This document shows positions 1 through 64,000 of a stretch of DNA of 64,000 nucleotides, one piece after another. This stretch comes from Candidatus Omnitrophota bacterium (GTDB lineage Bacteria > Omnitrophota > Gorgyraeia > Gygaellales > Profunditerraquicolaceae): the NCBI GenBank assembly GCA_028712375.1, contig JAQTQG010000003.1, positions 14,619 through 78,618 on the forward strand, given 5' to 3'. The notes beneath the pieces are model-generated. The model worked only from the letters and a program-made list of their open reading frames with translations. It was not told the DNA's origin and searched no databases. How positions within the stretch are numbered: position 1 is the stretch's first letter; the number at the start of each line of letters is the position of its first letter. The position numbers and the translations under genes are program-made.

Positions 1-238
1 TCTGCCAGCTCATTACTTCCGGAGATTCCGGAAAATCATTTACCAACTTCTGATAAAACAACTTGGCTTCCAACAGGCTGCCTTTAGACTCGAGTTGGCG
101 CGCCTGAGCGGACAAAGAACGCGCTGATGAATGGCCGGGAGCTTGAACAGTTTTATTTATTTTTCTGCCGCTAAAAAAAATGGTGATCCCGGCTAACGCA
201 ACCACCGCTATAATTATAATTAAAATTATTTTTTTCAC
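1..238 (-). CDS. Partial ORF truncated by the window start. N-terminal membrane anchor (VKKIILIIIIAVVALAGITIFF) then a soluble region. Putative GTG start at 238..236.
   Basis: Hand translation of the reverse complement of 1-238 gives an open frame running off the window. No recognisable motif. Confidence 0.25.
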   Translation of the reverse strand, partial: MKKIILIIIIAVVALAGITIFFSGRKINKTVQAPGHSSARSLSAQARQLESKGSLLEAKLFYQKLVNDFPESPEVMSWQ

Positions 239-256
239 TTTCCACCCCCTGTCCAT

Positions 257-706
257 TTAAATCCGGGACACTAGCGCAATCGCAATACCCAATAATAATC
301 CCATAATTACTTCTACCGGAGTATGCCCGATAAGTTCACGCAGGCGCATTTGCTGAATTTTACCCCGCCAATAAATATCTTCCATAATTGTGTTTAGGAT
401 ACTGGCCTGTTTACCTGTGGAACGGCGAACACCCTGCGCATCAAACATTACGACAATCGCAAAAGCAAAAGCCAGGGCGAAATAAACACTATCAAACCCG
501 CATTCTAAACCGATACTAGTCGCTAAACATGCCGCGCCGGCAGCATGCGCAGAAGGCATGCCTCCGCTACCGATAAATAAACGAAAATCGAATTTCTTTT
601 TACGGAACACTCCAATGACCACCTTAATCGTCTGGGCGATCAACCAGGCAGAAACGGTAGACATTAAAATCTTATTCCGGTATATTTCGGTAAAAAATTC
701 CTTCAT
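257..706 (-). CDS. Divergent PAP2 / DUF212 (YuiD-like) membrane protein
   Basis: GSGGMPSAHAAGAACLATSIGLECGFDSVYFALAFAFAIVVMFDAQGVRR resembles the acid-phosphatase-related DUF212 signature. Multiple TM segments. Confidence 0.55.
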   Translation of the reverse strand: MKEFFTEIYRNKILMSTVSAWLIAQTIKVVIGVFRKKKFDFRLFIGSGGMPSAHAAGAACLATSIGLECGFDSVYFALAFAFAIVVMFDAQGVRRSTGKQASILNTIMEDIYWRGKIQQMRLRELIGHTPVEVIMGLLLGIAIALVSRI

Positions 707-1317
707 TATTCTTCGAGTTTTCCCGTTTCTTCAGAAAACGGCATGGGCCTGCCTGTAGCAGGAGTAACTTCAATTATTATTTTTTCAGATGTCAGGCGCC
801 CATCCTTAATTAAAAAACCACGGTTGCCTTCTATTTCCAACCCGAGAGCTTTACGTCTTTTAGACTTTAATTCTTTGATTGCCTTCTTTAATTCCGCCAC
901 TGAACCCAATTTCAGCTTGAATCGCTCGTTTTCAGAAAAAATACGCCTATGAATACCGATCAACGCCCGGTTTTCCGCTTTTAAGACCGTAAGCTTGGCA
1001 TTTGCTTCTTCAAGCTCATTCTGGGCTTTCGAGCTATCACGAAAAAGGCGCTTTATTTTCTTCATACTGGCCTTTAAATAAACCTTGAGATTTGTATTTT
1101 TGGCCGCCAGCTGCGCGTTAAGCTCTTGCTCTTTCTCCAGTTCTTGCAATAAGTTTTGTTTCTCTTGTGTTAAAATTGAAATTTTCCCTTGAGCCTGGAC
1201 CAGACTATCCTGAAGCCTGAATCTTGCCTTTAATTCGCTCACATACCTGACCATACTAAAAACAGTGACCACTAATAATAAGATGAGTGCCAGGTTTTTA
1301 ATCTTGTCTTTGGTCAT
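706..1317 (-). CDS. Membrane-anchored coiled-coil protein, function unknown
   Basis: N-terminal hydrophobic anchor (LALILLLVVTVFSMV) followed by long heptad-rich Q/E/K/L sequence. No catalytic motif. Confidence 0.4.
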   Translation of the reverse strand: MTKDKIKNLALILLLVVTVFSMVRYVSELKARFRLQDSLVQAQGKISILTQEKQNLLQELEKEQELNAQLAAKNTNLKVYLKASMKKIKRLFRDSSKAQNELEEANAKLTVLKAENRALIGIHRRIFSENERFKLKLGSVAELKKAIKELKSKRRKALGLEIEGNRGFLIKDGRLTSEKIIIEVTPATGRPMPFSEETGKLEE

Positions 1318-1509
1318 AACGTTATATTATATATTCCCTTACTTAAAAAGCAAGTTATTTTCCTTAAAACCCGGTTAGATTGCCGGCCTTAATCCGTCTA
1401 TTATCTTGGAAGGAGCAACCGCGCGCATACTGTGCATACCACCTGATAGGATTGACGGGGTACCGACACAAGTACAACGGGCATCGGATGCGTCCCACGT
1501 GGAGGAAAT

Positions 1510-1812
1510 ATGATCGCTAAGACTTATAGTTTTGGCCTGCTGGGCCTGGAGGCTTACCCGGTAGAGATTGAAATTGATGTAGCAAGCGGACTGCCGGCGA
1601 TTAACCTGGTAGGGCTGGCCGATACCGCAATTAAAGAAAGTAAAGAGAGAGTGCGCTCGGCCATTAAAAATTCAGGGTTCCAATGGCCTGCCCAAAGAAT
1701 AACGGTAAACCTGGCCCCTTCCGATATCAAGAAAGACGATACCAAAAAACCAGGATTCCCCCCCTACTTTTCCTCTAAAAGTTATACTCAATCTCTATCT
1801 TTCCCCCTATAA
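1510..1812 (+). pseudogene. comM: 5' fragment of Mg-chelatase-like competence protein ComM/YifB, interrupted after codon ~74 (…APSDIKK). The ORF reads into the inserted element and ends at 1812.
   Basis: MIAKTYSFGLLGLEAYPVEIEIDVASGLPAINLVGLADTAIKESKERVRSAIKNSGFQWPAQRITVNLAPSDIKK is the canonical YifB/ComM N-terminus. The remainder of the protein resumes at 20955. Confidence 0.8.
1720..1736. other. Left attachment junction (attL-like): tccGATATCAAgaaaga, 15/17 identical to the right junction
   Basis: Direct comparison of the two comM breakpoints. The shared GATATCAA core is codon-aligned (D-I-K) in both fragments. Confidence 0.6.
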
Positions 1813-3262
1813 ATACCCTGATAACCTTAATTAAGTCGTTAATCAAATCTCTTTTTTCCTGATCATTAGCCTCAGCCCAGGTAGACTTAAACTCCTTATA
1901 GAATCTACTTTGGCTCTTAAAATCATCCTTTTTTGTTTGTTCTCGCTCAAGTTTAATTCTAGCCTCTAAGATAGAGCATCCTATGCTATCTATTTCTTGT
2001 TTTATCCTCTCCAGCCTACTTAGGACGTCCTCATCATCCGATTTTTCAAGGGCGTTAAGTATCCTTTCTTTTGCCCTTTTTTTACCCTGAAGAGAATCTT
2101 CCTTATTTTTTATCTCTCCTCTAAGTCGGGTAATTTCTATCTGGGAATTTATTTTAAGATGTTTGAATAAATAAGATTCATCTGAAGATAATCCTTCCAC
2201 GTGTTTGAAAATCTCTTCCAGCACCTTATTTTCTAGAAAATCTTTACGATAATTTTTTCTATGCCTACACTTTCCGGGGTTCGTTCTTCTAAGAGAACAG
2301 GCATAATAATACAGATTTCCCCCGATCTTCTTCTGGCTCTTAGTTTGCTTCTGAACTAATTGGTGTCCACACTCACCGCACTGGGCAACATCCCTGATAA
2401 AGAATCCGGGAGCAATAAGTCCAACCTGAGCATGATTCTGGAAGTTCTGTTTTAAAATCTCCTGGGCCTTGGTAAAAACATCTTCACTAATTATCTCTGG
2501 ATGTTTTTTCTCATAGGTTTTTCCCTTTACCATCATCCTGCCTGTATATTTAACATTCTTTAGTATCCGTCTAATCTGCGTGTCTCTTATCAAAAAAGGT
2601 AAAGCGATCTTCTGATTTATCAATTCTTTTACTACTCGCTTATTACTCTTAAACCTGTTATACAGCTCGAAAATTAATCTTACTTTCTCGGCTTCTTCTT
2701 CAACTATAACAAAATGCTTGTTCTCTGATCTATAACCAAATGGAGGATACCCGCCGAAGTTTGTCCCATCCCGAGCAACCTTAATATATCTAGCAGTTAG
2801 GTTACGTTCTCTTATAGTATTTAATTCCATCTCGGCAAAGATCGCAGTTATCTGCATTACAAGTTTCCCCATATCACTAGAGGTATCAAAGGGCTGAGTA
2901 GCTGAAATGAAGACAACTTTGTTCTGCTCAAACTCTTTAAACAAGGTTAGCGTATCAAGAGCAGACCTTGAAATTCTATCAAGACGCCAAACCAATAGGG
3001 CTTTAACCTGGCCTTTGGCGATATCAGCCCTCAGCCTTTGTAATTCAGGCCTTTCGGTGTCGCTACCGCTTAGTTTATCAATATAGAAATCGGAATCTGT
3101 AAGAGGAAGATACCCGTGCAGCTTAGCGCTGTTTAAAATACCTTCCTTCTGCATATCAAGCCCAACCCTATTTACTTCGGCCTGCTCAAGCGTTGAAACT
3201 CGGAGATACGCTTTCGGTTTTATCTGTTCTGTGTTCATTAGTTTTATTTTGCCTTCTTTCAA
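1775..3262 (-). CDS. Large serine recombinase (integrase)
   Basis: N-terminal resolvase domain with catalytic serine context (YLRVSTLEQ). Long recombinase domain. Cys-rich zinc-ribbon (CGECGHQL…YYACSLRRTNPGKC). C-terminal coiled-coil. 495 aa. Stop is 45 nt from the att core. Confidence 0.85.
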   Translation of the reverse strand: MKEGKIKLMNTEQIKPKAYLRVSTLEQAEVNRVGLDMQKEGILNSAKLHGYLPLTDSDFYIDKLSGSDTERPELQRLRADIAKGQVKALLVWRLDRISRSALDTLTLFKEFEQNKVVFISATQPFDTSSDMGKLVMQITAIFAEMELNTIRERNLTARYIKVARDGTNFGGYPPFGYRSENKHFVIVEEEAEKVRLIFELYNRFKSNKRVVKELINQKIALPFLIRDTQIRRILKNVKYTGRMMVKGKTYEKKHPEIISEDVFTKAQEILKQNFQNHAQVGLIAPGFFIRDVAQCGECGHQLVQKQTKSQKKIGGNLYYYACSLRRTNPGKCRHRKNYRKDFLENKVLEEIFKHVEGLSSDESYLFKHLKINSQIEITRLRGEIKNKEDSLQGKKRAKERILNALEKSDDEDVLSRLERIKQEIDSIGCSILEARIKLEREQTKKDDFKSQSRFYKEFKSTWAEANDQEKRDLINDLIKVIRVFIGGKIEIEYNF

Positions 3263-3397
3263 CTATCTTTTTTACTATCTCCCAAAAATGATCTTCGTTT
3301 TCGTTCTTTACTAAATTAGATTTCATTTACTTTTCTCCTTGCTCTATACTTTGTCCTAAACATTGTCTTTTTTACAGTGTAAGATCAAAAAAAATCC

Positions 3398-3913
3398 TTA
3401 CTTGTTCTGGCTGATCAAAGTCACCATCTGTATATTCTCGAAATTCTTTCTACTTTCTATCTCAAGTATTTTATCCGCTTTATCTATCCGGTCATCAATT
3501 TCGTTGCAAATATCCAAATACCGGGTGACATTATCCAAAAGCTGTTGATGATCAGCCTTATGGTCTTCTTTTACAACGCCTAATCGTAGGACCAGATCAG
3601 CATATGACACTTTTCCAGTCGGTATCTCATGACCTTTTAAGACAATAGGAGAATCTATGATCTGTTTTCTTAAATTAAGAAAGTCCTTTATCCTCTTAAG
3701 CGACATCCCTATCATCTTCATAGTAAGGACTTGTTTTATTGTGTCGACTACCTCTCGGCCATATACCCGGTATCTATTCTCCATCTTTTCCGGTGAGAAC
3801 AATCCATAATCCTCGTATTTTCTGAGCTGCTCGCTGGATATATCAAAGCCTTGACGCTGCAACTCTTCGGCTAATTCCGTTCTTAAAAGTCCATCTACTG
3901 GTGATTTATCCAT
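3398..3913 (-). CDS. MerR-family HTH protein, candidate regulator or recombination directionality factor
   Basis: LRKYEDYGLFSPEKMENRYRVYGREVVDTIKQVLTMKMIGMSLKRIKDF resembles the MerR N-terminal HTH. Sits adjacent to the serine integrase. Confidence 0.45.
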   Translation of the reverse strand: MDKSPVDGLLRTELAEELQRQGFDISSEQLRKYEDYGLFSPEKMENRYRVYGREVVDTIKQVLTMKMIGMSLKRIKDFLNLRKQIIDSPIVLKGHEIPTGKVSYADLVLRLGVVKEDHKADHQQLLDNVTRYLDICNEIDDRIDKADKILEIESRKNFENIQMVTLISQNK

Positions 3914-4061
3914 CTGTATCCTTTCCTGACATTAAGACTGTCTTTAAGGCTGTCTTATTATAATCACATCATAGCCTATTTGTCAAGAAATTTCTTTAGT
4001 TATTTTTTGTAGATAAACTGTCTTTTAAAACTCGGCATTTTCTCCGTCTGCGGTAATTAAT

Positions 4062-4370
4062 TTACGTCTTTTTAAGTGGCGTACCATCTGAATCTACCAT
4101 CCTATTTGAAACAATTAGAATTAGATCGATTAACCACCACATGCCAAGACCTCCAAGCGTGCATAATTTCAATATCCCTAACCCTACGTAACCAAGATAG
4201 AATCTATCAAATCCCCAATATCCGAGAAAAAGAGAAAGCAATAACGCCACTAACCAACTTTTACCTTCTTTCTGTAGCCCACTAATTGATCTTCCAGATA
4301 CTGCACAACCGCACTTAACGCAAATAACGGCTTCATTGTCTATCTCTGCACCACATTTTTGACAAAACAT
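4062..4370 (-). CDS. Zinc-ribbon + TM2-domain small membrane protein
   Basis: N-terminal [10 protein letters not shown]…CVKCG zinc ribbon. [35 protein letters not shown] matches the TM2-domain pattern. Confidence 0.55.
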
Positions 4371-4392
4371 TAAAGCCTCCTTTATCTTAAAT

Positions 4393-4764
4393 TTATCTTC
4401 CAGTTATAGAATTAATTATAGTCATAGGATGGACAAACCACAGAATAAGAAGTATTGTGAAAATTGTCCCCATAATTACGCCAAACATAGCCCTACCCAT
4501 TCCGTGTTTTTCAGGGTTTCTCTTAATGTCCCTTATCGCGAGAATACCAAATAGCAAAGCAAACGGAGCTGGAATAAAAAGAATGGAAAAGAAAGCTAAA
4601 TAGCCCGCTGTAATAGCATATCCTGATCTTCCCACTGGCAATAAAGCACGAACAAGGGCATCCTGTCCTGGATCCTTGTTTATTTTTGCTCCTGTAGGAA
4701 CTCCGCACTTCATACAAACAACAGCATCGTCTTTAATTTCTCCACCGCATTTTCTACAAAACAT
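4393..4764 (-). CDS. Zinc-ribbon + DUF4190-like small membrane protein
   Basis: [10 protein letters not shown]…CMKCG ribbon almost identical to the neighbour's. C-terminal Gly-rich TM hairpins ([16 protein letters not shown]). Confidence 0.5.
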
Positions 4765-4835
4765 TTTGCTCCTCCCTTTTATTTCCGAAACCAGGTCTTT
4801 TATTCCTTAGTATTTTAGCTATATGTAGATAGCTC

Positions 4836-5228
4836 TTAATTCTTTCGGACACATTCTGCCTCGACTATATTCCCCCCAGGCATTACTGTGAACATTTTAG
4901 TTCCCGTGGTTCCACAAACAGACGGTGCTGCAATAATCCCATATTCGTTAGGAAATAAATTTACTCCATAGTAGTAGCCATTCACTGTTTTGCTATTGTA
5001 AGCTTCAAAATTAGCGAAATATTGAGTAACCTCATCTCCAGTAGTAGGATATTGCCCCCCGTGGGAAGATGCATAAACCTCAAGCGCTGTAGATATATAC
5101 CTAACCGTTGCTTTTGCAGCAGCTTCATTTTTTGCTATATTATTTCCACAACCCATTACAAAACCCCCAATCAGGACACCCATTAACACAATCCAAACTT
5201 TTCTCATTCTACTCCCTCCTTTTTTCAT
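4836..5228 (-). CDS. Lipoprotein, function unknown
   Basis: Signal peptide with lipobox (LIGGFVMGCGNN), then a soluble domain. Confidence 0.45.
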   Translation of the reverse strand: MKKGGSRMRKVWIVLMGVLIGGFVMGCGNNIAKNEAAAKATVRYISTALEVYASSHGGQYPTTGDEVTQYFANFEAYNSKTVNGYYYGVNLFPNEYGIIAAPSVCGTTGTKMFTVMPGGNIVEAECVRKN

Positions 5229-5279
5229 ATATTATCACCTAATTTAATAGGTGTAAATAGAAAAGACCGACAATAGTAG

Positions 5280-5531
5280 GTGTTCAAAGAGAGGATTTTA
5301 TTGGAAAATGTTAATATGGAAAACATCAATATCAGGTTCGGTAAACATTTGAGGGAATTAAGGAAGGAACGGGAACTGACACAAGAAGAGCTTGCTGAGA
5401 TTTCGGGGCTTGACTATAAATATATCCAACGTCTGGAAGGTAAAAAGCCTTCTTCTCCTACCCTAAATTCATTAGAAAAGATTGCTAAAGCCTTTAATAT
5501 AAGACTCTCAAAATTACTTAAATTTAATTAA
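5280..5531 (+). CDS. XRE-family (Cro/C1-type) HTH transcriptional regulator
   Basis: GKHLRELRKERELTQEELAEISGLDYKYIQRLEGKK is a classic HTH_3. Divergent from the lipoprotein gene. Confidence 0.75.
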   Translation: MFKERILLENVNMENINIRFGKHLRELRKERELTQEELAEISGLDYKYIQRLEGKKPSSPTLNSLEKIAKAFNIRLSKLLKFN

Positions 5532-6193
5532 TACCAACCATCAAGAATACACATTAGAATGCTTAATTCGTTAAGAACGGCCCGAAACTTCTTGTCCTTC
5601 TTGTAGTGCTTGTTATAAGATTCTTCACCTTGGACAACAAGATATTTCTTCTTTTTTGAATCCCAATCGAATTTAATCCTTGTGCCTTCGGCCTTAGTCG
5701 TAACAGTACGGAGTACTCCATCCTTCTTCATTCTCTTAGCATATTCTTCCTCTGGAATGCCGTCTTTACGAGCATGCTTGCCAATAAACTTCTCATGGAT
5801 CTCACGCACATAATCAATCCACTCTTGCTCTTCACTAGGCGGCTTATAACCTTCTGGCAGAATATCACTCATCTTCTTTGCATTACTCACATAACGAGAA
5901 TAAGCCGTAACATCACCAGTGCCGATCCAACGGTCAATGTCACTCTTGCGGAATATGGCTCTACCATCAGCTATACGTGAGAACGGCATCTTTTCCTGAC
6001 GCACCCAACCATCTATAGTCGTTTGTGGCACGCAAAGATATTCTGCTACTTGGACCTTACTTAAATGAATCCTTTTTGTTTTTTTGAATGTTTCGGATTC
6101 TTGGAGGGATTTTTGATCTAAAAACTCACCACAATGACGACACTTAATAGCTTCTTCTTGGATTTCTTCAGCACAAAATGGACATTTCTTCAT
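5528..6193 (-). CDS. Zinc-ribbon + excisionase-family (HTH_17/AlpA-Xis-like) DNA-binding protein
   Basis: N-terminal CPFCAEEI…CRHCG. LSKVQVAEYLCVPQTTIDGWVRQEKMPFSRIADGRAIFRKSDIDRWI matches the excisionase-family HTH. Confidence 0.55.
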   Translation of the reverse strand: MKKCPFCAEEIQEEAIKCRHCGEFLDQKSLQESETFKKTKRIHLSKVQVAEYLCVPQTTIDGWVRQEKMPFSRIADGRAIFRKSDIDRWIGTGDVTAYSRYVSNAKKMSDILPEGYKPPSEEQEWIDYVREIHEKFIGKHARKDGIPEEEYAKRMKKDGVLRTVTTKAEGTRIKFDWDSKKKKYLVVQGEESYNKHYKKDKKFRAVLNELSILMCILDGWY

Positions 6194-6198
6194 ATCAA

Positions 6199-7509
6199 TT
6201 ATTTAGCTAAAGTAAGGCTTTTGAGTGAGTTGGCAAAAAATTCACCAATTATAGATTCTTCATAAGAGATGCTCTCACCTTTAGGTAAGATATAGAGATT
6301 CTTGATTTCATTCATAAGAGAACGGTAATTCTGAACATCAATTGAACTAGAATTAAGATTATCTCTATAGGGGTTAAGTGTTTTCATTTTTTCATTAAGA
6401 TCTTCAATTTTAGAGAAAATTTTATTAATTCTGTTAAAAATTACCTGGTTGGTATAAAACACTTCAAGCTTAATCAACTCTGGCCACATAGCATGCTTAT
6501 TTGCAGTATTAAAATCTTTATAATTCAATAATACCCAATGCGAATCTGCGTATAAATAATTATTTACCCCTATAAAAAGTAGCTGATAGTATTCTTTTAA
6601 ATCCCCATCAAGAGCAGCTAGATAATTACGGGTCACCTTTGCCTCGGGATCTGAATTTATCTTCTTTAAAACAATATCGCCTTTTCGACTCAACTCCTCT
6701 TCTTCGGATTTAATGAATTTTCTAACCTTTTCCTTAGAAATTTCAGTTACATTATCCAATAGCCATTTTGCTACTGTGAGCTTAAAATTTCTTAAACCAC
6801 CATATGAAAGATGCTCTAGGCCATCAATATCAGTAAATTTTTCTACTTCAGGCCGTAGTAAAAGACAAACTTTTATTCCTAATCCATGCATTAAACCATA
6901 CTCATAACTAACACTGTTACTTGCAGAAGATATATCTACAATTCCATATTTACAGGTTTTTATTAATTTGCAAACTTTACAAAGAACAGCTTCAGAGGTT
7001 AATTTATCCTTGGCTATGATTGGAATTAAACCAAACTTAGTTAATATTTCTTTTAAAGCTGATTCGCAATCCTCATATTTTTGATAAGGTATATCTAAAA
7101 AAACGTTATTCTCGTTAAATTCCTGTGTAATTTCATTATTCAAATCACAAGCATCCTTTGCTAAAGGCCCACAGGCATTAATAAAGACTTTTTCCGAATC
7201 CACACTTTTTTGTTTAGGCTTTGTAGCATTCTCCTTGCCACTTTCTTTTTCCAATTTTAACTCTTCTATTGCCATCTGAACTTGACTTTTCATTATGTTG
7301 AATGCTGGTTTCAAAGTATAAGAAGAAAGTGGTAAATTAATTTTGTGGGCATTTTGTATAAAATTATAGTAATATTGTTCATTAAATTTCAACAATGGTG
7401 CAACTTTGTTCGACCAATCAATACATGCTTGCTGAGAAGGAAATCCCTTTTCGACTTCCTCTATATTATAAAGATCTTGTAATTTTTTTAAAATTCCACC
7501 GAAATCCAT
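6199..7509 (-). CDS. Hypothetical protein with central TIR/nucleoside-2-deoxyribosyltransferase-like motif. Candidate effector or sensor of the defence cassette.
   Basis: KVFINACGP…IVDISSASNSVSYEYGLMHGLGIKVCLLL resembles the N…E-G-A-LGKPV pattern of NDT/TIR-like Rossmannoid domains. Otherwise no match I can recognise. 49 nt downstream of the Cas4-like gene. Confidence 0.3.
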   Translation of the reverse strand: MDFGGILKKLQDLYNIEEVEKGFPSQQACIDWSNKVAPLLKFNEQYYYNFIQNAHKINLPLSSYTLKPAFNIMKSQVQMAIEELKLEKESGKENATKPKQKSVDSEKVFINACGPLAKDACDLNNEITQEFNENNVFLDIPYQKYEDCESALKEILTKFGLIPIIAKDKLTSEAVLCKVCKLIKTCKYGIVDISSASNSVSYEYGLMHGLGIKVCLLLRPEVEKFTDIDGLEHLSYGGLRNFKLTVAKWLLDNVTEISKEKVRKFIKSEEEELSRKGDIVLKKINSDPEAKVTRNYLAALDGDLKEYYQLLFIGVNNYLYADSHWVLLNYKDFNTANKHAMWPELIKLEVFYTNQVIFNRINKIFSKIEDLNEKMKTLNPYRDNLNSSSIDVQNYRSLMNEIKNLYILPKGESISYEESIIGEFFANSLKSLTLAK

Positions 7510-7558
7510 CTTTTAATATTTTTAAATATTTGTGGAGTAACCAGCAAGTAAGTTAACA

Positions 7559-8317
7559 TTACCCTACTTTAACTTCTTTCAGTATTTTCTGGTAAATACA
7601 GAAATCACAATCAGCACTATATTCAGGAACTACGGGACCCACCAAGCATTTATACATCTCAATAATCTTAGCCTCAATCCAAGAATCATTTCCGTCATAA
7701 GGTATTATTTTGATATCGAAATCAAGCTTTGCACTAAAGGTATCCCTGTCAGTAAGCCCATTGCAATACACAAAATAACCGGTTGGAGATACATTAAAAC
7801 CGTTTTTTCTGAATAACCACTGGTATATTTCCATCTGCCTCTTATAAGATATCTGCCAATCAGCATCTATGCTTACTTCTTCTTCCTTTGATGTGCTCTT
7901 GTAATCTACGATAAATAGCTGGCCATCCGATGAGGCCCAAACGTCATCTATCCCCCCTGTAAGTAAAAGATTTGTCGGTATGTGCAGATATTCAATACCA
8001 CCATGAAGAGCATCCCGCCAGATATTCAGCTTATCGTGCTTAAAAGGAACCGCCTTGATCCCATTTGCTTCCATAAGAGGATGGCTTATCTGTTTATTCC
8101 GATAGACATCGAATTCTTTCTTCAGTAACTTGTCTACTGCTGAATTTAGTGTAAAAGGGAACCCGGGTGGTTGCCCTACGCCTAATCTTCTGTCTAAATA
8201 GAAGCAACGTGGGCAATTTATGAATAGTTCAATTTTGGAGCGGCTTAGTTTAAATGGAATTTTACTATGCGGATCGAATAAATTCTTAGTTTTTCTACCA
8301 GTATAGTATTTAGACAT
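7559..8317 (-). CDS. Cas4/RecB-like PD-(D/E)xK nuclease with probable Fe-S cysteines
   Basis: GGIDDVW…LFIVDYKSTSK (motifs II/III). YKRQMEIYQW (QxxxY). Cys pairs at both ends (CPRC…CDFC). Confidence 0.6.
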   Translation of the reverse strand: MSKYYTGRKTKNLFDPHSKIPFKLSRSKIELFINCPRCFYLDRRLGVGQPPGFPFTLNSAVDKLLKKEFDVYRNKQISHPLMEANGIKAVPFKHDKLNIWRDALHGGIEYLHIPTNLLLTGGIDDVWASSDGQLFIVDYKSTSKEEEVSIDADWQISYKRQMEIYQWLFRKNGFNVSPTGYFVYCNGLTDRDTFSAKLDFDIKIIPYDGNDSWIEAKIIEMYKCLVGPVVPEYSADCDFCIYQKILKEVKVG

Positions 8318-8461
8318 AGACCTACAGACTATTATTCCCGATTCTTCTTTGGCTATCTGCCGCCGTAGAACTTAAACTAGGCTTGGATTTAGGTTATCTA
8401 TCCATCAGCTTAAAAGCTTCCCGCTTTCAACAATGCTGATGTAGTGAAAAAACTATAAATC

Positions 8462-10351
8462 TTAAGAAATAGTTACAACCGCTTCTGCTTCTGACCAAGT
8501 GTTTATCAAATCCAATATTTTTTGAATTTGAATCGGATAATCTTCTAATGAAAGATCTTCATATTTCATAAAAGCAGCTCCGATCTTGCCATGTTTTTCT
8601 ACTTGATTTGTAGCTATGCCTATAATGTTTTCAAGTTCTGGTGTAATTTTGATGATCTTCCCAATATTTTTATCCAAAGAACCATCAATAAAATCGTTTT
8701 CTTTAAACATTCTGAGCTCAGATTCTTCTTTGTCTGTTTTATTAGGTTTATTTTCTGGAAAGTTAATAGGGTCTATATCATGGATAGCAACGTAAGGAAC
8801 TTTGAACTTATTAAGTACTCGCATAAATATATGTATATTGGTTTTTCCGCCACATTCAACTACGCATATGTTTTTAGCAACGAAGTCATATTTTTTATCT
8901 TTTACAGTAAATTTTGTTGCCCAGAAAGGAACTATAAATTTTTCGGTATCACCTTCAACCAATACTACTTTCTTAGAGAAAAACATTTCACTACGCGATA
9001 AGTCAAAAAGGCTTAAATAACGGAAAACTTTTTTTAACCTATTGTTTTCCTGTGTGGTTTCAGCAGCAAATATATCTCCAACAAATTGAAAGGTATTTGT
9101 TGGACCTTTTTCCTCACGCCCAACGATCACGATATTCTTGTATTCAAACATATCTACAAAAAAGTTAGAATGTGTACAGGCCAATATTTGATCAGTAGTT
9201 GCGATATTCCTTAAAACTTCAATCATCTTTCTTTGGCCATTAGGATGTAAATATAGTTCTGGTTCCTCAATTGCAAGTATAAAATTTTTCACCAAGGCTT
9301 CCGGTTGATCTTCTTCTACAATTACAGTACTTACTGTTTTAGCATAAGCTCTTATATAAGCTAAAATTAGTGCACGTTGAAGACCATGTCCCTTAGAATC
9401 AATCGAAGTAGGCAAAGCGTCATCTAAAGTAATATTCACATCTTTAAATAAATCAACAAGTTCGGGAGTGACGATTTCAATACCAACCTTTGTTCCTGGC
9501 ATACTTTCGCTTATTATGCCTGTAATAGTGCTTTCGAAATCTTTTATTTCCTGTAATCGGTCTGAGTCATCTCCAGTACCTGATTTATTTAAATATTTCT
9601 TCAACCCTTCGAGCTGGTTCTTAACCTCTTCAAATTTTGGATTCTTTAAAACTATCCTATTTGTTAAATCGGTTACTAACTTCCCTAATACAGTTTGCTG
9701 TGTAGTCTTAGATTCATCACATGCATCTTTTACAGCAGGAACCAAATAAAATTTAGGCAACAAATCAGCAAATACTTCTTTGAGGCCTGCAGGATTCTTT
9801 ATCCAATCTGGATCACCAAATTCCACTTTTCCGTCCTCTATACACTTCATAACCCCTTCTTTATATGAAGCCTGGGTCACGGTTCCCTTATCAGTTTTAA
9901 AATAGTCTGGTAAATTTTTATCTTTCACAATTTTTGCAATATCCCCTTTATATTCATCAAATCTTGATAGATCAAAATGGAGCTCGCGAGGCTTAGCTTG
10001 CCATCCATAAAACGTCGTTTCATATTTTTCACTCTGATTATTATACTCTACGACCTTTTTCACTCGAATTGCATGGTCATAGATCCAATGCTTAAGATAC
10101 TTTTGTTTTTCATCATACTCAGTTAATCTATCAAATGTCAAAATAATAGTGATTGGTTCATTATTCTTTTTGAAATAAAAATATTCCTCGTTTATCCCCT
10201 TAACCGAATCTTGATAGAATAATTCTATTGCTCGAAGTATATTGGATTTACCTGCATTATTCTCTCCAATAAACATAGCCAATGAATCTATTTCAATTTC
10301 TATGCTGTCTATGGACTTAAATTTGTGTATTTCGACTTTACGTAACTTCAT
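8462..10351 (-). CDS. OLD-family nuclease: N-terminal ABC/AAA_15-type ATPase fused to a C-terminal Toprim domain
   Basis: KLRKVEIHKFKSI…FIGENNAGKSNILRAIELF (Walker A). C-terminal VVLVEGDTEKFIVPFW … VAIHDIDP (Toprim E and DxD). 629 aa. Confidence 0.75.
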   Translation of the reverse strand: MKLRKVEIHKFKSIDSIEIEIDSLAMFIGENNAGKSNILRAIELFYQDSVKGINEEYFYFKKNNEPITIILTFDRLTEYDEKQKYLKHWIYDHAIRVKKVVEYNNQSEKYETTFYGWQAKPRELHFDLSRFDEYKGDIAKIVKDKNLPDYFKTDKGTVTQASYKEGVMKCIEDGKVEFGDPDWIKNPAGLKEVFADLLPKFYLVPAVKDACDESKTTQQTVLGKLVTDLTNRIVLKNPKFEEVKNQLEGLKKYLNKSGTGDDSDRLQEIKDFESTITGIISESMPGTKVGIEIVTPELVDLFKDVNITLDDALPTSIDSKGHGLQRALILAYIRAYAKTVSTVIVEEDQPEALVKNFILAIEEPELYLHPNGQRKMIEVLRNIATTDQILACTHSNFFVDMFEYKNIVIVGREEKGPTNTFQFVGDIFAAETTQENNRLKKVFRYLSLFDLSRSEMFFSKKVVLVEGDTEKFIVPFWATKFTVKDKKYDFVAKNICVVECGGKTNIHIFMRVLNKFKVPYVAIHDIDPINFPENKPNKTDKEESELRMFKENDFIDGSLDKNIGKIIKITPELENIIGIATNQVEKHGKIGAAFMKYEDLSLEDYPIQIQKILDLINTWSEAEAVVTIS

Positions 10352-10708
10352 GGTGTTATTATACCTCTTTTTATTACCCCTAACAATAATTTCAAGTTTT
10401 TCACTGAGAGCTTATCTGCATGCCTCAAGCCACAATCATACCTTAGAAACCGATAAAACTTCATAATCTGCTTAGTTTCTTCTATTAACTTCCTATGCCT
10501 TATGTTCCATAGCCGAGTAATCGGACTGATCATCTTTACCACCTCCTGCTATCAATAGACGCAGAAAGTGGAAAAATCTAACAGGATTTTTAGAATTTAA
10601 CTTCGTTTTTTACTTAATTTTGGGCAGGATTTATATATGGAATTTCTCTATGAACTTCGCTTTTGGTATAAATTACGAAGCTATATTATTGAAACCTGAA
10701 ATTTGCTT

Positions 10709-12220
10709 CTATTCTGGAGCTCCCATAATAAAACCTGTGGTAAGCCCTTTTTCTTTAAACCAACTTTTTAATATGCCCTTACTTCCAGCAATTGCCGTAT
10801 CAATTTCTGAATCCGTTGGGGCACTCCACATTTGCCAGTTAAATAATCTTGCTAAACATGCTTTTATTTTTGAGTAGTCGCTATCCACTAAATCCCTATA
10901 AAATGGCTTAGCTTTCTCATCTCCATCATGAATATCTAATTTCGCACATATTGCGTCTCGCAATAGTTCTGACCAGGCCATAATTGATTTTGAAGAAAAT
11001 ATCCTACTGAGTTTACGCTGATTTTGATCACTAGGCGCGGCTGCAGGATTCCAATGTGAAAGCGCAAGTTCAAAAATCATATTCATTAAAGCAATAACAT
11101 TCTTAAACTCTGATTCTCTCCTATATTTTTCTGAAAACATATCATCATCAAGAGGCTCGGTATAAAGAAAACAAGCAAGGATTGACTTAGAGAGCATATC
11201 CACAGTAAGCGGTTGTTCATTGGAGCTCCTATTACTTGTTGAAACGAGTGGTTTGAGTTTATTAGACTCATCTTCAAGAATAGAATTATATAAGTAACTA
11301 CGGAAACGCTTGTTTCGCTCGCCCCGCGTAAGAGATATGTCTTTCTGCTCTAGAAATGACAAAAAACCACTTTCATTTTTTTTCTCAATATCTTCTCTAT
11401 TTTTATACTCTTCAAAATCTTTCCCAAATTGATTCCCTAATTTAAGAATTAATACTGACGAAAAAAATCTTGTTTGGGCGAATTTATCATGTGCTGATAT
11501 ATTAGCTTGATTAAGCATCCTCAAGTCGGGATCAAGATAGATCTTGCATTCAAATGTCTTTCTCCCATTCCACAATATCGCAGCTGCCTTGTGTTGACCA
11601 TCAAAAAGCAATATCCTATTATTTGAAACACGTCCTATTGAAGGTTGCAAAACTGGATAAATCTGGAAATGACGAAACATTTCAAATACTTTATCAAAAA
11701 TCAAATAACGTGGTTGTAGGCCCAAATGTTCATTATCATCATCATCGCTGTTAAGAATTGATATGGGTAAATTACCATAAAAATATTTCCAACCGGTTCG
11801 CGGACAGGTTTGGATATTAAACTGAGATGAAAAGGAGTGGTGTTGTAAAGTAACTGTTTTATCTTGGACATTAATAGCAACCGCTTCTCCAAAAGACTCA
11901 ATATCACCTGCCTTTTTTAAGTGCGTAATTAGATTACGCAATGTTAATCTATCGCCTTCTTCAAAAAATGATTCAAGTCGAAGTTTTATACGAAAATCCC
12001 CTAGAGGCAACATTCCCTTCGCCTTATTATGGTATTCGCACATAGGTGCAATATTATCAAGTTCTGATTGCCCATCTCGAGCATAAGCCCAAATATGGTC
12101 AAAATGAACCCTCTCCCCTTCCGGGATTGCATGCCCATTGGCAAAGCAAATACGCCCATGTCGATTTAAAATTATTTTCTTTTCATCATCATTGATTTGC
12201 CTTTTTAGAGTAATTGCCAT
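10709..12220 (-). CDS. Fusion protein: N-terminal HNH nuclease motif + C-terminal DGQH(R/K) ParB/DndB-like domain
   Basis: HFDHIWAYARDGQSELDNIAPMCEYHNKAKG (HNH). NRILLFDGQHKAAAIL (DGQHR-type motif). Confidence 0.6.
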   Translation of the reverse strand: MAITLKRQINDDEKKIILNRHGRICFANGHAIPEGERVHFDHIWAYARDGQSELDNIAPMCEYHNKAKGMLPLGDFRIKLRLESFFEEGDRLTLRNLITHLKKAGDIESFGEAVAINVQDKTVTLQHHSFSSQFNIQTCPRTGWKYFYGNLPISILNSDDDDNEHLGLQPRYLIFDKVFEMFRHFQIYPVLQPSIGRVSNNRILLFDGQHKAAAILWNGRKTFECKIYLDPDLRMLNQANISAHDKFAQTRFFSSVLILKLGNQFGKDFEEYKNREDIEKKNESGFLSFLEQKDISLTRGERNKRFRSYLYNSILEDESNKLKPLVSTSNRSSNEQPLTVDMLSKSILACFLYTEPLDDDMFSEKYRRESEFKNVIALMNMIFELALSHWNPAAAPSDQNQRKLSRIFSSKSIMAWSELLRDAICAKLDIHDGDEKAKPFYRDLVDSDYSKIKACLARLFNWQMWSAPTDSEIDTAIAGSKGILKSWFKEKGLTTGFIMGAPE

Positions 12221-12288
12221 GTGCTACCTCCATCTATTCTATTAGCTTAAAATCAAAATGTGTTTTTGGTAAAAAATTCTATCTATAC

Positions 12289-12501
12289 TCAATGATGCTC
12301 TCTTTCGTATAGAGTGTGCAGTATCTTATATAATCTTTTGCCGTTTGTAACTTGTCCATCACTATTAACAGATACAATCAAATCCTTAGTTGCTAGCCTT
12401 ATCCCGTCATCACCATATTTGAACATTCTTACAACATCACTTAAATAGATAGCAAATCTACCTTTGGGACTTTGAATAATCTTACCTTTTGCACCAGGCA
12501 T
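12289..12501 (-). CDS. Small hypothetical protein (70 aa) upstream of the HNH-DGQH gene
   Basis: ORF only. Same strand, compact spacing. Confidence 0.3.
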   Translation of the reverse strand: MPGAKGKIIQSPKGRFAIYLSDVVRMFKYGDDGIRLATKDLIVSVNSDGQVTNGKRLYKILHTLYEREHH

Positions 12502-12553
12502 ATTATCCTCCTCTGGATTAAATCAAAGATGGAACCGACACGTATTGTTATAA

Positions 12554-12886
12554 TTAAGCATATTTCTCTTTGTGCATTTCATAATACAAATCAAATATTT
12601 TCTTTGCAATCTTAGAACCTGTGCTATTTTTAATAATACTCATGGTATTCTCTACTGAACCTATCCAAACTTCTCCTTTATGATTTAAAACGGGTCCATG
12701 TTTTGTTAATTGCCTCACAACCCATTCCCAGTCTTTTTGAAATTCCTCAGGAAAATCTTTTGGTTCTAAAACATGGCAGATTAAATATGATCCAATGAGC
12801 CTTGACCTTACGTCTTTTTGACCAACAGCTAAAGCATAAACAACTTCAAATAATTTCTCTTGTACATAAGAATAACTTTTTCTCAT
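12554..12886 (-). CDS. Hypothetical protein (110 aa), first gene of the minus-strand block
   Basis: ORF only. Confidence 0.3.
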   Translation of the reverse strand: MRKSYSYVQEKLFEVVYALAVGQKDVRSRLIGSYLICHVLEPKDFPEEFQKDWEWVVRQLTKHGPVLNHKGEVWIGSVENTMSIIKNSTGSKIAKKIFDLYYEMHKEKYA

Positions 12887-13139
12887 AATAAATATCTATA
12901 AGCAAAAAAACAACCCTATTTTAGAGAGTTGCCTTAGATTTGACCTAGTTTAACCTCATTACCGCTCCTATTTAAATATAAGTTATTATCCTACCCCCAT
13001 AGCCCAAAATCAACCCTTTTTTAACTGTTCTAGGATAATAAATGTTAAATGAATTTAGTATTCTACACAAATTTCGAAGTAGTAATACTGGACGCAGCAT
13101 CTTAAAAGGTATATAATATTTTTAACAAAGGAAAACACA

Positions 13140-13988
13140 ATGAAGTTTGCCGATGTAAATAAGACCATAATAAAGCTGTGCAAAGATAACAGTTTGGATT
13201 TCTTAGCTGAATGCGAAGCTATCCAATCTGAAGTTGATGCCTGCTCTCTACCTGAAATTCTCGACCATTTAGATAATGCAGGTATCATACCCGAATGTTT
13301 TGATCACGATTCTACGGAAGAAAAGTTGTTCGCAAAGTATTGTGACTCTTTATTAGCTCGTGGGTTACGAGAAATAGGATTAAACGCATATACAATACCA
13401 GAACGCAGTGATGCGGCTGATGTTCAAGGGAAGGGTAGCAATTACACTATTGTTGGAGATGCTAAAGCGTTTCGTCTTAGCAGAACAGCAAAAAACCAAA
13501 AAGATTTTAAGGTCGAGGCTCTTGATAAATGGAGAAATGGATCCGATTTCGCTGTATTAGTAAGCCCTCTTTACCAGTACCCAAATACAAATAGCCAGAT
13601 TTACTCACAAGCAATAAGGTATAATGTTACCCTATTATCTTATACCCACCTAGCTTTCCTAATAAGAAATAGAAATAATATAAAGAATGGCTCTCTTAGG
13701 GGATTATGGGAAATCGGAAAAAAGCTCTCTATTGGTAAAAGCGCCAAATCATACTGGGGATTAATTGACGCTAAAATGCTAGAAATTACCGGGAAGGATA
13801 AAAAGGATTGGGATAGCGCTATAGAAACAGAATACAAATGCTTAGTTCAGAGAGCTAAGGACGAGATTAAGTATTGGGAAGATGAAAAAGCAAAGATATT
13901 AAAATTGTCTCACGATGCGGCAATACAAGAACTAATTAAGGCTAGGAAAATAACAGAAAAGGTCGGAGTTATTAAGCAGTTTATATAG
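13140..13988 (+). CDS. Putative PD-(D/E)xK restriction endonuclease (convergent partner of the methyltransferase)
   Basis: SDAADVQGKGSNYTIVGDAKAF fits a D…(D/E)xK arrangement. The stop is 8 nt from the methylase stop. Confidence 0.35.
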   Translation: MKFADVNKTIIKLCKDNSLDFLAECEAIQSEVDACSLPEILDHLDNAGIIPECFDHDSTEEKLFAKYCDSLLARGLREIGLNAYTIPERSDAADVQGKGSNYTIVGDAKAFRLSRTAKNQKDFKVEALDKWRNGSDFAVLVSPLYQYPNTNSQIYSQAIRYNVTLLSYTHLAFLIRNRNNIKNGSLRGLWEIGKKLSIGKSAKSYWGLIDAKMLEITGKDKKDWDSAIETEYKCLVQRAKDEIKYWEDEKAKILKLSHDAAIQELIKARKITEKVGVIKQFI

Positions 13989-13995
13989 CGTTGAT

Positions 13996-16200
13996 TTAAA
14001 GAGATTTTCTTTTTGTGATTTTGAAGCCTGAATAGAGTGTTGAGATGTAGTCTGAAATACTCATAATCATATCTGCATCACATCCACCCCCAGTGATGTT
14101 CTTATAGTTGACCAGTAACCCAATTCCCTGTGCGAATATTGCCAACCCAATGTCTTTCTCGCTCCATCCCGCTTCTTTCAACACATTACCATAATCAGAT
14201 ACGTAAGAAGATACCTTAGCAATTATTTCGGGGAAAGATATTGATGATTTCTCTTCCATTGTTTTATGACAGACGAAGGTAATGCAAGTATCTATTGCTT
14301 CTGATGTCATGCCGCGAGGTCTTGCTTTTCTTTCTATACTAAGTGGTTGCACGCTTGTGATTATAAAATTAGTGTCTCTAAACGCCCGAATAATTGCGTC
14401 CCATCCGCCTAGTGAGCTATGGCTATAAATAAACGATAGGACGCCGTCATATTTCAAAACTCTCTCAGCTTCTTTTATCGCCTTGCCTAATTCTAAGCAA
14501 TACTTATCGTGAGCTTCAAGGGCCGATTGACTACGAAATGCTGAAGCAACTAATTCGGAACCAAAGCTAGTGTCTTGTTTGTTAAATAAATCCGGATCAA
14601 CATTTTTTAATAAAATTCTTTTCCACGCATAAAAGAAATCCGCTAATATGCTGTAATAAATATTATCATAGTATGGGGGATCTGTTATAATTGCATCAAA
14701 ATAATTGCTCTTAAATGGGAGGTTTTGGGCAATTCCACAGTTTACTTCCGGTTTATATGGAAATTTTTCGATGGAGCTAATGCCTGAAATGATACGGTCG
14801 AGCTTATCCCAAAGATTAGCTGGGCCATTCATTATGGGGTCTATTTCGCCATAATCCCAAAGCATGGGAACGCCTGGACCGCAAAAAGCTCGCCCCATCT
14901 GTTCATTTTGCGAAATCCACATAGATAAACGACAATTCCAATCCACAAGTTGATCAATTAAACTCGCCAATACAGAAATAGCAAAATCCGCCAACTCCTT
15001 TGAATTCTGCTCCTTCAATAACCGATATTCATCTTTCAGACACTTTATCAAAGACAGTAGAACCACCCTCTGCCTTTTATTGACAAAATCACTATGAGTT
15101 TCTATGCCGTAAACTGAGGGGTTCACAATGCCGGACCATTTGGGCAATTTCGTATTTGGAAGACTGCTTTCTAAAGATTTTAATAAATCATTTTCAAGAT
15201 GAGAGATCTTAACGGCTGAGGGAATCAGCAAATCGTTGTTTTCTATAAGCAAAAACTCTTTCCCGGATTTTTCTTTCCGCTTAACAAAAGCAATTAGCTC
15301 ATCTCGAGTGTTGCTAATATCAACTTTTTCAACTATATGAGAGCATTTTGGGCATTTAGCAGACCCATTTCGACCTTCCCAATTTGAGTTATGTTCATAT
15401 TTGTCATCCACTTCCTTAATCCCAATATGCTGTCGATCCTTGGAATTATTTATAATAATTGCTATTCGCTTATTTTTCTTGCGTGACAGCCAGGGTCTTT
15501 TTATTAAATAATATACATATTTACATTTTGGGCATTTTAATGAATACGTCCAGAAATACACTACAGGTGGTCTTTGTTTCGTCTCGGATATCTCACCCTG
15601 CTTACTTCTTGATACCCCTCCCTTCCTCAATGGAAACAATTCATTTGTTGCTTCTTCTAAAGACTTTAAAACACGAATGCCAGATTTCCTTACAATATCT
15701 TCGGCACTTCTTAAATCAACTTTCTGCGAGTATTCAAGATTTGCTTTTTGTATAAAAACAGACAATTCATTCGCATCAATAGAGTATGCTTTGGCACCTA
15801 TGTTGGCTATTTCTAATGGTATTGTTCCTCCACCACCAAACATATCTAGGGCCTTTGGAGGAACTACGTATTGTTCTTTAATAATAGCTCGGGCTTTATC
15901 TATGGCACTTTTGTTTGCATCCCCCGCTAACTCAACCATTATTTCATACATTTTAGGTGTACTTATTTTACATAGAGAAGCAAACGCAAGTATCCTCATA
16001 GCAGAATGAGGTCTTCGAGCCCACCAAACGTGGAGTGTATGCGACGTTTCTCCACTTCGGTATCGTTCCGCAAGACCAGCTATTGAGGCTTCGTAATGTA
16101 AAAGTCCACTATCTATCAAACGATGTTCCGAAGTGTTTGGGATCAGAGCAATTTCAGGACTTGATTGGGTTTTATTTTGACACATACTACTTATTGGCAT
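13996..16200 (-). CDS. DUF1156/COG1743-type adenine-specific DNA methyltransferase with zinc ribbon
   Basis: LHVWWARRPHSAMRILAFASL (DUF1156). LDMFGGGGTIPLE (motif I). CPKCKYVYY…CPKCSH (Zn ribbon). IITDPPYYDNIYY (motif IV DPPY). Confidence 0.75.
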   Translation of the reverse strand: MPISSMCQNKTQSSPEIALIPNTSEHRLIDSGLLHYEASIAGLAERYRSGETSHTLHVWWARRPHSAMRILAFASLCKISTPKMYEIMVELAGDANKSAIDKARAIIKEQYVVPPKALDMFGGGGTIPLEIANIGAKAYSIDANELSVFIQKANLEYSQKVDLRSAEDIVRKSGIRVLKSLEEATNELFPLRKGGVSRSKQGEISETKQRPPVVYFWTYSLKCPKCKYVYYLIKRPWLSRKKNKRIAIIINNSKDRQHIGIKEVDDKYEHNSNWEGRNGSAKCPKCSHIVEKVDISNTRDELIAFVKRKEKSGKEFLLIENNDLLIPSAVKISHLENDLLKSLESSLPNTKLPKWSGIVNPSVYGIETHSDFVNKRQRVVLLSLIKCLKDEYRLLKEQNSKELADFAISVLASLIDQLVDWNCRLSMWISQNEQMGRAFCGPGVPMLWDYGEIDPIMNGPANLWDKLDRIISGISSIEKFPYKPEVNCGIAQNLPFKSNYFDAIITDPPYYDNIYYSILADFFYAWKRILLKNVDPDLFNKQDTSFGSELVASAFRSQSALEAHDKYCLELGKAIKEAERVLKYDGVLSFIYSHSSLGGWDAIIRAFRDTNFIITSVQPLSIERKARPRGMTSEAIDTCITFVCHKTMEEKSSISFPEIIAKVSSYVSDYGNVLKEAGWSEKDIGLAIFAQGIGLLVNYKNITGGGCDADMIMSISDYISTLYSGFKITKRKSL

Positions 16201-16463
16201 TTTACAGATAGGCCTTTGCCACGACTTATTTCAAGCACATAGCATTTTTCATTAAGGGGGATCTTACGGGTATATCGCCAACCAAATGAAATACGTCTAT
16301 ATTTCCAATCGATTCTTTTTTTACCTAAATCTTGTCCTTCAAAATTAACCAAAATTTCATCAGCATCATTTAACAACTTTTTAATATCTGGATCTCGCTT
16401 TTGTTTCCATATTATGTATCCCCATTTCCTAGCACGGTTCAAAATTGGTATAGTAAAGGCCAT
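16191..16463 (-). CDS. Small hypothetical protein overlapping the methylase start
   Basis: ORF only. 10-nt overlap suggests translational coupling. Confidence 0.3.
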   Translation of the reverse strand: MAFTIPILNRARKWGYIIWKQKRDPDIKKLLNDADEILVNFEGQDLGKKRIDWKYRRISFGWRYTRKIPLNEKCYVLEISRGKGLSVKCQ

Positions 16464-16519
16464 TGTCTACCTCCTTTTTATTTAGTCTATTGTAAAACGA
16501 TGGAAGAGTCAAGCTTGGT

Positions 16520-17134
16520 TTAAACACTAAGTAGCTCGGCACACTCCGCCAGATCTTCCTTCGTTACGCCCGTGTAGATCTGCGTCGTAGAAACGAACTT
16601 GTGTCCCAAAAACTCCTGCACCTTCCGGATGTTGCCACACTTTCGCATTAACTCCGTCCCAACCGTGTGCCTCAGACAGTGTGGTGAATATCTTCCTTCC
16701 AAGCCACTTTCACTAACCCATTTATTAAGGTTTAACTGCACTGCCCTCTGGGTAATTCTTTTGTTGTTCCTTGATAAAAATAAGGGTTCGCTCAAGGAGA
16801 AGCCTTCATCCTTTGCCTTTCTCTGCCTAATGTATTTATCTATGTGGGCTCTAATATCCTTGTTTAATGGTATTTGCCTAATCCTGTCGCCCTTGCCTTT
16901 TATCTCCAACACTTCCTTTGACGAATAGCCGTTGTGCACATCCTTGGCATTAAGGTTGATCGTTTCACTAAGGCGTAATCCAGTATTAAGCATAAGGTCA
17001 AACATACAATAATCACGCCAGGCTTTCCTGCTGTCGGCAAGTGTCTTTAAGAATTGTTTCTTTTGTTCAGAAGTCAGATATCTTATCGTGTTCCTCTTGG
17101 CCATTTCACACCTCTTCGTTAATATACTGCTCAA
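16520..17134 (-). CDS. Tyrosine recombinase, catalytic domain only (no N-terminal core-binding domain). Minimal recombinase or remnant.
   Basis: LRLSE (Arg I). HCLRHT (HxxR). STTQIYTGV (catalytic Tyr). Only 204 aa. Confidence 0.6.
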   Translation of the reverse strand: MSSILTKRCEMAKRNTIRYLTSEQKKQFLKTLADSRKAWRDYCMFDLMLNTGLRLSETINLNAKDVHNGYSSKEVLEIKGKGDRIRQIPLNKDIRAHIDKYIRQRKAKDEGFSLSEPLFLSRNNKRITQRAVQLNLNKWVSESGLEGRYSPHCLRHTVGTELMRKCGNIRKVQEFLGHKFVSTTQIYTGVTKEDLAECAELLSV

Positions 17135-17540
17135 CCTTAACCCTTACCTTTTCTTTTAATACCTGAAACTCTTCTGAGAACTCGCCATTATCACTAAAAT
17201 CTCTGTCTTTCCATAAATTGTCATACGCCTGGCAGAGAAAATATTGGTATTCTTTATTTTGCGGGGACATCTCAATAGCCTTAAGGATAATTTCAGTGCC
17301 TGTCCTTAAAGAAGTAACCCAGAAAGTTGTAAGCAGAATATATGATTGTTCGTAAAGAAGCTCTGCTCTCTGTTCTTTTGAGAGGCCGTAATTCTGCAAT
17401 AATTTATAGACCCTATCAAGCCTCTCAGATTTTTGTGTATCTCCATCAGGTTCTTGAGCAAAGAGATTAACTAAAAATAATAACGACATCGAAACTATTA
17501 AAATAACTATTATCTGTTTTGTATTCATTTTCACCTCCAA
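17106..17540 (-). CDS. Secreted or periplasmic hypothetical protein
   Basis: Signal peptide (IVILIVSMSLLFLVNLFAQ). Confidence 0.35.
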   Translation of the reverse strand: MEVKMNTKQIIVILIVSMSLLFLVNLFAQEPDGDTQKSERLDRVYKLLQNYGLSKEQRAELLYEQSYILLTTFWVTSLRTGTEIILKAIEMSPQNKEYQYFLCQAYDNLWKDRDFSDNGEFSEEFQVLKEKVRVKVEQYINEEV

Positions 17541-17576
17541 TATCTTTTTTCCTATATATGGCCTGACCCTGGCTTC

Positions 17577-19037
17577 CTATGAATTAGCAAAAAAACCTAT
17601 CTTGGTTTTATTGTCCTTAACAAAGATTCCGTCCTGTTCTAGACTCGCTCCAAACAAAAGGTCATTCATTGTAATAATATTCCTTTTCTCTTGAACCAGC
17701 CGTCGCAGGGCGTGGAAGACAGCATTCTTGATGTAGCCACCACTAAACTGAAATTGTCTGGCCAGAACAGCAAAATCAACACCTTGGGCAAGAGTTACCT
17801 TGCTTGGAATATGCGATCGCCAAATTTCTTTGCGTATCTTCTCATCAGGCAAATCAAATTTAACCTTTAAAGTAACTCTGCGTTCAAGTGCAGGATCAAG
17901 CAAATTATCCATGTTCGAAGTTAAGATTACCACTCCTTCAAACCGTTCAATTTCCTGTAGCATAATATTAACAAACCTAATATCGTGTTCTTGGGCTGCG
18001 AAGTTGCGGTTATATAAAATAGAATCCGCCTCGTCAATACAGATAACAACATTATTTTGCTTTGCTGACTTAAAAATAGAAGATATTTGTTTATCGGTTT
18101 CACCAAACCAACGTGAATTTATTTTGGGAAATTCAACAACAAGCAACTTCTTCTTAAGATGTTTTGCTATTGCCTCAGATAACATCGATTTTCCCGTGCC
18201 GGGCGGACCGTAAAAGAGGAAAACCAATCCTTTGCCATTTTTAATTGTTTCTTCTACACCAAGATCTTCAAGTCCTTTATCCTGCAACCCGGATAATAAG
18301 AAACTGACGTTTTTCTTCACATCGAGAGATAGCTTAACATCTTCAAGAGAATATGCCGGATCCTTTAAAAAACCAACCTCTTCGCAAGGGTGTAAATCTT
18401 TTTTATTTTCTGCCCTTCCAGGTCTAGATTCTTTATACTCCCCACTTATCATCCTAGAAAAAACGTCCAACAAAGACGAACTCATCCCGAAACTGACTAC
18501 GGCCGAGTTGTGGTTGTTTCGATAATATGGGTACAAAATAGAATATTTTAAAAGATTGGCATTTCGGTTAAAATAACGAGACAACCCCATTCTCCCGATT
18601 ACAGAATCATTTAAGTCAAAGATCCTAAGGAGCAGATCCCTTGAACAGATATTCTCTTTTAGGTGCAAGAACTCCAAATAAAGGTAATATAGGAGTATTT
18701 GCTTTTCAAAGATATCCAAACCGTATAGCGAGGCAGTTTTTTCTAACGCAAACTTACTGCCCTTAGACATGGAATCCTGTACCCTTTGCCAAAACAAAAC
18801 TTCTTTTGTCTTTATTGTTGAGTCCAATTCTGATACATTCTTGCGGAATGCCTCTACATCATCCTTAGATTTCTTAATAAGAATAATTCTTTTGTTTTGG
18901 TAAAGTTCGCAGATCTTGAAATATTCTTCGATGTATTCTTGGTCACCTGAAAGAAAATTATTTTCCGGCATTACCTTTTCTCCTTTCTTTCTGCACAAAC
19001 TTATCAAAATCCTCAACTGTCTTTTTGAGCCTTTCAT
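17577..19037 (-). CDS. AAA+ ATPase (classical AAA clade) with ~250-aa N-terminal domain of unknown function
   Basis: LFYGPPGTGKSMLSEAIAKHL (Walker A). VVICIDEADSIL (Walker B). SRH-like TSNMDNLLDPALERR. Confidence 0.7.
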   Translation of the reverse strand: MKGSKRQLRILISLCRKKGEKVMPENNFLSGDQEYIEEYFKICELYQNKRIILIKKSKDDVEAFRKNVSELDSTIKTKEVLFWQRVQDSMSKGSKFALEKTASLYGLDIFEKQILLYYLYLEFLHLKENICSRDLLLRIFDLNDSVIGRMGLSRYFNRNANLLKYSILYPYYRNNHNSAVVSFGMSSSLLDVFSRMISGEYKESRPGRAENKKDLHPCEEVGFLKDPAYSLEDVKLSLDVKKNVSFLLSGLQDKGLEDLGVEETIKNGKGLVFLFYGPPGTGKSMLSEAIAKHLKKKLLVVEFPKINSRWFGETDKQISSIFKSAKQNNVVICIDEADSILYNRNFAAQEHDIRFVNIMLQEIERFEGVVILTSNMDNLLDPALERRVTLKVKFDLPDEKIRKEIWRSHIPSKVTLAQGVDFAVLARQFQFSGGYIKNAVFHALRRLVQEKRNIITMNDLLFGASLEQDGIFVKDNKTKIGFFANS

Positions 19038-19632
19038 TCATCTGATCATTCATTAACTTTGTTAAGGCTATCGCTTTTTCATATTTCTTGCCATACCAAA
19101 TAAGTTTCTTCGTAGGTTTACCTTTGTAACACCACCGCTTAAAACTCGCCGCTTGCTTTATCAGTTCAGGCACATTGATTACGCCAAATTTCTTATAAAT
19201 ACCGCTTAATCTAGAACTCTCATAAGCAAGATCAAAACAGTTTCGACATCCAAAATAATTGCCGACCCTGTAAAGTACCCCTACCCGCCTATCACAGCCT
19301 AAGATTGACAAAGGACACTTAAACCAATATCTGACACCGCCGTAATTACAAGAAGTTGCGACTAAATCGACCCTGTATTCGAAATTCTGATATTCTCCAT
19401 TAGGCTGAAGAATAGAGTAATAGAAATCTAAGAATGGATCATTCTTGTTTATAAACGATACTACAATATGGATACCGTTTTTAAAGACTTCCCCATTATA
19501 AGGAATATCAATAATCCCAAAATCACTGGCTTCTAAAAAATCATTAAGTTTTAGTGATAATATTGGAATCTTGTAAAGGTTATCTGCCACCAACTTGGGG
19601 CTTTTATCTCTGTCCATTGTAAAACACCTCAA
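18958..19632 (-). CDS. Cys-rich hypothetical protein upstream of, and overlapping, the AAA ATPase
   Basis: ORF. CNYGGVRYWFKCP…GCRNC cysteine pairs. Confidence 0.35.
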   Translation of the reverse strand: MRCFTMDRDKSPKLVADNLYKIPILSLKLNDFLEASDFGIIDIPYNGEVFKNGIHIVVSFINKNDPFLDFYYSILQPNGEYQNFEYRVDLVATSCNYGGVRYWFKCPLSILGCDRRVGVLYRVGNYFGCRNCFDLAYESSRLSGIYKKFGVINVPELIKQAASFKRWCYKGKPTKKLIWYGKKYEKAIALTKLMNDQMNERLKKTVEDFDKFVQKERRKGNAGK

Positions 19633-19738
19633 AAAAATGCCGAAATGAATAAGAATTCTTTGATTTCAATCTTAAATTGGTTGACCAATTTTGCCTTTTA
19701 TATAAACCAAAAATAACACGCAGAAATAATCAACTTTA

Positions 19739-20098
19739 TTACCATTCAATAATAATCTTCTTATCTAACATCTGCACTTTTCCGATAGCCTCCATTTTGA
19801 TTAGGCGTTTTCCCTTGTTTTCTGACACCTGGTTGAGTGATCTATCTTTTGACATAGCAAAACACCTTTTTGACTCATTCCCCTCGGAAAATCGTGTTGA
19901 GTTGGTCAAAACGCCTTCCAGAATTGACCTGACATATACTCTGCTAGGACCAATTCCTTTTCTAGCAGGATTGTGCCCCATTCTGAATGGGAACAAATAA
20001 CAACCCGTCGTGTTATCACAGAAGCGAACATCTTTAGGCCTACCTGCACAAATAAGACAGTGTTTTCGGATGGCTTGTAACGGCGTAAGGTGTTTCAT
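19739..20098 (-). CDS. Hypothetical small protein with N-terminal Cys cluster
   Basis: ORF. HCLICAGRPKDVRFC motif. Confidence 0.3.
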   Translation of the reverse strand: MKHLTPLQAIRKHCLICAGRPKDVRFCDNTTGCYLFPFRMGHNPARKGIGPSRVYVRSILEGVLTNSTRFSEGNESKRCFAMSKDRSLNQVSENKGKRLIKMEAIGKVQMLDKKIIIEW

Positions 20099-20289
20099 TT
20101 ATAACCCCCTTTCGTGCCCACTCTTCTGGCCTACGACCGGAATCAACTTTACTGAGAGTAGTTCAAATTCACTTAAGTTGTCTCCTCTGTCGTTTTTCAA
20201 TATTACTTTGGCTGTTGAGGAACTCCGCCGAAGGCGGATAAATGTATAACTACTCTTTTGTACAATACTCTTCTGTAAAGTATTCTATT

Positions 20290-20392
20290 GTGTCCCCCTA
20301 CTTAGGGGGTAGCGAATAACCTATATAGGAGACAGTAAATAACCCACTTAGGGGGTAGCAATAACCCATATAGGGGTAGCAAATAGTATAAC
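20290..20392. repeat. Iteron-like direct repeats (TTAGGGGGTAGCRAATAACC, ~2.5 copies) plus palindrome TCCCCCTA-CT-TAGGGGGT. Candidate origin or operator for the adjacent replisome-organiser gene.
   Basis: Read directly: copies at 20302-20321, 20348-20366, partial at 20371-20390. Palindrome at 20293-20310. Confidence 0.6.
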
Positions 20393-20402
20393 TAAATCCA
20401 TA

Positions 20403-20831
20403 TTAACTTGGCTTCACCCATATCATCCTGCCCTCTATGTACGGGTAATCTTTGCCGTTCTTCACTTCAGATCCCTCCTTAATATCTATACGAATCTTCC
20501 AGCTTTTCCGCTTGCCTTTGGTTACTGTTATCACCCACTTTCCAGCGTCCTGCTCAATCCCAATTTTTCTTCCATCCCGGGTTATCATTTTTTTCTCCAA
20601 TAGCTTTTTCTTTGTTCTAGGTACGTGAGATAATGGTATACCAGTGCTATTTTCGATTTGGCTGTTGGAAATCCAGTCCAAATCCTTTTGGTACCCTAAG
20701 GTCTTCATAACAATAAACCACCACAAGGCGTGCTCGTACGGACTAAGGTAACGAGCAATCCAAACATAACCCATTCTCAACAAACGCCAAGGCAGTTTTA
20801 TGAAACGTACATTATCTTTTAGATCTGCCAT
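20403..20831 (-). CDS. Phage replisome-organiser / DnaD-like N-terminal HTH protein (putative replication initiator)
   Basis: WRLLRMGYVWIARYLSPYEHALWWFIVMKTLGYQKDLDWISNSQIENSTGIPLSHVPRTKKKLLEKKMITR resembles the phage replisome-organiser winged-helix pattern. Iterons lie immediately downstream. Confidence 0.5.
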   Translation of the reverse strand: MADLKDNVRFIKLPWRLLRMGYVWIARYLSPYEHALWWFIVMKTLGYQKDLDWISNSQIENSTGIPLSHVPRTKKKLLEKKMITRDGRKIGIEQDAGKWVITVTKGKRKSWKIRIDIKEGSEVKNGKDYPYIEGRMIWVKPS

Positions 20832-20954
20832 TTATTCAGCTCCTTTCCTGGTCATTTCCCCAAGGGAAAATACCACTTTTCTTTCTTTTTTATTGGTAAT
20901 TTTTAATTGCTATAACTTTAAGATAATTAAAGAGATGAGATATATCCTTGCGGA

Positions 20955-22298
20955 ATGCACTCTGATATCAAAAAAGAGGGCGCTTGTTTTGATTTAGCCA
21001 TTGCCCTGGGCATTCTGGCGGCAACCGGGCAGATCGGCAAAGAGCGCCTTCAAAACTACTCTTTTCTGGGAGAATTATCCCTAGACGGCCAATTGCGGCC
21101 GGTGCATGGCGTTCTGGCGATAAGTTTAACTATCTCTAAATTCCCGGTTAAGAGCCTTGTTCTTCCCGAAAAGAACGCTCAGGAAGCAGCGGTTATACAA
21201 GAAATTTCTGCCTGGCCGCTCAAAAACTTAAAAGAAGTGGTGCAATTTTTAGCTGATCCCGGAAGCCGAAGCCCATTTAAATTAGATATTAACCACGTTT
21301 TTAAAGGCGGTGGGAATTATACTTTGGATTTCTCCGAAGTTAAAGGCCAATATTTTGCAAAAAGAGCGCTGGAAGTGGCGGTATCCGGGGGGCACAATAT
21401 TATTATGCTCGGTCCGCCCGGCAGCGGGAAAACTATGTTAGCTAAAAGGATTCCCACTATTATGCCTAACCTTTCCTTAGAAGAAGCTCTGGAAATCACC
21501 AAAATCCATTCCGTAGCCGGGACGCTATTAAATGATAATTTTATCAGAACCCGGCCCTTTCGCTGCCCGCATCACAGTATTTCAGATACCGCCTTAATCG
21601 GAGGAGGCAGCGTGCCTAAACCCGGAGAGATCAGCCTGTCTCATTACGGCGTGCTCTTTCTGGATGAACTCCCGGAATTTAACCGCAAGGCCCTGGAAGC
21701 ATTAAGACAGCCGCTGGAAGACAACCTGATTTGTATCAGCCGCGTAAAAAGAACCCTGGTATTCCCGGCTTGTTTTATTTTAGCCGCCGCGCTTAACCCT
21801 TGTCCGTGCGGCAATTATTTTAACCCGCACAAACCATGCCATTGCAACCCGACAAAAATCAAAAATTACCTGGGGAAAATTTCCGGGCCGCTGCTGGATA
21901 GAATCGACCTGCACATTGAAGTCCCGCAGGTAAAACACCGGGAATTATCAGACGCGCGGGAAGCAGAATCATCGGCAGCCATCCGGCAACGCGTAGAAAA
22001 CGCCCGCGCAATTCAACAAAAAAGATTCTCCGCCATAGGCAAATCCGGCTCCACAAGCATATTTTGTAACGCCCAAATGACCAATAGGCTCATTAAAGAA
22101 TATTGTGTTTTAGATGCCGAGGCTAGTAACTTATTAAATATGGCAATAACCGAATTGGCCCTATCGGCAAGGGCTTATGATAAAATACTTAAGGTGAGCC
22201 GGACGATTAGTGACCTGGCAGGCAGCCAAAACATTAAATCCGAACATGTTGCCGAGGCAATTCAATACCGCTCTTTAGACCGGCAGCTCTCCGGATAA
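20955..22298 (+). CDS. comM: 3' portion of ComM/YifB: AAA+ Mg-chelatase-like ATPase domain
   Basis: Starts HSDIKKEGACFDLAIALGIL, continuing exactly where the 5' fragment stops. IMLGPPGSGKTMLAKRIP (Walker A). VLFLDELPEF (Walker B). C-terminal ComM tail. Confidence 0.85.
   Translation: MHSDIKKEGACFDLAIALGILAATGQIGKERLQNYSFLGELSLDGQLRPVHGVLAISLTISKFPVKSLVLPEKNAQEAAVIQEISAWPLKNLKEVVQFLADPGSRSPFKLDINHVFKGGGNYTLDFSEVKGQYFAKRALEVAVSGGHNIIMLGPPGSGKTMLAKRIPTIMPNLSLEEALEITKIHSVAGTLLNDNFIRTRPFRCPHHSISDTALIGGGSVPKPGEISLSHYGVLFLDELPEFNRKALEALRQPLEDNLICISRVKRTLVFPACFILAAALNPCPCGNYFNPHKPCHCNPTKIKNYLGKISGPLLDRIDLHIEVPQVKHRELSDAREAESSAAIRQRVENARAIQQKRFSAIGKSGSTSIFCNAQMTNRLIKEYCVLDAEASNLLNMAITELALSARAYDKILKVSRTISDLAGSQNIKSEHVAEAIQYRSLDRQLSG
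20961..20977. other. Right attachment junction (attR-like): tctGATATCAAaaaaga
   Basis: Matches the left junction. Confidence 0.6.
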
Positions 22299-22506
22299 AA
22301 AACTTTTTAATTATTGCAACCTCCTGGCACGCGCCCCCGAAAGGGTGTAGCCCCAAAATCGGGCAGACGGATAAGCTGTAGTAATATATCCGATTTTTAT
22401 TGATCCGGAAAAAACAAAAACACATACTACTTTAATAAAATGGCAGCTGGCTTAAACAATAAATACTTAATTACCCGTTAGCCATTTAAATCATTTTTTA
22501 ATTTAT

Positions 22507-24762
22507 TTATTTCCTATAAGGCTTAAGTAGCTCCAGTAGTTTCGGGCTAATAGCATAACCTAATTGGCCGGCCTTATCGCAATGCTGGATTGCCAGGTTG
22601 TATTCTCCGGCATAATAGTAAGCCAGGGCAAGATTATGATGCGCAACGGCGAGAGTTGAATCAAGCTCCAGGGCTTTATTAAACCAGGCTACCGCCTCTT
22701 TGTTCCTGCCGAGAGTTAAGTATGCGTTACCTAAACCCACGCATGATTCCTTGGAGCCTGGATTAAGTTCCACGGCTTTCCTGTAGCAGGCAAGCGCGTC
22801 TTTATCTTTTTGAATGCGCGCAGACAAATTGCCGCAATAATAGTAAGCATCAAAAAAATCCAAGTTATTGGTTACGGCTTTTTTATACAACAACTCTAAT
22901 TTTTCCTGCTGGCCTAACGATTTGTAAAGTCCGGCAAGTTTAATGTAGGCCGGCAGATAAGCCGGATCTATATCTATCGCTTGGGACAACTCCGCCTTAG
23001 CCTCTTCTTTACGGTTAAGATTAACATATAAGGCACCCAGATAGTCGCGGGCATATAAAAACCGCGGAGCAAGCTCCGTTGTTTTAATATACAGCTTTAA
23101 TGCTTCATCCTTATCTCCGAGCAAATCTTTTATATTGGCAAGGTTAAAATATGCCCCTGCCTCTATCGCCATCCGGTTAGCTTCCACTACTTTTCTTCTA
23201 TCGCGCAGCAAATATTTTAAATTAGCGAATTTAAAATATGACCCTTCTTCTACAGCCGGACCACTAGCCGCTATCTTTTTTTCTTCAGTAGACAAACTAT
23301 TAAAATGAACGGAATCAAGATATTCCTCGGAATCTTTTATCAGGCGCTCAAATACCGCAATCGCCTCCGGGTTCCTGCCGAGAGCTTTTAAAGCATTGCC
23401 CAAGTTAAGATAATAATACTTCAACATCGGATCATCCGGAGACTTGGGCCTGGCGTTTATGGCAAACATGAAATCGGAAAGCGCCTGATGGTATTGCCCT
23501 TGCTTTAAGAAAAATTCACCGCGGTTACTGAAGGCAGCGGCAGTATCAGGATATTTCTTTAAAATATCATTCCACAGGCTTAATCCATTCTGCCAAACAG
23601 AGCATCTTTTCCAAGTAGCACATCCCAGGAAAATAATGATTGCCGCCAACATTATCGTTAAAAAAGTTTTAAGTAAATAACCATACTTTATTTTTCTTGC
23701 GTATAGCCACATGCAGCTTTGCGCAAACAGATAAAATATCCCGATCGCCGGCAAATAAACATACCGGTCGGCCGGCAATATTTTATCCAACGGCAAAGAG
23801 CGCAGCGCCGGAAAAATAACCAAGAGGAAGAATCCACTCCCTAAAATTATCTTTTTTGTATACCGGATTGAGATAACTGCCGCAATGGCCAAAATAAGCA
23901 CCAGCACAAAAGCATATAAATAAAACGGGTTATTTTTGACTTCAAAATACGGGTATAAAGCAGAAAGATTGAGCGGCGCGATTAACTTGCTAAGGTAAAA
24001 AACAATATCTCCTGATGCTCCGGCTAATTTAGTAAACAACCCGTATGAACCTTGAATGTAAAAAGCCTGGGATGAGGATGAAGCTAAAAGGGCAAGCAGG
24101 CCAAAAAGCACAGACAAAAGAAAATAAGGAATTTTTTCAAGAAAAACGGCCCAGCTTAGCTTTCTGGAATAAAAATAATCCAACAGTAATAAAACCAGCG
24201 GCAAAGTAATCGCCATGGACTTGGACAAAAGCGCCAGAATAAATAAACCCAGGCATAAGAAGTAACATTTTTTAGCCTGTTCTTTTTTCAAATAGTAAAG
24301 ATAGGCAACCAGGGATCCCAGGAAGAAAAATGCGCACAATACATTTTTTCTTTCACTAATCCAAGCGACCGATTCTACCTGCATCGGATGGATGCCAAAA
24401 AGAATAGCGGTGATCCAGGCAATAGCAATATTGCCGCTGATGATATAAATCAGCCAGAATACCCACAAACAATTTAATAAATGCAGAATCAAGTTGGTTA
24501 AATGGTAATTAAACGGGTTGAGCTTAAAAAAATGATACTCCAGTAGATAAGAATAGATGGTTACCGGCTGGTAATGCGCGATGAAGAAGGAAGTAGAAAT
24601 CTCTTTAATGTTCTCCAAAGAAACAGAACGAATGGCTTTATTTTCGGTGACATATAAATTATCGTCCCAATTGGTAAAATCATTTTTCAAGGAGGGATAG
24701 AAAGAGGCCAGAGTAATGGCCAGAATTAAAAAAACGGGGATGAGTATTTTATTTTTTTTCAC
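22507..24762 (-). CDS. Polytopic membrane protein (PMT-2/glycosyltransferase-39-like N-terminus) with C-terminal TPR repeats
   Basis: ~11 hydrophobic segments, then multiple TPR units (ALKALGRNPEAIAVFERL…, AYYYAGEYNLAIQHCDKA). Confidence 0.55.
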   Translation of the reverse strand: MKKNKILIPVFLILAITLASFYPSLKNDFTNWDDNLYVTENKAIRSVSLENIKEISTSFFIAHYQPVTIYSYLLEYHFFKLNPFNYHLTNLILHLLNCLWVFWLIYIISGNIAIAWITAILFGIHPMQVESVAWISERKNVLCAFFFLGSLVAYLYYLKKEQAKKCYFLCLGLFILALLSKSMAITLPLVLLLLDYFYSRKLSWAVFLEKIPYFLLSVLFGLLALLASSSSQAFYIQGSYGLFTKLAGASGDIVFYLSKLIAPLNLSALYPYFEVKNNPFYLYAFVLVLILAIAAVISIRYTKKIILGSGFFLLVIFPALRSLPLDKILPADRYVYLPAIGIFYLFAQSCMWLYARKIKYGYLLKTFLTIMLAAIIIFLGCATWKRCSVWQNGLSLWNDILKKYPDTAAAFSNRGEFFLKQGQYHQALSDFMFAINARPKSPDDPMLKYYYLNLGNALKALGRNPEAIAVFERLIKDSEEYLDSVHFNSLSTEEKKIAASGPAVEEGSYFKFANLKYLLRDRRKVVEANRMAIEAGAYFNLANIKDLLGDKDEALKLYIKTTELAPRFLYARDYLGALYVNLNRKEEAKAELSQAIDIDPAYLPAYIKLAGLYKSLGQQEKLELLYKKAVTNNLDFFDAYYYCGNLSARIQKDKDALACYRKAVELNPGSKESCVGLGNAYLTLGRNKEAVAWFNKALELDSTLAVAHHNLALAYYYAGEYNLAIQHCDKAGQLGYAISPKLLELLKPYRK

Positions 24763-24854
24763 GGTTGAAATTTTGCCATGCGGAATAACTATAATCTTTC
24801 CCTGCGCTATATTAAAATAAACCGGGCCTTAAAATCACCCGATGGGCTACGGAA

Positions 24855-25841
24855 TTAACGCGTGATTACTTCAATTACGGAGGTAGTGCTAGAGACAGAG
24901 CCTGCCTGGTCGCTGACGGTAAGAGTAACTGTAAAATTACGCGGCCCAAAAGTAGTGCTCCAGTAGGTATTTTCAGGATTTTTCTGGGTAGAAGTGTCTC
25001 CATCGCCGAAATCCCAAGCATAAGAAACAATCTTGCCTGCCCGGGAGTAAGACTTTTGCGCGGAGAATGCTACTTTAAGCGGAGAATAACCTCTAGCGGG
25101 CTTAGCAATAATCACCGCCACTGGCGGCTCTGGTGCCGGTTTGGCTGCGGGAACTTCTTCGGCCGCCGGATGTTTAATGGCTACAGGCTCGGAAACAGGC
25201 ATAACAGGTTCTGCAACAGGTGCAACTACGGGTTCTGCTTTGGCTGCCGCCGGCGGCACCACTGGCGCGCTCTGGGCAACCGGCTTCACAGCAACCACAG
25301 GTTCCATTACCTTGGGCAGCTCTTCCTTTGGTTCAGGTTTAGTCTCCACTATAGCCGGAACCCCGGTTTCTTGTGCTAGATCTTCAGCAACATAAACATC
25401 AAGCTCTTTCTTAAGCTTAGCTATGCGCGCTGCTTCCAATGTCTCTTTCTCTTCATCCAGCCTATCCACTTTAGCTTTATACCCGGGGTTATGATTATAC
25501 TTATAATCTGCTGCTGCCCGGAACGGCCAATTTAAAACTCCTCCCAAAAATCCTACAATCATCGAGGGGGGTTCCCAAAACATCTCTTTCAGGCGTGATT
25601 CAATCTGGCCCATCTGCTTATAATAAAACTCTACTTTGGATTTACGGCGCTTAAAACGCTCCTTAGCTAAATTCAAATCCGGGAGCGACTTCTCTTTACC
25701 CACAGTATATTCAATAATCGGCTTATCATCATAATAAGCCAGATAACCTTGGGCACCTGAAGCGGTAGACTTTTGAAATTTATAAGTAGCGCAACCGGAT
25801 AAAAATAATACCAGGGATAAAAATAATAAAAAATTCCGCAA
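24855..25841 (-). CDS. Lipoprotein with Pro/Ala/Val-rich linker and C-terminal PKD domain
   Basis: LSGC lipobox. PVAxP repeats. YAWDFGDGDTST…FTVTLTVSD (PKD motif). Confidence 0.6.
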   Translation of the reverse strand: MRNFLLFLSLVLFLSGCATYKFQKSTASGAQGYLAYYDDKPIIEYTVGKEKSLPDLNLAKERFKRRKSKVEFYYKQMGQIESRLKEMFWEPPSMIVGFLGGVLNWPFRAAADYKYNHNPGYKAKVDRLDEEKETLEAARIAKLKKELDVYVAEDLAQETGVPAIVETKPEPKEELPKVMEPVVAVKPVAQSAPVVPPAAAKAEPVVAPVAEPVMPVSEPVAIKHPAAEEVPAAKPAPEPPVAVIIAKPARGYSPLKVAFSAQKSYSRAGKIVSYAWDFGDGDTSTQKNPENTYWSTTFGPRNFTVTLTVSDQAGSVSSTTSVIEVITR

Positions 25842-25882
25842 AACTGTTATTCCTTTCTTTTCTATGCCGTCTCAAACAGCTA

Positions 25883-26437
25883 TCAACGCATTAATGCCAG
25901 TGCTTCGGAACGGGTCTTTTCATTCTCTTTAAAAATCCCGCGCACAGCGCTGGTTACGGTCATGGTCCCGGGTTTTCTTACCCCGCGCATTGACATACAC
26001 AAATGTTCCGCCTCAATAACCACCATTACCCCCAAAGGTTTTAGCTTATTCATCACAATTTCAGCGATTTGCGTAGTCAGCCTTTCCTGTACTTGCGGCC
26101 GGCGGGCCAAAATATCCACCACACGCGCCAGCTTGCTTAAACCGGTGACCCGGCCATTTTTGGGAATATAAGCAATATTAGCTTTACCAAAAAAAGGCAC
26201 CAAATGATGTTCGCAAACAGAATACAACGGTATCCCCCGCAATAAAATTATTTCATGGTGTTTTTGCTCTAAGATCACCTCTAATTCCTTCTCCGGGTCT
26301 TGTTTAATCCCTGAGAATATCTCCTCGCACATCTGAGCATAGCGGCGCGGAGTCTCCAAAAGGTCTTTTCTTTGAGGATCCTCACCAATTGCTTCTAAAA
26401 TCTGACGCACCGCTTTTTCAATCTTCGCTTTATTCAT
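25883..26437 (-). CDS. folE: GTP cyclohydrolase I
   Basis: [20 protein letters not shown] and overall FolE pattern. 184 aa. Confidence 0.85.
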
Positions 26438-26665
26438 TTAAAATTCCTTAATTAAACAGTAAAATTATCTAGAGTATTATCTAACGAAAAACACCTTTAC
26501 GCAATAGGTTTTTAATGAGGCCACGACTTACGGCAGCCGCAGCGAACGTAAGTCGTCGGGCCGAATCAAGCACCTATAGCTTTTATCCAACGCAGTCCTT
26601 GTGAGCATCAGCGAACAAGGATAATTCTTACATATAAAACATTGGCAAAGAAAACCTCATCCTGC

Positions 26666-28048
26666 CTACTTCCCAATACAAAAATCCATAAAAATTTTAT
26701 CCAGAAGGTCTGCCGAAAAATCTTTACCCAAAATCTTATCAAGATACACGCAAGCATCTTTTAAATTTTGGGTAATAAATTCTACGGGTAATTTCTCAGC
26801 ATGGATATCTCTTGCTTCGGCGATCAATTTTTGAGCATCCCGCAAAGCTTGAATATGCCTCAGGTTGCTTACCAGCATGGGCTCCGGGCCGGCCAGTTTA
26901 CCCTGATAAACAAAATTATAAATGGCATCCTCCAAAAGATTTAAATTTTTTCCGGATTTTGCCGCCAACAGCACAATCCTCTTAAAAACCTGATTAATTT
27001 TATCTTTTTCGATACGCGTTTTTAAATCAATTTTGTTAATTACAGCAATAACATTTTTATTTTTCAACACCTTAATTAATCCCCGGTCCAACTGATTTAA
27101 TTTACTACTGGCATCAAATACCATAATTACCAAATCGGCTAAATCAATCTGGTTGCGGGCCAAGCTGACCGCTTTTTTTTCAATCAGGCCGCGCGGCTTA
27201 AGGATGCCGGCAGTATCTACAATTCTTACCGGAATCCCCTTAACATCAATTAGTTCTTCAATCGTGTCGCGCGTAGTCCCGGCAACCGGAGTAACAATGG
27301 AGCGTTCTTTTTTAAGTAAAGCATTTAAAAGCGAAGATTTTCCCACATTGGGCCTGCCGCAAATAACTACATGCAGCCCCTCGCGCAGGATCCTGCCGCT
27401 ATCGGCGCTGGTCAACAATGTTTTTAACTGCGCATCAATACCAATAAGTCTGCGTAAAATCCCTGCCACATCCTGCGTTTGGGCGGTTTCTTCTGGAAAA
27501 TCAATGTTCGCCTCCAAAATTACCAAAATATCCAATAACCCCCGGCGGATTCGATTAATTTCCCGGGAAAGAGCACCGTTTAACTGACTTAAGCTTATTT
27601 TAAGAGCAGAATCTGTTTTGGCGCGGATAATATCAATAACTGCTTCTGCCTGTGCCAAATCAATACGGCCGTTTAAAAACGCCCGCTTAGTAAATTCACC
27701 CGGCTGCGCCAAGCGGCATCCATGCCGCAGGGTTAAATCAAGAATCTTGCGTAAAGATAAAAGTCCGCCGTGGCAGTTTATCTCTACCACATCCTGGCGC
27801 GTATAAGATTTAGGCCCGCGCATAACACTTAAGATTACTTCATCAACAACTTTATGATTATCTACTATCTGGCCATAATGCATCGTATAGCTCTGATAAT
27901 TTGCGGGTTTGATCTTATCTACGCCTACGAATATTTTGCCGGCAACCGCCAATGACCGGCTGCCGCTTAAGCGCACAATGCCAATCCCGCCTTCTCCGGT
28001 AGCAGTAGAAATCGCCGCAATTGTATCTTCTATATTATCTTCCCGCAT
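26666..28048 (-). CDS. mnmE: tRNA modification GTPase MnmE/TrmE
   Basis: GRPNVGKSSLLNALL (G1). C-terminal FCIGK motif. 460 aa. Confidence 0.85.
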   Translation of the reverse strand: MREDNIEDTIAAISTATGEGGIGIVRLSGSRSLAVAGKIFVGVDKIKPANYQSYTMHYGQIVDNHKVVDEVILSVMRGPKSYTRQDVVEINCHGGLLSLRKILDLTLRHGCRLAQPGEFTKRAFLNGRIDLAQAEAVIDIIRAKTDSALKISLSQLNGALSREINRIRRGLLDILVILEANIDFPEETAQTQDVAGILRRLIGIDAQLKTLLTSADSGRILREGLHVVICGRPNVGKSSLLNALLKKERSIVTPVAGTTRDTIEELIDVKGIPVRIVDTAGILKPRGLIEKKAVSLARNQIDLADLVIMVFDASSKLNQLDRGLIKVLKNKNVIAVINKIDLKTRIEKDKINQVFKRIVLLAAKSGKNLNLLEDAIYNFVYQGKLAGPEPMLVSNLRHIQALRDAQKLIAEARDIHAEKLPVEFITQNLKDACVYLDKILGKDFSADLLDKIFMDFCIGK

Positions 28049-29399
28049 TCCTGAATTCTCCGACTACAAATAATGAACCGGTAACTAAAATTAAATCCTG
28101 CTTGCCTGCCAGTCTCCCGGCTAAAAGCTTAGCTTCTTTTACGCTTTGCGTCAAATATAGTTTTCTTTTAAAACAAGCGGCCAGCTTCTGCGGAGCAGCT
28201 GCCCGGGAAGTAGCTGCCCGGGTAATTATAATCTCATCGGCTAATGAATCCAAGCTTTTGCAGATCCCCGGGATGTCCTTGTCTGATGAAATCCCTAAGA
28301 CCAAAATGAGTTTCTCATATTTTCCGCCGTAGGCGGATCTGCCTTTGGCGGAAAAATTTTCTTCTATTGCTTTTTTTAAAACTAACGCGGAAGCAGTATT
28401 CTGAGCGCCATCTAAAACCACCCAAGGTTTTCTAGAGGCTACCTCACACCTTCCCGGCCAAACTGCCCGGCCAAGGCCCCGGCGGATAGCAGAAGCCGGC
28501 AGGTCAACACCGTAAGAACTCAAACCTTCCACCAGCCCAACCGCTAAAGCCGCATTCTCTGCCTGATGTTCACCCAAAAGATTTAAATGTAAGCCTTTAT
28601 ATCGGTTCCTTAAACCTTTAATTACTAATTCCCCCTTAGGCCTGGAATATTTAATCTGCCGGCCCACTTCATAAAGCCGGGCTTGAAATTTTTTGCATCT
28701 GCGCCGGATTACCTCTTGAGCCTCTTTATCCTGCGCAGCCGAAATCACAATCGCTGCTTTGTTTTTTATAATTCCGGCTTTCTCTGCCGCGATCTTGGCT
28801 AAAGTATTGCCTAATTTCTGCACATGCTCAAAACTAAGCGGGGTAATCCCGCAAACCAGGGAATCGGCGGTATTCGTCGCATCCAATCTGCCGCCCAGTC
28901 CAGTTTCTAAAACTACAAAATCAGCTTGTTGGCGCTTAAAATACAAAAAAGCCAAAACAGTATAAATCTCAAAAAACGAAAGTTCTCCATATTTTGAGGA
29001 ACGGTTATACCGATTAATCCGCGGTTTCAATTCTTCCACCAATCCGGATAGCGCTTTTTGAGAGATCATCCCTTCAAAATCCCCTCCCCGGCCGCTACGC
29101 TTATAAGTCAAAGGCCGCAGCAATCTAATCCTTTCCCTAAAATCATGCAGATGGGGCGAAGTATAAAGCCCGACGTTAAAACCGGCTTCTCTAAGCATAT
29201 ACGCGGCTAAGGCACAAATGGAGCCCTTACCTTTTGTCCCGGCCACATGAATAACCCGCAGAGATTTTTGGGGATTGCCAAGCGCCGCCAAAAAACCCTG
29301 GATACGCCTTAACTTAAGTGCTTCCGGATAAGAATAGTTTATGTTTTTTTCGTAATTAACGAGAGAATTTAGGTATTTCTTAACTTCCGGGTAGGTCAT
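28035..29399 (-). CDS. folC: Folylpolyglutamate synthase / dihydrofolate synthase
   Basis: HVAGTKGKGS P-loop. Mur-ligase-family layout. 454 aa. Confidence 0.8.
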   Translation of the reverse strand: MTYPEVKKYLNSLVNYEKNINYSYPEALKLRRIQGFLAALGNPQKSLRVIHVAGTKGKGSICALAAYMLREAGFNVGLYTSPHLHDFRERIRLLRPLTYKRSGRGGDFEGMISQKALSGLVEELKPRINRYNRSSKYGELSFFEIYTVLAFLYFKRQQADFVVLETGLGGRLDATNTADSLVCGITPLSFEHVQKLGNTLAKIAAEKAGIIKNKAAIVISAAQDKEAQEVIRRRCKKFQARLYEVGRQIKYSRPKGELVIKGLRNRYKGLHLNLLGEHQAENAALAVGLVEGLSSYGVDLPASAIRRGLGRAVWPGRCEVASRKPWVVLDGAQNTASALVLKKAIEENFSAKGRSAYGGKYEKLILVLGISSDKDIPGICKSLDSLADEIIITRAATSRAAAPQKLAACFKRKLYLTQSVKEAKLLAGRLAGKQDLILVTGSLFVVGEFRNAGR

Positions 29400-29402
29400 A
29401 CA

Positions 29403-30959
29403 TTAATGCTTAAAATGCCTGATGCCTGTAGTTACCATCGCAATTTTATATTTGTCGCAAGCGGCAATAATATCCTCATCGGCAATAGAGCCCCCGGGTT
29501 GGATTATCGCTTTGGCCCCGGCTTTATGTGCCCAGGAGATAGCATCGGGCTTGGGGAAAAAAGCATCGGAAGCCAAACAACAGCCCTGTTTAAGTTTGGA
29601 GGATTTCTTTTTAGCAATCATCACCGAGTCTACGCGGGACATTTGCCCGGCGCCGATACCCACCGTCGCGCTCCCCGCCGCCAAAACAATTGCGTTTGAT
29701 TTTACATGCTTAGCTACTTTCCAGGCAAAAATCAAAGTCTGCAGCTGAGCTTTGCTGGGTTTTTTTCTGGTTACCACTTTAAGATTACGCATATCCAAAG
29801 TAAGCGCATCCCGGGTCTCTAAAAGTATGCCTCCGCTGACCCGCTTCATCTGTAAATCATCAGACGCTCCCCAATCCGGTAATTGCAACAGGCGTAAATT
29901 TTTCTTTGTCTTAAATAAATCCCGGGCCTCTTGTTCAAAGCCGGGAGCAATAATACATTCCAAAAATCCGCTTTTCATAATAAACCCGGCGGTCTTTAAA
30001 TCCATTTTTCTATTTAATGCTACAATCCCGCCAAAGGCCGAAAGTTTATCTGCCTTCCAAGCATTTAGATATGCTTTACTTAACTCTTTATCTTCAGCAG
30101 CACCGCAGGGATTATTATGTTTAACAATTACCGCCGCCGGATTTTTAAATTCTTTGGCCAATTCCACCGCAGAGTTAAGATCGAGGATATTATTAAAGGA
30201 CAGTTCTTTGCCTTGCAATTGTTGACAATTAATTAACCCCCTGGTTTTGCCTTTTTCTTTATAAAAAGAGGCCTGCTGATGCGGATTTTCTCCATAACGC
30301 AAATCCTGAATCTTCTCAAACACTAAGTGAAGTTCGCGGGGAAAATTTTCGTCTGCCCTGTTAATTTTAAAATATTCACTTAAATAATTATAGATTGCCG
30401 CGTCATATTTACTGGTATGGCCGTAAACCTCAACGCTTAACTGGCACATTAAATCTTCAGATAAACAACCGTTATTCTGCTTTAGCTGGGCGATTACCTG
30501 CCCATAGCGCTGCGGGTTACAAATAACAGCTACGGATTGATAATTCTTAGCGGCTGAGCGCAGCATCGCCGGTCCGCCAATATCAATATTTTCAATAACT
30601 TCAGAAATGCTTACAGACGGTTTTTGGATAATTTTTTCAAAAGGATACAAATTGACCACCAGCATATCAATCAACCCGATATTCTGCTCTGCCAATACCC
30701 GCAAATGATCCGGGTTATCGCGTAAAGCTAACAAACCGCCGTGAATCTTCGGATGTAAAGTCTTTACCCGGCCGTCAAGCATTTCGGGAAAACCTGTGTA
30801 TTGCGAAACCTCGCTTACCGCAATGTTATTTTCACGTAAAAGCTTAGCCGTGCCTCCGGTAGAAATAATTTCTACGCCAAAATTTTTTAATTCCTTGGCT
30901 AAATCTACAACGCCGATTTTATCTGAAAGGCTAATCAGTGCCCTTTTAATTTTTACCAT
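29403..30959 (-). CDS. purH: Bifunctional AICAR transformylase / IMP cyclohydrolase
   Basis: KRALISLSDKIGVVDLAKEL MGS-like N-terminus. 518 aa. Confidence 0.85.
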   Translation of the reverse strand: MVKIKRALISLSDKIGVVDLAKELKNFGVEIISTGGTAKLLRENNIAVSEVSQYTGFPEMLDGRVKTLHPKIHGGLLALRDNPDHLRVLAEQNIGLIDMLVVNLYPFEKIIQKPSVSISEVIENIDIGGPAMLRSAAKNYQSVAVICNPQRYGQVIAQLKQNNGCLSEDLMCQLSVEVYGHTSKYDAAIYNYLSEYFKINRADENFPRELHLVFEKIQDLRYGENPHQQASFYKEKGKTRGLINCQQLQGKELSFNNILDLNSAVELAKEFKNPAAVIVKHNNPCGAAEDKELSKAYLNAWKADKLSAFGGIVALNRKMDLKTAGFIMKSGFLECIIAPGFEQEARDLFKTKKNLRLLQLPDWGASDDLQMKRVSGGILLETRDALTLDMRNLKVVTRKKPSKAQLQTLIFAWKVAKHVKSNAIVLAAGSATVGIGAGQMSRVDSVMIAKKKSSKLKQGCCLASDAFFPKPDAISWAHKAGAKAIIQPGGSIADEDIIAACDKYKIAMVTTGIRHFKH

Positions 30960-30982
30960 TGGACATCTTCCTTGTATCCAGA

Positions 30983-31684
30983 TTATTTATTAAACCGGAA
31001 ATTAACTAAATCCGCATCCTGCATCACATAATCTTTTAACTCCAGGCGCATTTTTCCGGCCTGCTTAGCCTGAGTCTCCCCGCCGCAGGCAATAAAATCC
31101 GTAAAACTTATGATTTCAGCGCGGATAAAACCCTGTTGAATATCAGAATGAATAACCCCGGCGGCCTCCCAGGCCGTTGTGCCTTTTTTAATCAGCCAGG
31201 CACGATTCTCTTTATCCCCTACGGTCAAAAAATAAATAAAACCGCTTTGCGCCAGGACTTTGGCTAATAAAGCACCTAAATCTTCCGCATCTTCTTTGCG
31301 GATTACCGCTACCGGTTTGAGCGTTAATAAACCATAGCCGGAAATAACCTCATTTTCTGCAGCCGTTAAGCCTAGCGTAGAAATAAACTCTTCTTTCTCT
31401 AAGGCTGCTTTCATCTTACTCAAAATTGTTTTTTCATTCTCCGCCGGAGACTTGGCTAAACGCGTTTCCACAAAATCCAGGTCATGCAGGATCAGGTCCA
31501 TCTTACTGTCGGCGGTAATCATAATCGCATCTGCCTCCTGCGCCGCATCCTGGCCTACCAACTCTACCTGCGGGTAAGTTTTTTTCTTGGCTTTCACTAA
31601 CTTATCCGCTTGATCTAACCGGGTTTCTTTAACATTCTGCCTGCCCAACGGAAGTTCACTAATTGCAAATACGCTTATTTTCAT
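30983..31684 (-). CDS. YchF-like protein lacking the N-terminal P-loop GTPase domain (helical + TGS/MoaD-like C-terminus only)
   Basis: TAWEAAGVIHSDIQQGFIRAEIISFTDFIACGGETQAKQAGKMRLELKDYVMQDADLVNFRFN closely matches the YchF C-terminal TGS region. No GxxxxGKS anywhere in the protein. No upstream ORF could supply it. Confidence 0.6.
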   Translation of the reverse strand: MKISVFAISELPLGRQNVKETRLDQADKLVKAKKKTYPQVELVGQDAAQEADAIMITADSKMDLILHDLDFVETRLAKSPAENEKTILSKMKAALEKEEFISTLGLTAAENEVISGYGLLTLKPVAVIRKEDAEDLGALLAKVLAQSGFIYFLTVGDKENRAWLIKKGTTAWEAAGVIHSDIQQGFIRAEIISFTDFIACGGETQAKQAGKMRLELKDYVMQDADLVNFRFNK

Positions 31685-31806
31685 AAATAAATTAAGTTGT
31701 CTTCTAACTTCCTCATAGTTTTAAAATCTAAGGGGACAGTTCCGTTTTCCGATCAATCAAACTGCGGAAAAATAGAACCGTCCCCTTTATTCCAACGGCT
31801 AAAAAA

Positions 31807-32994
31807 TTATTCCAGGTAGGTGTAAATCTTTCCTTTGTAATTGCGCAACACATATTTACCTTTGGCCTGGGAAAGAATATAGTTTGGCCCCACAGGGATC
31901 TTCCCGCCGCCGCCCGGCCCGTCAATGACGTAGGTCGGAACAGCATAACCGGAAGTATGTCCGCGCAATTTCTCAATAATATTAATTCCCGTAGCTACCG
32001 GGGTACGAAAATGCTGCGTGCCCCTAACCGGATCACACTGATAAATATAATATGGCCTGACCCTGATCTGTAAAAGATCATGCACCAGCCTCCTCATAAT
32101 GAATGGCCGGTCATTAATTCCTTTAAGCAGTACCGATTGGCTTCCTAAGGGAATACCGCTTTCGGCAAGCATATCGCAGGCGTTTTGACAACGCTTAGTT
32201 ATCTCTTTAGGATGATTAAAATGAATACTCATCCAGATCGGCGCATACTTTTTAAGCATCTGCACCAGATTCTCAGTAATCCGCTGCGGCAAAGTTACCG
32301 GGATACGCGTACCAATTCTTAACAATTCCACATGCGATATCGCACGAATTTTTGAAATTAAAGACTCCAGGGCTTCATCTTCCAAGGTAAGCGGATCGCC
32401 TCCGGAAATTAACACATCCCGGATTTTACGGTTAGATTTAATATACTCGATAGCCGCATCAAATTTAGTTTCCGGATTTAAGTCTTTTTCCTCATGATCC
32501 CCCACTAAACGCCGGCGGGTGCAATGACGGCAATACATCGCACAATGATCAGTCGCCAACAATAAAACCCTGTCCGGATAGCGGTGCACTAAATGCGGTG
32601 CGGGAGAATCCCGGTCTTCCGCACAGGGATCGGCCATCTCATGCGGAGCAACAGAAAATTCATCATTCACCGGAACAGATTGCCTGCGGATAGGGCAATT
32701 AGGGTCTTCTGCGTCAATCTGACTGGCCCAATAAGGAGTAATCGCCATCGCCAACCGGCCTTTGGCCTTATCAATGCCCTTCTCTTCTTCCGGGGTAAGC
32801 TTAATAATCTGGATTAATTCTTCTTTGGTGCGGATTCGGTGCTTAAGCTGCCAATGCCAATCTTCCCAATCCAAAGGATTGACATCTTTATAAAGAGCTA
32901 TCTGCTGATAATCCCGTGCGCGTTTGGTGGGCCGGTAAATAACCGGAGTCTCCATTTGTACTTTTTGGTTTTCTAAGCTTGCAGGATTACTCAA
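31807..32994 (-). CDS. kamA: Lysine 2,3-aminomutase family radical-SAM enzyme
   Basis: LLLATDHCAMYCRHCTRRR (CxxxCxxC of the KamA family). 395 aa. Confidence 0.75.
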   Translation of the reverse strand: MSNPASLENQKVQMETPVIYRPTKRARDYQQIALYKDVNPLDWEDWHWQLKHRIRTKEELIQIIKLTPEEEKGIDKAKGRLAMAITPYWASQIDAEDPNCPIRRQSVPVNDEFSVAPHEMADPCAEDRDSPAPHLVHRYPDRVLLLATDHCAMYCRHCTRRRLVGDHEEKDLNPETKFDAAIEYIKSNRKIRDVLISGGDPLTLEDEALESLISKIRAISHVELLRIGTRIPVTLPQRITENLVQMLKKYAPIWMSIHFNHPKEITKRCQNACDMLAESGIPLGSQSVLLKGINDRPFIMRRLVHDLLQIRVRPYYIYQCDPVRGTQHFRTPVATGINIIEKLRGHTSGYAVPTYVIDGPGGGGKIPVGPNYILSQAKGKYVLRNYKGKIYTYLE

Positions 32995-32995
32995 T

Positions 32996-33994
32996 TTAAG
33001 CCTTTGTCCTTTCCGAGGCGCTTAACAATATGGCCTCAATAAGATCTTCATATTTCATCCCGGCGGCATAAGCCATAATGGGAAAATTCGATTCCTTAGG
33101 ATCCAGCCCCGGTAAGGGGTTAATTTCTAGAACATAGGGTACATTAAATTTATCCAGGCGGATATCCGTGCGGGAAATATCCAGGCACCCTACAGCACGA
33201 TGCGTACGCAAAGCTACATCCTTTACTTTTTCTTCAATCTCCTTATCCAGCCGGGCCGGGCAATAGAATTCCGGCACCAGGCCTAATTCGCTATTGCCCT
33301 GGAACTCTTTCATTTTCCAGGAATAAAAATATTCTCCGCTTTTTTTACAATTAGAAAAGTCGATTTCCAAAATCGGTAAAACACGGGTTTTACCATTCTC
33401 CAGAATACCGACGGTTAATTCCTTGCCTTCAATAAATTCTTCAACTAACGCTTCCTGCCGGTAAACATCAATACATTCCTTAATCTTACAGAAAAGATCT
33501 TCAGGATTATTTACAACATTAGTTTTATTTATCCCTTTAGCCGACCCTTCACAGTTAGGCTTGACAATAAGAGGGAATTTTAAATCCGGATCCAATATTT
33601 CATCACCTTTGACAAAAAGTTGAAAATTCGGAGTAGGAATATTCTCTGCTTTAAGAATCTTTTTGGTCAAAGTCTTATTTAATGCCAGCGCCAAAGAAAA
33701 AGTATCCGACCCGGTATAGGGTATATTTAAATAATCTAATACTGCCGGTACTTCGCTTTCGCGGAAACGGCCGTGTTTTCCTTCGGCGATATTAAACACC
33801 ATATCCACGCGGTTCTTTCTAAAATAAGAAAATAGTGCCGGATACTCTACGTCAATAGCATCTACCGAATGCCCCTTGGTTTTAAGCGCGGTAACCACAG
33901 AATTAATCGTCTCCTCGGAATCGCATTCGGAGAAATAATCTGCCGGCTTTAAAGGATCTTTCTTTTTTAAATTATATGTTAAAGCAACGCGCAT
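32996..33994 (-). CDS. D-Ala-D-Ala-ligase-like ATP-grasp enzyme (paralog 2)
   Basis: ATP-grasp pattern: PLIVKPNCEGSAKGI, EALVEEFIEGKELTVGIL, PYVLEINPLPGL. Confidence 0.65.
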   Translation of the reverse strand: MRVALTYNLKKKDPLKPADYFSECDSEETINSVVTALKTKGHSVDAIDVEYPALFSYFRKNRVDMVFNIAEGKHGRFRESEVPAVLDYLNIPYTGSDTFSLALALNKTLTKKILKAENIPTPNFQLFVKGDEILDPDLKFPLIVKPNCEGSAKGINKTNVVNNPEDLFCKIKECIDVYRQEALVEEFIEGKELTVGILENGKTRVLPILEIDFSNCKKSGEYFYSWKMKEFQGNSELGLVPEFYCPARLDKEIEEKVKDVALRTHRAVGCLDISRTDIRLDKFNVPYVLEINPLPGLDPKESNFPIMAYAAGMKYEDLIEAILLSASERTKA

Positions 33995-34984
33995 TTAATT
34001 TAAGTTATTCCTCACTATAGCACTGTTTAAAATTTTACCCACCATCTGTTCATAAGTAATGCCGATATTTTTAGCCACCAGCATAAAAACATCTTCCGTA
34101 GAAAGAGAGGGCAGCGGGTTAATCTCTAAAACATAGGGGCTGCCATTATTATCCACCCGGAAATCGACCCTGCCAAAATCACGGCACTCTACACTTCGAT
34201 AAACTTGCAAAGCCAGCTCATCCAGCTTTTTCTTTAAGTCGCCGGTAATCTTAGCCGGACAGATATATTCCAAGCGGTCAGAAGTAATCCGCGCAAAAGT
34301 ATAGAACTTGTCATTTAGTTTCAGCTTTCCGTCTATTTTAATCTGTACCACCGGCATTACTTCCGGGTTTTCATTGCCGACGATCGCTACAGTAAATTCC
34401 TGCCCTGAGATAAATTCTTCAACCAAAGCAGGCTGTTTATAAGTAGTAGTAATAAACTCTACCTGCTTTTTCAGTTCATCTGTATTCTCAACCCGCGAAT
34501 TTTCACTTAACCCCTTAGATGACCCTTCAAAACGCGGTTTAACAATTAAAGGAAATTTGCAGTGGTCATAATTAACCGAAGCTGCAGCGGAGCTAACTTC
34601 AAAAAATTTAGGAGTAGGGATCCCTTCGGCAATAAAAATTTTTTTAGCCATTATTTTATCCAAAGTAAGCCCTAAAGTTAAGGCATCAGCCCCTACAAAA
34701 GGAACCCCGGCCATTTCCAGTAAAATAGGGACCTGGGATTCCCGGTTTCTTCCGCTTAGTCCTTCAGAAATATTAAAAACAATATCTACCCCTAAATTGT
34801 CTATCTTCTCCAGCAGATTAGTAGCATTGCCTATCTTCTTAACTTTAAAACCGTTAGCGGCAATCGCATCAGCAATCACATCAACTGTCGACAAAGAATC
34901 AAACTCCGCGTTAGCATCCAGCGGGTCGCCTTCCTTAAATTTGTAATCTGTTTTTAAATCGTAAGTCAAACCGACGGTTTTCAT
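33995..34984 (-). CDS. D-Ala-D-Ala-ligase-like ATP-grasp enzyme (paralog 1)
   Basis: PLIVKPRFEGSSKGL, PALVEEFISGQEFTVAIV, PYVLEINPLPSL. Confidence 0.65.
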   Translation of the reverse strand: MKTVGLTYDLKTDYKFKEGDPLDANAEFDSLSTVDVIADAIAANGFKVKKIGNATNLLEKIDNLGVDIVFNISEGLSGRNRESQVPILLEMAGVPFVGADALTLGLTLDKIMAKKIFIAEGIPTPKFFEVSSAAASVNYDHCKFPLIVKPRFEGSSKGLSENSRVENTDELKKQVEFITTTYKQPALVEEFISGQEFTVAIVGNENPEVMPVVQIKIDGKLKLNDKFYTFARITSDRLEYICPAKITGDLKKKLDELALQVYRSVECRDFGRVDFRVDNNGSPYVLEINPLPSLSTEDVFMLVAKNIGITYEQMVGKILNSAIVRNNLN

Positions 34985-35306
34985 AATCTTTACTCGTTTT
35001 ATCCTTATATCCGGAAAGATCCTTGCGCTTCGCGCAAGGATTTCGCTGTATTTGTATGGGTGCTCAAAAAATAAGGGCTCACTTTCAATGACTTTACTCG
35101 AGAGCCCTTAAGAATCTATCCGATTTTTTCCAACTTCAGTTTAATCCTCCGCTAAATTTTACGCAAAATGTTGTATCTATGTTATTTTTTTACCACAATA
35201 TGTTGGCATTGTCAAGTATTTTTTGTTTAATTGCGCGATAGGATTTCTTTTGTTTTATCGTCGGTAAATCTAATTGCGGAGGAACAGAATACTGTATTTA
35301 ACGAAA

Positions 35307-35954
35307 CTAAAACGGGGAGGTTTTTTCTTGCGGTAAAAAAGTTATTCCGGCATCCCGAAGATCCTTGACTAACTGTTCAAAATTACTAAAAACGTAACCC
35401 TGGATACCCAGGGATTTGGCGCTTTCTACCAATTCCGGACGGTCATCAGTATAGAAAATTTCTTGCGGCTTAATTTTTAAACTTTGAATAACCAAATTAT
35501 AAATTTCTTTATCCGGCTTAATTACCCCTAGCTGAAAAGAAAGAAAAACTTTATCAAAAACTCCAAATACAGGGAAATTTTTCTGTAAATATTCATAATG
35601 CAGGATATTAATATTAGAAAGCAACGCTACTTCATAACCGGACCGCAGAGTATTAATTAAACTAAAGACTGAACGGTTCTTAGCGCTTAGGAAGAATATA
35701 TCATTCCAAATCGGCTTAAACGACTCATAACTAAGCCTTAGGTCCAACATTTGTTTAACTTGAGAGTAAAAATCTTCAGGGGAAAGCTTCCCGGCCTCAA
35801 AAGCTCCGGTTACGTCGGACTCTAAAAAAAGCTCGCAAATTTGGACTGGGGTTCTGGAACAAAAAGCCGCTATTCTCTGTGCGGCCCTTAAATGGTCAAA
35901 ATCCACCAACACGCGGCCCAAATCAAACAGTAAAGCTTTAATCCCCTGAGCCAT
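35307..35954 (-). CDS. HAD-superfamily hydrolase
   Basis: LLFDLGRVLVDFD (motif I DxD). Confidence 0.6.
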   Translation of the reverse strand: MAQGIKALLFDLGRVLVDFDHLRAAQRIAAFCSRTPVQICELFLESDVTGAFEAGKLSPEDFYSQVKQMLDLRLSYESFKPIWNDIFFLSAKNRSVFSLINTLRSGYEVALLSNINILHYEYLQKNFPVFGVFDKVFLSFQLGVIKPDKEIYNLVIQSLKIKPQEIFYTDDRPELVESAKSLGIQGYVFSNFEQLVKDLRDAGITFLPQEKTSPF

Positions 35955-35957
35955 AAA

Positions 35958-36983
35958 TTAATTTCCTTTATCTTTATTCTTTCTAAAGAGATCCAGAAAT
36001 TTATCTTCATACTCTTTATAAACATTCCATTTATCTAATTCTACCTTTAACTCTTTGGCTTTGGTGATATCCAGGCGGCTTTCTTCAAAAAGCTTTTCAA
36101 TTTTTTCTTTTACCGAAACCGGCAGATTGGTGAGCTGGCTTAAAGTTTTCTTGATCAACTCCACTTCTTCTTCTCCAATAGGAGCCGATGAGCCGGCATT
36201 GCCCAGCTTCAAATATTCCAGCAATTTATTAATTTCATTTTCCATTGCCTGCGCCTGATCTTTTAACGGCTGCACATTGATCTGCATGTTTAATATTTTC
36301 CCTAAAGCAGACAATACCGCCGCCGAAGCCTTGGGATTTTCAATCTGTATAGTATAAAGAGGTATCTCGCCCAACAAACAAATACCTTTTAATCCTGATT
36401 TTTTGGCGATGCCCAGAAATAAACCATTCATCCCGCTAATCTGTCCATCTGCTAAAGCGGTAAAATTATATTTCTTTAAATTATCTTTTGTTTTTTGATC
36501 GGTAGCCGCAAACCAAACCGCCGGATCCTGAGTATGCTCCATAGGTTGCGGCATAGAAGCAAAACTGACAATTGACTCTACGCCCAAATCCTTCGCCAGC
36601 CCGATAATCGCCTTAGCATAGCTGTCTGCTTTAGACAAATCCGGCTGAGCATTGCTTAAAAAAATAATCAAATCATTCTTGCCAGAAGGGGCGCCCTTAG
36701 CTGTGGAGTTCTTCCAATAATAAAATTTCCCCTGAGGAAGCAATGGAACCTCCAGAATCCCACCGGAGATAACACTTCCGGATAAATAAAAAAAATCATC
36801 CGGAATAATCCGGGCAAATTCTTGGGCCTTAAGTTCCTGGATTAAATATTCTGCAGCTTTAAATGCCACCTCCCCCATCCCCGGCCAGGCAACAATAAGG
36901 CAGGGTTTTTTCAAACGTGGTTTTTTAGTAATAATTAAAGGGTCCATATTCTCTCCTCGTGTACGGACACGACACCGGCACAA
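35958..36983 (-). CDS. PAC2-family protein
   Basis: CLIVAWPGMGEVAFKAAEYL N-terminal motif typical of the PAC2 family. C-terminal coiled coil. Confidence 0.5.
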   Translation of the reverse strand: MCRCRVRTRGENMDPLIITKKPRLKKPCLIVAWPGMGEVAFKAAEYLIQELKAQEFARIIPDDFFYLSGSVISGGILEVPLLPQGKFYYWKNSTAKGAPSGKNDLIIFLSNAQPDLSKADSYAKAIIGLAKDLGVESIVSFASMPQPMEHTQDPAVWFAATDQKTKDNLKKYNFTALADGQISGMNGLFLGIAKKSGLKGICLLGEIPLYTIQIENPKASAAVLSALGKILNMQINVQPLKDQAQAMENEINKLLEYLKLGNAGSSAPIGEEEVELIKKTLSQLTNLPVSVKEKIEKLFEESRLDITKAKELKVELDKWNVYKEYEDKFLDLFRKNKDKGN

Positions 36984-37078
36984 TACTCTGCCACCTGGCA
37001 GACACTTGCCCGATCCCTATCAGGGCAAGTGCAATAGCGTCGGGTGTAATCCACAGCTTCTTCGACGTTAACACTCTT

Positions 37079-38215
37079 TTAATTAAACCTGTATTCCTTT
37101 AAAAAAGCTACTAAAACCTGTGCGCCTTTATATAAATTATCTAAACAGGCATATTCATCGGCAATATGGGCGCAACCCTCTGTACCAAAGCCGGTAGCAA
37201 CCGCCGGTATGCCCAGCGCCTTAAAAAAAGTTATTACGGTTGCCCCCTCCGATCCGCTAATCTGCGGTTTAATCTTCAAACCTTTCATTGCAGAAACCAA
37301 GTTATTAACCAAAGGATGCTCGGGATCAATATAATACGGATCCTGAATTCCCTGAATTGTAATTTTATAATTTTTGGAGTGTTTGGTGATTACTTTTTTC
37401 AGGGAACGCAATATTTCTTTCTCCGAAGAGCCGGGCAAAAATCTAAAATCCAGCTCAAATTCACACCAATCACTAACCACATTCACTTTGTCTCCGCCTT
37501 TAATCGTGCCTACGTTTATAGTAGGAGCGTGTAAATATGGATTTTTGGTATATTGCTTGTGTTGGCGCTTAAGATCAACAATTATTTTAGCGGCCAGATC
37601 AATCGCATTAACCCCCAACCAGGGGTAAGCCCCATGCGCTTTTTTACCGCAGATACGTACTGTTAAATGCATCAGGCCTTTTTGCGTGACTACAATTTCA
37701 AAATCATCCGCGTCCAGGACAACCGCGACATCCGCCTTCAAAAGCTTACGCTCCAGTAAAGGTATTAGCCCTAACGCTGAACCGCTTTCTTCATCCGCAG
37801 TTGCCGCAAAGATCAAATCATAATCAAGCTGAACACCATCCTCAATTAAAGCGTTAATTGCTTCAAGCGCACTAGCCAAATTCCCCTTACAATCCGTGGC
37901 GCCCAATCCGTAAACCCGGTTACCGATAATCTTAGCTTTTAATGCCGGGGTTTTCCAGCTGGCACCGGCCGGAACAGTATCTAAATGCGGAGTAAGTAAA
38001 ACTGACCTTGTGTGTTTTCTGCCTCCCAGGGTGGCCACGACATTAACCCGCTTGCTGCTGAAAGTATAAGTTTTAATCTTTAACCCTAAGTCCTTTAAAT
38101 AGCTGCTTACAAACCCGGCAATTTCACGTTCATCTCCGGGAGGATTTTGAGAATCCAAAGAGATTAATCTTTGAATGGTCTGGATCAGCCTTTTTTTGTT
38201 GACCATAACGGACAA
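37079..38215 (-). CDS. M20-family metallopeptidase (ArgE/DapE-like)
   Basis: LLTPHLDTVPAG, GLGATDCKGNLA, DADDFEIVVTQKG. Confidence 0.65.
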   Translation of the reverse strand: MSVMVNKKRLIQTIQRLISLDSQNPPGDEREIAGFVSSYLKDLGLKIKTYTFSSKRVNVVATLGGRKHTRSVLLTPHLDTVPAGASWKTPALKAKIIGNRVYGLGATDCKGNLASALEAINALIEDGVQLDYDLIFAATADEESGSALGLIPLLERKLLKADVAVVLDADDFEIVVTQKGLMHLTVRICGKKAHGAYPWLGVNAIDLAAKIIVDLKRQHKQYTKNPYLHAPTINVGTIKGGDKVNVVSDWCEFELDFRFLPGSSEKEILRSLKKVITKHSKNYKITIQGIQDPYYIDPEHPLVNNLVSAMKGLKIKPQISGSEGATVITFFKALGIPAVATGFGTEGCAHIADEYACLDNLYKGAQVLVAFLKEYRFN

Positions 38216-38832
38216 ACCTCACATTTAGGATTTTGCTTACGGCAATAATCCTTGCCCAATTTTACTAACAGTGCATGATATTCACCGAACATCCCTGCGT
38301 TCTTGCTAAGGTTGCGCATAAAAATATCCTGTAGCTGCGCATAGCCTGCTTTGGCATCAACCAATCCGTGCCGGGATAGTATTCTTTTAGTGTAAGTATC
38401 GACGACGAATACCGGTTTCTTAAACGCATAAAGCAATATAGAATCGGCGGTCTCCGGCCCGATTCCTTTAACAGACAACAGTTGCGCGCGTAAAGATTTA
38501 AGTTCCTGCTTACTTATAAGTTTTACCTTACCCGCATAATAATCAAAGAAAAATTTAAGAAAATTTTTAATCCTCGCCGCTTTAACATTATAACACCCTG
38601 CACTTTTAATTAAACCGGCAAGTTTGCCTTGCGGTAATTTATAAAGCCGGGAAGCATCTAAAAGTTTTTTTGCTTTAAGGCTTAGGATTGCTTTTTCAAC
38701 ATTAGACCAACTGGTATTCTGAGTAAGAATTGCTCCTACAATAACCTCAAAAACGCTATCCGCCGGCCACCAATATTGCGGTCCAAAAACAGCATAAAGC
38801 CGCTTGAATATATTTCCTAACCTGCGTTTCAT
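38185..38832 (-). CDS. HhH-GPD base-excision DNA glycosylase (endonuclease III-like) with [4Fe-4S] loop
   Basis: EVIVGAILTQNTSWSNVEKA, GIGPETADSILLYAF, C-terminal CRKQNPKCEVCPL. Confidence 0.65.
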   Translation of the reverse strand: MKRRLGNIFKRLYAVFGPQYWWPADSVFEVIVGAILTQNTSWSNVEKAILSLKAKKLLDASRLYKLPQGKLAGLIKSAGCYNVKAARIKNFLKFFFDYYAGKVKLISKQELKSLRAQLLSVKGIGPETADSILLYAFKKPVFVVDTYTKRILSRHGLVDAKAGYAQLQDIFMRNLSKNAGMFGEYHALLVKLGKDYCRKQNPKCEVCPLWSTKKG

Positions 38833-40766
38833 TCCTTCAGTTCTAAAGGATTAAAACCATAATAGGCAAACAGAGTATAGGCTGTGCCCGACACTGAACC
38901 GGTATGGCTGCCCTTGGGAGTCGACCAGCCATGGCCGGTATCTACCTGATCCAAAGTAGCATAGGGCAAACAACCTTGGCCTTGGCCGGAAGGAGAAGAA
39001 CTGGAAATAATCATATTCCCTAACTCGCTCAGATACATTTGGGCTTTCCGGCCATAACTAGCAGCCTTAGCCTTATCCCCTTTTTTTAAATAAAATTCTT
39101 CCATAATTTTATAAGAAACCACCATTTGCGCTGTCCATTCCGAAGAGACTACTCCTCCGCGGGAGGTATGGCGCTGCGGGGCAAAATCAAATCCTTTTAT
39201 TTTCACGCTCTGAGAATTTGTGCGCATAAAATCAACTTCTACGCGGCAATTCTCTTCTACAAATTCTAAGATCTTATCCGGATCCATACCTAAAGACAAT
39301 AATTTTTCCGGCCCTAAAGCAGCAATGCTCCAAGCATAAGTGTCAGTGGCAATGGTCGAGTCCCCCTTACCCCGTTTAACCGGTAGCTCCGGGCGACCAT
39401 AAGTATATTTAACCATCCAATCTACAGCTTTCTGCGCGGCCTGAGAATATTTTTCCTTTCCCGTAACCTGTGCCAACATATTAAAAAAAGCGTAAGCATC
39501 CAGGTTGTGCTCTGTAGCATACCAACTCATTGTCGGGCCGCCCCGGATACCGCCTTCGGCGTCCTGATTTTGTAAATCAATAATTGATTGGGCAATACTT
39601 TCAGCTAATTCCAGATAAGCCTGATTTTTAGCAAATTGCATATACTGCATCGCCGCCAAACCTACCCAAAGATTCGGACCGCTATGCAGGATAAATTCTG
39701 CCGGAGCGCCATCATCCACATAGTAAGCATTAAGAAACCAGCCGTTTTCTCTTTTGGCATTGTGAGCAAAAAAATCTAAAATTTTACGGGCGCGCTCAAA
39801 ATCCCCAAACCTGGAATAAGCTTGGGCTAACAACGCCAAATCATAGGTAAATGACCAATTGGCAATTTCCTTATCTCCCTCAAAACTAGCCACCAGCCCC
39901 GTACGGCTATTCTGATGAATTTTAAGCCATTGGTACATCTTATCAAAGTTGGCTTTCTCTAAAACTACTTTCTGTTCATCCAGGTGGGTTAATTCTTTAG
40001 CCGCGACATTCTCGTTACGCACCGCCGCCGCCAATTTATTTTCCAACAATAGTTTTTCTTCAGACAATCTGGCAATCAAGCCATTCAGCTGTTTGATCTG
40101 CTCCAGGTCACCTGCTTGGATTTGTTCCTTCTGAAACTGCACAGACTTAATCTGCTCCTGAAGCCTTCTTAGTTTCGCGGCAAAACTTTTACGCTGGGTA
40201 GCGATATTAGTTATTTTTTGTTTAGTCTGGCTGGAATCTTTTAATACTGTCGCCAGCTTTTCAATAAGCAATTTATTGCCCTGGGTCAATTTGAAATTTA
40301 AATAGCTGTTAACGCCCAGGCCTGCGCCCAGGATAATAACCAGCGCTAAAGCCGCCGGGACAAAAAGTTTTTTAAACCACGCATAACGCATAAGTTTATT
40401 ATTTAGCCTGGCCGGGATAGAATCATAATTTACTCCCACCAAATACTGGTGTTTATCCCCAAAAATATCTTTGGCCCAGACTATGCTGGCACGCGCACAG
40501 ATAGGCTTGCGGCTGATAGGAATATCAATTTCCAGCGACAGCTTGACATACTTTTTCTTGAATAATTCAAATAATTCCGGATCAAGATTGTTAATTGCCA
40601 GGCAGATCCCGCCGCGGCTGATATTGTTCGTAAACCCCTGTATCCAGCCGGAAAGAAATACATCCCCTTGCGGCTCCTGTAGCCTAAACTGCACCGGAAA
40701 GACAGTATCCAAACGCAGGTATTTGCGATGTTCGGCCGGGATTGATTTTTTATTTTTGAATAACAT
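38829..40766 (-). CDS. PilZ-domain protein fused (via TM + coiled coil) to an (alpha/alpha)6 glycoside-hydrolase-like domain
   Basis: HRKYLRL…NNISRGGICL (PilZ RxxxR/DxSxGG-like). Hydrophobic segment. Long coiled coil. C-terminal domain of W/Y-rich helices. Confidence 0.5.
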   Translation of the reverse strand: MLFKNKKSIPAEHRKYLRLDTVFPVQFRLQEPQGDVFLSGWIQGFTNNISRGGICLAINNLDPELFELFKKKYVKLSLEIDIPISRKPICARASIVWAKDIFGDKHQYLVGVNYDSIPARLNNKLMRYAWFKKLFVPAALALVIILGAGLGVNSYLNFKLTQGNKLLIEKLATVLKDSSQTKQKITNIATQRKSFAAKLRRLQEQIKSVQFQKEQIQAGDLEQIKQLNGLIARLSEEKLLLENKLAAAVRNENVAAKELTHLDEQKVVLEKANFDKMYQWLKIHQNSRTGLVASFEGDKEIANWSFTYDLALLAQAYSRFGDFERARKILDFFAHNAKRENGWFLNAYYVDDGAPAEFILHSGPNLWVGLAAMQYMQFAKNQAYLELAESIAQSIIDLQNQDAEGGIRGGPTMSWYATEHNLDAYAFFNMLAQVTGKEKYSQAAQKAVDWMVKYTYGRPELPVKRGKGDSTIATDTYAWSIAALGPEKLLSLGMDPDKILEFVEENCRVEVDFMRTNSQSVKIKGFDFAPQRHTSRGGVVSSEWTAQMVVSYKIMEEFYLKKGDKAKAASYGRKAQMYLSELGNMIISSSSPSGQGQGCLPYATLDQVDTGHGWSTPKGSHTGSVSGTAYTLFAYYGFNPLELKE

Positions 40767-40841
40767 TTTTATTCCTAAGTTAAAGACTCTTTAAAGTTAT
40801 ATTTTATAACAAATACCCGTTCTGGCAAACTTAAAATATGA

Positions 40842-41663
40842 TTAAGCAATTTCAAAACTTATAATATTATCCAGGCGGAAAATACGCTGCTCTTTTTTTA
40901 AACAGCAGTAAGCAACTAAATACATATATTTGTTATCTTGCCTGATTTCCTGCGGGATAACTTCACGCAATGAAAGTTGCCCGTTTTGGCTCGAAATGTA
41001 GGATAACTTTAAAACTCCTTTGGACTGTATGCACTGTTTAATCAAAGTAATTTTTCCCGGAGTGGAACTTTCCGGTGCTGCCGGATTAAAAGCAAAAAAC
41101 TTAGCAAAATCAGCAAAGCTGATAATTCCTCTTTGTTGACAAATAGTTTTCAGTTTACTAAAAACTTCCCAGGTCATTTCCACGTCAGCGAAAGCCCGGT
41201 GTTTTTGGGTTAATTTCACTTCCAGTTTCTGAGCGACAGACCAAAGCGCATAACGCGGCAGGCCGGGTAAAAGTTTTCTCGCCATCGTTAAAACATCAAA
41301 CACCACAAAACCGGTGATTGCGGAGGCGCCCAATAACTTAAGTTCACTATTTAAAAAACTTAAATCAAATTCCGCATTGTAAGAACAAAGGCAGCTGCCT
41401 TGGATAAACTCCAGAAATTTTGGCATCACTGTGCCTATACCGGGAGCATCTTTGAGCATCTCCGGGGTAATTTTATTTACCGCAAAAGCCCCCGCAGAAA
41501 TCGGTCTTCCGGGATTAACCAAAACATCAAATTCTCCCAGTCTTTGCGCGCCCCTCACCCTTAAACCGGCTAACTCCACAATCCTGTCTCCCGAAACAGC
41601 GGTAAGCCCGGTGGTTTCTGTATCAAAAATAGTAAACTCTACCTCTTCAATGTTTTCGGTCAT
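40842..41663 (-). CDS. DEDDh 3'-5' exonuclease (DnaQ-like) fused to a C-terminal WYL domain
   Basis: FTIFDTETTGL (Exo I), HRAFADVEMT (Exo III). C-terminus YMYLVAYCCLKKEQRIFRLDNIISFE (WYL signature). Confidence 0.65.
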   Translation of the reverse strand: MTENIEEVEFTIFDTETTGLTAVSGDRIVELAGLRVRGAQRLGEFDVLVNPGRPISAGAFAVNKITPEMLKDAPGIGTVMPKFLEFIQGSCLCSYNAEFDLSFLNSELKLLGASAITGFVVFDVLTMARKLLPGLPRYALWSVAQKLEVKLTQKHRAFADVEMTWEVFSKLKTICQQRGIISFADFAKFFAFNPAAPESSTPGKITLIKQCIQSKGVLKLSYISSQNGQLSLREVIPQEIRQDNKYMYLVAYCCLKKEQRIFRLDNIISFEIA

Positions 41664-42552
41664 CTTTGGTAACGATATAAGCTGGTACTAAACGTTCGGG
41701 TTTATAAGCAAGCTTGGTTTTACGTAAATTTTCTATCCCGGAATCATCCATAATATTAATATATTTATAAAACTTTAGTTCCTGCGCAAACTGGCGAAAA
41801 ATAAATTGCGCCAATCCTTTAACCCCCAGGTCTGCTATCTCATAAAGTATGCAAAAAGTATCGGAATTTAATTTATAACCGAAACTAAAAGCTTTTATTT
41901 CTTTATTCACCCTGACCGCAATCCCCTCTAAGTTCAATTGTTTATAATTAACCAGCACATCCTTGATTATTTTGCGGTTGTCTTCAAGCATACCACAATA
42001 AACATCATCCTGGCTATGTTCTTTGCGCTCTTTAGCCCAGGAATCAAATAAGCTTAAGCAGCCAGCCCTATCCGGCAGGCGTAAAATATGCCAATCATAA
42101 CTATAATGTTTAATAAAATAATTGTACGCGGCGCGCTGAGATTTAAATTTATTCCCCCTCAACAGCGCTAAATCGTTGCGCCGGCAAAGATAGTCCGGGT
42201 ATTTCTCCCGGCATAAATATCCTAAAGAACGATAATAAGCCAAATCCTGTTGCTGAACATTCTCAATACGCGAGATATCCTTATTTTTATTAATCTCATC
42301 CATGATTTTAAAAGCCTGCTGGATGACGGCTGGCTGGAGCTGTGTTGTCAGCGGGGGCAGGCACATAAAACACCCGACGGGGTCATGAAAAAATACACAC
42401 AGGCTTTTTTGGATAATCGCCCACCGGATATCATAGAGTGGGCGCCAGATATAAATATTCGTAAAAGAAAATGCTGCCAGCTGGCAAAAAACCCGGCCAA
42501 GATATTGATCAAATATTTTTTTGTCGCTTAAAGATATTTTATTCAGCTTCAT
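41647..42552 (-). CDS. DUF2156-like (MprF C-terminal / GNAT-like) protein
   Basis: Weak pattern similarity only. Confidence 0.3.
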   Translation of the reverse strand: MKLNKISLSDKKIFDQYLGRVFCQLAAFSFTNIYIWRPLYDIRWAIIQKSLCVFFHDPVGCFMCLPPLTTQLQPAVIQQAFKIMDEINKNKDISRIENVQQQDLAYYRSLGYLCREKYPDYLCRRNDLALLRGNKFKSQRAAYNYFIKHYSYDWHILRLPDRAGCLSLFDSWAKERKEHSQDDVYCGMLEDNRKIIKDVLVNYKQLNLEGIAVRVNKEIKAFSFGYKLNSDTFCILYEIADLGVKGLAQFIFRQFAQELKFYKYINIMDDSGIENLRKTKLAYKPERLVPAYIVTKDDRKH

Positions 42553-43048
42553 CTGGCAAACTTAATTCCGCAACTTCCCTAACCTCCTCATAAGCCTGAA
42601 TAATCTGAGGATTATCTTTAAGCATTGAGCGCAACGCAGCAGAATTAAGATGTTTCGTCAGATAGGCAATATAATCTTTAGCCTCCTGGCTGTTTATCCT
42701 CTCGTATACGTAGGGACAATTTAAATCTACGGTTAATAAAACTTTCCCTCTGCGTAAATTAATCAAAAACGGGTAAAGCTGGCATTCAAACGGCCGGATA
42801 CTATAAATTTTACATTTGTTATCCGGAATCCCCAAAAACGGGCAGATAAAATCTCCTCCGTCGGGATTAGCGATCGGCTGAAGCCTCCGGTCAAGAGTAA
42901 TTGAAGCCGCCGGAACACCCGGTTTATCTGCCAAATCCTGAACTTCTTCATCCAACAGGCAGGGGCTCCACACTGAATTTTCCTCTTTAAACCGGCAGCA
43001 ACCGCGGCATTTAATACAAAACTCCTGCGGTACAAATTGTTTAATCAT
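42539..43048 (-). CDS. YkgJ/UPF0153-family Cys-cluster protein
   Basis: CIKCRGCCRF … CPFL … CKIY pattern. Confidence 0.5.
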   Translation of the reverse strand: MIKQFVPQEFCIKCRGCCRFKEENSVWSPCLLDEEVQDLADKPGVPAASITLDRRLQPIANPDGGDFICPFLGIPDNKCKIYSIRPFECQLYPFLINLRRGKVLLTVDLNCPYVYERINSQEAKDYIAYLTKHLNSAALRSMLKDNPQIIQAYEEVREVAELSLPDEAE

Positions 43049-43365
43049 TTAACGATACTCCCTAATCTCAGAGTTTTTTCCGGGCTGATAACTGCCAGAG
43101 CATTCTCGTCAGATCCCGCCAAAATCATTCCCTGGCTTTCTACCCCCCGCAAAATTACCGGATCAAGATTATCCACCAAGACCACCTGTTTACCGACCAG
43201 CTCCTCTTTAGCGTAATAATTCTTAATTCCTGCCACCACCTGCTTCTGCCGATCGCCTAAATCCAGTGTTAAAACTACTAATTTATCTGCATTCGGATGG
43301 TCGTTAACCTCTTTAATCTGAGCAATCCTCAATTCTAACTTTCTAAAATCATCAATGGTTGCCAC
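43045..43365 (-). CDS. csaA: tRNA-binding protein (CsaA/Trbp111-type domain)
   Basis: LELRIAQIKEVNDHPNADKLVVLTLDLGDRQKQVVAGIKNYY…ESQGMILA. Confidence 0.7.
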   Translation of the reverse strand: MATIDDFRKLELRIAQIKEVNDHPNADKLVVLTLDLGDRQKQVVAGIKNYYAKEELVGKQVVLVDNLDPVILRGVESQGMILAGSDENALAVISPEKTLRLGSIVK

Positions 43366-43543
43366 TTTATCCTCCTTATCTATCTATACAACATGCGCCA
43401 CAAGACGCATACCGGAGTAATTTCTATATACTCCGGGTGCCCACGCAATTTTCGCCGCCTGGCGAATACAGCGCAATTCCTATTCGCGTTAGATATAGAA
43501 TAACACCGGATACCTTGGCGGAACTTGTTTAGCATCAGGCTTA

Positions 43544-45055
43544 TTAAAACGTTACCTCCACATAAAACTCAAGCTGGTAAGCATTGTTCGCCTGGCCATC
43601 ACCCCGCACGTATGGACTAAAGGGGCTTCCGTCTGTATCATCGCGCTTTTCTTTATAATACTTTCCAGGAACAAAGATCCCGCCTAAAAAACCCAGGTTA
43701 ATATGCTCAGTTGCTTTGTAGTCCACAAATACATCTGCTTCAACCCCTAAATCAGGTGAAAGATACCGCGCTTCTCCGTCCAAAGTCCCTACCGGGCGGT
43801 TAAATGCCCTCAGATAGTATCCATACAGACTTACGCAAAGCTTATCGGTAACATTATAATCAAAGCCTACCGAGGGCATAATCAAATCTTCGAAATCTCC
43901 GGGAGAAAATGTCCCGGGCCGGGGCACTCCATAATTTAACCCGTATCCTCCCCCCATAGTTATAATCGGCAACATACTCACATTACTGCTGCTTACCGCA
44001 TCCCCTAAATTTCTGTTTGTAGGAGAAGCATAGCTAAAAGCCCGGTTCTTTCCTGAAACATAAAGCTCATCCGGTTTCCCGGCCATCTCCAAAGTTGCCT
44101 TGTTCCCGGAACAGAATAAAAATTGCAATTCCGGAACAAGCTTTCCTAAAACATAATCGAACCCGGAATAAAACATATAACCGGTATGCTCAATGTTTTT
44201 ATACTCGCTATCCTGGGTATGCGCATACCCAAAGTTGCGCGCTGCCTCCAGCTTTAAAGTAAATTTATCCGCCGCATATTCCCAAGCGGTGCCCAAAGTC
44301 CCCAGCAAATCCCGGTTTATCGGAGCAGCATAAAGATTATCTCTTTTGCCATTAGAGGTATAATCTGCCAGCATGCCAACATAAGGCCAGAATGTCTGAT
44401 TTCCTGCGGTAATTTTAACGTCGGTGGCAAAAAAATTGGCCGCATTCGGTTCGTATTTCTGCCCCTGCTCCCTTTCCTGTTGAATACGCGGGCCCAAATA
44501 ATATTTATAAGCTAAATCCGGCCGGCAATAATACAGGCGCCAAAAAATATTTTTTGCCTGATAATACACAGTAGCGCCGTAATTTTCATAACCGCCGTTA
44601 AGGCTAAAACCATTGCCTACTTCATAAATATACAACCCGGTCTTTAAGCCAAAATTACCCCAAAGCTTATTATCCAGCCAGGCTTCTTCAACTTGTGGGA
44701 ATAATTCTGCATTACGGTATTTTTCTATCCTGCCTCCGGAGGTAATCAGGGTGTTGTGAATAAAAAGCGGGGCATCATAATCATAAGGCCCATTACGCTC
44801 AAGCTTAATATAAAACTTGTTCCCGGAATCTTTAAAATCAGCATCCAGAGCAAAACTATAATCAATCCCTAAATAAGTAGTTTGATCGTCTTTATTGTGG
44901 CTATCCAAATCCACAACATTCTTCAGGGTCACTAAGTCCGTGCGGAAATAGGAGTTAAGTTGCAGCGTTAACTGATCGGTATTTAGTAATTCATAGCCGT
45001 GTGCCGCCGGAATAAAAGAGAAAGCTAAAAACATAAAGAGACAAACTATTTTCAC
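43544..45055 (-). CDS. Outer-membrane beta-barrel protein (putative porin)
   Basis: Signal peptide. Alternating amphipathic strands rich in Y/G/N. C-terminal YVEVTF with terminal Phe. Confidence 0.5.
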   Translation of the reverse strand: MKIVCLFMFLAFSFIPAAHGYELLNTDQLTLQLNSYFRTDLVTLKNVVDLDSHNKDDQTTYLGIDYSFALDADFKDSGNKFYIKLERNGPYDYDAPLFIHNTLITSGGRIEKYRNAELFPQVEEAWLDNKLWGNFGLKTGLYIYEVGNGFSLNGGYENYGATVYYQAKNIFWRLYYCRPDLAYKYYLGPRIQQEREQGQKYEPNAANFFATDVKITAGNQTFWPYVGMLADYTSNGKRDNLYAAPINRDLLGTLGTAWEYAADKFTLKLEAARNFGYAHTQDSEYKNIEHTGYMFYSGFDYVLGKLVPELQFLFCSGNKATLEMAGKPDELYVSGKNRAFSYASPTNRNLGDAVSSSNVSMLPIITMGGGYGLNYGVPRPGTFSPGDFEDLIMPSVGFDYNVTDKLCVSLYGYYLRAFNRPVGTLDGEARYLSPDLGVEADVFVDYKATEHINLGFLGGIFVPGKYYKEKRDDTDGSPFSPYVRGDGQANNAYQLEFYVEVTF

Positions 45056-45211
45056 AATTTTCTCTCCTTGCTACAATCGCCTTAATGAAAAACTAATGCC
45101 ATAGTAACACCGGGAAATAAAAAACTCAAGGCAAATCAAAATTATACCTGTAAACCGGGGAAATTCCGGGCATAAAAAACGCCATAAGTAAATTATGGCG
45201 TTTATTTATAT

Positions 45212-45290
45212 TGGCGGGGCCGACGAGATTCGGACTCGCGATCTCCTCCGTGACAGGGAGGCGCTTTAAGCCAGGCTAAGCTACGACCCC
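45212..45290 (-). tRNA. tRNA-Asp (anticodon GTC), CCA encoded
   Basis: Reverse complement GGGGTCGTAGCTTAGCCTGGCTTAAAGCGCCTCCCTGTCACGGAGGAGATCGCGAGTCCGAATCTCGTCGGCCCCGCCA folds as a cloverleaf. Anticodon loop CTGTCAC. Confidence 0.8.
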
Positions 45291-45390
45291 AATATTGGTC
45301 AATAATACCTTAAGTTTATATATTGTATGTAAATTCCGAACAAATGCAACAATTTCTTCTCAGCTACACACCATCGGATGAGAATTAAAA

Positions 45391-45464
45391 TGGGCGATAG
45401 AGGAGTTGAACCCCTGACCTTCTGAATGTAAATCAGACGCTCTAACCAACTGAGCTAATCGCCC
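45391..45464 (-). tRNA. tRNA-Val (anticodon TAC)
   Basis: Reverse complement GGGCGATTAGCTCAGTTGGTTAGAGCGTCTGATTTACATTCAGAAGGTCAGGGGTTCAACTCCTCTATCGCCCA. Anticodon loop TTTACAT. Confidence 0.8.
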
Positions 45465-45794
45465 GTAAATTTAGGTTACTTTTCCCTACGATTAGCGTGT
45501 CCGCCAAAGCATTATGGCGGAGAGCTGATCGCCCAACAATCCCAATTTTACCTATTTCTACGATTAAATCACCTTGGCCGCGTTTTTATCATTACAAACA
45601 AATAAAATAAGGTTCGTTTTCGAGGCTGTAGGCCTTAAGCTCCAGAAGTGAAATCAACTATACCAGATTTACTAACCTCTGTAAAGCAAGATTTCGCAAT
45701 TTGATCAAATCACCAAATCAATGAATATTACACAGGGATACCCGTCCACATGGTTACTTAATAACTGATTACTTAAAAGGGGCATAACGACGCT

Positions 45795-47261
45795 TTACTG
45801 TCCGAATACTTCTTTAAGAATTACATCTGCGGCGTGCTGCGCCAGCAGCTGATTGCCCTTGTCCGTGCAATGCCCGAAATCTCCGGCAAAACTGTCCTTA
45901 AATAACGCCGCATAACCGTTACCATGTAAAGCATCTTTAAACACCTTCTCATTATCAATAAAAAGAATCCCCTCGCAATCCGGAAAAATATCTTTTAACG
46001 GTTTTACACTGCGCACAGGGTATTGCATACAAGCCAGCTTTATGCCTCTTTTATCTAAAACACTCCTGAGCTTTAAATAATTACTTCTGGTGGTGGGATT
46101 ATAATACTGCATTCTTAACCTGTTCGATTCCTTATAATACCGGTCTGCAAATTTGCCTTCTCCGGACTGGCTGTAAAAAGCCCCCAGCATACCATACAAA
46201 TAATCGCTCTTTAAACCTTTATCCAAATACTTATTCAATAAATTTTCTATTTCGGAGTATTTACCCTGGCAGCGATAAACTAGGATTAACTCTGCAACTA
46301 TCTGCAGGTCATCCGGATTTATTTTCAAAGCCTTATTAAATAAATCTTCGGCTAAAGAGTACTTCTGCCTGAGACGGTAACCAATTGCCATCCAATAATA
46401 TGCGTCTGCGTTTGAAGGGTTTACCTTGATGGCTTCCTTAAAAAAATCCTCTGACTGCGAAAAATATTTATAATCCCAATATAATTTTATAAGAAGCCCG
46501 TAAGCGGCATTATTCCGGGGATTAATCGCAATAGCTTTTTTAAATGAAGATTCGGCATCCGCAAATCTACCGGCTATCGAATATAGTTCCGCATCCTCAA
46601 CATACTCTTCATCATTTTTTAAGCCGAGACCGGGGGCGTTTTCCTCGGGAATAGGGGCAGCATAAACCATATTTAAGCAGATTTTCGAAAAATAGTTCTG
46701 CTTTCTGTGAAAAGCGGCCTGGCTTGTTTTTAATTTATGCGGTTCTTTTCTCTTGAATTTATTCTGCGCATGCAGATAAATAAGCCGGGCTAATTTATAT
46801 ACCTTAAAAGACTCCAAAAAAGACAAGGCCTTGGCGCTTACCCTGTTTTCCCAAAATACACGTTCCCCCCCGTCATTTATTCCCATCATAGCAATAACCA
46901 TTTGCGGTTTATATTTATCCAGGTTTGCTTCTAATTTTGAAACTATAGTTTTCGTATTAAAACCTGCCGCACCATCATCGATAACACTAAATTTAATTCC
47001 AATATTGCTCCGGTTCAAGGCTTCTTCCAGAAAACGGGGGTATTGCCCGCCGGTAGTAGATTCCCCCAGGCAAAGAATACGGTAGGTACCTTTTTGTTTG
47101 ATTGATTGCAGATTCCGGTATTCCTGTATAGACGACAGGATGGCTCCGCCCAAACGCAGGCCGGCTTCCAGGGCCAAGATAAACAAAAACAGCCCGAATA
47201 ATATCAGGGCTATTTTTTGTTTAAGCGGGATCTTAAAAAGTAAGGGCTTACTTGCTGCCAT
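45795..47261 (-). CDS. TM-anchored SGNH/GDSL-like hydrolase with inserted TPR repeats (paralog A)
   Basis: YRILCLGESTTGG (block I). TPR units. C-terminal FAGDFGHCT (DxxH block). Confidence 0.5.
   Translation of the reverse strand: MAASKPLLFKIPLKQKIALILFGLFLFILALEAGLRLGGAILSSIQEYRNLQSIKQKGTYRILCLGESTTGGQYPRFLEEALNRSNIGIKFSVIDDGAAGFNTKTIVSKLEANLDKYKPQMVIAMMGINDGGERVFWENRVSAKALSFLESFKVYKLARLIYLHAQNKFKRKEPHKLKTSQAAFHRKQNYFSKICLNMVYAAPIPEENAPGLGLKNDEEYVEDAELYSIAGRFADAESSFKKAIAINPRNNAAYGLLIKLYWDYKYFSQSEDFFKEAIKVNPSNADAYYWMAIGYRLRQKYSLAEDLFNKALKINPDDLQIVAELILVYRCQGKYSEIENLLNKYLDKGLKSDYLYGMLGAFYSQSGEGKFADRYYKESNRLRMQYYNPTTRSNYLKLRSVLDKRGIKLACMQYPVRSVKPLKDIFPDCEGILFIDNEKVFKDALHGNGYAALFKDSFAGDFGHCTDKGNQLLAQHAADVILKEVFGQ
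46996..47232. repeat. 237-bp perfect direct repeat, copy 1 (5' coding end of paralog A)
   Basis: Line-by-line identity with 48617-48853. Confidence 0.85.
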
Positions 47262-47292
47262 ATGATTAAAAACTCAAATGCAACTTATTTAA

Positions 47293-48882
47293 TTAATTTG
47301 GTAATTTATTAAATACTTCCTCCAAGATGGCATCTGCAATATTCTGCGCTAAAAGCTTATTGCCTTTTTCCGTGCAATGGCCGAAATCTCCGGCAAACAT
47401 ATCGCTAAAATATTCATTAGAATCCGCTTTTCTCAATGCTTCTTGAAATATTTTTTCATTATCGACAAAAATAATATTATCATCTTTTTCAAATATTTTC
47501 TTTAGAGGTTCCACGCTGCGCATAGGATACTGCACACACACCAGCCTTATTCCTTTTTTATGTAATATATTTTTTAACCTGCGGTAATTTCTCACGGTAG
47601 CCGGATTATAATATTCTAGCCGCAGCCTATTTGCTTTTTGAGCATATTCTTTTGCCAATTGCGGCCGTCCGGTATTTTTATACAATAAACAGATTGCGCC
47701 GTAAGCTTTATCGTTTTGGGGGTTTAACGCTAGGGCTTTTTGGAATGCCTCTTCGGCCAGCGAAAATTCACCCTGGCTTTGATAAAGCCAGCCCAATTCC
47801 ACATAAACACCCCCGTTTTTAGGATTTATCTGTATAGATTTATTAAAAGCCTCCCTAGCCAAAGAAAATTTATTTTGCAGCCGATAAATCCACCCCAAGC
47901 CGAAATAGGCATTATCGTTTTGGGGGTTTAACGCTAGGGCTTTTTGGAATGCCTCCTCGGACAGCGAAAATTCACCCTGGCTTTGATAAAGCCAGCCTAA
48001 TTCAGTATGCGCATTATCGTTTTGGGAGTTTAACGCTAGGGCTTTTTGGAATGCCTCTTCGGCAACGGACAGCCTATTTTGATGCAGATAAATCCACCCT
48101 AACCCAAAATATGCCTTATCGTTTTGAGGGTTTAGCGCTAGGGCTTTTTGGAATGCCTCTTCGGCAACGGGTAATTCTCCCCGATCCCGATAAAACATTC
48201 CCATTTCAATATAAACCTTATCATTTTGGGGGTTTAGCGCTAGGGCTTTTTGGAATGCCTCTTCGGTTGAAACAACCTCGGCATAAGCTTCTTTTAATCT
48301 TATTCCCTGGAAATGAACTTGAATTGGCCCGGCTCTATTTTTATTATCATTAGATTTTCCACTCCGCATTTCCTGAGCCTTAGCCAAAATATGATGCCAA
48401 AGCAAGCTGGCTAATTTATAAGTTTTAAACGATCTAATAAAAGACCCTGCTTTGTAAGTATTTTTTACTCCAAAACAAACAAGCTCCCCCCAATCATTAA
48501 CCCCCATCATTACCGTGACCATGCTTGGATTATACTCAAAAATATAGGATTCGACCTTACTTAATATTGCCGATGTGTTTGTGCCCCCCACGCCTTTATC
48601 AATTACGCTAAAGTGTATTCCAATATTGCTCCGGTTCAAGGCTTCTTCCAGAAAACGGGGGTATTGCCCGCCGGTAGTAGATTCCCCCAGGCAAAGAATA
48701 CGGTAGGTACCTTTTTGTTTGATTGATTGCAGATTCCGGTATTCCTGTATAGACGACAGGATGGCTCCGCCCAAACGCAGGCCGGCTTCCAGGGCCAAGA
48801 TAAACAAAAACAGCCCGAATAATATCAGGGCTATTTTTTGTTTAAGCGGGATCCCGGGGTAAAAAGATTGATCTTTCTGCAT
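47293..48882 (-). CDS. TM-anchored SGNH/GDSL-like hydrolase with TPR repeats (paralog B, expanded near-identical TPR units)
   Basis: Same N-terminus as paralog A. Five or six EEAFQKALALNPQND… TPR units. Same C-terminal block. Confidence 0.5.
   Translation of the reverse strand: MQKDQSFYPGIPLKQKIALILFGLFLFILALEAGLRLGGAILSSIQEYRNLQSIKQKGTYRILCLGESTTGGQYPRFLEEALNRSNIGIHFSVIDKGVGGTNTSAILSKVESYIFEYNPSMVTVMMGVNDWGELVCFGVKNTYKAGSFIRSFKTYKLASLLWHHILAKAQEMRSGKSNDNKNRAGPIQVHFQGIRLKEAYAEVVSTEEAFQKALALNPQNDKVYIEMGMFYRDRGELPVAEEAFQKALALNPQNDKAYFGLGWIYLHQNRLSVAEEAFQKALALNSQNDNAHTELGWLYQSQGEFSLSEEAFQKALALNPQNDNAYFGLGWIYRLQNKFSLAREAFNKSIQINPKNGGVYVELGWLYQSQGEFSLAEEAFQKALALNPQNDKAYGAICLLYKNTGRPQLAKEYAQKANRLRLEYYNPATVRNYRRLKNILHKKGIRLVCVQYPMRSVEPLKKIFEKDDNIIFVDNEKIFQEALRKADSNEYFSDMFAGDFGHCTEKGNKLLAQNIADAILEEVFNKLPN
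47690..48300. repeat. Tandem 102-bp nucleotide repeats (~6 units) encoding near-identical TPR units
   Basis: …atcgttttgggggtttaacgctagggctttttggaatgcctcttcgg… recurs at ~47705, 47909, 48012, 48113, 48216. Confidence 0.7.
48617..48853. repeat. 237-bp perfect direct repeat, copy 2 (5' coding end of paralog B)
   Basis: Identical to 46996-47232. Confidence 0.85.
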
Positions 48883-49030
48883 AACTTAATTTAGCTATTC
48901 CGCTTATTATACAATTATAAGCAATTTAGCAGGCGGAAAGATGTAACAACAGGGGCAATCAAGAAGTTTTAATCGGAATAAATAAAACTTGGTTTTAGAG
49001 AATAGTTAAGCCCGCATAACTGAATAAACT

Positions 49031-49495
49031 TTATGCTCCGGAAAATTTTCCCAGAATAATTAAAGTAAAAACCATCACAAAAAGCGCCACGGTTTCGATA
49101 ATACCTAAAACTGCCAAATAGTTTCCGAACCCTTTACCGGTTTCCCCCATCGCGTCGCAGGCGCAAGCAGCGCATTTTCCCTGGTAATATGCCGAAAACC
49201 CGATCGCTAACCCGGCAAAAGCACCAACCCCCCAGAAATACTGCCCCTTGCTGGCTAATTCAAACATTTTAGTCATCACGATATTGCCGTAAATTGTCTG
49301 GGTTAAAGGCGCGCCCACCAAAGCTACCAATAAAAAAGAGGCGCTTTTATTTTGGGCAAAATTTTTCTTCCAAGCACCAACAGCCGCCATCCCGGCGACC
49401 CCTGCCCCGGCGGCAGAACCGCAAGCCGCTAGAGCCAAAACCAAAATTAATCCTAAGTCCTTAAATTGAGACACAACCCCTGTATCCATATTCAC
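49031..49495 (-). CDS. ntpK: V/A-type ATPase proteolipid subunit K (c-subunit, two hairpins)
   Basis: Four hydrophobic helices. GSAAGAGVAGMAAVGA / GFGNYLAVLGIIETVALFV proteolipid motifs. Confidence 0.75.
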   Translation of the reverse strand: MNMDTGVVSQFKDLGLILVLALAACGSAAGAGVAGMAAVGAWKKNFAQNKSASFLLVALVGAPLTQTIYGNIVMTKMFELASKGQYFWGVGAFAGLAIGFSAYYQGKCAACACDAMGETGKGFGNYLAVLGIIETVALFVMVFTLIILGKFSGA

Positions 49496-49500
49496 TCTCC

Positions 49501-51270
49501 TTATTCTTTCCGGCTAAAAGGTTTATAAGCAAAACCGTTCCAGGTAACGCCCAGATGCCCGCAAAACTCTAAAACATTAAGCCTTACTCCGTGCACCAAG
49601 ACGGACATCGGCCCTAAAATAATATTCAACATGTGCCCACAGATAACGATTACCCCGGCGGCAATTAATGTTACGAAATCGCCTTTTTTAATTACCCCAG
49701 CGGCCATGGCATTAAAAGCATCCGCGATGGCTACTCCGGCCAAACCTACAGCAAAAAGACGGATATAAGAAACTACGTCTGTAAAATTATTTACCAGGCT
49801 TAAAGCAATCGTCCCTAGCCCCGATCCGATGGTTTTGAATATATTTTTCTGCGGATTAGTGAAAAATAACACTAAAATCAGGCCCAGGACAATTAACTGG
49901 TTGCCAAACACGGGGAATGGCTCACTAAGAATCAAATTCTTGGCCAGAAAAAATACTGCCCAAATGATAGAAATCCAGCCAATTTCCGCCAAAGCCACCA
50001 GCGCCGGGGCGCGCAACAAAGCCCTCCAGCCGTGAGCTAAAGTTAAATGCAGCGCGCCGAGAAAAAAACAGAATTTCTGAACAAAAACCGCATTGGCTAA
50101 AACAGGCAGCAGCGGTTTAAACCCGGCTTTCAACAGCCACTCCTGGCCAAAAAATGTACCGGTTAACAACCCCCATATAATAGCGCAAAAGCTTAGGATG
50201 TAAAAGAGAAAAAAAACACTTCGGTCTTTAATTTTTTTACCTAATTTATTATCTAACCAAAAATTAAGCAATAAATAAACTAACCCGTATCCGGCATCTC
50301 CGATAAGTATCCCGAAAAAAAGGCTGAAAAAAACAATAAATAACGGGCTAATGTCAAGTTCATGATACCCCGGAACAAGCTCCAGGAGTTTTAACAACGG
50401 CTTGATAAATGAAATCCAGGCCGGATTCCGCAATAATGTAGGGACTTCATCTTCCTCTTGCGGGGCAACAGTTAAAATTCCCCAGCCTTTTTGCTTAGAC
50501 TGCGCGATCAATAGTTGCTCCGCATCAGCCGGAGCATACCCTTTGACATATACCAATTGTCCTGCCTGACCCATCCCCTGCAATGTTTCAAAAAAGTTTT
50601 TTTGATAAGTTAAAACTTCTTTTTCGGCAACCAGTTGGCCATGACAACCAAGATATTTAATCAACTGGTTTTTTAAACTTATACTTATGCCCGCATCTTC
50701 CGTCAACCTTTGGCGCATTTGAGATAAAGACATTTTGGGTAATTCCAACTCTTTGAAATTAAGCTGCTGGTTATCCCGGGAAAAAACTATGCAGTTATCG
50801 ATTCCTCCTTCTGAAAATATCTTTCTTACTACAACATCCTGCCCGATTTCTTTTAACTGTTCCCGGGGGATCTGATAAAGCCGGGCAGAAATATTGTTCT
50901 GAGCCAATTGCCTTATTTCTTGAGGATCAAAATCTCCCCAGAGGCTCCACTGATCGATCCAGGCATGTAAGGTAACCGCGTACTCCTTAAGTTGCTCTAA
51001 TCTTTTCTGTAAATCAACAATGTGGCGGCAAGCAACAATTAGATCTTTAGGCCGCACGGAATCAGGAACAACTCCCTGATCAATGGAAGATAAAATTAAA
51101 ATGGCCTGCTCAAACAAAGATATTTGTTCGTTGAGCGTATTAATCTGTTCTCCGCTGGGAGGATTTTGATGCTCAACATGCAATAACCCTAAAGAAGCCA
51201 AATCCTCCAAAGCAGACTGGGCATGCTCTTTTTGCAGTAAGAGAAAAACTTTTCTCATTTGAACAATCAT
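49501..51270 (-). CDS. ntpI: V/A-type ATPase subunit I (a-subunit)
   Basis: ~300-aa cytoplasmic N-terminal coiled-coil region then ~7 TM helices. Position in operon. Confidence 0.7.
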   Translation of the reverse strand: MIVQMRKVFLLLQKEHAQSALEDLASLGLLHVEHQNPPSGEQINTLNEQISLFEQAILILSSIDQGVVPDSVRPKDLIVACRHIVDLQKRLEQLKEYAVTLHAWIDQWSLWGDFDPQEIRQLAQNNISARLYQIPREQLKEIGQDVVVRKIFSEGGIDNCIVFSRDNQQLNFKELELPKMSLSQMRQRLTEDAGISISLKNQLIKYLGCHGQLVAEKEVLTYQKNFFETLQGMGQAGQLVYVKGYAPADAEQLLIAQSKQKGWGILTVAPQEEDEVPTLLRNPAWISFIKPLLKLLELVPGYHELDISPLFIVFFSLFFGILIGDAGYGLVYLLLNFWLDNKLGKKIKDRSVFFLFYILSFCAIIWGLLTGTFFGQEWLLKAGFKPLLPVLANAVFVQKFCFFLGALHLTLAHGWRALLRAPALVALAEIGWISIIWAVFFLAKNLILSEPFPVFGNQLIVLGLILVLFFTNPQKNIFKTIGSGLGTIALSLVNNFTDVVSYIRLFAVGLAGVAIADAFNAMAAGVIKKGDFVTLIAAGVIVICGHMLNIILGPMSVLVHGVRLNVLEFCGHLGVTWNGFAYKPFSRKE

Positions 51271-51884
51271 GCTGCTGCCTCTTCTAAAATTAGTTCCTCG
51301 ATTTTTCTTTTGGCAATTTTACTGCGCCCCACCGCATTAGCCATTTGATCACCGATATAAATCTTAATTAACCGGATATTTTCCTGTGCCTGCGGAATCT
51401 TCACTTTTTCAAAAAGATTTACTCTTTGCGTAGTAACCCGCAGTTCCTGGCGCAAAATATCTATGCCCTCCTGGCGCAGAGAAATCTCTTTTTTTAATAC
51501 AATTACTTCTCTGAGCGCCTGGATCGCCGCATCTATCCATAAAGGCGTCAAGAATAAATCATAATCTTTCTCTATAAACTCCAGTCCGTCAAACACGGGG
51601 ATATCCACACCGGCGATATTTTTCTGATGGGTAATTGTTTTGGCGGGCTGAATAAACGGCCGGATATCCGCCTGCGGCTCCGCTAATAAACCAGCCCATA
51701 AATAGGCGGCCTGCCTTTTTTTAATTGCAGTTTGTTGCAGGTCTTGGAGAAAGGTATGCTGCTGCAAAATCTCAAGCTGAAGCTGTTGTTTCTTTAATTG
51801 TAAGGTGGGTAGATAACGTTGAAATTGCTTTAAAGCATCCCGCTGCCTTTTTAATTCACCCTTAGTAAGCTTAATTTTAGCCAT
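51267..51884 (-). CDS. ntpD: V/A-type ATPase subunit D
   Basis: MAKIKLTKGELKRQRDALKQFQRYLPTLQLKKQQLQ, typical D-subunit N-terminus. Confidence 0.75.
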   Translation of the reverse strand: MAKIKLTKGELKRQRDALKQFQRYLPTLQLKKQQLQLEILQQHTFLQDLQQTAIKKRQAAYLWAGLLAEPQADIRPFIQPAKTITHQKNIAGVDIPVFDGLEFIEKDYDLFLTPLWIDAAIQALREVIVLKKEISLRQEGIDILRQELRVTTQRVNLFEKVKIPQAQENIRLIKIYIGDQMANAVGRSKIAKRKIEELILEEAAA

Positions 51885-51924
51885 AACATTTACAATAATA
51901 ACTTCTATTTAGTTTACAGACTGC

Positions 51925-53223
51925 TTACTGATTTTTCGGCCAAAACTTCTGAATAATAGAAAGTTTGATCCCTGTCTCTTCGGGGGTAAAACAATTCGCT
52001 AAAATCTGCCAACCCAAATCCAGGGCTTTTTCCAGGGGAATATTTACTTTAAGCGACATCATATTTTCTTCAAACAGTAGACCATACTTAAGTAATTTCT
52101 CATCCCAGGGGCTCATTTGAAATCCCATGGATTGTTTTTCCAGGGTTTCGCGGTAACTGGCGAAAAGTTGGATCATCGTATCCATAATTGTACGGTGATC
52201 AGGCCGGGTTTGGCCGTTGACCTGCTGTTTTAAACGGCTTAAAGACCCAAAAGGCTCAATCACCCCGCCTTTTAAATAAAATTGGCCTTCAGTAATGTAG
52301 CCGGTATTATCCGGGACAGGATGTGTTACATCGTCTCCGGGCATAGTTGTAGCCGAAAGAATGGTAATGGATCCGGCACCTTCAAAATCCACCGCCTTTT
52401 CATACCGGGCAGCCAGCTGGCTGTACAGATCGCCCGGATACCCGCGGTTAGAAGGAACCTGTTCCATAGTAATAGCTATCTCTTTTAAAGAATCCGCAAA
52501 ATTAGTCATATCCGTCAACAAAACTAATACTCGCTTGCCTTTCAAGGCAAAATCTTCGGCTACCGCCAGGCTGATGTCTGGCACTAATAAACATTCTACG
52601 GTAGGATCCGAAGCGGTGTGGATAAAGAATACACAGCGGGAAAGCGCCCCGTGCGCATTTAATGTCTCCCGAAAAAAAAGATAGTCATCATGTTTTAACC
52701 CCATACCACCGACGATGATTATATCCACTTCCGCCTGAATAGCAATGCGCGCCAGAAGTTCATTGTAAGGCTCCCCGGCAATGGAAAAAACCGGTAGCTT
52801 CTGCGATTCCACCAATGAATTAAAAACATCAATCATCGGAATACCGGTACGGATAATTTTATTTGGAACAATCCTTTTTACCGGATTTACCGAAGGAGCG
52901 CCAATATCAATAAACCCTTCGGTAAGCAGGGGGCCGCGGTCCAAAGGCACCCCACTGCCATTAAAGATACGCCCCAACAGGTTTTCTCCGGTAGCAATCC
53001 GCATAGGATGCCCTAAAAACCTCACCTTATCATTTGTAGTAATCCCGCGGGTCCCGGCAAAAACCTGTAAAGATATCTTCTTAGAATCAATGCGGATTAC
53101 CTGAGCCAAAGATACGCCGCGGCGGGTAGTTATCTGGGCGATATCTAAATAACCTACCCCTTCGGCTTCCACCGTAATTACGTCCCCGGCGATTTGAATA
53201 ATGTTCGTATAGGCCTTTTGCAT
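51925..53223 (-). CDS. ntpB: V/A-type ATPase subunit B
   Basis: [42 protein letters not shown]. No canonical P-loop, as expected for the B subunit. Confidence 0.8.
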
Positions 53224-53224
53224 T

Positions 53225-54967
53225 TTATTTGCTTTCCTTTATCTCTTTTGCGGATAAAAACATTTTAATTTCGGCTTCAGAATTCTTAAACTCCGGGCTG
53301 TTATATTCCATAGAATTCCAAGTACGCATAAGCTGGCGCAACCCCTGAAAAAAGTGTAAAGCGGCGGCCTTATCTGCCAGATTATATTTTGTATCCAGCA
53401 TTAAACCAATAAATTCCAATAGATAGAGCTGTCTTTCTTTAGAAGTCGCTTCATCCACAATATCAAAAGCATTCTGCTGTAAATAAACAAAATCAAAAAA
53501 CTCACCCTTAAGATATTCGATATAGTCTTTGAGCGAAGTCCCCTCTTCACCGATGACTTTCATCATTTGGGCAATTTCGTTGCTGCGGACTAAAATAGCA
53601 TGGCATTTTTCTTTAACCTCGGGATTAACAAATCCAGCGTATTTACTCCAGCTGATTAATGGATCAATTGCCGGGTATTTTCTGGCATCGGAACGTTCAC
53701 GCGAAAGGCCGTGAAAAGCACCCACAACTTTCAAAGTCGCCTGAGTCACCGGTTCTTCAAAGTTTCCTCCGGCCGGACTCACCGTCCCGCCAATCGTTAC
53801 TGAACCGGTTACGCCTGCACGCAATTTAACTACCCCGGCCCGCTCATAAAAAGAAGCAATCCGGGATTCTAAATATGCCGGGAAGGCTTCTTCGCCGGGA
53901 ATTTCTTCAAGGCGGCCGCTCATTTCGCGCATCGCCTGCGCCCAGCGGGAAGTTGAATCTGCCAATAATAAAACATTTAAACCCATCTGGCGGTAATATT
54001 CGGCAATGGTTACTGCCGTGTACACGCTGGATTCACGGGCAGCCACCGGCATCGAGCTGGTATTGCAAATAATTACCGTGCGGTCCATTAAAGGCTTCTG
54101 CGTACGCGGATCCAATAATTCAGGAAAAGTCTTTAATGTTTCCACAACTTCTCCGGCACGCTCTCCGCAGGCAGCAATAATTACAATATCTACCTCCGCG
54201 TGCCGGCTGGTTAATTGTTGTAAAACGGTTTTCCCTGCCCCGAATGGCCCGGGAATACAATAAGTTCCACCCCGGTTAATCGGAAACAGTGAATCAATCA
54301 GGCGCATTTTGGTAACCAATGGTTCAGTCGGCCTTAATTTTTCCACATAGGCACCAATCGGTATCTTTACCGGCCAAATCTGCTGCAAAAATACATTATG
54401 TAATCCGCCGTTACCATCTCTAAGCTGGGCAACTGCTTGTTTTAAATTATATTTGCCGGCGGAAGCGATACTAACCACCTCCAGGCTGCCATTAAGCATA
54501 AACGGGGCCATAATATAATGTTTAAATATTTTTTCCGGGACAAAGCCCAGCCAGCTGCCGGCTAAAACCTTATCCCCTTCCTTGACCAGGGGCGTAAAAT
54601 CCCAAAGCGCTTCATCGGGCAAAGCTTCCAGATATACACCCCGCTTAAGAAAAAATCCACACTCTTTAGCTAATGCCGGAAGGGGATTTTGCAAGCCATC
54701 AAAAATTTGCCCTAATAAACCAGGCCCCAGCTCTACGCTCAGGAGTTCATTGCTAAACTCTACAACCTCTCCCTCTTTTAAACCCTGAGTACTTTCATAA
54801 ACCTGCATCTCCGCCTGATTTTGGCGTACGCGGATAACTTCCGCTTTCAGACGCTCAACTCCGTGGACGATGTAAGCAACTTCATTTTGGATAATCTGCC
54901 CGTCAATTTGAGCAGTCACCATGTTAGCATTAACCTTAATTACTTTTCCAATTCTTAATTTTTCCAT
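53225..54967 (-). CDS. ntpA: V/A-type ATPase catalytic subunit A
   Basis: [14 protein letters not shown] (A-subunit Walker A). 580 aa. Confidence 0.85.
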
Positions 54968-54981
54968 AATAAATTAGTTTT

Positions 54982-55506
54982 TTAAACTACCGTATTTAAT
55001 AATAACTCTTTATCCGCACTTTGTATTTTATCCCAGCGCTCCAGAATCTTAAGTTTTAACCCGTAAACTAACAAATACTCAAAATCAAAATAGTGGCCAA
55101 GAATTAGGCCGTCTAAAAAATTCCATCTGGCCTGATCCAAAATTTTCTCCGATTCCAGGATGGAAACGCTGCGGTAAGCAGCCATCGCTACATGCACAAT
55201 CTGTGCCTGCGGCGAATCCGGAAGGCGCAGGAATTTTGATGGATCGATTTTTTTACGGCTGGCCCTGGCGCGTACCAATTCATTCCTCAGGGTTACCTCA
55301 AAATCAGCCCATTGTTTTAAACTACTGCTGCTGTGGCCGCCCAAAGAATAGCTTTCCTGATCAACGGCTGCATACAATATTTCAAAATCATTCTCTGGTA
55401 TTAAATTTTTGCATTTAGCAAAAAAATCCTTCAGGCTAAATGGCGGCCGGGAAAAAATATTCAATCCCGGCAAACTAGAAATTAAATACGTATAATAAGC
55501 AGCCAT
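54982..55506 (-). CDS. DUF2764-like protein embedded in the V-ATPase operon
   Basis: Position between the E and A subunit genes, as in chlamydial operons. No catalytic motif. Confidence 0.4.
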   Translation of the reverse strand: MAAYYTYLISSLPGLNIFSRPPFSLKDFFAKCKNLIPENDFEILYAAVDQESYSLGGHSSSSLKQWADFEVTLRNELVRARASRKKIDPSKFLRLPDSPQAQIVHVAMAAYRSVSILESEKILDQARWNFLDGLILGHYFDFEYLLVYGLKLKILERWDKIQSADKELLLNTVV

Positions 55507-56118
55507 TTATTCGGATTTTAAAACTCCTTCAAGTTCCGGCCGCAGGCAGCTCAAGATATACTCGCTTAAAGACTGGCTGCTAAAATCAAAAATAGATTTT
55601 CCGGCATCGAAACTAATAATAAACCCGCTAGCAATTCCATCTGCGGACTTTAAAACAACTGTTTTCTTTGTTTGTTCGGCCAATTGTTTTAAGAACCCCT
55701 GCCCGAGCCTATCTTTATCCTCCTGCTTTAAAAACACGATAACCTGCGAACCCAAAGAAAGCGGAGCATTTTTTATTAATGCCGCAATAATTCCCGATAG
55801 CTCCTCTGCAGTCAAAGCCTGCCGCAGATCCAATTTAATCAGCCGGTCCAACATCGCAAGAATTTCCTGCCTAAGGCTAATTAACAGATCCCTGCCTGCC
55901 TGTTTTAGCGCTGCCCGGGTAGAATCGTTGGTTTTTTTTGCCTGGCTGTCTGCCTGTTCAATAATTTTTTGGGCTTGAATTTTTGCTTCTGAAATTATTT
56001 TCATTGCCGCATGTTCGGCTTCTGTTTTTATCTGTGCTGCTTGCGCTTGAGCAGCATCTACGCCTTCCTGTTGAATTTTAGCAATTAAATCCTTAATCTC
56101 CTGAGCCATATGAAACAC
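55507..56118 (-). CDS. ntpE: V/A-type ATPase subunit E
   Basis: N-terminal long amphipathic helix (QEIKDLIAKIQQEGVDAAQAQAAQIKTEAEHAA…). Operon position. Confidence 0.65.
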   Translation of the reverse strand: MFHMAQEIKDLIAKIQQEGVDAAQAQAAQIKTEAEHAAMKIISEAKIQAQKIIEQADSQAKKTNDSTRAALKQAGRDLLISLRQEILAMLDRLIKLDLRQALTAEELSGIIAALIKNAPLSLGSQVIVFLKQEDKDRLGQGFLKQLAEQTKKTVVLKSADGIASGFIISFDAGKSIFDFSSQSLSEYILSCLRPELEGVLKSE

Positions 56119-56169
56119 CCCCTAAAATTCTTATTTAGTAATGCCCCCGTCAGGCAGGTTGTTGTGTAA

Positions 56170-56865
56170 TTATCTGCGAAAACGGGATAGTTCTCCTAAC
56201 AGTTCTTCTGCCTGCAGCAGCGGGTCAACCGCCTTTAAAATCGGCCGCCCGATCACTAAAAAATCACTTCCGGCCTTAATCGCCTGGCTAACCGTAGCGA
56301 CTCTTTTCTGGTCGTCTTTACTGGATTTGACCGGGCGGATACCCGGAGTAATGATAAAAAAACTATTCTTTATTTTACGCCGCAAAACTACTGCTTCGTG
56401 CACCGAACAAACCACTCCGTCTAGCCCGCAGGAAATCCCTTGTTTTGCTAAATTGAGAACTTCTTGGGGCTTGGCCTTACAACTGGTCAGAACAGTCACT
56501 CCGATCAATAAAGGCCGGGGAATATGCAGCATCTCAGACTGCCGGGCTGCCGACTCTACCGCCGCTTTTAACATTTCCGGGCCTCCGGAAATATGCAAAG
56601 TAAGTATTTTTACTTTCAGCTTTACCGCTGCGGCTACTGCATTGGCTACGGTATTGGGAATATCAAAATATTTAAGATCTAAAAATATTTCTGCGCCTTT
56701 TGCATGTAATAGCTCAATAATCTTAGGGCCATAAGCAGTAAACAAATGGCTTCCCACCTTAAAGATTTTTATTTTGGGATAAAGTTTATCTACAAAAATT
56801 CCGGCCTCTTCTATTGTATCCACATCCAAAGCCAATATAAATTCGGGGTTGCTTAATCTTTGCAT
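56170..56865 (-). CDS. pyrF: Orotidine 5'-phosphate decarboxylase
   Basis: ILALDVDT…, FKVGSHLF, IFLDLKYFDIPNTV. Confidence 0.85.
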   Translation of the reverse strand: MQRLSNPEFILALDVDTIEEAGIFVDKLYPKIKIFKVGSHLFTAYGPKIIELLHAKGAEIFLDLKYFDIPNTVANAVAAAVKLKVKILTLHISGGPEMLKAAVESAARQSEMLHIPRPLLIGVTVLTSCKAKPQEVLNLAKQGISCGLDGVVCSVHEAVVLRRKIKNSFFIITPGIRPVKSSKDDQKRVATVSQAIKAGSDFLVIGRPILKAVDPLLQAEELLGELSRFRR

Positions 56866-57788
56866 GCTTTCAGTTTCCCGGTAAGCTGGTTTAAATTCTG
56901 CATATTATTACTCATCAGGTACTGCTGCAACTCGGCAATAATCTGCAGGCTGGATTGGGGATTAATAAAATTCGCCGTCCCCACACTGATTGCCGTAGCC
57001 CCGGCAATAAAAAATTCCAGCGCGCTATCAATGTCCATTATACCACCCATCCCAATTATGGGAATCTTAATCTTATTATACGCCTCCCAAATCATTTTTA
57101 CCGCAACCGGACGGATTGCCGGGCCGCTTAATCCCCCCACCCAGGCACCTAATTTAGGAACGCGCTTCTTTACATCTATACTCATACCGCCAAGCGTATT
57201 AATTAAAGACACCGCATCTGCTCCGGCACTTTCAGCTGCCAAGGCTATCTCGGAGATAGAAGTCACATTGGGCGATAACTTAACAATTAAACATTTATCT
57301 GTAAGCTTGCGCGCTGCGCTCACTGCTTCCAGGGTGGCCTGGGAATCCTGAGAAATTAATCTTTTCTTTTGCAGGTTGGGACAGGAGATGTTTAATTCTA
57401 TTGCGGAGACCTCACGCACCGGCTCCAACTGTTTAATTAAAACTTCGAATTCATCCGGAGTTTCTTCTGCGGCAATACTCACAACCACCGGAACACCTAA
57501 TTTCTTAAGAAAAGAAAACTTTTTCTGAAGGAATTTATTTATGCCGGGGTTTTCCAGGCCGATAGAATTAAGCATGCCGGCCGGAGTCTCACAAGTACGC
57601 GGAGCAATGTTCCCTTGGCGCGGGCGGACAGTAATCGTTTTAGTAACAATCGCCCCCAGCTTTTTTAAATCCAATAAACTCTTAAACTCCTCGGCATAAC
57701 CGAATGTGCCGGAAGCAACCATTACCGGATTTTTTAGCTCCAGGCTGCCTATTTTTACATTTAAATTCGGCTTTTTCTTCTTTACCAT
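56853..57788 (-). CDS. pyrD: Dihydroorotate dehydrogenase catalytic subunit (class 1B)
   Basis: LELKNPVMVASGTFGY, IKIPIIGMGGI. Confidence 0.85.
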   Translation of the reverse strand: MVKKKKPNLNVKIGSLELKNPVMVASGTFGYAEEFKSLLDLKKLGAIVTKTITVRPRQGNIAPRTCETPAGMLNSIGLENPGINKFLQKKFSFLKKLGVPVVVSIAAEETPDEFEVLIKQLEPVREVSAIELNISCPNLQKKRLISQDSQATLEAVSAARKLTDKCLIVKLSPNVTSISEIALAAESAGADAVSLINTLGGMSIDVKKRVPKLGAWVGGLSGPAIRPVAVKMIWEAYNKIKIPIIGMGGIMDIDSALEFFIAGATAISVGTANFINPQSSLQIIAELQQYLMSNNMQNLNQLTGKLKACKD

Positions 57789-58558
57789 GCCAATTCCTCG
57801 CTGCCAAAAACCGGGCCGTCTTTACAAACACTCTTATAACCGGTTTTAGTTAGAATTTCACAACCCAGGCATGCTCCCACCCCGCAAGCCATATGCGCCT
57901 CCAAAGAAAGCTGAGCCGGAATTTTATTTTCACAGGCAATCCGAGCAACAGCCTTGAGCATCGGCTGCGGTCCGCAAGAAAATAAAGATCCGGGCTTAAC
58001 CTGCCCCAGGACAATATTTAATAAATCCGTTACTCTTCCTTTAAACCCTGCCGAGCCATCATCGGTCGCTATTTTTATCGCGCATCCCAAAGCCTTAAAC
58101 TCCTGCAGACAAAGAATTTGTTTCTTAGTCGCCGCTCCAATCAAAACTAACGGTTTACTTAATTTTAATTTTTCCGCTAAAAAAACCAGCGGTGCTACCC
58201 CCATGCCTCCGGCTACTATAATATTTTTATGCTGGCCGGACTTATCCGGGCGCAAACAATCAAAACCGTGCCCCAGCGGGCCAATAATATCCAAAAATTC
58301 TCCCGGTCTTCTTTGCGATAAAATCTGCGTACCTTTGCCGATAATCTCATAAATAATTTTCACTTTTGAACCGCTTACTCCGTGTATGCTAATCGGCCTT
58401 CTCAATAAAGGGTCCCAGGTATTATTGACCTTGATATTCACAAACTGGCCCGGTTGTGCCTGTTGAGCAATGACGGTAGATTCAAATTCCAAATGCCCAT
58501 AATTACCGTTGCGCCTTTGGTTAGAAATTATCCTGGCTTTTATCTGTTTTGCTTTCAT
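57782..58558 (-). CDS. pyrK: Dihydroorotate dehydrogenase electron-transfer subunit
   Basis: FAD/NAD-binding fold plus C-terminal MACGVGACLGCE [2Fe-2S] motif. Confidence 0.8.
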   Translation of the reverse strand: MKAKQIKARIISNQRRNGNYGHLEFESTVIAQQAQPGQFVNIKVNNTWDPLLRRPISIHGVSGSKVKIIYEIIGKGTQILSQRRPGEFLDIIGPLGHGFDCLRPDKSGQHKNIIVAGGMGVAPLVFLAEKLKLSKPLVLIGAATKKQILCLQEFKALGCAIKIATDDGSAGFKGRVTDLLNIVLGQVKPGSLFSCGPQPMLKAVARIACENKIPAQLSLEAHMACGVGACLGCEILTKTGYKSVCKDGPVFGSEELAW

Positions 58559-59330
58559 TTTTTTTATATGTGCACTGGCTGAGTAAAATTACAAAAATTA
58601 TAAATAAAACAAAGGTTAAAAATAGCCACACCGACTGTTGCAGATAAACCCGAAAACCTTCCCTGGCAATATCCTCCCAGGACTCTACCAATAAAGTAAG
58701 CAAAAGAAGCGTTAAAATGGAACCTATTTCTTTCTTAAACCAAGCTATTTTTATCGGCAGATAATCAACAATATCAAGCCTGACAAGGCTGGGTAGTGAA
58801 GGGAATATCCGGGGGACTTTGCGGCAATATTCCGGGTAGCTTTGCGGAAACATCCTGCGCAGTTTATTTTCTTCTTTATAAATAAGCAGGATATAGCGAA
58901 TAATAAACACGGCGATAAAAATTACTATTGCCCACCACTTGAATATCGCCAGCACCACTCCTAACCCGATCAAAAATATGCCTAGATACATCGGGTTGCG
59001 CACCATCTGATACGGCCCTCCTTGGATTAATGCCTGGCTATCCTGAGAATGCTCCGCTTTATATCCCCGGGCCGAAACCCGGATAACCTGGCCTAAGAGG
59101 ATAAGCGCAAACCCCAAAACTTCTAAAATCTCTTCTTGCATACTGCCGGAATAAACCCGCAGGAAAATTTTTGGTGAAAACACTATTACCAAAGCAGCAC
59201 AAGCCATAATAATACCGTTAATTTTAAGGCGTTTTTTCAATTTACTTTCCTTTCTAAAAACCCGCTCAACTTTAAACAAATCACACCTGGCACTTGGGGC
59301 AAAAATATGTGCCCCTTCCCCCCTGGACAA
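58521..59330 (-). CDS. Membrane methyltransferase of the ICMT/PEMT family
   Basis: GPYQMVRNPMYLGIFLIGLGVVLA signature. Multiple TM helices. Confidence 0.55.
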   Translation of the reverse strand: MSRGEGAHIFAPSARCDLFKVERVFRKESKLKKRLKINGIIMACAALVIVFSPKIFLRVYSGSMQEEILEVLGFALILLGQVIRVSARGYKAEHSQDSQALIQGGPYQMVRNPMYLGIFLIGLGVVLAIFKWWAIVIFIAVFIIRYILLIYKEENKLRRMFPQSYPEYCRKVPRIFPSLPSLVRLDIVDYLPIKIAWFKKEIGSILTLLLLTLLVESWEDIAREGFRVYLQQSVWLFLTFVLFIIFVILLSQCTYKKNESKTDKSQDNF

Positions 59331-60123
59331 TTCTTTCTACCGGCCTTGAACAGACAAAACAAGGCTTACCTTCCCGGCCATAAACCTGATGGAATCGCCC
59401 ATAGTCTCCATTTTTTCCGGAAACCCGCACATAATCATCCACGGAAGAGCCGCCATGCTTAATTGCGCTTTTTAATACTGCCTGCATATGTTTATAAAGA
59501 AGGGCTTGCTCTTTTTCTTTTAAACTTTGCGCTGGCCGCCGGGGATCAATTCTGGCATGGAACAGAATTTCTGCGGCATAAATATTGCCAATTCCGGCAA
59601 TAAATGATTGATCCATCAACAAAGGCTTTATTCCGGTTTTTCTTTTTAAAAGCATATCTTTAAAAGCAGAATAAGTCAAATCAAATGGTTCCGGCCCAAG
59701 TCTTTGAATAAACCCCATTTCCTGCCAATCATCAAGCAGACGCAGTTCCGCAAATAAACGCTGATCATTAAAATCCAGAACCCGGTCGCCGCTAAGATAA
59801 AAAGTCACCCGGCTGTCAGTTTTTACAGATGAGCCGGTGATATCTGATAATTTATTTTTAACTGCGGTTGTACGCAACACAAGCTGGCCGGTCATTTTAA
59901 AATGCACGGTCAGAAATTTGCCGTTAGACAGCTCCAGGATTAACAGCTTACCCCGGCGCAACATACGTTTTATACTCAACCCCTCCAAGGATTTTTTAAA
60001 TACCGCCGGAGACGGTTGGCGAATTACTTTAGGGTTATTAATCAGCACGCGGATGATCTTGGCGCCACAAACGGCTTTCTCTAAATCACTTTTGATCGTC
60101 TGGACTTCCGGCAGCTCTGGCAT
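59281..60123 (-). CDS. mutM: Formamidopyrimidine-DNA glycosylase
   Basis: MPELPEVQT N-terminus. C-terminal zinc finger CFVCSRPV…YFCPKCQ. Confidence 0.85.
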   Translation of the reverse strand: MPELPEVQTIKSDLEKAVCGAKIIRVLINNPKVIRQPSPAVFKKSLEGLSIKRMLRRGKLLILELSNGKFLTVHFKMTGQLVLRTTAVKNKLSDITGSSVKTDSRVTFYLSGDRVLDFNDQRLFAELRLLDDWQEMGFIQRLGPEPFDLTYSAFKDMLLKRKTGIKPLLMDQSFIAGIGNIYAAEILFHARIDPRRPAQSLKEKEQALLYKHMQAVLKSAIKHGGSSVDDYVRVSGKNGDYGRFHQVYGREGKPCFVCSRPVERIVQGGRGTYFCPKCQV

Positions 60124-60131
60124 AATTTAAC

Positions 60132-61832
60132 CTATTTGGCTTTTTTACATTTCATTTTATGATACTCTTGCAATGATTTTACACCCAGGTCCTTCTTCGC
60201 CAGCATCTCTATGCCATTAACGGTAGCCTGTGCCCCAAAAATGGTAGTAGTATAAGGTATATTATAAAGAATAACTTGGGAACGGATTTTTACTTCATCC
60301 TGCCGGGGAATTCTGCCCGAGGGAGTATTAATCACCATCTGGATTTTGCCATCCTTCATTAAATCCAGGATATTCGGGCGTCCTTCGCTAATTTTCGGCA
60401 AGACCTTAGCAGGTATATTATTTTTTTCTAAAACCGAGGCTGTACCGCTGGAGGCAAAAATCTTAAAACCCAGGTCCTTTAATTTTTTGGCGATAAAAAC
60501 TATATCCCGCTTATCCCGGTCGTGCACCGAGATAAACACATTGCCATTCTTGGGAACTTTTTGCCCGGCGGCAATCTGGCTTTTAATGTAAGCGCTGGCA
60601 AAATCCATATCAATTCCCATAACTTCTCCGGTAGACTTCATCTCCGGCCCCAACATCACATCCACCCCCGGAAACCGGTTAAAAGGAAACACGGACTCTT
60701 TCACAGCCACATACGGCGGAATAATTTCTTCGGTAAAGCCTAAACTTTTCAGCTTTTTACCCATCATCACTTTCGTTGCCAATTTAGCCAAAGGAACACC
60801 GATAACTTTGGAAACTAAGGGCACAGTACGCGAGGCGCGCGGGTTAACTTCTAAAACATAAATCTTGGCATCTTTTACTGCATACTGCACATTCATTAAA
60901 CCAATAATATTTAGTTCTTTCGCTAACCTATAGGTAGCTTCCCTTAGCTTTTTCAAAATCTCCGGGTCCAGTGTGTACGTAGGAAGAGACATGGCCGCAT
61001 CCCCTGAGTGTACGCCGGCCTGTTCGATATGCTCCATAATTCCGCCAATAACAAAAGTTTCCCCGTCTCCGATCAAATCCACATCTATCTCAATCGCATC
61101 TTCCAAAAATTTATCAATCAATATCGGATGCTCACCGGATACTTCCGCCGCCTCATGAATAAACCTTTCCAACAGTTCCTGATCATAGACGATTTCCATT
61201 GCCCGCCCGCCCAATACATATGATGGCCTGACCAATACCGGATAACCGATATTATTGGCGACCTTTTGTGCTTCAGCAAAAGTAAACACTGTACCGCTAA
61301 CCGGCTGTAAAAGACCGAGTTTTTCAATCATTTGCTTAAAACGCTTGCGATCTTCCGCAATATCAATATTGTCGGAACTGGTGCCTAAAATATTTACTCC
61401 TGCCTGGCGTAAAGCTACCGCTAGGTTGATTGGAGTTTGCCCGCCAAATTGCACAATAACGCCCAGGGGCTTCTCTATTTCAATAATATTCATAATATCT
61501 TCAAAAGTCAGGGGTTCAAAATAAAGGCGGTCGGAAGTATCGTAATCCGTGGAAACAGTTTCCGGATTACAATTTACCATAATACTATCCACCCCTTCTT
61601 CCTTAAGCGCATAAGCCGCATGGCAGCAACAATAATCAAACTCAATACCTTGCCCAATTCTATTCGGACCACCACCCAAAATTATCACTTTTTTATTGTT
61701 GGCTTCTTTTGTAGCATAAAAATGTGGCTGCATAACAGCGGGTTTTGGGGAACGCAAACCCCTTATTGCATCTGTAGTTCTTATTTTTCTTTTTTTGTGC
61801 TGCTGTTTCACTTTTACCTCCTTAAGACACAA
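60132..61832 (-). CDS. carB: Carbamoyl-phosphate synthase large subunit, C-terminal half only (second ATP-grasp + MGS-like domain). The true start is probably internal to the ORF.
   Basis: VIILGGGPNRIGQGIEFDYCCCHAAYALKEEGVDSIMVNCNPETVSTDYDTSDRLYFEPLT corresponds to the second repeat of CarB. C-terminal VFISVHDRDKRDIVFIAKKL is the MGS-like domain. Confidence 0.75.
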   Translation of the reverse strand: MCLKEVKVKQQHKKRKIRTTDAIRGLRSPKPAVMQPHFYATKEANNKKVIILGGGPNRIGQGIEFDYCCCHAAYALKEEGVDSIMVNCNPETVSTDYDTSDRLYFEPLTFEDIMNIIEIEKPLGVIVQFGGQTPINLAVALRQAGVNILGTSSDNIDIAEDRKRFKQMIEKLGLLQPVSGTVFTFAEAQKVANNIGYPVLVRPSYVLGGRAMEIVYDQELLERFIHEAAEVSGEHPILIDKFLEDAIEIDVDLIGDGETFVIGGIMEHIEQAGVHSGDAAMSLPTYTLDPEILKKLREATYRLAKELNIIGLMNVQYAVKDAKIYVLEVNPRASRTVPLVSKVIGVPLAKLATKVMMGKKLKSLGFTEEIIPPYVAVKESVFPFNRFPGVDVMLGPEMKSTGEVMGIDMDFASAYIKSQIAAGQKVPKNGNVFISVHDRDKRDIVFIAKKLKDLGFKIFASSGTASVLEKNNIPAKVLPKISEGRPNILDLMKDGKIQMVINTPSGRIPRQDEVKIRSQVILYNIPYTTTIFGAQATVNGIEMLAKKDLGVKSLQEYHKMKCKKAK

Positions 61833-62019
61833 AACTAGCGGTGATCAAACCTTTAACCTTGCAATCAAACAACTTTTTATTTATCCGCCATATTCACTCC
61901 ACTTATACCAACTTTATGAAGCAATAAAACCACCCTAACCACAATTTATCCTAAATTATAGAGTCTACACTCCACTTATACAGAAACTGCTCTCTACTAC
62001 ATGCTGAATATGATTTTAT

Positions 62020-62091
62020 TGCCCCTGACAGGAGTCGAACCTGTACCACTAGCTCCGGAGGCTAGTGCGCTATCCATTGCGCTACAGGGGC
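62020..62091 (-). tRNA. tRNA-Arg (anticodon CCG)
   Basis: Reverse complement GCCCCTGTAGCGCAATGGATAGCGCACTAGCCTCCGGAGCTAGTGGTACAGGTTCGACTCCTGTCAGGGGCA. Anticodon loop CTCCGGA. Confidence 0.7.
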
Positions 62092-62100
62092 ATCAATAAT

Positions 62101-63342
62101 TTAAAAAAGCTTCAGTTGTTCTTCGTTTTTAACCGCAGGCGCTTCCTCAAACACGGAAACTACACCATATTCACCGTCATAACCAGGCTTTATATTAACT
62201 TTACCTTGGCGTGCCAACATAACTCCTTCAATAATTTTAGGAGGGAGCCCTCCTTTAAGCAATTCTTCATGAGAAGCTTTAAGCAAAATTTCAAACTCTG
62301 TACCAAACTTGCTTAAGTAATAAAGATAATCTCTTTCCACCCCTACCGCGGACTTGCCCAGTCCTTTTGCCGAAGCAATAATTTCATCCAAAGGAATCAA
62401 ATTTTTAAAAGGAATGGCGTTTTGCGGTTTAAACCCTTCCGGACGATCCGCTAATGCTTCCACGCGGTTAGCTACACCCACCGTAACGGATTTGCCGCAC
62501 TTAGGGCATTTTCCGTTATGCTGCCGGGTTTCCCTGGGCGGCCAACAAATTCCGCAAAGCCGGTGCCCGTCAAAATGATATTTTCCCTCTTCGGGGAAAA
62601 ACTCAATTGTATACAAAAATTTTTCCCGATCTTTATCTTTTAACACCTGGCGGATTGTCTGATAATCTAAGGCGCAATTAAAAACATTGGCTTCCCTGCC
62701 AATCTTCTGCGGTGAATGTGAATCGCTATTAGAAATCAAGGTAAATTTATCCAAAGCACTCAACCTCCAATTCATCTCCGGATCTGAAGATAGCCCTGTT
62801 TCCAGGGCGAATATTTTGGAGGTCTGATCCTCGAAGCAATCTTCAATTTTATCAAATCCGGACATTGAACCAAACAGGCTAAACCAGGGCGTCCAGATAT
62901 GCCCCGGGATAACCATGCAATTTTCGTCAATGTCAAAAACGATCCGCGCCAGTTCCGCGGCGTCCAGGCCGATAATCGGACGGCCGTCACTGGCTAAATT
63001 TGCACCCCGGCGGGAAAGAGTATTATTAATCTTATCTACAGTAGCAAAAGAAGGGGCGAAAATAAGATTATGAATACGGTACCCTTTGCCTGCCTTAGAA
63101 TAAATACTGCTGATTTCCGCAGTAAGTATAAAATTAATCCCGGCGTGTTTAAACAAACCGTTGCCGCAGTCTTCTAAATTATGCTTTAATTCCTCCAGCC
63201 ATAAATGGTGCGTAAAATCACCGGTACCCATTAAGCTGATGCCTTTTAGTTTCGCCCACTGCGCTAAGTGAACAATATCCATATCCCGGCTGGTTGCCCG
63301 CGAGTATTTGGAATGAATATGAAAATCCGCAATGAATTCCAT
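62101..63342 (-). CDS. PHP-domain nuclease with internal zinc ribbon, endonuclease-Q-like
   Basis: N-terminal FIADFHIHSKYSRATS (PHP His cluster). CGICWPP…GKCPKCGKS zinc ribbon. ~413 aa. Confidence 0.45.
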   Translation of the reverse strand: MEFIADFHIHSKYSRATSRDMDIVHLAQWAKLKGISLMGTGDFTHHLWLEELKHNLEDCGNGLFKHAGINFILTAEISSIYSKAGKGYRIHNLIFAPSFATVDKINNTLSRRGANLASDGRPIIGLDAAELARIVFDIDENCMVIPGHIWTPWFSLFGSMSGFDKIEDCFEDQTSKIFALETGLSSDPEMNWRLSALDKFTLISNSDSHSPQKIGREANVFNCALDYQTIRQVLKDKDREKFLYTIEFFPEEGKYHFDGHRLCGICWPPRETRQHNGKCPKCGKSVTVGVANRVEALADRPEGFKPQNAIPFKNLIPLDEIIASAKGLGKSAVGVERDYLYYLSKFGTEFEILLKASHEELLKGGLPPKIIEGVMLARQGKVNIKPGYDGEYGVVSVFEEAPAVKNEEQLKLF

Positions 63343-63344
63343 GC

Positions 63345-64000
63345 TTAGCTCTTATATATTATTTTACCGTTATAAATAGTATACTCCACCAAACCTTTTA
63401 CCTTTCTTCCGATAAAGGGTGAGTTTTTGGATTTAGAAACAATGCTTTTTTTATCCAGAATAAATTCTTTGCCTGCGTCTATAACAATTACATCTGCATC
63501 AGCCCCTACGGTTAAGGTCCCTTTGTTGATCCCCAATATCTTTGCCGGGTTAAGCGCCAAGCTGCTAACTAATTCCTGCCAGCTTAAAATATTTTTATCA
63601 ATTAATTCCATAATACTCACTGCCAGCCCGGATTCAAGTCCAATTTTGCCGAATTCCGCGCGGTCAAACTCAATATCTTTTTCATTTTCCGTATGCGGGG
63701 CATGGTCGGAAGCGATTACATCTATCACCATATTTTTTAATCCGGTTTTTATTGCGGACACATCCTGCTTAGTCCTTAAGGGCGGATTAATTTTCATATT
63801 TGTATCATAATCAATAATGTCTTCGTCAGTTAGGGCAAAATAATGCGGGGCAGTCTCGCAGGTAATCTTAACTTTTCTTTTTTTAGCCGCGGCAATTATC
63901 TCTACCGATTCCCTGCAGCTAACGTGCGCAATATGCACGCTAGCTGCACATTTTTCCGCCAGCTCAATATCGCGGATGATTCTTGTATATTCTGATTCAT
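63345..64000 (-). CDS. pyrC: Dihydroorotase, C-terminal part (gene runs off the window)
   Basis: VIASDHAPHTENEK and GADADVIVID motifs. ORF open to the window edge. Confidence 0.7.
   Translation of the reverse strand, partial: ESEYTRIIRDIELAEKCAASVHIAHVSCRESVEIIAAAKKRKVKITCETAPHYFALTDEDIIDYDTNMKINPPLRTKQDVSAIKTGLKNMVIDVIASDHAPHTENEKDIEFDRAEFGKIGLESGLAVSIMELIDKNILSWQELVSSLALNPAKILGINKGTLTVGADADVIVIDAGKEFILDKKSIVSKSKNSPFIGRKVKGLVEYTIYNGKIIYKS

Follow-up and report, generated by a model that had tools for sequence, protein, structure and literature searches.

The 64,000-nt stretch of DNA analyzed here (the window) comes from an uncultured Omnitrophota bacterium and carries a 19.2 kb mobile island with anti-phage genes inside the helicase gene comM/yifB, which is broken after codon 75. 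The 5′ fragment of comM (1510..1730, + strand) comprises codons 1 to about 74 and matches positions 2–74 of the TIGR00368 model. Its ORF starts at 1510 and reads ...ITVNLAPSDIKK, then continues into the element for 27 unrelated codons and stops at 1812, for a total of 100 amino acids. The 3′ part (20964..22298, + strand) comprises codons ∼73–515 and matches model positions 67–499. The comM reading picks up as SDIKKEGACFDL... at 20961, where TCT encodes Ser, and extends to 22298; an in-frame ATG at 20955, supplied by the element, opens a 447-aa ORF that is annotated as YifB in the public record. Translation bore out both ends proposed in an earlier sequence-only reading (an N terminus ending at ∼1730 and a resumption at 20961), and its description of comM/yifB as interrupted by a serine-recombinase element of ∼19.2 kb holds for all coordinates and sequences. 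The insert measures 19,233 bp, with a GC content of 36.5% compared with 43.7% and 42.7% in the flanks, the difference for which that reading had proposed a check.

Joining the two halves in silico at their shared core gave 1548 nt in frame, encoding 515 amino acids with no stop or frameshift; a single ORF of about 500 residues had been anticipated. The joined ORF contains the Pfam domains ChlI, Mg_chelatase, and Mg_chelatase_C, scores 640.5 bits against TIGR00368 (cut-off 362.4) over model positions 2–499 of 499, and aligns without gaps with intact 515-aa Omnitrophota homologues. The peptide at the junction, APSDIKKEGACFDL, is the consensus of 119 homologues, none of which has a gap there (0/119). 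Judged by its full-length match above the curated cut-off, the joined ORF is ComM/YifB, a Mg-chelatase-like AAA+ ATPase. ComM is reportedly a branch-migration helicase in natural transformation, as described from Vibrio and Acinetobacter (Nero et al. 2018). The ChlI domain (residues 20–142) is severed at residue 75 and is left unrepaired by the element, which contributes the 27 unrelated codons at the left junction (attL) and only M-H at the right junction (attR).

The 8-bp core GATATCAA is found at 1723–1730 and 20964–20971, its only two occurrences in the first 24 kb. It lies within the 17-mer TCCGATATCAAGAAAGA at attL (1720..1736, + strand) and within TCTGATATCAAAAAAGA at attR (20961..20977, + strand). 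These 17-mers are 15/17 identical and are the sole two matches in 64 kb; this window-wide match scan confirmed the core and its surrounding repeat as originally described. By chance 0.09 would be expected, and no shuffle of 100 produced two matches. The reconstructed attP includes ...CTTGCGGAATGCACTCTGATATCAAGAAAGACGATACCAAAAAACC... and attB includes ...AACCTGGCCCCTTCCGATATCAAAAAAGAGGGCGCTTGT....

The crossover most likely occurs at the non-palindromic AA dinucleotide that closes the shared core (1729–1730 at attL), judging from two comparisons. When the junctions of the window's element and six others (see below) were compared, the host-side core variants GACCTA, GATATT, AATGTA, and GGCATA put the crossover beyond the first six core bases on the 3′ side. 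Dyad scans of the two candidate attP sequences also centre best on this AA, with a symmetry (12/25 and 13/25, p about 0.1) that is not significant for either one alone. The right-hand boundary is taken from the attR junction of the window. Pattern scans of public data returned no attP form of the window's element.

At the left edge of the element, adjoining attP, is the gene for a large serine recombinase (1775..3238, − strand), which encodes 487 amino acids from an ATG or 495 from an alternative TTG start at 3262; a short identical core is common to the attL and attR that result. The stop codon (1775–1777) lies just inside the left junction, as the sequence-only reading had it, at a distance of 44 nt rather than 45. 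The protein contains the Pfam domains PF00239 (Resolvase, E = 6.5e-32), PF07508 (Recombinase, 1.5e-14), and PF13408 (Zn_ribbon_recom, 1.2e-8). An alignment of the nine members of its clade has the motif YLRVSTLEQ, with S23, R21, and others invariant, and C295, C298, C322, and C332 are also invariant; the ORF is intact and keeps all of the clade-invariant residues. PDB profile matches are to the TP901-1 and A118 integrases, and the comparison with the TP901-1 integrase catalytic domain (3bvp) gives 41% identity and a TM-score of 0.80. The AF2 model has β strands at 293–322, long helices at 374–464, and returning strands at 478–493, with a coiled-coil insertion. Its top Foldseek matches are full-length serine integrases (9dxd, 9y66, Bxb1 9iu2, A118 4kis, and PhiC31 9rah; best PDB E = 1e-19). 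By sequence and model, the protein is a true member of the large serine recombinases.

The remainder of the island is largely made up of regulators and defence genes, and the insert as a whole has a coding density of 89% and no obvious pseudogenes. Adjoining the integrase is a MerR-family HTH regulator (3398..3913, − strand, 171 aa; PF13411, E = 3e-9), which is, speculatively, a candidate regulator or recombination directionality factor (RDF). Three genes for small envelope proteins follow on the − strand in a block (4062..5228) that contains a paralogous 63-nt repeat, D1. Two are assigned by Pfam, a zinc-ribbon + TM2 protein (4062–4370) and a zinc-ribbon + DUF4190 protein (4393–4764); the third (4836–5228, 130 aa) is assigned from its N-terminal sequence and, from its translation rather than a prediction tool, looks like a secreted protein or lipoprotein. 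An XRE/Cro-type HTH regulator (5280..5531, + strand, 83 aa; PF01381, E = 1e-12) precedes a 221-aa protein that combines a zinc ribbon with the excisionase-like HTH_17 fold (5528..6193, − strand; PF12728). The latter matches phrog_66, "excisionase and transcriptional regulator" (E = 4e-8), and is a second, equally speculative, candidate for an excision cofactor or RDF.

Next is a defence block of three genes in one orientation (6199..10351, − strand) with a weak PADLOC match to PDC-S35. It encodes a 436-aa protein without an assigned function (6199–7509), a Cas4-like PD-(D/E)XK nuclease (7559–8317; PDDEXK_1, 7e-13), and an Old-family ATPase-TOPRIM nuclease (8462–10351; PADLOC "Old," 2.8e-88). 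A 503-aa HNH-motif protein (10709–12220, − strand; weak PF01844 match only) and two small ORFs (12289–12501 and 12554–12886, − strand) had no PADLOC or NCBIfam match. A type II restriction-modification pair consists of a HindIII-family endonuclease (13140–13988, + strand; PF09518, E = 1e-84; PADLOC REase_II, 4e-67) and a 734-aa DUF1156-type methyltransferase (13996–16200, − strand; PADLOC MTase_II, 4e-197). The element has a second recombinase, a short tyrosine recombinase of 204 aa with the catalytic domain only (16520..17134, − strand; PF00589, E = 7e-39), which is XerC/XerD-like but below cut-offs. An IetA-like AAA+ ATPase (17577..19037, − strand, 486 aa; PF00004, E = 1e-26; PADLOC IetA, 6e-35) was found, with no IetS partner. 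The last gene before attR encodes a 142-aa replication-initiator-like protein (20403..20831, − strand; PF04492, E = 1.5e-14; PHROGs "replication initiation O-like") that corresponds to the N-terminal domain of lambda O only; a search of 5.8 billion proteins returned no homologue other than itself.

No virion, packaging, or lysis genes (terminase, capsid, or tail) were detected with Pfam on 22 ORFs or with PHROGs on the 10 otherwise unannotated ORFs, so the gene content would place the element outside the prophages. Likewise, no ORF of at least 70 aa had a Pfam or NCBIfam match to a relaxase, coupling protein, or type IV secretion gene, and the element would not be classed as integrative conjugative or mobilisable. 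Among the features of phage satellites, the integrase, regulators, and a gene resembling the N-terminal part of Rep-O are present; there is no recognisable hijacking gene, and several ORFs have no family. No RDF was identified in the element, RDF families not being recognisable by sequence.

Together with eight other proteins, the integrase forms a discrete clade, outside of which identity falls from 42% to 29%. Seven of the nine are encoded ∼44 nt from a comM 5′ fragment that is broken at the same codon. They represent seven distinct elements (that of the window and those at loci L140/L142, L002/L003, L004/L005, L147, L007/L146, and L006/L008) whose integrases are 42–80% identical, and comM is broken in them after D-(I/L/V)-K-K or G-I-K-K. 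The serine integrase, at its fixed distance of ∼44 nt, is the only gene that the seven have in common. No comM was found near about 130 more distant serine-recombinase loci. The link between recombinase and insertion therefore has comparative evidence beyond adjacency. One of the two remaining clade members is on a contig too short for placement. The other (P0127) is encoded by a free 14.6-kb phage-like genome, which is shown to be circular by ends that overlap by 141 bp and by contigs that are permuted. This genome has terminase-like and virion-protein-like genes and, 43 nt past the integrase stop, the core-like sequence ACATCAA, a candidate attP. Genes of the clade relatives include small-terminase, large-terminase-like, and internal-virion-protein-like genes. 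A small serine resolvase gene lies 5′ of the integrase in those relatives where this was checkable and is absent from the window's element.

Uninterrupted forms of the gene are numerous, with more than 100 intact ComM homologues. The closest relatives, whose ComM proteins are 83–85% identical, have intact 515-aa genes and are nearer than the hosts of most of the other insertions; the interrupted form is thus not ancestral, a possibility that the sequence-only reading had raised against itself. One of these closest relatives (contig L001) shows the empty site in syntenic context. Its positions 800–2687 match window 1–1737, so that the comM 5′ fragment is collinear up to 1737, and positions 2669–4007 match window 20960–22298, with the 3′ part collinear from 20960. 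Public data contained neither an empty-site allele nor an excised circle of this strain. The exact 515-aa protein was also missing from the protein collection searched, because the 447-aa ORF forms a singleton cluster.

Serine integrases recombine attP with attB without host factors, and excision requires an RDF. We conclude that the 19,233-bp element very probably entered comM/yifB by conservative site-specific recombination via its own large serine recombinase. The circular form would carry attP ∼44 nt past the integrase stop codon, and this site would recombine with an attB within comM codons 73–75 (S-D-I-K-K), with strand exchange at the AA ending GATATCAA. Integration divides the N-terminal ChlI/Lon-like domain; what is left of the gene is a stub of 100 aa and a 447-aa ORF without the first ∼70 residues, and the helicase is therefore presumably inactive and ComM function lost. 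Because recombination by serine integrases is base-neutral, attL × attR would restore an intact 515-aa comM and release a free circle. The proposal that precise excision rebuilds the gene in frame thus stands as regards the repair, which was reproduced in silico; that the island can still excise today, we infer. The integrase module belongs to a clade whose other members are on small, temperate, phage-like Omnitrophota elements, all with the same attB, and in the window it is joined to defence cargo without virion or packaging genes. This combination suggests a defence island that is either phage derived and defective, or satellite-like.

A quite possible alternative, although not the one we favor, has the same origin but a different present: the island would be the fixed remnant of a decayed prophage, stripped of virion genes and excision cofactor and inherited vertically as a defence locus with comM permanently inactive. 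The missing terminase, capsid, tail, and lysis genes, set against the terminase-like and virion-like genes of the relatives, are consistent with decay, as are the failure to identify an RDF, the reduction of the Rep-O-like protein to its N-terminal domain, and databases without a free or empty-site form. Decay is harder to reconcile with an integrase that retains every clade-invariant residue, with undamaged att sites and comM halves (515 clean codons and a full family-model match), and with the high coding density and lack of obvious pseudogenes. These features speak either for an integration that is recent or for selection that still maintains the ability to excise. A more elaborate idea, which we consider rather doubtful, is that the island is more than a dead prophage, namely a defence element without structural genes that took over its integration module from the clade of small temperate Omnitrophota phages. 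If so, occupation of the shared comM attB would disable ComM-dependent curing by transformation and remove the landing site of those phages, which could in turn mobilise the island as a satellite.

The insertion is unlikely to act as a switch for the gene ("regulated gene integrity" or active lysogeny), in which conditional excision would restore ComM and be followed by re-integration, as with phi10403S at Listeria comK. By sequence, the locus has the features on which Mageeney et al. 2020 (PMC7192596) based their comparisons: disruption of a Pfam domain that goes unrepaired, several independent elements of a tight integrase clade at the same position, and many uninterrupted alleles. Both comM halves are intact, and yifB is itself listed among the regulated gene integrity candidates in that study. 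However, the same pattern would be expected of a purely selfish element that has a conserved sequence as its reliable attB and gains from disabling transformation-mediated curing (PMC12378983; PMC11441513).

Transposition is highly improbable. A short direct repeat surrounds the insert and comM is the target of the Tn7-like AbaR islands of Acinetobacter, so the 8-bp repeat might be read as a target-site duplication. We rejected such an island because no ORF of at least 70 aa encodes a transposase or Tns-like protein and terminal inverted repeats are absent at the ends; moreover, the junction similarity exceeds 8 bp (15/17), and the same codon is used in seven elements that share only a serine integrase at a fixed distance of ∼44 nt. 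An assembly or binning artefact joining unrelated contigs, conceivable for a metagenome-assembled genome, is just as remote, since the two junctions carry the complementary parts of a single gene, matched in strand and reading frame, a single contig from a relative is syntenic with both flanks, and equivalent attL junctions occur in independent assemblies from other samples.

The standing of comM as an insertion hotspot, mentioned in the sequence-only reading, is supported by the literature (PMC12378983; PMC7192596). In Beutenbergia cavernae, Bca1.12.comM is likewise a serine-recombinase island in comM that leaves a Pfam domain broken and unrepaired, with a recombinase typed S-Core (PMC7192596). 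Its core (gacct, at F-D-L) lies downstream of the window's site by just ∼7 codons. The window's island differs in phylum (Omnitrophota), integrase clade, core and codon, and in its defence-gene cargo. The Salmonella prophage ST35 (TIGER supplement) targets the same conserved stretch of comM, with a core, ...aaaaaaataaccatt, whose end is ∼8 codons upstream of the window's site; ST35 is, however, a full prophage of a gammaproteobacterial host with a tyrosine integrase.

The Listeria elements A118 and phi10403S in comK share with the window a large serine integrase of the TP901-1/A118 type and a competence-related target, and 4kis, the structure of the A118 integrase, is a match for the C-terminal domains of the protein encoded in the window. 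Excision of the comK phages restores the gene (PMC7192596; PMC3556126). Those phages are complete and inducible with a known RDF (Gp44), whereas the window's element has no virion genes or identified RDF, and its target is a helicase rather than a regulator. In Bacillus subtilis, SPbeta (spsM) and skin (sigK) are also serine-integrase elements that split a host gene, which precise excision rebuilds, and skin is a degraded prophage that has kept little beyond its recombination module (PMC7192596). For SPbeta and skin, excision is part of a developmental program of the mother cell; Omnitrophota are not known to have such a context.

The AbaR islands in Acinetobacter baumannii comM resemble that of the window in being rich in cargo and in inactivating the gene. 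They belong to the Tn7-like transposons and bring Tns genes, terminal repeats, and target duplication, none of which is found in the window's element. Inactivation of comM by AbaR has been proposed to protect the islands from removal by natural transformation (PMC11441513; PMC7508600). Serine-integrase elements that break comM/yifB are already in the TIGER catalogue (Mageeney et al. 2020, PMC7192596), and the Omnitrophota island is therefore a clear fresh example of a known event rather than a new kind of system.

comM/yifB is split in this uncultured Candidatus Omnitrophota bacterium, for which the public contig holding the window extends to 95,522 bp and recurs in a Logan assembly. The 5′ part begins at 1510 and supplies the first ~74 codons, after which the frame enters unrelated sequence and reaches a stop at 1812. 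The 3′ part restarts at 20961 with SDIKKEGACFDL and ends at 22298; the split interrupts the ChlI/Lon-like domain of ComM at residue 75 of 142. The octamer GATATCAA has two copies only in the first 24 kb, at 1723 (the left junction, attL) and 20964 (the right junction, attR). The 17-mers around it are 15/17 identical and are the sole two matches in the whole window, against ~0.09 expected by chance; none of 100 shuffles gave two matches. When the halves were joined at this core, a 1548-nt in-frame ORF of 515 amino acids was obtained, with ChlI, Mg_chelatase, and Mg_chelatase_C domains. The joined ORF scores 640 bits against TIGR00368 (cut-off 362) and spans model positions 2–499 of 499, whereas the separate fragments match positions 2–74 (5′) and 67–499 (3′). 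The sequence-only reading had proposed an insert of ~19.2 kb whose precise removal restores ComM, and both points are borne out in silico. The insert measures 19,233 bp and, in the comparison suggested by that reading, has a GC content of 36.5% vs ~43% in both flanks.

The alternative that the interrupted arrangement is ancestral is contradicted by intact homologues and by a collinear relative. The closest ComM homologues (83–85% identity) are intact proteins of 508–516 amino acids; all 119 aligned homologues run through the junction ungapped, and their consensus there equals the joined peptide APSDIKKEGACFDL. The relative L001 (GCA_026387315.1), with an intact comM, is collinear with the window on either side of the insert: its positions 800–2687 correspond to window 1–1737 and 2669–4007 to window 20960–22298, with synteny onward to window 30054. 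Directly 3′ of comM, a gene for a 751-residue TPR-repeat protein (22507–24762, minus strand) is missing from the otherwise collinear L001, where synteny picks up again at window 24855; window 22299–24854 is a second indel beside the comM locus.

The insert encodes a large serine recombinase (the integrase; 1775–3238, minus strand) with Resolvase, Recombinase, and zinc-ribbon domains. A protein search recovered no more than eight relatives with identity above 42%, beyond which it drops to 29%. A profile of this nine-member clade matched, among solved structures, the catalytic domain of TP901-1 integrase (E = 1e-32) and the C-terminal domains of A118 integrase (E = 2e-14). All clade members keep the catalytic Ser and four Cys. 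An AlphaFold model (pLDDT 78) has the catalytic fold, long E-helix, recombinase domain, zinc ribbon, and a helical hairpin of ~90 residues where the coiled coil is expected; it is structurally most similar to full-length serine integrases, with Bxb1, A118, and PhiC31 among them.

Genomic context was looked up for all eight relatives. The integrase adjoins a comM 5′ fragment in the window (100% identity by definition) and in the loci L140/L142 (~80%), L002/L003 (79%), L004/L005 (70%), L147 (50%), L007/L146 (48%), and L006/L008 (42%). The two remaining relatives are P0127 (L149/L150/L087; 49%), which lies on a free circular genome, and P0125 (56%), whose context is beyond the reach of a short contig. 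Each of the seven integrated elements breaks comM at one and the same codon, following D-(I/L/V)-K-K or G-I-K-K. Five of these have the integrase stop codon only a few tens of nucleotides from the junction; L002/L003 has an additional gene between integrase and junction. The hosts differ (ComM N-termini are 65–81% identical to that of the window), and left-flank synteny is kept (DUF212, LysM/YkuD). In the same scans, comM was near none of the ~130 more distant serine-recombinase loci fetched. As read from these junctions, the integrase clade is shown to be specific for one comM codon. The observation that comM is interrupted is thus confirmed, and its interpretation as a serine-integrase insertion is supported by the integrase domains together with clade-wide use of the same site. 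The closest intact comM genes (83–85%) are nearer to that of the window than are those of most other interrupted genomes; the pattern across the clade therefore calls for repeated gain or loss rather than a single ancient insertion.

In every checkable relative, a gene for a small resolvase/invertase-type serine recombinase (166–192 amino acids) lies just upstream of the large integrase (L002 9108–9608, L004 2291–2863, L006 9013–9591, L146 3641–4168, L147 2850–3359, and L149 6734–7282), with a tyrosine-recombinase gene between the two in L149. The window element has no such gene, and a MerR-like gene occupies that position.

The P0127 genome provides a free form with a candidate attP. It is circular and ~14.6 kb, as judged by a 141-bp terminal overlap (L149) and permuted contigs from six assemblies, is listed in IMG/VR, and encodes large-terminase-like and internal-virion-protein-like proteins; no comM sequence was found on it. 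The size is unusually small for a tailed-phage-like genome, and three recombinases stand in a row: the small serine resolvase, a 545-residue tyrosine recombinase, and the comM-clade serine integrase. The motif ACATCAATAAG occurs 43 nt past the integrase stop, compared with 44 nt for the core in the window, and is flanked by TTGCAA at ±17–22 nt around an AA dinucleotide.

From the window, the empty host site (attB) was reconstructed as AACGGTAAACCTGGCCCCTTCCGATATCAAAAAAGAGGGCGCTTGTTTTGATTTAGCC and the site on the circular element (attP) as AGATATATCCTTGCGGAATGCACTCTGATATCAAGAAAGACGATACCAAAAAACCAGGATTCC. Contig flanks stop short of the far ends of the elements in the relatives, whose junctions were read at the comM 5′ side. 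Host-side bases vary among the integrated elements (GACCTA, GATATT, AATGTA, GGCATA) and sequence from AA(G/A)AAA on is element-derived, so that strand exchange is placed at the AA that closes GATATCAA or directly 3′ of it. The best dyad centre is this AA in both the reconstructed attP of the window (12/25 matches) and the candidate attP of the free circle (13/25). Both scores are within chance (p about 0.1 each), and dyad symmetry was dropped as stand-alone evidence for attP. The best centre coincides in the two sites and fits the junction data; on this basis, rather than on either dyad score, we infer that the AA ending the core is the probable crossover dinucleotide.

Pattern scans of viral and metagenome collections with the right arm of attP, seeking a free or empty-site form of the element, returned only the attL junctions L140/L142 and L143/L144 and chance matches. 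A search for homologues of the Rep-O-like right-end protein, as a route to independent attR junctions, found only itself. At 18832, a 20-nt copy of the attR-proximal arm does not extend and was dismissed as a chance match. The element ends have no terminal inverted repeats. A weak 19-nt inverted repeat, TCTAAAAGTTATACTCAAT / ATTGCTATAACTTTAAGA, is present ~40 nt inside each end (1774–1792 and 20905–20923); its score of 12 is only marginally above chance (95th percentile of the null, 11), one of its arms runs over the integrase stop codon, and in a circular form it would fall ~±45 nt around the attP centre.

Recombination by serine integrases is conservative, so attL × attR recombination would restore an unaltered attB and free the element as a circle. 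For excision, these enzymes normally need an element-encoded directionality factor, and none was recognized among the genes of the element. With the island integrated, ComM is presumably inactive. The right arm of the element (20955–20963) contributes a start codon in frame (ATG at 20955, M-H) immediately ahead of the core, opening a 447-residue ORF that the public annotation calls a YifB-family ATPase; a truncated ComM of 447 amino acids could thus be produced. A sigma-70 scan, a model that may not suit Omnitrophota, found no outward promoter upstream of it.

The 22 ORFs of the element occupy 89% of the insert. From attL, the integrase is followed by the MerR-like regulator and three small envelope proteins: zinc-ribbon/TM2, zinc-ribbon/DUF4190, and a 130-residue protein whose N-terminal sequence looks like that of a secreted protein. 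The first two are encoded by adjacent genes (4062–4764) with a common zinc-ribbon N-terminus (63-nt repeat, 75% identical) and different membrane domains. An XRE repressor-like protein and a zinc-ribbon/HTH_17 excisionase-like protein come next, and then three co-oriented, tightly spaced genes (6199–10351) for a 436-residue protein of no assigned family (a weak PADLOC PDC-S35 match), a Cas4-like PD-(D/E)XK nuclease, and an Old-family ATPase-TOPRIM nuclease (PADLOC Old, 3e-88). Together, the three genes may make up an Old-type system in which Old does not stand alone. A 503-residue protein (10709–12220) has an N-terminal HNH motif (sub-threshold Pfam HNH match only) and an internal DGQHK motif that recalls DGQHR/DndB-like domains, with no match in PADLOC or NCBIfam. 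Its position between the Old nuclease and a HindIII restriction-modification pair suggests that it may be an undescribed defence gene. The pair comprises a HindIII-family endonuclease and a 734-residue DUF1156-type methyltransferase; the HindIII site AAGCTT is not avoided in the host (30 observed vs 29 expected) or the element (5 vs 6).

Between the methyltransferase block and an IetA-like AAA+ ATPase lies a second recombinase (16520–17134), a 204-residue tyrosine recombinase that consists of the catalytic domain only and is XerC/XerD-like, under family cut-offs; no direct or inverted repeats able to serve as its sites were seen. Several ORFs without an assigned family precede the right end, where the last gene encodes a 142-residue protein that matches the lambda O N-terminal domain only. 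No virion, packaging, lysis, conjugation, or transposition genes were found among the ORFs, and Rfam and tRNA scans of the element returned nothing. The integrase is the only gene in common with the relatives, which carry small-terminase, primase, and virion-like genes. Thus, an integration module belonging to a clade of small temperate phage-like elements is here joined to defence-gene cargo.

The work provides exact boundaries and a predicted attB/attP pair for an integrative element in a candidate phylum without genetic tools, and one integrase module that small phages and a defence island both carry. Variation in the target stretch, NLAPxD(I/L)KKEGxxFDLAIA, is close to nil in the 119 homologues, making it a dependable attB; a small clade of serine integrases whose conserved target lies in a near-universal gene could act as a landing-pad system. 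Integrative elements that split comM were known already; what is new is the phylum, the phage-to-defence-island cargo swap, and a well-defined clade of comM-specific integrases for which a candidate attP is available. The findings add a data point for the recurrent association of mobile elements with comM and leave current understanding unchanged.

Insertions of mobile elements in comM have been reported from many Gram-negative bacteria (PMC12378983), and disabling ComM is proposed to shield integrated elements from removal by transformation (PMC12378983; PMC11441513). Mageeney et al. 2020 (PMC7192596) list yifB among new "regulated gene integrity" candidates and include several comM-breaking elements in their serine-integrase tree. 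AbaR islands have the target gene in common with the window element but differ in mechanism; AbaR-type features (Tns genes, terminal repeats, target duplication) were sought in the element and not found. In the TIGER supplement (PMC7192596), the core of a Beutenbergia serine-recombinase island lies ~7 codons downstream of the comM site of the window, and that of the Salmonella ST35 prophage, which has a tyrosine integrase, ~8 codons upstream. These two integrases and the present clade are unrelated and target sites within ~25 codons of one another, a convergence on the short conserved stretch of comM codons ~60–85 (window 1687–1730 plus 20964–21010). In mechanism, the element is most like Listeria A118/phi10403S in comK and the Bacillus elements SPbeta and skin.

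Follow-up and report, generated by a model that had tools for sequence, protein, structure and literature searches.

The locus and the domains of its 503-aa protein

The window (the whole 64,000-nucleotide stretch analyzed here) encodes a 503-aa protein on its minus strand (Table 1); an identical (100%) protein is on record at NCBI as a hypothetical protein from a Candidatus Omnitrophica MAG. The gene stands on a low-GC island that carries an integrase, and is flanked by a HindIII-type restriction-modification (R-M) pair on one side and an OLD nuclease on the other. As the original prediction stated, the N-terminal part contains HFDHIW (aa 39-44) and NIAPMCEYHN (aa 56-65), and three small ORFs lie nearby on the same strand. 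The predicted DGQHR-type motif also exists, as DGQHK within LLFDGQHKAAAIL (aa 204-216), but it is central rather than C-terminal, the ParB-like domain around it being followed by a helical domain of ~270 residues.

Table 1. Coordinates of the 503-aa protein gene, its parts and the neighboring small ORFs
Feature	Position in window	Strand	Source
Gene for HNH + ParB/Srx-like + helical-domain protein, 503 aa	10709..12220 (incl. stop codon)	-	ORF list; 100% NCBI match
GGAGG ribosome-binding site; spacing to the ATG 6 nt	12227..12231	-	Read from sequence
HNH (beta-beta-alpha-metal) nuclease domain, aa ~10-72	12005..12193	-	
Catalytic D41-H42 of HNH (predicted)	12095-12100	-	
Catalytic N56 of HNH (predicted)	12053-12055	-	
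Catalytic H64-N65 of HNH (predicted)	12026-12031	-	
Two-helix linker, aa 73-112	11885..12004	-	AF2 secondary structure, pLDDT 88-91
ParB/sulfiredoxin-fold domain, aa ~113-230, with LQPR (168-171), VLQPSIGR (190-197) and DGQHK	11531..11884	-	
DGQHK motif, aa 207-211	11588..11602	-	Residue conservation, secondary structure, alignment register
All-alpha, family-specific C-terminal domain, aa 231-503, with invariant E283, R368, E371 and W465	10712..11530	-	
Small ORF, 110 aa	12554-12886	-	
Small ORF, 70 aa	12289-12501	-	
Small ORF, 64 aa	10348-10542	-	

Judged by residue conservation, the HNH and DGQHK motifs are not chance occurrences. C25, H30, D41, H42, N56, C61, H64, N65 and D207-G208-Q209-H210-K211 are all invariant in 28 relatives with 60-84% identity; in 55 diverse relatives (19-60% identity) N56, Q209 and H210 are still invariant, and conservation of C25, D41, H42, N65, D207, G208 and K211 stays at or above 90%. 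The ~430 residues outside the HNH domain are likewise under strong purifying selection in both sets. The HNH profile PF01844 scored 19.1 bits against the 503-aa protein alone, just below the gathering score of 21.4, and matched 48 of the 55 diverse relatives with E-values of 0.01 or lower, down to 1.3e-11. The family profile in turn matched HNH domains in the PDB at 2e-12 to 1e-6, the catalytic and Cys/His residues aligned to those of the Gme HNH domain (4h9d), and fold comparison gave a beta-beta-alpha-metal fold. The N-terminal domain is thus, by profile, PDB sequences and fold, a classical HNH nuclease domain, with C25, H30, C61 and H64 as probable Zn ligands; the nearest types are those of group II intron maturases, IscB and Cas9.

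Fold comparison of the predicted structure (whole-chain pTM just 0.49) assigns aa ~113-230 to the ParB/sulfiredoxin (Srx) fold; sequence profiles support the assignment weakly. In the AF2 secondary structure DGQHK sits at a strand-to-helix junction (E202-207/H209-217), where weak hhalign matches (E 0.12-0.47) align it in register with GERR of ParB Box II and GCHR of Srx. QPR is the likely Box I equivalent, and DGQHK probably takes the place of GERR as Box II. A lysine would then replace the canonical Box II arginine in this family, so that NTP binding is not guaranteed. The pentapeptide is identical to DGQHR at four of five positions and conservative at the last, which is lysine in at least 90% of the 55 diverse relatives.

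The original prediction had linked the DGQH region to ParB and DndB. The fold bears out the ParB-superfamily connection, but no profile score was significant, which counts in part against that prediction. PF02195 matched neither the 503-aa protein nor any of the 28 close (E≤1) or 55 diverse relatives (E≤0.01). The DndB profile TIGR03187 gave 13.3 bits (E=0.05) against a cut-off of 58.85. Sub-threshold matches to it recurred in the relatives: 8 of the 28 close ones had E<1 (lowest 0.0067), and 1 of the 55 diverse ones had a match. PF14072 was absent from both sets of relatives, as was DUF262, which did not match the 503-aa protein either; DUF1524 matched neither this protein nor the 55 diverse relatives.

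The helical domain had no PDB neighbor, and no GmrSD-type enzyme was among its best 60 matches; it probably serves in DNA or target recognition, or in oligomerization. An exhaustive search with an HMM of the C-terminal two-thirds of the protein returned 339 clusters at 50% identity. In nearly every full-length match an N-terminus of ~130-170 residues precedes the matched region, and in longer relatives the HNH domain still lies ahead of the ParB-like/helical region. The family as a whole numbers more than 865 clusters of ~503-aa proteins, and is a real, widespread single-gene module in which an HNH domain, a ParB/sulfiredoxin-type domain and an unfamiliar helical domain occur in fixed order.

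Relation to known systems

GmrSD, BrxU, SspE and DndI resemble the 503-aa protein in that a single chain holds both a His-Me finger nuclease and a ParB-superfamily domain with a DGQx(R/K) loop. They are stand-alone defense genes, often near R-M, BREX or Dnd loci, whose nicking or cleavage activity is regulated by NTPase activity (PMC4619093, PMC11662687, PMC12065111). In DndI, ATPase activity and defense require R87 of the DGQQR motif, and the HNH domain nicks DNA (PMC11662687). These enzymes differ in having an N-terminal DUF262 domain with DGQQR and a C-terminal DUF1524 domain, whereas here DGQHK follows an N-terminal PF01844-type nuclease; nor does the 503-aa protein share the helical domain that follows the ParB-like domain in DUF262-DUF1524 enzymes (PMC12065111). 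We accordingly rejected the initial reading of the protein as a GmrSD with swapped domain order, since neither DUF262 nor DUF1524 matches it and its helical domain had no GmrSD-type enzyme among the best 60 matches.

In DndB/DGQHR proteins (TIGR03187, PF14072) and DpdB, too, a helical region comes after a ParB-superfamily domain that bears a DGQH(R/K) loop, but DndB has no nuclease domain and is an ATP-modulated regulator (PMC4507180; PMC10853773). Membership of this family was also rejected, given the TIGR03187 score, the absence of PF14072 and the lack of dnd or dpd neighbors. Since the 503-aa protein belongs neither to DndB/DGQHR nor to DUF262-DUF1524, it represents the same two superfamilies fused independently.

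Similar in domain content are bacterial fusions of a PF02195 ParB-CTPase fold to a PF01844 HNH domain, described as novel and uncharacterized by Kaljevic et al. 2025 (PMC12704722). Inclusion in that survey depended on a PF02195 match at the gathering threshold, and the 503-aa family, which falls below it, almost certainly lay outside the survey's scope. McrA and the SRA-HNH enzymes TagI/ScoMcrA are modification-dependent nucleases with a separate sensor. The 503-aa protein differs in having no SRA, EVE or SBD base-flipping reader; its sensor would be the ParB-like, NTP-type domain plus the unfamiliar helical domain, and its HNH domain is N-terminal. None of the PADLOC defense-system HMMs matched the protein, and no named system with an HNH-ParB-helical architecture was found in PADLOC or in the literature searched, in line with the original expectation that the architecture is uncatalogued.

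Gene neighborhoods and mobility

The neighborhood survey covered 91 fetched loci, 74 of them non-redundant. The commonest neighbor family occurred in at most 11 of the 91, and there was no conserved neighbor, nor a conserved adjacent immunity or antitoxin gene, across the 74. About 10 of the 74 have Type I or Type I-like R-M genes directly adjoining the family gene. Immediately 5' lies hsdR in L021, L034, L035 and L052, with gaps of 3-15 nt, and also in L077; immediately 3' lies hsdM in L014, L016, L034, L035 and L052; the gaps of 3-15 nt to R-M genes in several loci suggest co-transcription. PrrC in EcoprrI is a defense gene embedded in a Type I R-M operon. The arrangement here is similar, with the family gene right after hsdR in five loci and hsdM next in three of them (L034, L035, L052), but PrrC is an unrelated protein, and only this minority of family loci adjoin such R-M genes. 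Elsewhere the family gene adjoins TIR, ApeA-HEPN, AbiC, SduA, AbiU2 and PIN toxin-antitoxin genes. Some neighbors have metabolic or housekeeping functions, for instance thrS and operons of the xanthine-dehydrogenase family (in L024 and L030 the family gene separates the genes for the Mo and FAD subunits in such an operon), and most loci are not obvious defense islands. As originally noted, no dndCDE or sspBCD genes lie nearby; the window as a whole holds no dnd, ssp or dpd genes, and in the 25 Pfam families most often represented among the 128 immediate neighbors from 73 loci, neither these nor other DNA-sulfur modification genes appeared. The OLD family was also absent from these 25.

The family architecture occurs in at least 418 of 185,579 species genomes (~0.2%), in many phyla and independently of phylogeny. 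Its distribution is patchy and crosses phyla at 50-84% identity, a pattern that fits horizontal transfer under strong purifying selection. No match was found in 72,556 plasmid or 50,697 phage records. In locus L008, a homologue with 78% identity is the sole ORF of a cassette between canonical attC sites (GCCTAAC...GTTAGGC); attC sites are imperfect palindromes of the form R'' RYYYAAC ... R' GTTRRRY that bracket an ORF. Repeat-bracketed cassettes also hold the gene in L006, L017, L048 and L001, so that it forms a single-ORF cassette between attC-like repeats in at least five loci. Searches of the homologous loci revealed neither conserved DNA on the gene's flanks nor terminal inverted repeats. 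The window copy itself does not lie in such a cassette: intergenic repeats are absent, the stretch from 5 to 17 kb of the window holds no attC-like pair, and folding of the downstream spacer gave z=-0.9. We conclude that the family gene probably spreads horizontally on its own, as an integron-type cassette, an insert in Type I R-M operons or defense-island cargo, the window copy being cargo of a low-GC integrative element.

This bears on the earlier suggestion that the block from 12886 to 6199 is one operon, in which the small ORFs partner the 503-aa protein. It is highly improbable that the protein is one subunit of an operon reaching from 12886 to ~6199 with the small ORFs, OLD and a Cas4-like nuclease, even though the genes of the block are all on the minus strand with short gaps (52, 68 and 166 nt), and the only intrinsic terminator-like site in the scanned stretch (12907-12935) lies upstream of the block rather than within it. 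When proteins of the block were compared with ~90 homologous loci by tblastn, neither the small ORFs nor the Cas4-like nuclease had a match; the single exception was a weak OLD-like match in L091 (30% over 56 aa, ~1.4 kb upstream of the family gene). The family of the 110-aa ORF occurs elsewhere without an HNH-ParB gene, and the L008 cassette boundaries enclose the 503-aa-family ORF only. With an AGGAGG site of its own and an end that runs into the start codon of OLD (ATGA), the 64-aa ORF belongs with OLD, to which it is translationally coupled, and not with the 503-aa gene. The small ORFs thus lose their proposed role as partners, and the 503-aa gene is not part of the neighboring OLD operon.

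Possible function and its significance

We infer nuclease activity, NTP gating, a defense role and whatever target specificity the protein may have, and on balance we favor the view that it is a self-sufficient, NTP-gated HNH defense nuclease acting against incoming DNA. The N-terminal HNH domain would be the effector that nicks or cuts DNA, using the D-H general-base pair, the structural Asn and the H-N metal ligand pair. The ParB/sulfiredoxin domain most likely binds an NTP and serves as the on/off switch; ParB-fold domains bind CTP, ATP or GTP (PMC12704722). By analogy with ParB and DUF262 enzymes, switching might occur by nucleotide-controlled dimerization or conformational change, with the helical domain contributing DNA/target recognition or oligomerization, and the mode of action would resemble that of a Type IV or nucleotide-gated restriction enzyme. 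A fuller version of this scheme is possible but more tentative: a new single-gene restriction/defense family in which the ParB switch licenses the HNH domain (e.g., by NTP-driven dimerization or clamp closure on DNA that pairs two HNH domains), the new helical fold picks the target, and spread is mainly as an integron cassette and Type I R-M insert.

It is unlikely that the protein is instead a sensor-effector that needs a host DNA-modification module encoded elsewhere (SspE/DndI-like, phosphorothioation) or a guard of Type I R-M, and that is inert or toxic alone. DGQH does resemble the DndB/DGQHR signature (PMC4619093), SspE and DndI are ParB-like plus His-Me enzymes tuned by host modification, and the R-M-adjoining loci, several with very short gaps, would suit a guard. 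Against this, dnd, ssp and dpd genes are missing from the window and the immediate neighbors surveyed, most loci have no R-M neighbor, the integron cassette form moves alone, and membership of the DndB and DUF262 profiles failed. A slightly less probable reading is that the nuclease gene is selfish and mobile, acting like a homing endonuclease or as an addiction module, and is kept by mobility or post-segregational damage and not by host benefit. A lone gene whose copies in different phyla share 50-84% identity, inserted within operons (between hsdR and hsdM, or between Mo and FAD subunit genes) and with an HNH domain nearest those of intron maturases, IscB and Cas9, might be expected of such an element; however, there is no intron or intein context, no conserved flank or terminal repeat and no conserved immunity or antitoxin partner, phage and plasmid records lack the family, attC-mediated cassette capture accounts for the mobility, and the strong selection on the non-HNH residues also argues against it. 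A housekeeping role in DNA metabolism (repair, segregation, or DndB-like transcriptional regulation with an HNH domain) seems very doubtful: the ParB fold does include segregation factors and regulators, and some neighbors are housekeeping genes, but the family's presence in so few species genomes, irrespective of phylogeny and without conserved synteny, and its occurrence in cassette arrays and defense/toxin-antitoxin islands are contrary to it.

If the family is active as a defense nuclease, it would be a second, independently evolved design in which a ParB-like NTP switch controls a His-Me nuclease, a design so far characterized only in the DUF262-DUF1524 enzymes (GmrSD, BrxU, SspE, DndI). 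Comparing the two solutions would then reveal which features of switch-nuclease coupling are essential. An active family would likewise broaden the roles of the ParB fold outside segregation, adding one that the recent ParB survey could not reach because PF02195 does not detect so divergent a sequence. Integron cassettes are known to harbor phage-defense genes (Kieffer 2025, Darracq 2025, as cited in bioRxiv 10.64898/2026.03.17.712381), and a compact (1.5 kb), autonomous, cross-phylum cassette would join them, with its C-terminal helical domain as a candidate new DNA-recognition fold.

Sequence conservation and domain composition of the 503-aa protein

The 503-aa ORF and the three small ORFs of the original prediction were all present in the ORF list as described, and translation of the former contains each of the quoted strings HFDHIW, NIAPMCEYHN, and LLFDGQHKAAAIL. 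The gene has a GGAGG ribosome-binding site 6 nt 5' of its ATG, and an identical protein is already on record as a hypothetical protein from a Candidatus Omnitrophica MAG. Residues C25, H30, D41, H42, N56, C61, H64, N65, and D207-K211 are invariant in 28 relatives with 60-84% identity. In 55 relatives with 19-60% identity, N56, D159, Q209, H210, E283, R368, E371, and W465 are invariant, and C25, D41, H42, N65, P170, R171, R197, F206, D207, G208, and K211 are at least 90% conserved. As judged by these alignments, the motifs are strongly conserved.

By profile comparison, the family clearly belongs to HNH. The window protein itself scores 19.1 bits with Pfam HNH, just below the 21.4-bit threshold; 48 of the 55 relatives match this profile at E ≤ 0.01 (best 1.3e-11), and PHROG HNH families are matched with E down to 2e-7. 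Searching the family profile against PDB sequences returned HNH domains only—those of group II intron maturase (2e-12), Cas9 (1.5e-9), Gme HNH (3.5e-9), and McrA—with no match to the C-terminal 360 residues.

The DGQHK motif (residues 207-211) had been read as a DGQHR-type ParB/DndB-like motif. Membership of DndB/DGQHR fails: TIGR03187 (DndB/DGQHR) gives 13.3 bits, far under its cut-off of 58.85, and the PF14072, PF02195, and DUF262 profiles match neither the window protein nor its relatives. Pairwise hhalign comparisons used human Srx and B. subtilis ParB sequences identical to PDB 1yzs (residues 17-137) and 6sdk (residues 21-185), respectively. DGQHK aligned on GGCHR of Srx, and LQPR, VLQPSIGR, and DGQH aligned on YQPR, ILQPLIVR, and AGER of ParB. 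Both registers are sensible, but the E values against these single sequences (0.12 and 0.47) are non-significant. When the C-terminal two-thirds of the protein was used as an HMM query in an exhaustive search of 1.84 billion representatives, only 339 clusters were found at E ≤ 1e-3, and nearly all full-length matches were 480-550 aa long, with the matched region beginning at residue 130-170. The profile thus does not reach the large DndB and DUF262 families.

In longer relatives the HNH domain still lies upstream of the C-terminal region; two of these (P0179 and P0248; 631 and 728 aa) are extended at the N terminus, ahead of the HNH domain, by a further 180-250 unannotated residues. Five relatives of ~350-386 aa (P0138, P0190, P0214, P0215, P0267) consist of the ParB-like and helical region without any HNH, and may represent either fragments or a stand-alone form.

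Genomic setting of the window copy

GC content is 0.32-0.39 over ~2-20 kb of the window, versus ~0.43 elsewhere. Together with this low GC, the neighboring genes—defense genes, an HTH regulator, an integrase, AAA+ and Rep_O-like proteins, and a short ComM—point to an integrative element carrying defense cargo; the block from 5280 to 22298 looks like such an element. comM is a known insertion site for islands. No tRNA gene was found in 1-30 kb, Rfam models found nothing over 5-17 kb, and a promoter and terminator scan stayed at background level.

Features of the window and of homologous loci in which the gene lies in an integron-like cassette array
Feature	Location	Coordinates	Strand	Remarks
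Cro/CI-type HTH protein	window	5280-5531	plus	
436-aa protein and 221-aa Zn-ribbon/HTH protein	window	5528-7509	minus	second gene 5 nt on
Cas4-like PD-(D/E)XK protein	window	7559-8317	minus	144 nt after OLD
OLD-family ATPase-TOPRIM nuclease	window	8462-10351	minus	
61-64-aa ORF	window	within 10348-10542	minus	before OLD
503-aa protein	window	10709-12220	minus	
70-aa ORF	window	12289-12501	minus	
110-aa ORF	window	12554-12886	minus	
HindIII-family restriction endonuclease	window	13140-13988	plus	
DUF1156-type N6/N4 methyltransferase, 734 aa	window	13996-16200	minus	adjoins HindIII-type endonuclease
Xer-like tyrosine recombinase (integrase)	window	16520-17134	minus	
Overlapping ORF	window	17106-17540		may be N-terminal part of the recombinase (possible frameshift)
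AAA+/winged-helix protein	window	17577-19037	minus	
Rep_O-like protein	window	20403-20831	minus	
ComM/Mg-chelatase	window	20955-22298	plus	abuts low-GC block; N-terminally short, ChlI domain only partly present
Cassette array	L008	6770-12290		
Cassette array	L006 (Leptospira sanjuanensis)	740-19230		
Cassette array	L017 (Turneriella)			
Cassette array	L048 (Ferruginibacter)			
Cassette array	L001	9774-11707		

The 734-aa methyltransferase matches PADLOC MTase_II at 4e-197, as well as the HmaB and MAD2 models. In Gabija, the partner of the OLD-type nuclease is a UvrD-like helicase (GajB); here OLD is followed instead by the Cas4-like protein, which may represent an unusual OLD partnership. The 436-aa protein has only faint similarity to TIR/CAP12 and PADLOC PDC-S35, and the 221-aa protein, with its Zn-ribbon and excisionase/MerR-type HTH, resembles MADS MAD1; this gene pair is a possible two-gene defense unit.

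Homologous loci and integron-like cassettes

The family is real, widespread, and uncharacterized, with 418 hits among 185,579 species genomes from many phyla. Loci were fetched from species-representative genomes (80) and metagenomes (11), and subjected to ORF calling and all-against-all clustering. The most frequent neighbor family occurs in only 11 of the 91 loci, and in 74 non-redundant loci the genes adjoining the homologue come from many unrelated families. The proposal that the small ORFs and OLD form an operon with the 503-aa gene or act as its partners is not supported: no small ORF, OLD, Cas4-like gene, or 436-aa protein recurs beside homologues, the sole exception being one weak, distant OLD-like match. 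Nor does the 64-aa ORF look like a partner, having its own AGGAGG-N8-ATG and a stop codon that overlaps the OLD start codon (ATGA). The 110-aa ORF represents a real small family (26 homologues, no Pfam) that is found elsewhere without the 503-aa gene; in L092, L094, and L095 it follows Type III restriction-modification (R-M) genes or is one of a series of small unannotated ORFs on a single strand. The 70-aa ORF is preceded by a strong ribosome-binding site, and no relative of it was detectable in the loci fetched.

The recurrent neighbors are Type I R-M genes. hsdR is directly upstream in L021, L034, L035, and L052 (gaps of 3-15 nt) and in L077, and hsdM directly downstream in L014, L016, L034, L035, and L052, so that in L034, L035, and L052 the gene sits between the two. 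In L014, L016, L001, and L042 the gene is directly beside hsdM/hsdS. This embedding in Type I R-M operons recalls other defense genes nested in such loci. A different setting is seen in two Pyrinomonadaceae loci (L024 and L030, 5513-10574), where, in a xanthine-dehydrogenase/CO-dehydrogenase-family operon, the gene separates the molybdopterin-subunit gene from the FAD-subunit gene. Between these loci the gene is 81% identical and the two subunits are 83% and 77% identical; it has been inherited together with them. In the Chloroflexota loci L064 and L065, an operon distantly related to this one, and belonging to the same family, lies just upstream of the gene.

A comparison of the DNA around 69-71 homologues showed neither conserved flanks nor terminal inverted repeats, and because only local synteny was seen, a transposon-like or ncRNA-associated element was rejected; tblastn against plasmid and phage collections likewise gave no match. 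In five loci, the homologue belongs to a same-strand, integron-like array in which intergenic repeats flank it and occur between every gene or gene pair. L008 carries the closest homologue on a long contig (78% identity), and its repeats are canonical attC sites (GCCTAAC...GTTAGGC). In L006, ~19 repeats of 150-190 nt separate toxin-antitoxin and defense cassettes (AbiC, SduA, AbiU2, PIN, HigB, RelB, HNH); the ends of these repeats are RYYYAAC-like and GTTRRRY-like, L'' pairs with L', and the repeats fold significantly (z = -3.9). In L008 one cassette is taken up by the 503-aa ORF alone, which is direct evidence that the gene is a self-contained unit.

No attC-like sites surround the window copy, and an integron array spanning 12886-5528 was considered and rejected. 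An attC scan by duplex energy recovered the known arrays and elsewhere gave about chance density (267 hits in 959 kb); it is no measure of how common cassettes are among the other loci. No integron integrase was seen within the fetched flanks of the cassette arrays. The integrase in the window resembles Xer rather than IntI, and the L008 recombinase is without a PDB relative, so that no integron integrase was identified.

Relation to known systems and proposed mechanism

The protein had been viewed as a fusion whose domain order is inverted relative to GmrSD-type enzymes. In GmrSD, BrxU, SspE, and DndI, a DUF262 domain with DGQQR comes first and DUF1524 last (PMC4619093, PMC11662687, PMC12065111). 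Both domains of the 503-aa protein belong to different families from these, which makes it an independent fusion rather than an inversion. PADLOC matched neither the protein nor the small ORFs, and full-text literature searches found no description of the HNH-ParB-like-helical architecture. A 2025 survey of ParB folds reports ParB-HNH fusions as novel; it admitted only proteins with PF02195 at the gathering threshold, below which the present family falls (PMC12704722).

In the proposed mechanism, the HNH domain would act as effector and the ParB-like domain as a nucleotide switch, by analogy with CTP-dependent N-engagement in ParB, with SspE and DndI, in which the DUF262 NTPase controls DUF1524 nicking (PMC11662687), and with the diverse ParB folds now shown to bind ATP, GTP, and CTP (PMC12704722). 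The helical domain may serve in target recognition or assembly. The family is best filed under the ParB-like NTPase plus His-Me nuclease class of single-gene defense enzymes.

Follow-up and report, generated by a model that had tools for sequence, protein, structure and literature searches.

What is the function of a short repeat array that lies beside a phage-like gene at the end of an integrated island, and could it allow the island to multiply once it has been excised? The stretch of DNA analysed here (the window, 64,000 nucleotides) comes from a Candidatus Omnitrophica MAG and carries a 19,241-bp island that splits comM, a gene of the Mg-chelatase/YifB family. The 5′ fragment of comM (1510-1730, plus strand) covers positions 1-58 of the 121 positions of Pfam ChlI and reads ...VNLAPSDIKK before island DNA begins, and the 3′ part (20964-22298, plus strand) carries ChlI positions 52-121 followed by Mg_chelatase and Mg_chelatase_C; taken overall, the comM-related spans are 1510-1812 and 20955-22298. 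The 8-mer GATATCAA occurs in the window at 1723 and 20964 only, forming the attL core (1723-1730) and the attR core (20964-20971), and excision of the 19,241 bp between the two restores a 515-aa ComM ORF. The predicted attP junction reads …GGAATGCACTCTGATATCAAGAAAGACGATACC… and the predicted attB junction …CCCCTTCCGATATCAAAAAAGAGGGCGCTTG…. The GC content of the island is 36.5% vs about 43% for its flanks, and the window outside the island consists of housekeeping DNA. An 11-mer, TCCCCCTACTT, common to the origin region and the attL-proximal region near 1757 was discarded as a candidate element, as it is at chance level for a 100-nt query searched against 128 kb.

The gene order of the island, read from the left, starts with a large serine recombinase of 495 aa (1775-3262, minus strand), the island integrase, which contains the Resolvase, Recombinase and Zn_ribbon_recom domains and matches the PHROG integrase family with an E value of 2e-93. 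It is followed by MerR-type and XRE-type regulators, an excisionase-like HTH protein and small membrane proteins, and two neighbouring small zinc-ribbon membrane proteins (TM2; DUF4190) lie near the recombinase end at 4062-4764 (minus strand). The defence cargo identified by Pfam and PADLOC (6199-16200, minus strand except for the HindIII-type enzyme on the plus strand) consists of a PDC-S35-like protein, a Cas4-like PD-(D/E)XK nuclease, an OLD-family ATPase-Toprim nuclease, an HNH protein, a HindIII-type restriction enzyme and a Type II methylase. Then come a short tyrosine recombinase, an AAA ATPase, two proteins of 224 and 119 aa, the repeat array and, last, the O-like gene. The tyrosine recombinase (204 aa, 16520-17134, minus strand) adjoins the HindIII-type enzyme and a 734-aa DUF1156-type methylase (13140-16200), and together with this restriction-modification pair it may form a nested mobile module. 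The initial annotation had taken the region for an island rather than a prophage, and this reading stands: the element is bounded, measures 19.2 kb and encodes a large serine recombinase alongside regulators and defence cargo, and Pfam and PHROG revealed among its ORFs none of the virion, packaging or lysis genes of a lambdoid prophage. Likewise, the 22 island ORFs scanned gave no Pfam match to Tra, FtsK/SpoIIIE-type, relaxase or T4SS genes, and nowhere in the island did the searches find a helicase, primase, DnaC-like or lambda-P-like protein or an O C-terminal domain. The possibility that a downstream gene supplies the O C-terminal domain or P was rejected, since no island ORF resembles either.

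The genes between the cargo and the array appear in other elements too. The AAA ATPase (PF00004; 17577-19037, minus strand), a variant with an N-terminal winged helix, belongs to the classic clade and resembles IetA/IteA in its ATPase core only (108 bits vs a cutoff of 510); an IetS protease partner is not present. Its counterpart at locus L021 is 74% identical and stands in the same gene order, so that it counts as backbone and not as cargo. The 224-aa protein (18958-19632, minus strand), also encoded by a backbone gene, contains four invariant cysteines and is built from a beta-rich core and a long helix at its C-terminus; it matches neither a known family nor a known fold, and it may act either in recombination, as a directionality factor, or as an accessory to replication. 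Homologues, which recur next to large serine recombinases and replication genes in several uncultivated phyla, were found at L021, L023-L028 and L031, those outside L021 being more distant. The first gene downstream of the array (19739-20098, minus strand) encodes the 119-aa CxxC protein, again part of the backbone, with homologues of about 120 aa at 54-63% identity. At L021 the block of 119-aa, 224-aa and AAA genes recurs, the end of the 119-aa homologue preceding the 224-aa homologue. The 224-aa homologue lies between a Toprim_2 primase and a large serine recombinase at L023/24, in a Margulisbacteria genome, and between Prim-Pol plus AAA_25 and a large serine recombinase at L025-28; at L031 it accompanies Prim-Pol and DUF5906, with Type III restriction-modification and Fic cargo and two serine recombinases. 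As these homologues sit between a replication gene and a large serine recombinase, the short O-like gene and its array fill the replication-initiator slot of a type of integrative element that recurs. When viral contigs were scanned with the AAA ATPase or with the single 224-aa protein, nothing was returned.

The protein in this slot is encoded by a 142-aa ORF at 20403-20831 (minus strand), which the initial annotation had compared to phage replisome organisers. The ORF is real, and several lines of evidence place its product with lambda O: Pfam Phage_rep_O (PF04492) is matched over residues 2-99 (E 1.5e-14, 54.7 bits vs a curated cutoff of 28.7), the PHROG class 'replication initiation O-like' is hit by four families (best E 3e-16, all 1.8e-09 or better), and a pairwise BLASTP comparison with lambda O gives an E value of 1e-9. 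The score against the NCBIfam model of the phage O N-terminal domain, TIGR01610, is 34.5 bits, below its cutoff of 45.5. Using tblastn, the protein matched annotated O genes in 145 phage records, and an exhaustive HMMER search returned 951 relatives; among the best 150 of these the majority are 200-300 aa long and few are short. A word-index homologue search retrieved the query itself alone. Only the N-terminal part of the O-like PHROG profiles (232-346 positions) is spanned by the 142-aa protein.

Predicting the fold of 20403-20831 had been proposed at the outset as a check, and the AlphaFold (AF2) model built from 76 homologues is a confident winged helix with a pLDDT of 91. In it, two helices are combined with a winged helix-turn-helix at residues about 51-92 and with a tail at 100-139 that forms a three-stranded beta-sheet (pLDDT 81-88). 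In the BFVD set of viral models, 'lambda GpO N-terminal' is the highest-ranking named entry, in second place overall, and searches of the PDB by sequence or fold yielded no specific relative and generic winged helices alone, e.g., CRP/FNR and MarR. The initiator thus consists of the N-terminal winged-helix domain and a beta-sheet tail of about 40 residues, with the O C-terminal domain absent. The same tail is found in P0002, P0004, P0005 and P0022, which makes it a conserved feature and not frameshift debris, and the short O form seems to be a variant that has been maintained, not a gene that has broken.

The repeats themselves begin 10 nt past the stop codon of this ORF, immediately downstream of it as first described. 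All sequences quoted in the initial annotation were found in the window where it had placed them, and the stretch 20290-20400 reads GTGTCCCCCTACTTAGGGGGTAGCGAATAACCTATATAGGAGACAGTAAATAACCCACTTAGGGGGTAGCAATAACCCATATAGGGGTAGCAAATAGTATAAC. The 19-mer TAGGGGGTAGCGAATAACC has an exact copy at 20303, a copy with one nucleotide deleted at 20349 and a partial copy at 20371; allowing up to three mismatches, it has two matches in the window vs 0.04 expected, and two or more were reached in none of 100 shuffles. For each of the motifs TAGGGG[G]TAGC and GTAGC[N]AATA, the two strands of the 64-kb window contain three copies, in every case within the 83 bp from 20303 to 20385. A degenerate unit, TAGGAGACAGTAAATAACC, is present at 20326, so that the array has four units, starting at 20303, 20326, 20349 and 20371 with a period of 22-23 bp, instead of the approximately 2.5 copies counted originally. 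Nor is the perfect palindrome described in front of them a separate element: its 7-bp arms, CCCCCTA and TAGGGGG with the 2-nt spacer CT (20294-20309), are the dyad of the iteron closest to the AT-rich side, which aligns with lambda iteron 4.

Viewed on the gene strand, the order of elements is stop codon, four dyads, AT-rich repeats and a GC-rich hairpin. The four dyad-symmetric iterons (20293-20393, minus strand) have their dyads at about 20293-20310, 20320-20331, 20342-20356 and 20364-20377, and in order from the stop codon these read ACCCCTATATGGGT, ACCCCCTAAGTGGGT, CTCCTATATAGG and ACCCCCTAAGTAGGGGGA. The adjoining AT-rich region (20239-20292, minus strand) contains three repeats of about 15 bp (CACAATAGAATACTT, TACAGAAGAGTATTG and TACAAAAGAGTAGTT on the gene strand) and is presumed to be the DNA-unwinding element, its AT-richness being modest at 70-75% vs 63.5% for the island overall. 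On its far side lies the palindrome TCCGCC-TTC-GGCGGA (20224-20238, minus strand), whose DNA hairpin has a predicted energy of -6.5 kcal/mol (z -3.7). No minus-strand ORF of at least 40 aa crosses 20099-20402. A position-weight scan found no convincing iteron elsewhere, the weak sites at 2113-2135 and 20427-20449 being at background level, and Rfam gave no match in 19500-21100, which makes a known RNA element unlikely. Scans for promoters and terminators detected neither a terminator in the interval from the initiator gene to the iterons nor a convincing sigma-70 promoter, and no DnaA boxes or partition genes were seen. GC skew was rejected as an origin signal, because across the island it merely tracks gene orientation.

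How closely does this DNA resemble the origin of lambda? When the 122-nt ori-lambda segment was slid without gaps across both strands of the window (about 128,000 positions), its best placement was at 20382-20261 (minus strand), with 61 of 122 identities, 5.9 SD above the mean; the runner-up had 54. The four window dyads are in phase with lambda iterons 1-4, the dyad centres being spaced by 21.5, 23.5 and 24 bp vs 20, 24 and 23 bp for the lambda iterons, and the sequence of the last iteron also agrees. The annotated lambda origin runs …TATCCCTCAAAACAGGGGGA directly into CACAAAAGACACTATTACAAAAGA… and then into its palindrome, the counterpart in the window being …GCTACCCCCTAAGTAGGGGGA followed directly by CACAATAGAATACTTTACAGAAGA…; the AT-rich region of the window aligns with the lambda CACAAAAGACACTATTACAAAAGA, and the junction between iterons and AT-rich DNA, AGGGGGACACAA(A/T)AGA, agrees with annotated ori-lambda. 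In the published mechanism, binding of O to its iterons is accompanied by bending of the DNA and unwinding of the AT-rich tract (PMC12663957; PMC7466680).

Comparison with other O loci points the same way. In lambda and 12 phage-like contigs, 2-5 repeats with a period of about 21 bp lie inside a 233-299-aa O-like ORF directly after the N-domain, an array within the O gene being the classical arrangement (PMC7466680). Three short-O loci, all metagenomic, could be compared at the DNA level: the window, L016 (160 aa, 51% identity to the window protein) and L019 (114 aa, 39% identity). In all three, the gene stops and is followed by 4-5 iterons, three AT-rich repeats of about 15 bp and a GC hairpin, and the iteron sequence differs in each. 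Hairpins occupy the equivalent place in L016, L019 and lambda; two compensatory pairs distinguish the stem of the window from that of L016, and the TTC loop and the AT-rich repeats are conserved between them. AT-rich repeats are equivalently placed in L004, L008, L016 and L019, those of L004 and L008 following the array and being of like kind, CACAATAGACAATATACAAAAGACAAT. This conservation of architecture while the iterons diverge is as expected of a working pair of initiator and origin. The early suggestion of an iteron origin is thereby borne out, in so far as the lambda-type architecture is found beside O-like genes in lambda, in the 12 phage contigs and at the two other short-O loci, and we consider it very likely that the repeats and the O-like protein represent a lambda-type origin and its cognate binding protein.

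Some further observations were made at these loci. A TACAAAAGA or ACAATAGA-like motif is found in 2-4 copies in the AT-rich tract adjoining the last iteron in lambda, in phage contigs and in the three short-O loci (window 20239-20292; lambda, L029, 520-560; L004 7309-7360; L008 8376-8420; L016 837-890; L019 636-692), and judged by these copies it appears to be a cis motif conserved across very distant hosts. At L016, the closest short-O locus, an N6/N4 DNA methylase gene (1-234) lies upstream of the initiator, and in the contig with P0284 a methylase gene precedes the homologue of the 119-aa protein, which hints at a conserved neighbourhood of methylase and initiator. Contig scans with the short O protein and with the AAA ATPase gave nothing relevant, and alignments of eight sequences were too diverse to serve as search patterns.

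We therefore come to the question of what such an origin would replicate. Judging from its sequence and setting, the segment 20224-20831 is probably a lambda-type theta-replication module that stands at the right end of the comM island and serves its excised form. A lambda-type origin with its initiator at the end of a mobile island implies that the excised island can probably copy itself, and episomal replication of the island is what the origin is likely to drive. In the scheme that we envisage, the recombinase would excise and circularise the island, dimers of the short O protein would occupy the four iterons, bending the DNA or wrapping it in the manner of the lambda O-some, and the adjoining AT-rich repeats would melt upon O binding. 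Transcription through the origin helps initiation in lambda; as there is no terminator-like site between gene and origin, transcription of the initiator gene would run into the origin here too, where it may likewise aid melting. A replicative helicase would then be loaded and the circle replicated in the theta mode. In lambda, the O C-terminal domain recruits P-DnaB. The island has neither this domain nor a P-like loader, helicase or primase, and loading must hence use the machinery of the host or of a co-infecting phage, perhaps via the conserved beta-sheet tail; for the same reason, 'autonomous' may here still imply reliance on the host or a helper phage. This is a known kind of origin in a new configuration, with a short initiator, an origin outside the gene and no P, as read from the sequence, and the carrier, a serine-recombinase defence island in a candidate phylum, is also new for a lambda-type origin.

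Two features touch on how the initiator gene may be controlled. Once the island is excised as a circle, the recombinase gene would be followed by attP and the initiator gene, head-to-tail on a single strand at a distance of about 0.2 kb, and read-through from the recombinase gene could link expression of the initiator to excision. An imperfect palindrome with 12-bp arms, TGGTCATTTCCC/GGGAAAATACCA (20849-20875), is located just upstream of the initiator start codon, between the right end of the island and the initiator ribosome-binding site; by analogy with iteron plasmids it may serve as an operator for autoregulation.

Our main explanation has a narrower form, in which the island is a helper-dependent satellite: the short O protein would do no more than mark and open the origin, and replication would start only if an infecting phage supplies the loader or the replisome, as for the PLEs of Vibrio cholerae. 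An initiator that only binds DNA, in an island without loader, helicase or primase, would suit this reading, and so would a size of about 19 kb, the large serine recombinase, the anti-phage cargo and the lack of structural genes. The logic of PLE is alike, with a large serine recombinase, an iteron-binding RepA and replication only during ICP1 infection (PMC7145576). Against these parallels, packaging, capsid-redirecting and helper-sensing genes were not recognised in the island, and no helper phage is known for this Omnitrophica MAG or present in the window. Moreover, iteron plasmids with DNA-binding-only initiators replicate by host factors alone, and we rate the helper-dependent version as possible but rather unlikely. 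Extending this line of thought, the island could belong to an undescribed satellite-like class of serine-recombinase defence islands in uncultivated phyla, hosted by Omnitrophica, Margulisbacteria and the hosts of L025-L031, with a backbone of a large serine recombinase, a four-Cys protein of about 200 aa and a swappable initiator, in which a split O needs an infecting lambda-type phage. Such a class, whose existence we regard as unlikely, would keep the origin-binding half of O in the island and receive the helicase-loading half or a P-like partner from the phage, and amplification of the island would be tied directly to phage infection.

Could the module instead be inert, a truncated leftover of lambdoid-prophage replication that no longer fires, in an island that moves, if it does so, by excision and passive transfer alone? 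The protein has about half the length of a phage O, the missing half is the one needed for helicase recruitment, and the partner replication genes are absent, all of which such a relic would explain. It would not explain why L016 and L019, whose proteins are 39-51% identical to that of the window, repeat the layout of a short gene and an external origin with its iterons, AT-rich repeats and hairpin all intact, nor why the tail beyond the winged helix has been conserved and is modelled with confidence. The initiator ORF and its ribosome-binding site, the four iterons, the recombinase and both att cores are all intact, and since decay would not keep such features, we consider this explanation improbable. 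That the O-like protein is a repressor or incompatibility factor, and the repeats operators of the backbone genes downstream or else titrators that hinder the replication of related phages by binding their O, P or host factors, would accord with the generic winged-helix fold known from MarR and CRP-type regulators, with the position of the repeats between the initiator gene and the next operon, with the palindrome upstream of the initiator gene and with an island otherwise devoted to defence, but is very unlikely, because operators or decoys need no AT-rich block and distal palindrome in ori-lambda order, conserved in three loci, and because the known function of the Phage_rep_O family is replication initiation (PMC7466680).

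With a replication module of the excised island as the preferred reading, the element can be set against known systems. Iteron plasmids such as pPS10, F and R6K, whose features compared here are general knowledge, share with it a small winged-helix initiator (Rep) and directly repeated iterons adjacent to AT-rich DNA; a further shared feature may be the inverted repeat through which the rep promoter is autorepressed, for which 20849-20875 is the island candidate; their initiators are of the Rep_3 family, whereas that of the island is Phage_rep_O by Pfam. PICIs/SaPIs and P4 are integrated satellites that have, like the island, an iteron origin adjoining the initiator gene (PMC7145576). They differ in having initiators with helicase and primase activities, autonomous replication, packaging genes and a tyrosine integrase, whereas the island gave no primase, helicase or packaging match and its end-standing integrase is a serine recombinase. 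AICEs such as pSAM2 combine a tyrosine or serine recombinase with Rep and an origin and replicate plasmid-like after excision (PMC3218068). The island has the same combination of integrase, initiator and origin without Tra, relaxase or T4SS, whereas AICEs carry an FtsK-like Tra protein and use RepSA (rolling circle), RepAM or Prim-Pol, and a screen using Phage_rep_O turned up no AICE of that type (PMC3218068).

The PLE of V. cholerae is closer in organisation, being an anti-phage serine-recombinase island of about 18-19 kb without recognisable structural genes. Its initiator is limited to iteron binding, with neither helicase nor primase activity (PMC7145576), as is predicted from sequence for the initiator of the island, and PLE is the precedent for an iteron-binding-only initiator that replicates its element solely during phage infection (PMC7145576). 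The features found in common are the large serine recombinase, the island of about 18 kb without virion genes, and the iteron origin with a DNA-binding-only initiator. The two differ in that RepA is a RepA_N protein, whereas the 142-aa protein gives Phage_rep_O only and no RepA_N match in Pfam, and helper dependence, packaging and interference are demonstrated properties of PLE. Our analysis suggests that some defence islands amplify as episomes after excision, which, if correct, would affect what is read from metagenomes about defence systems, namely their copy number, their mobility and the dosage of their genes; the combination of a serine recombinase, a protein of about 200 aa and a swappable initiator can serve as a marker for finding more such elements.

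At the level of the origin itself, the nearest relatives are lambda and the lambdoid phages, including Stx phages. In common with them are the homologous initiator N-terminal domain (Phage_rep_O), four dyad iterons about 20-24 bp apart, an AT-rich tract starting with CACAA(A/T)AGA and a palindrome beyond it. In lambda the origin lies mid-way in the gene for the 299-aa O, within its coding sequence, and P follows, whereas the island gene ends before the origin, which is 3′ of its stop codon; where O continues into its C-terminal domain the island initiator has the beta-sheet tail of about 40 residues, and there is no adjacent P-type helicase loader. The host is an Omnitrophica MAG and not an enterobacterium, and the carrier is an island without virion genes and not a phage. 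Here, nature offers a 'minimal O' without the P-binding domain and with its origin outside the gene, which asks how an O-some recruits the helicase without P, and the four-iteron phasing and the junction, retained in an island of a candidate phylum, extend ori-lambda far beyond the phages of enterobacteria.
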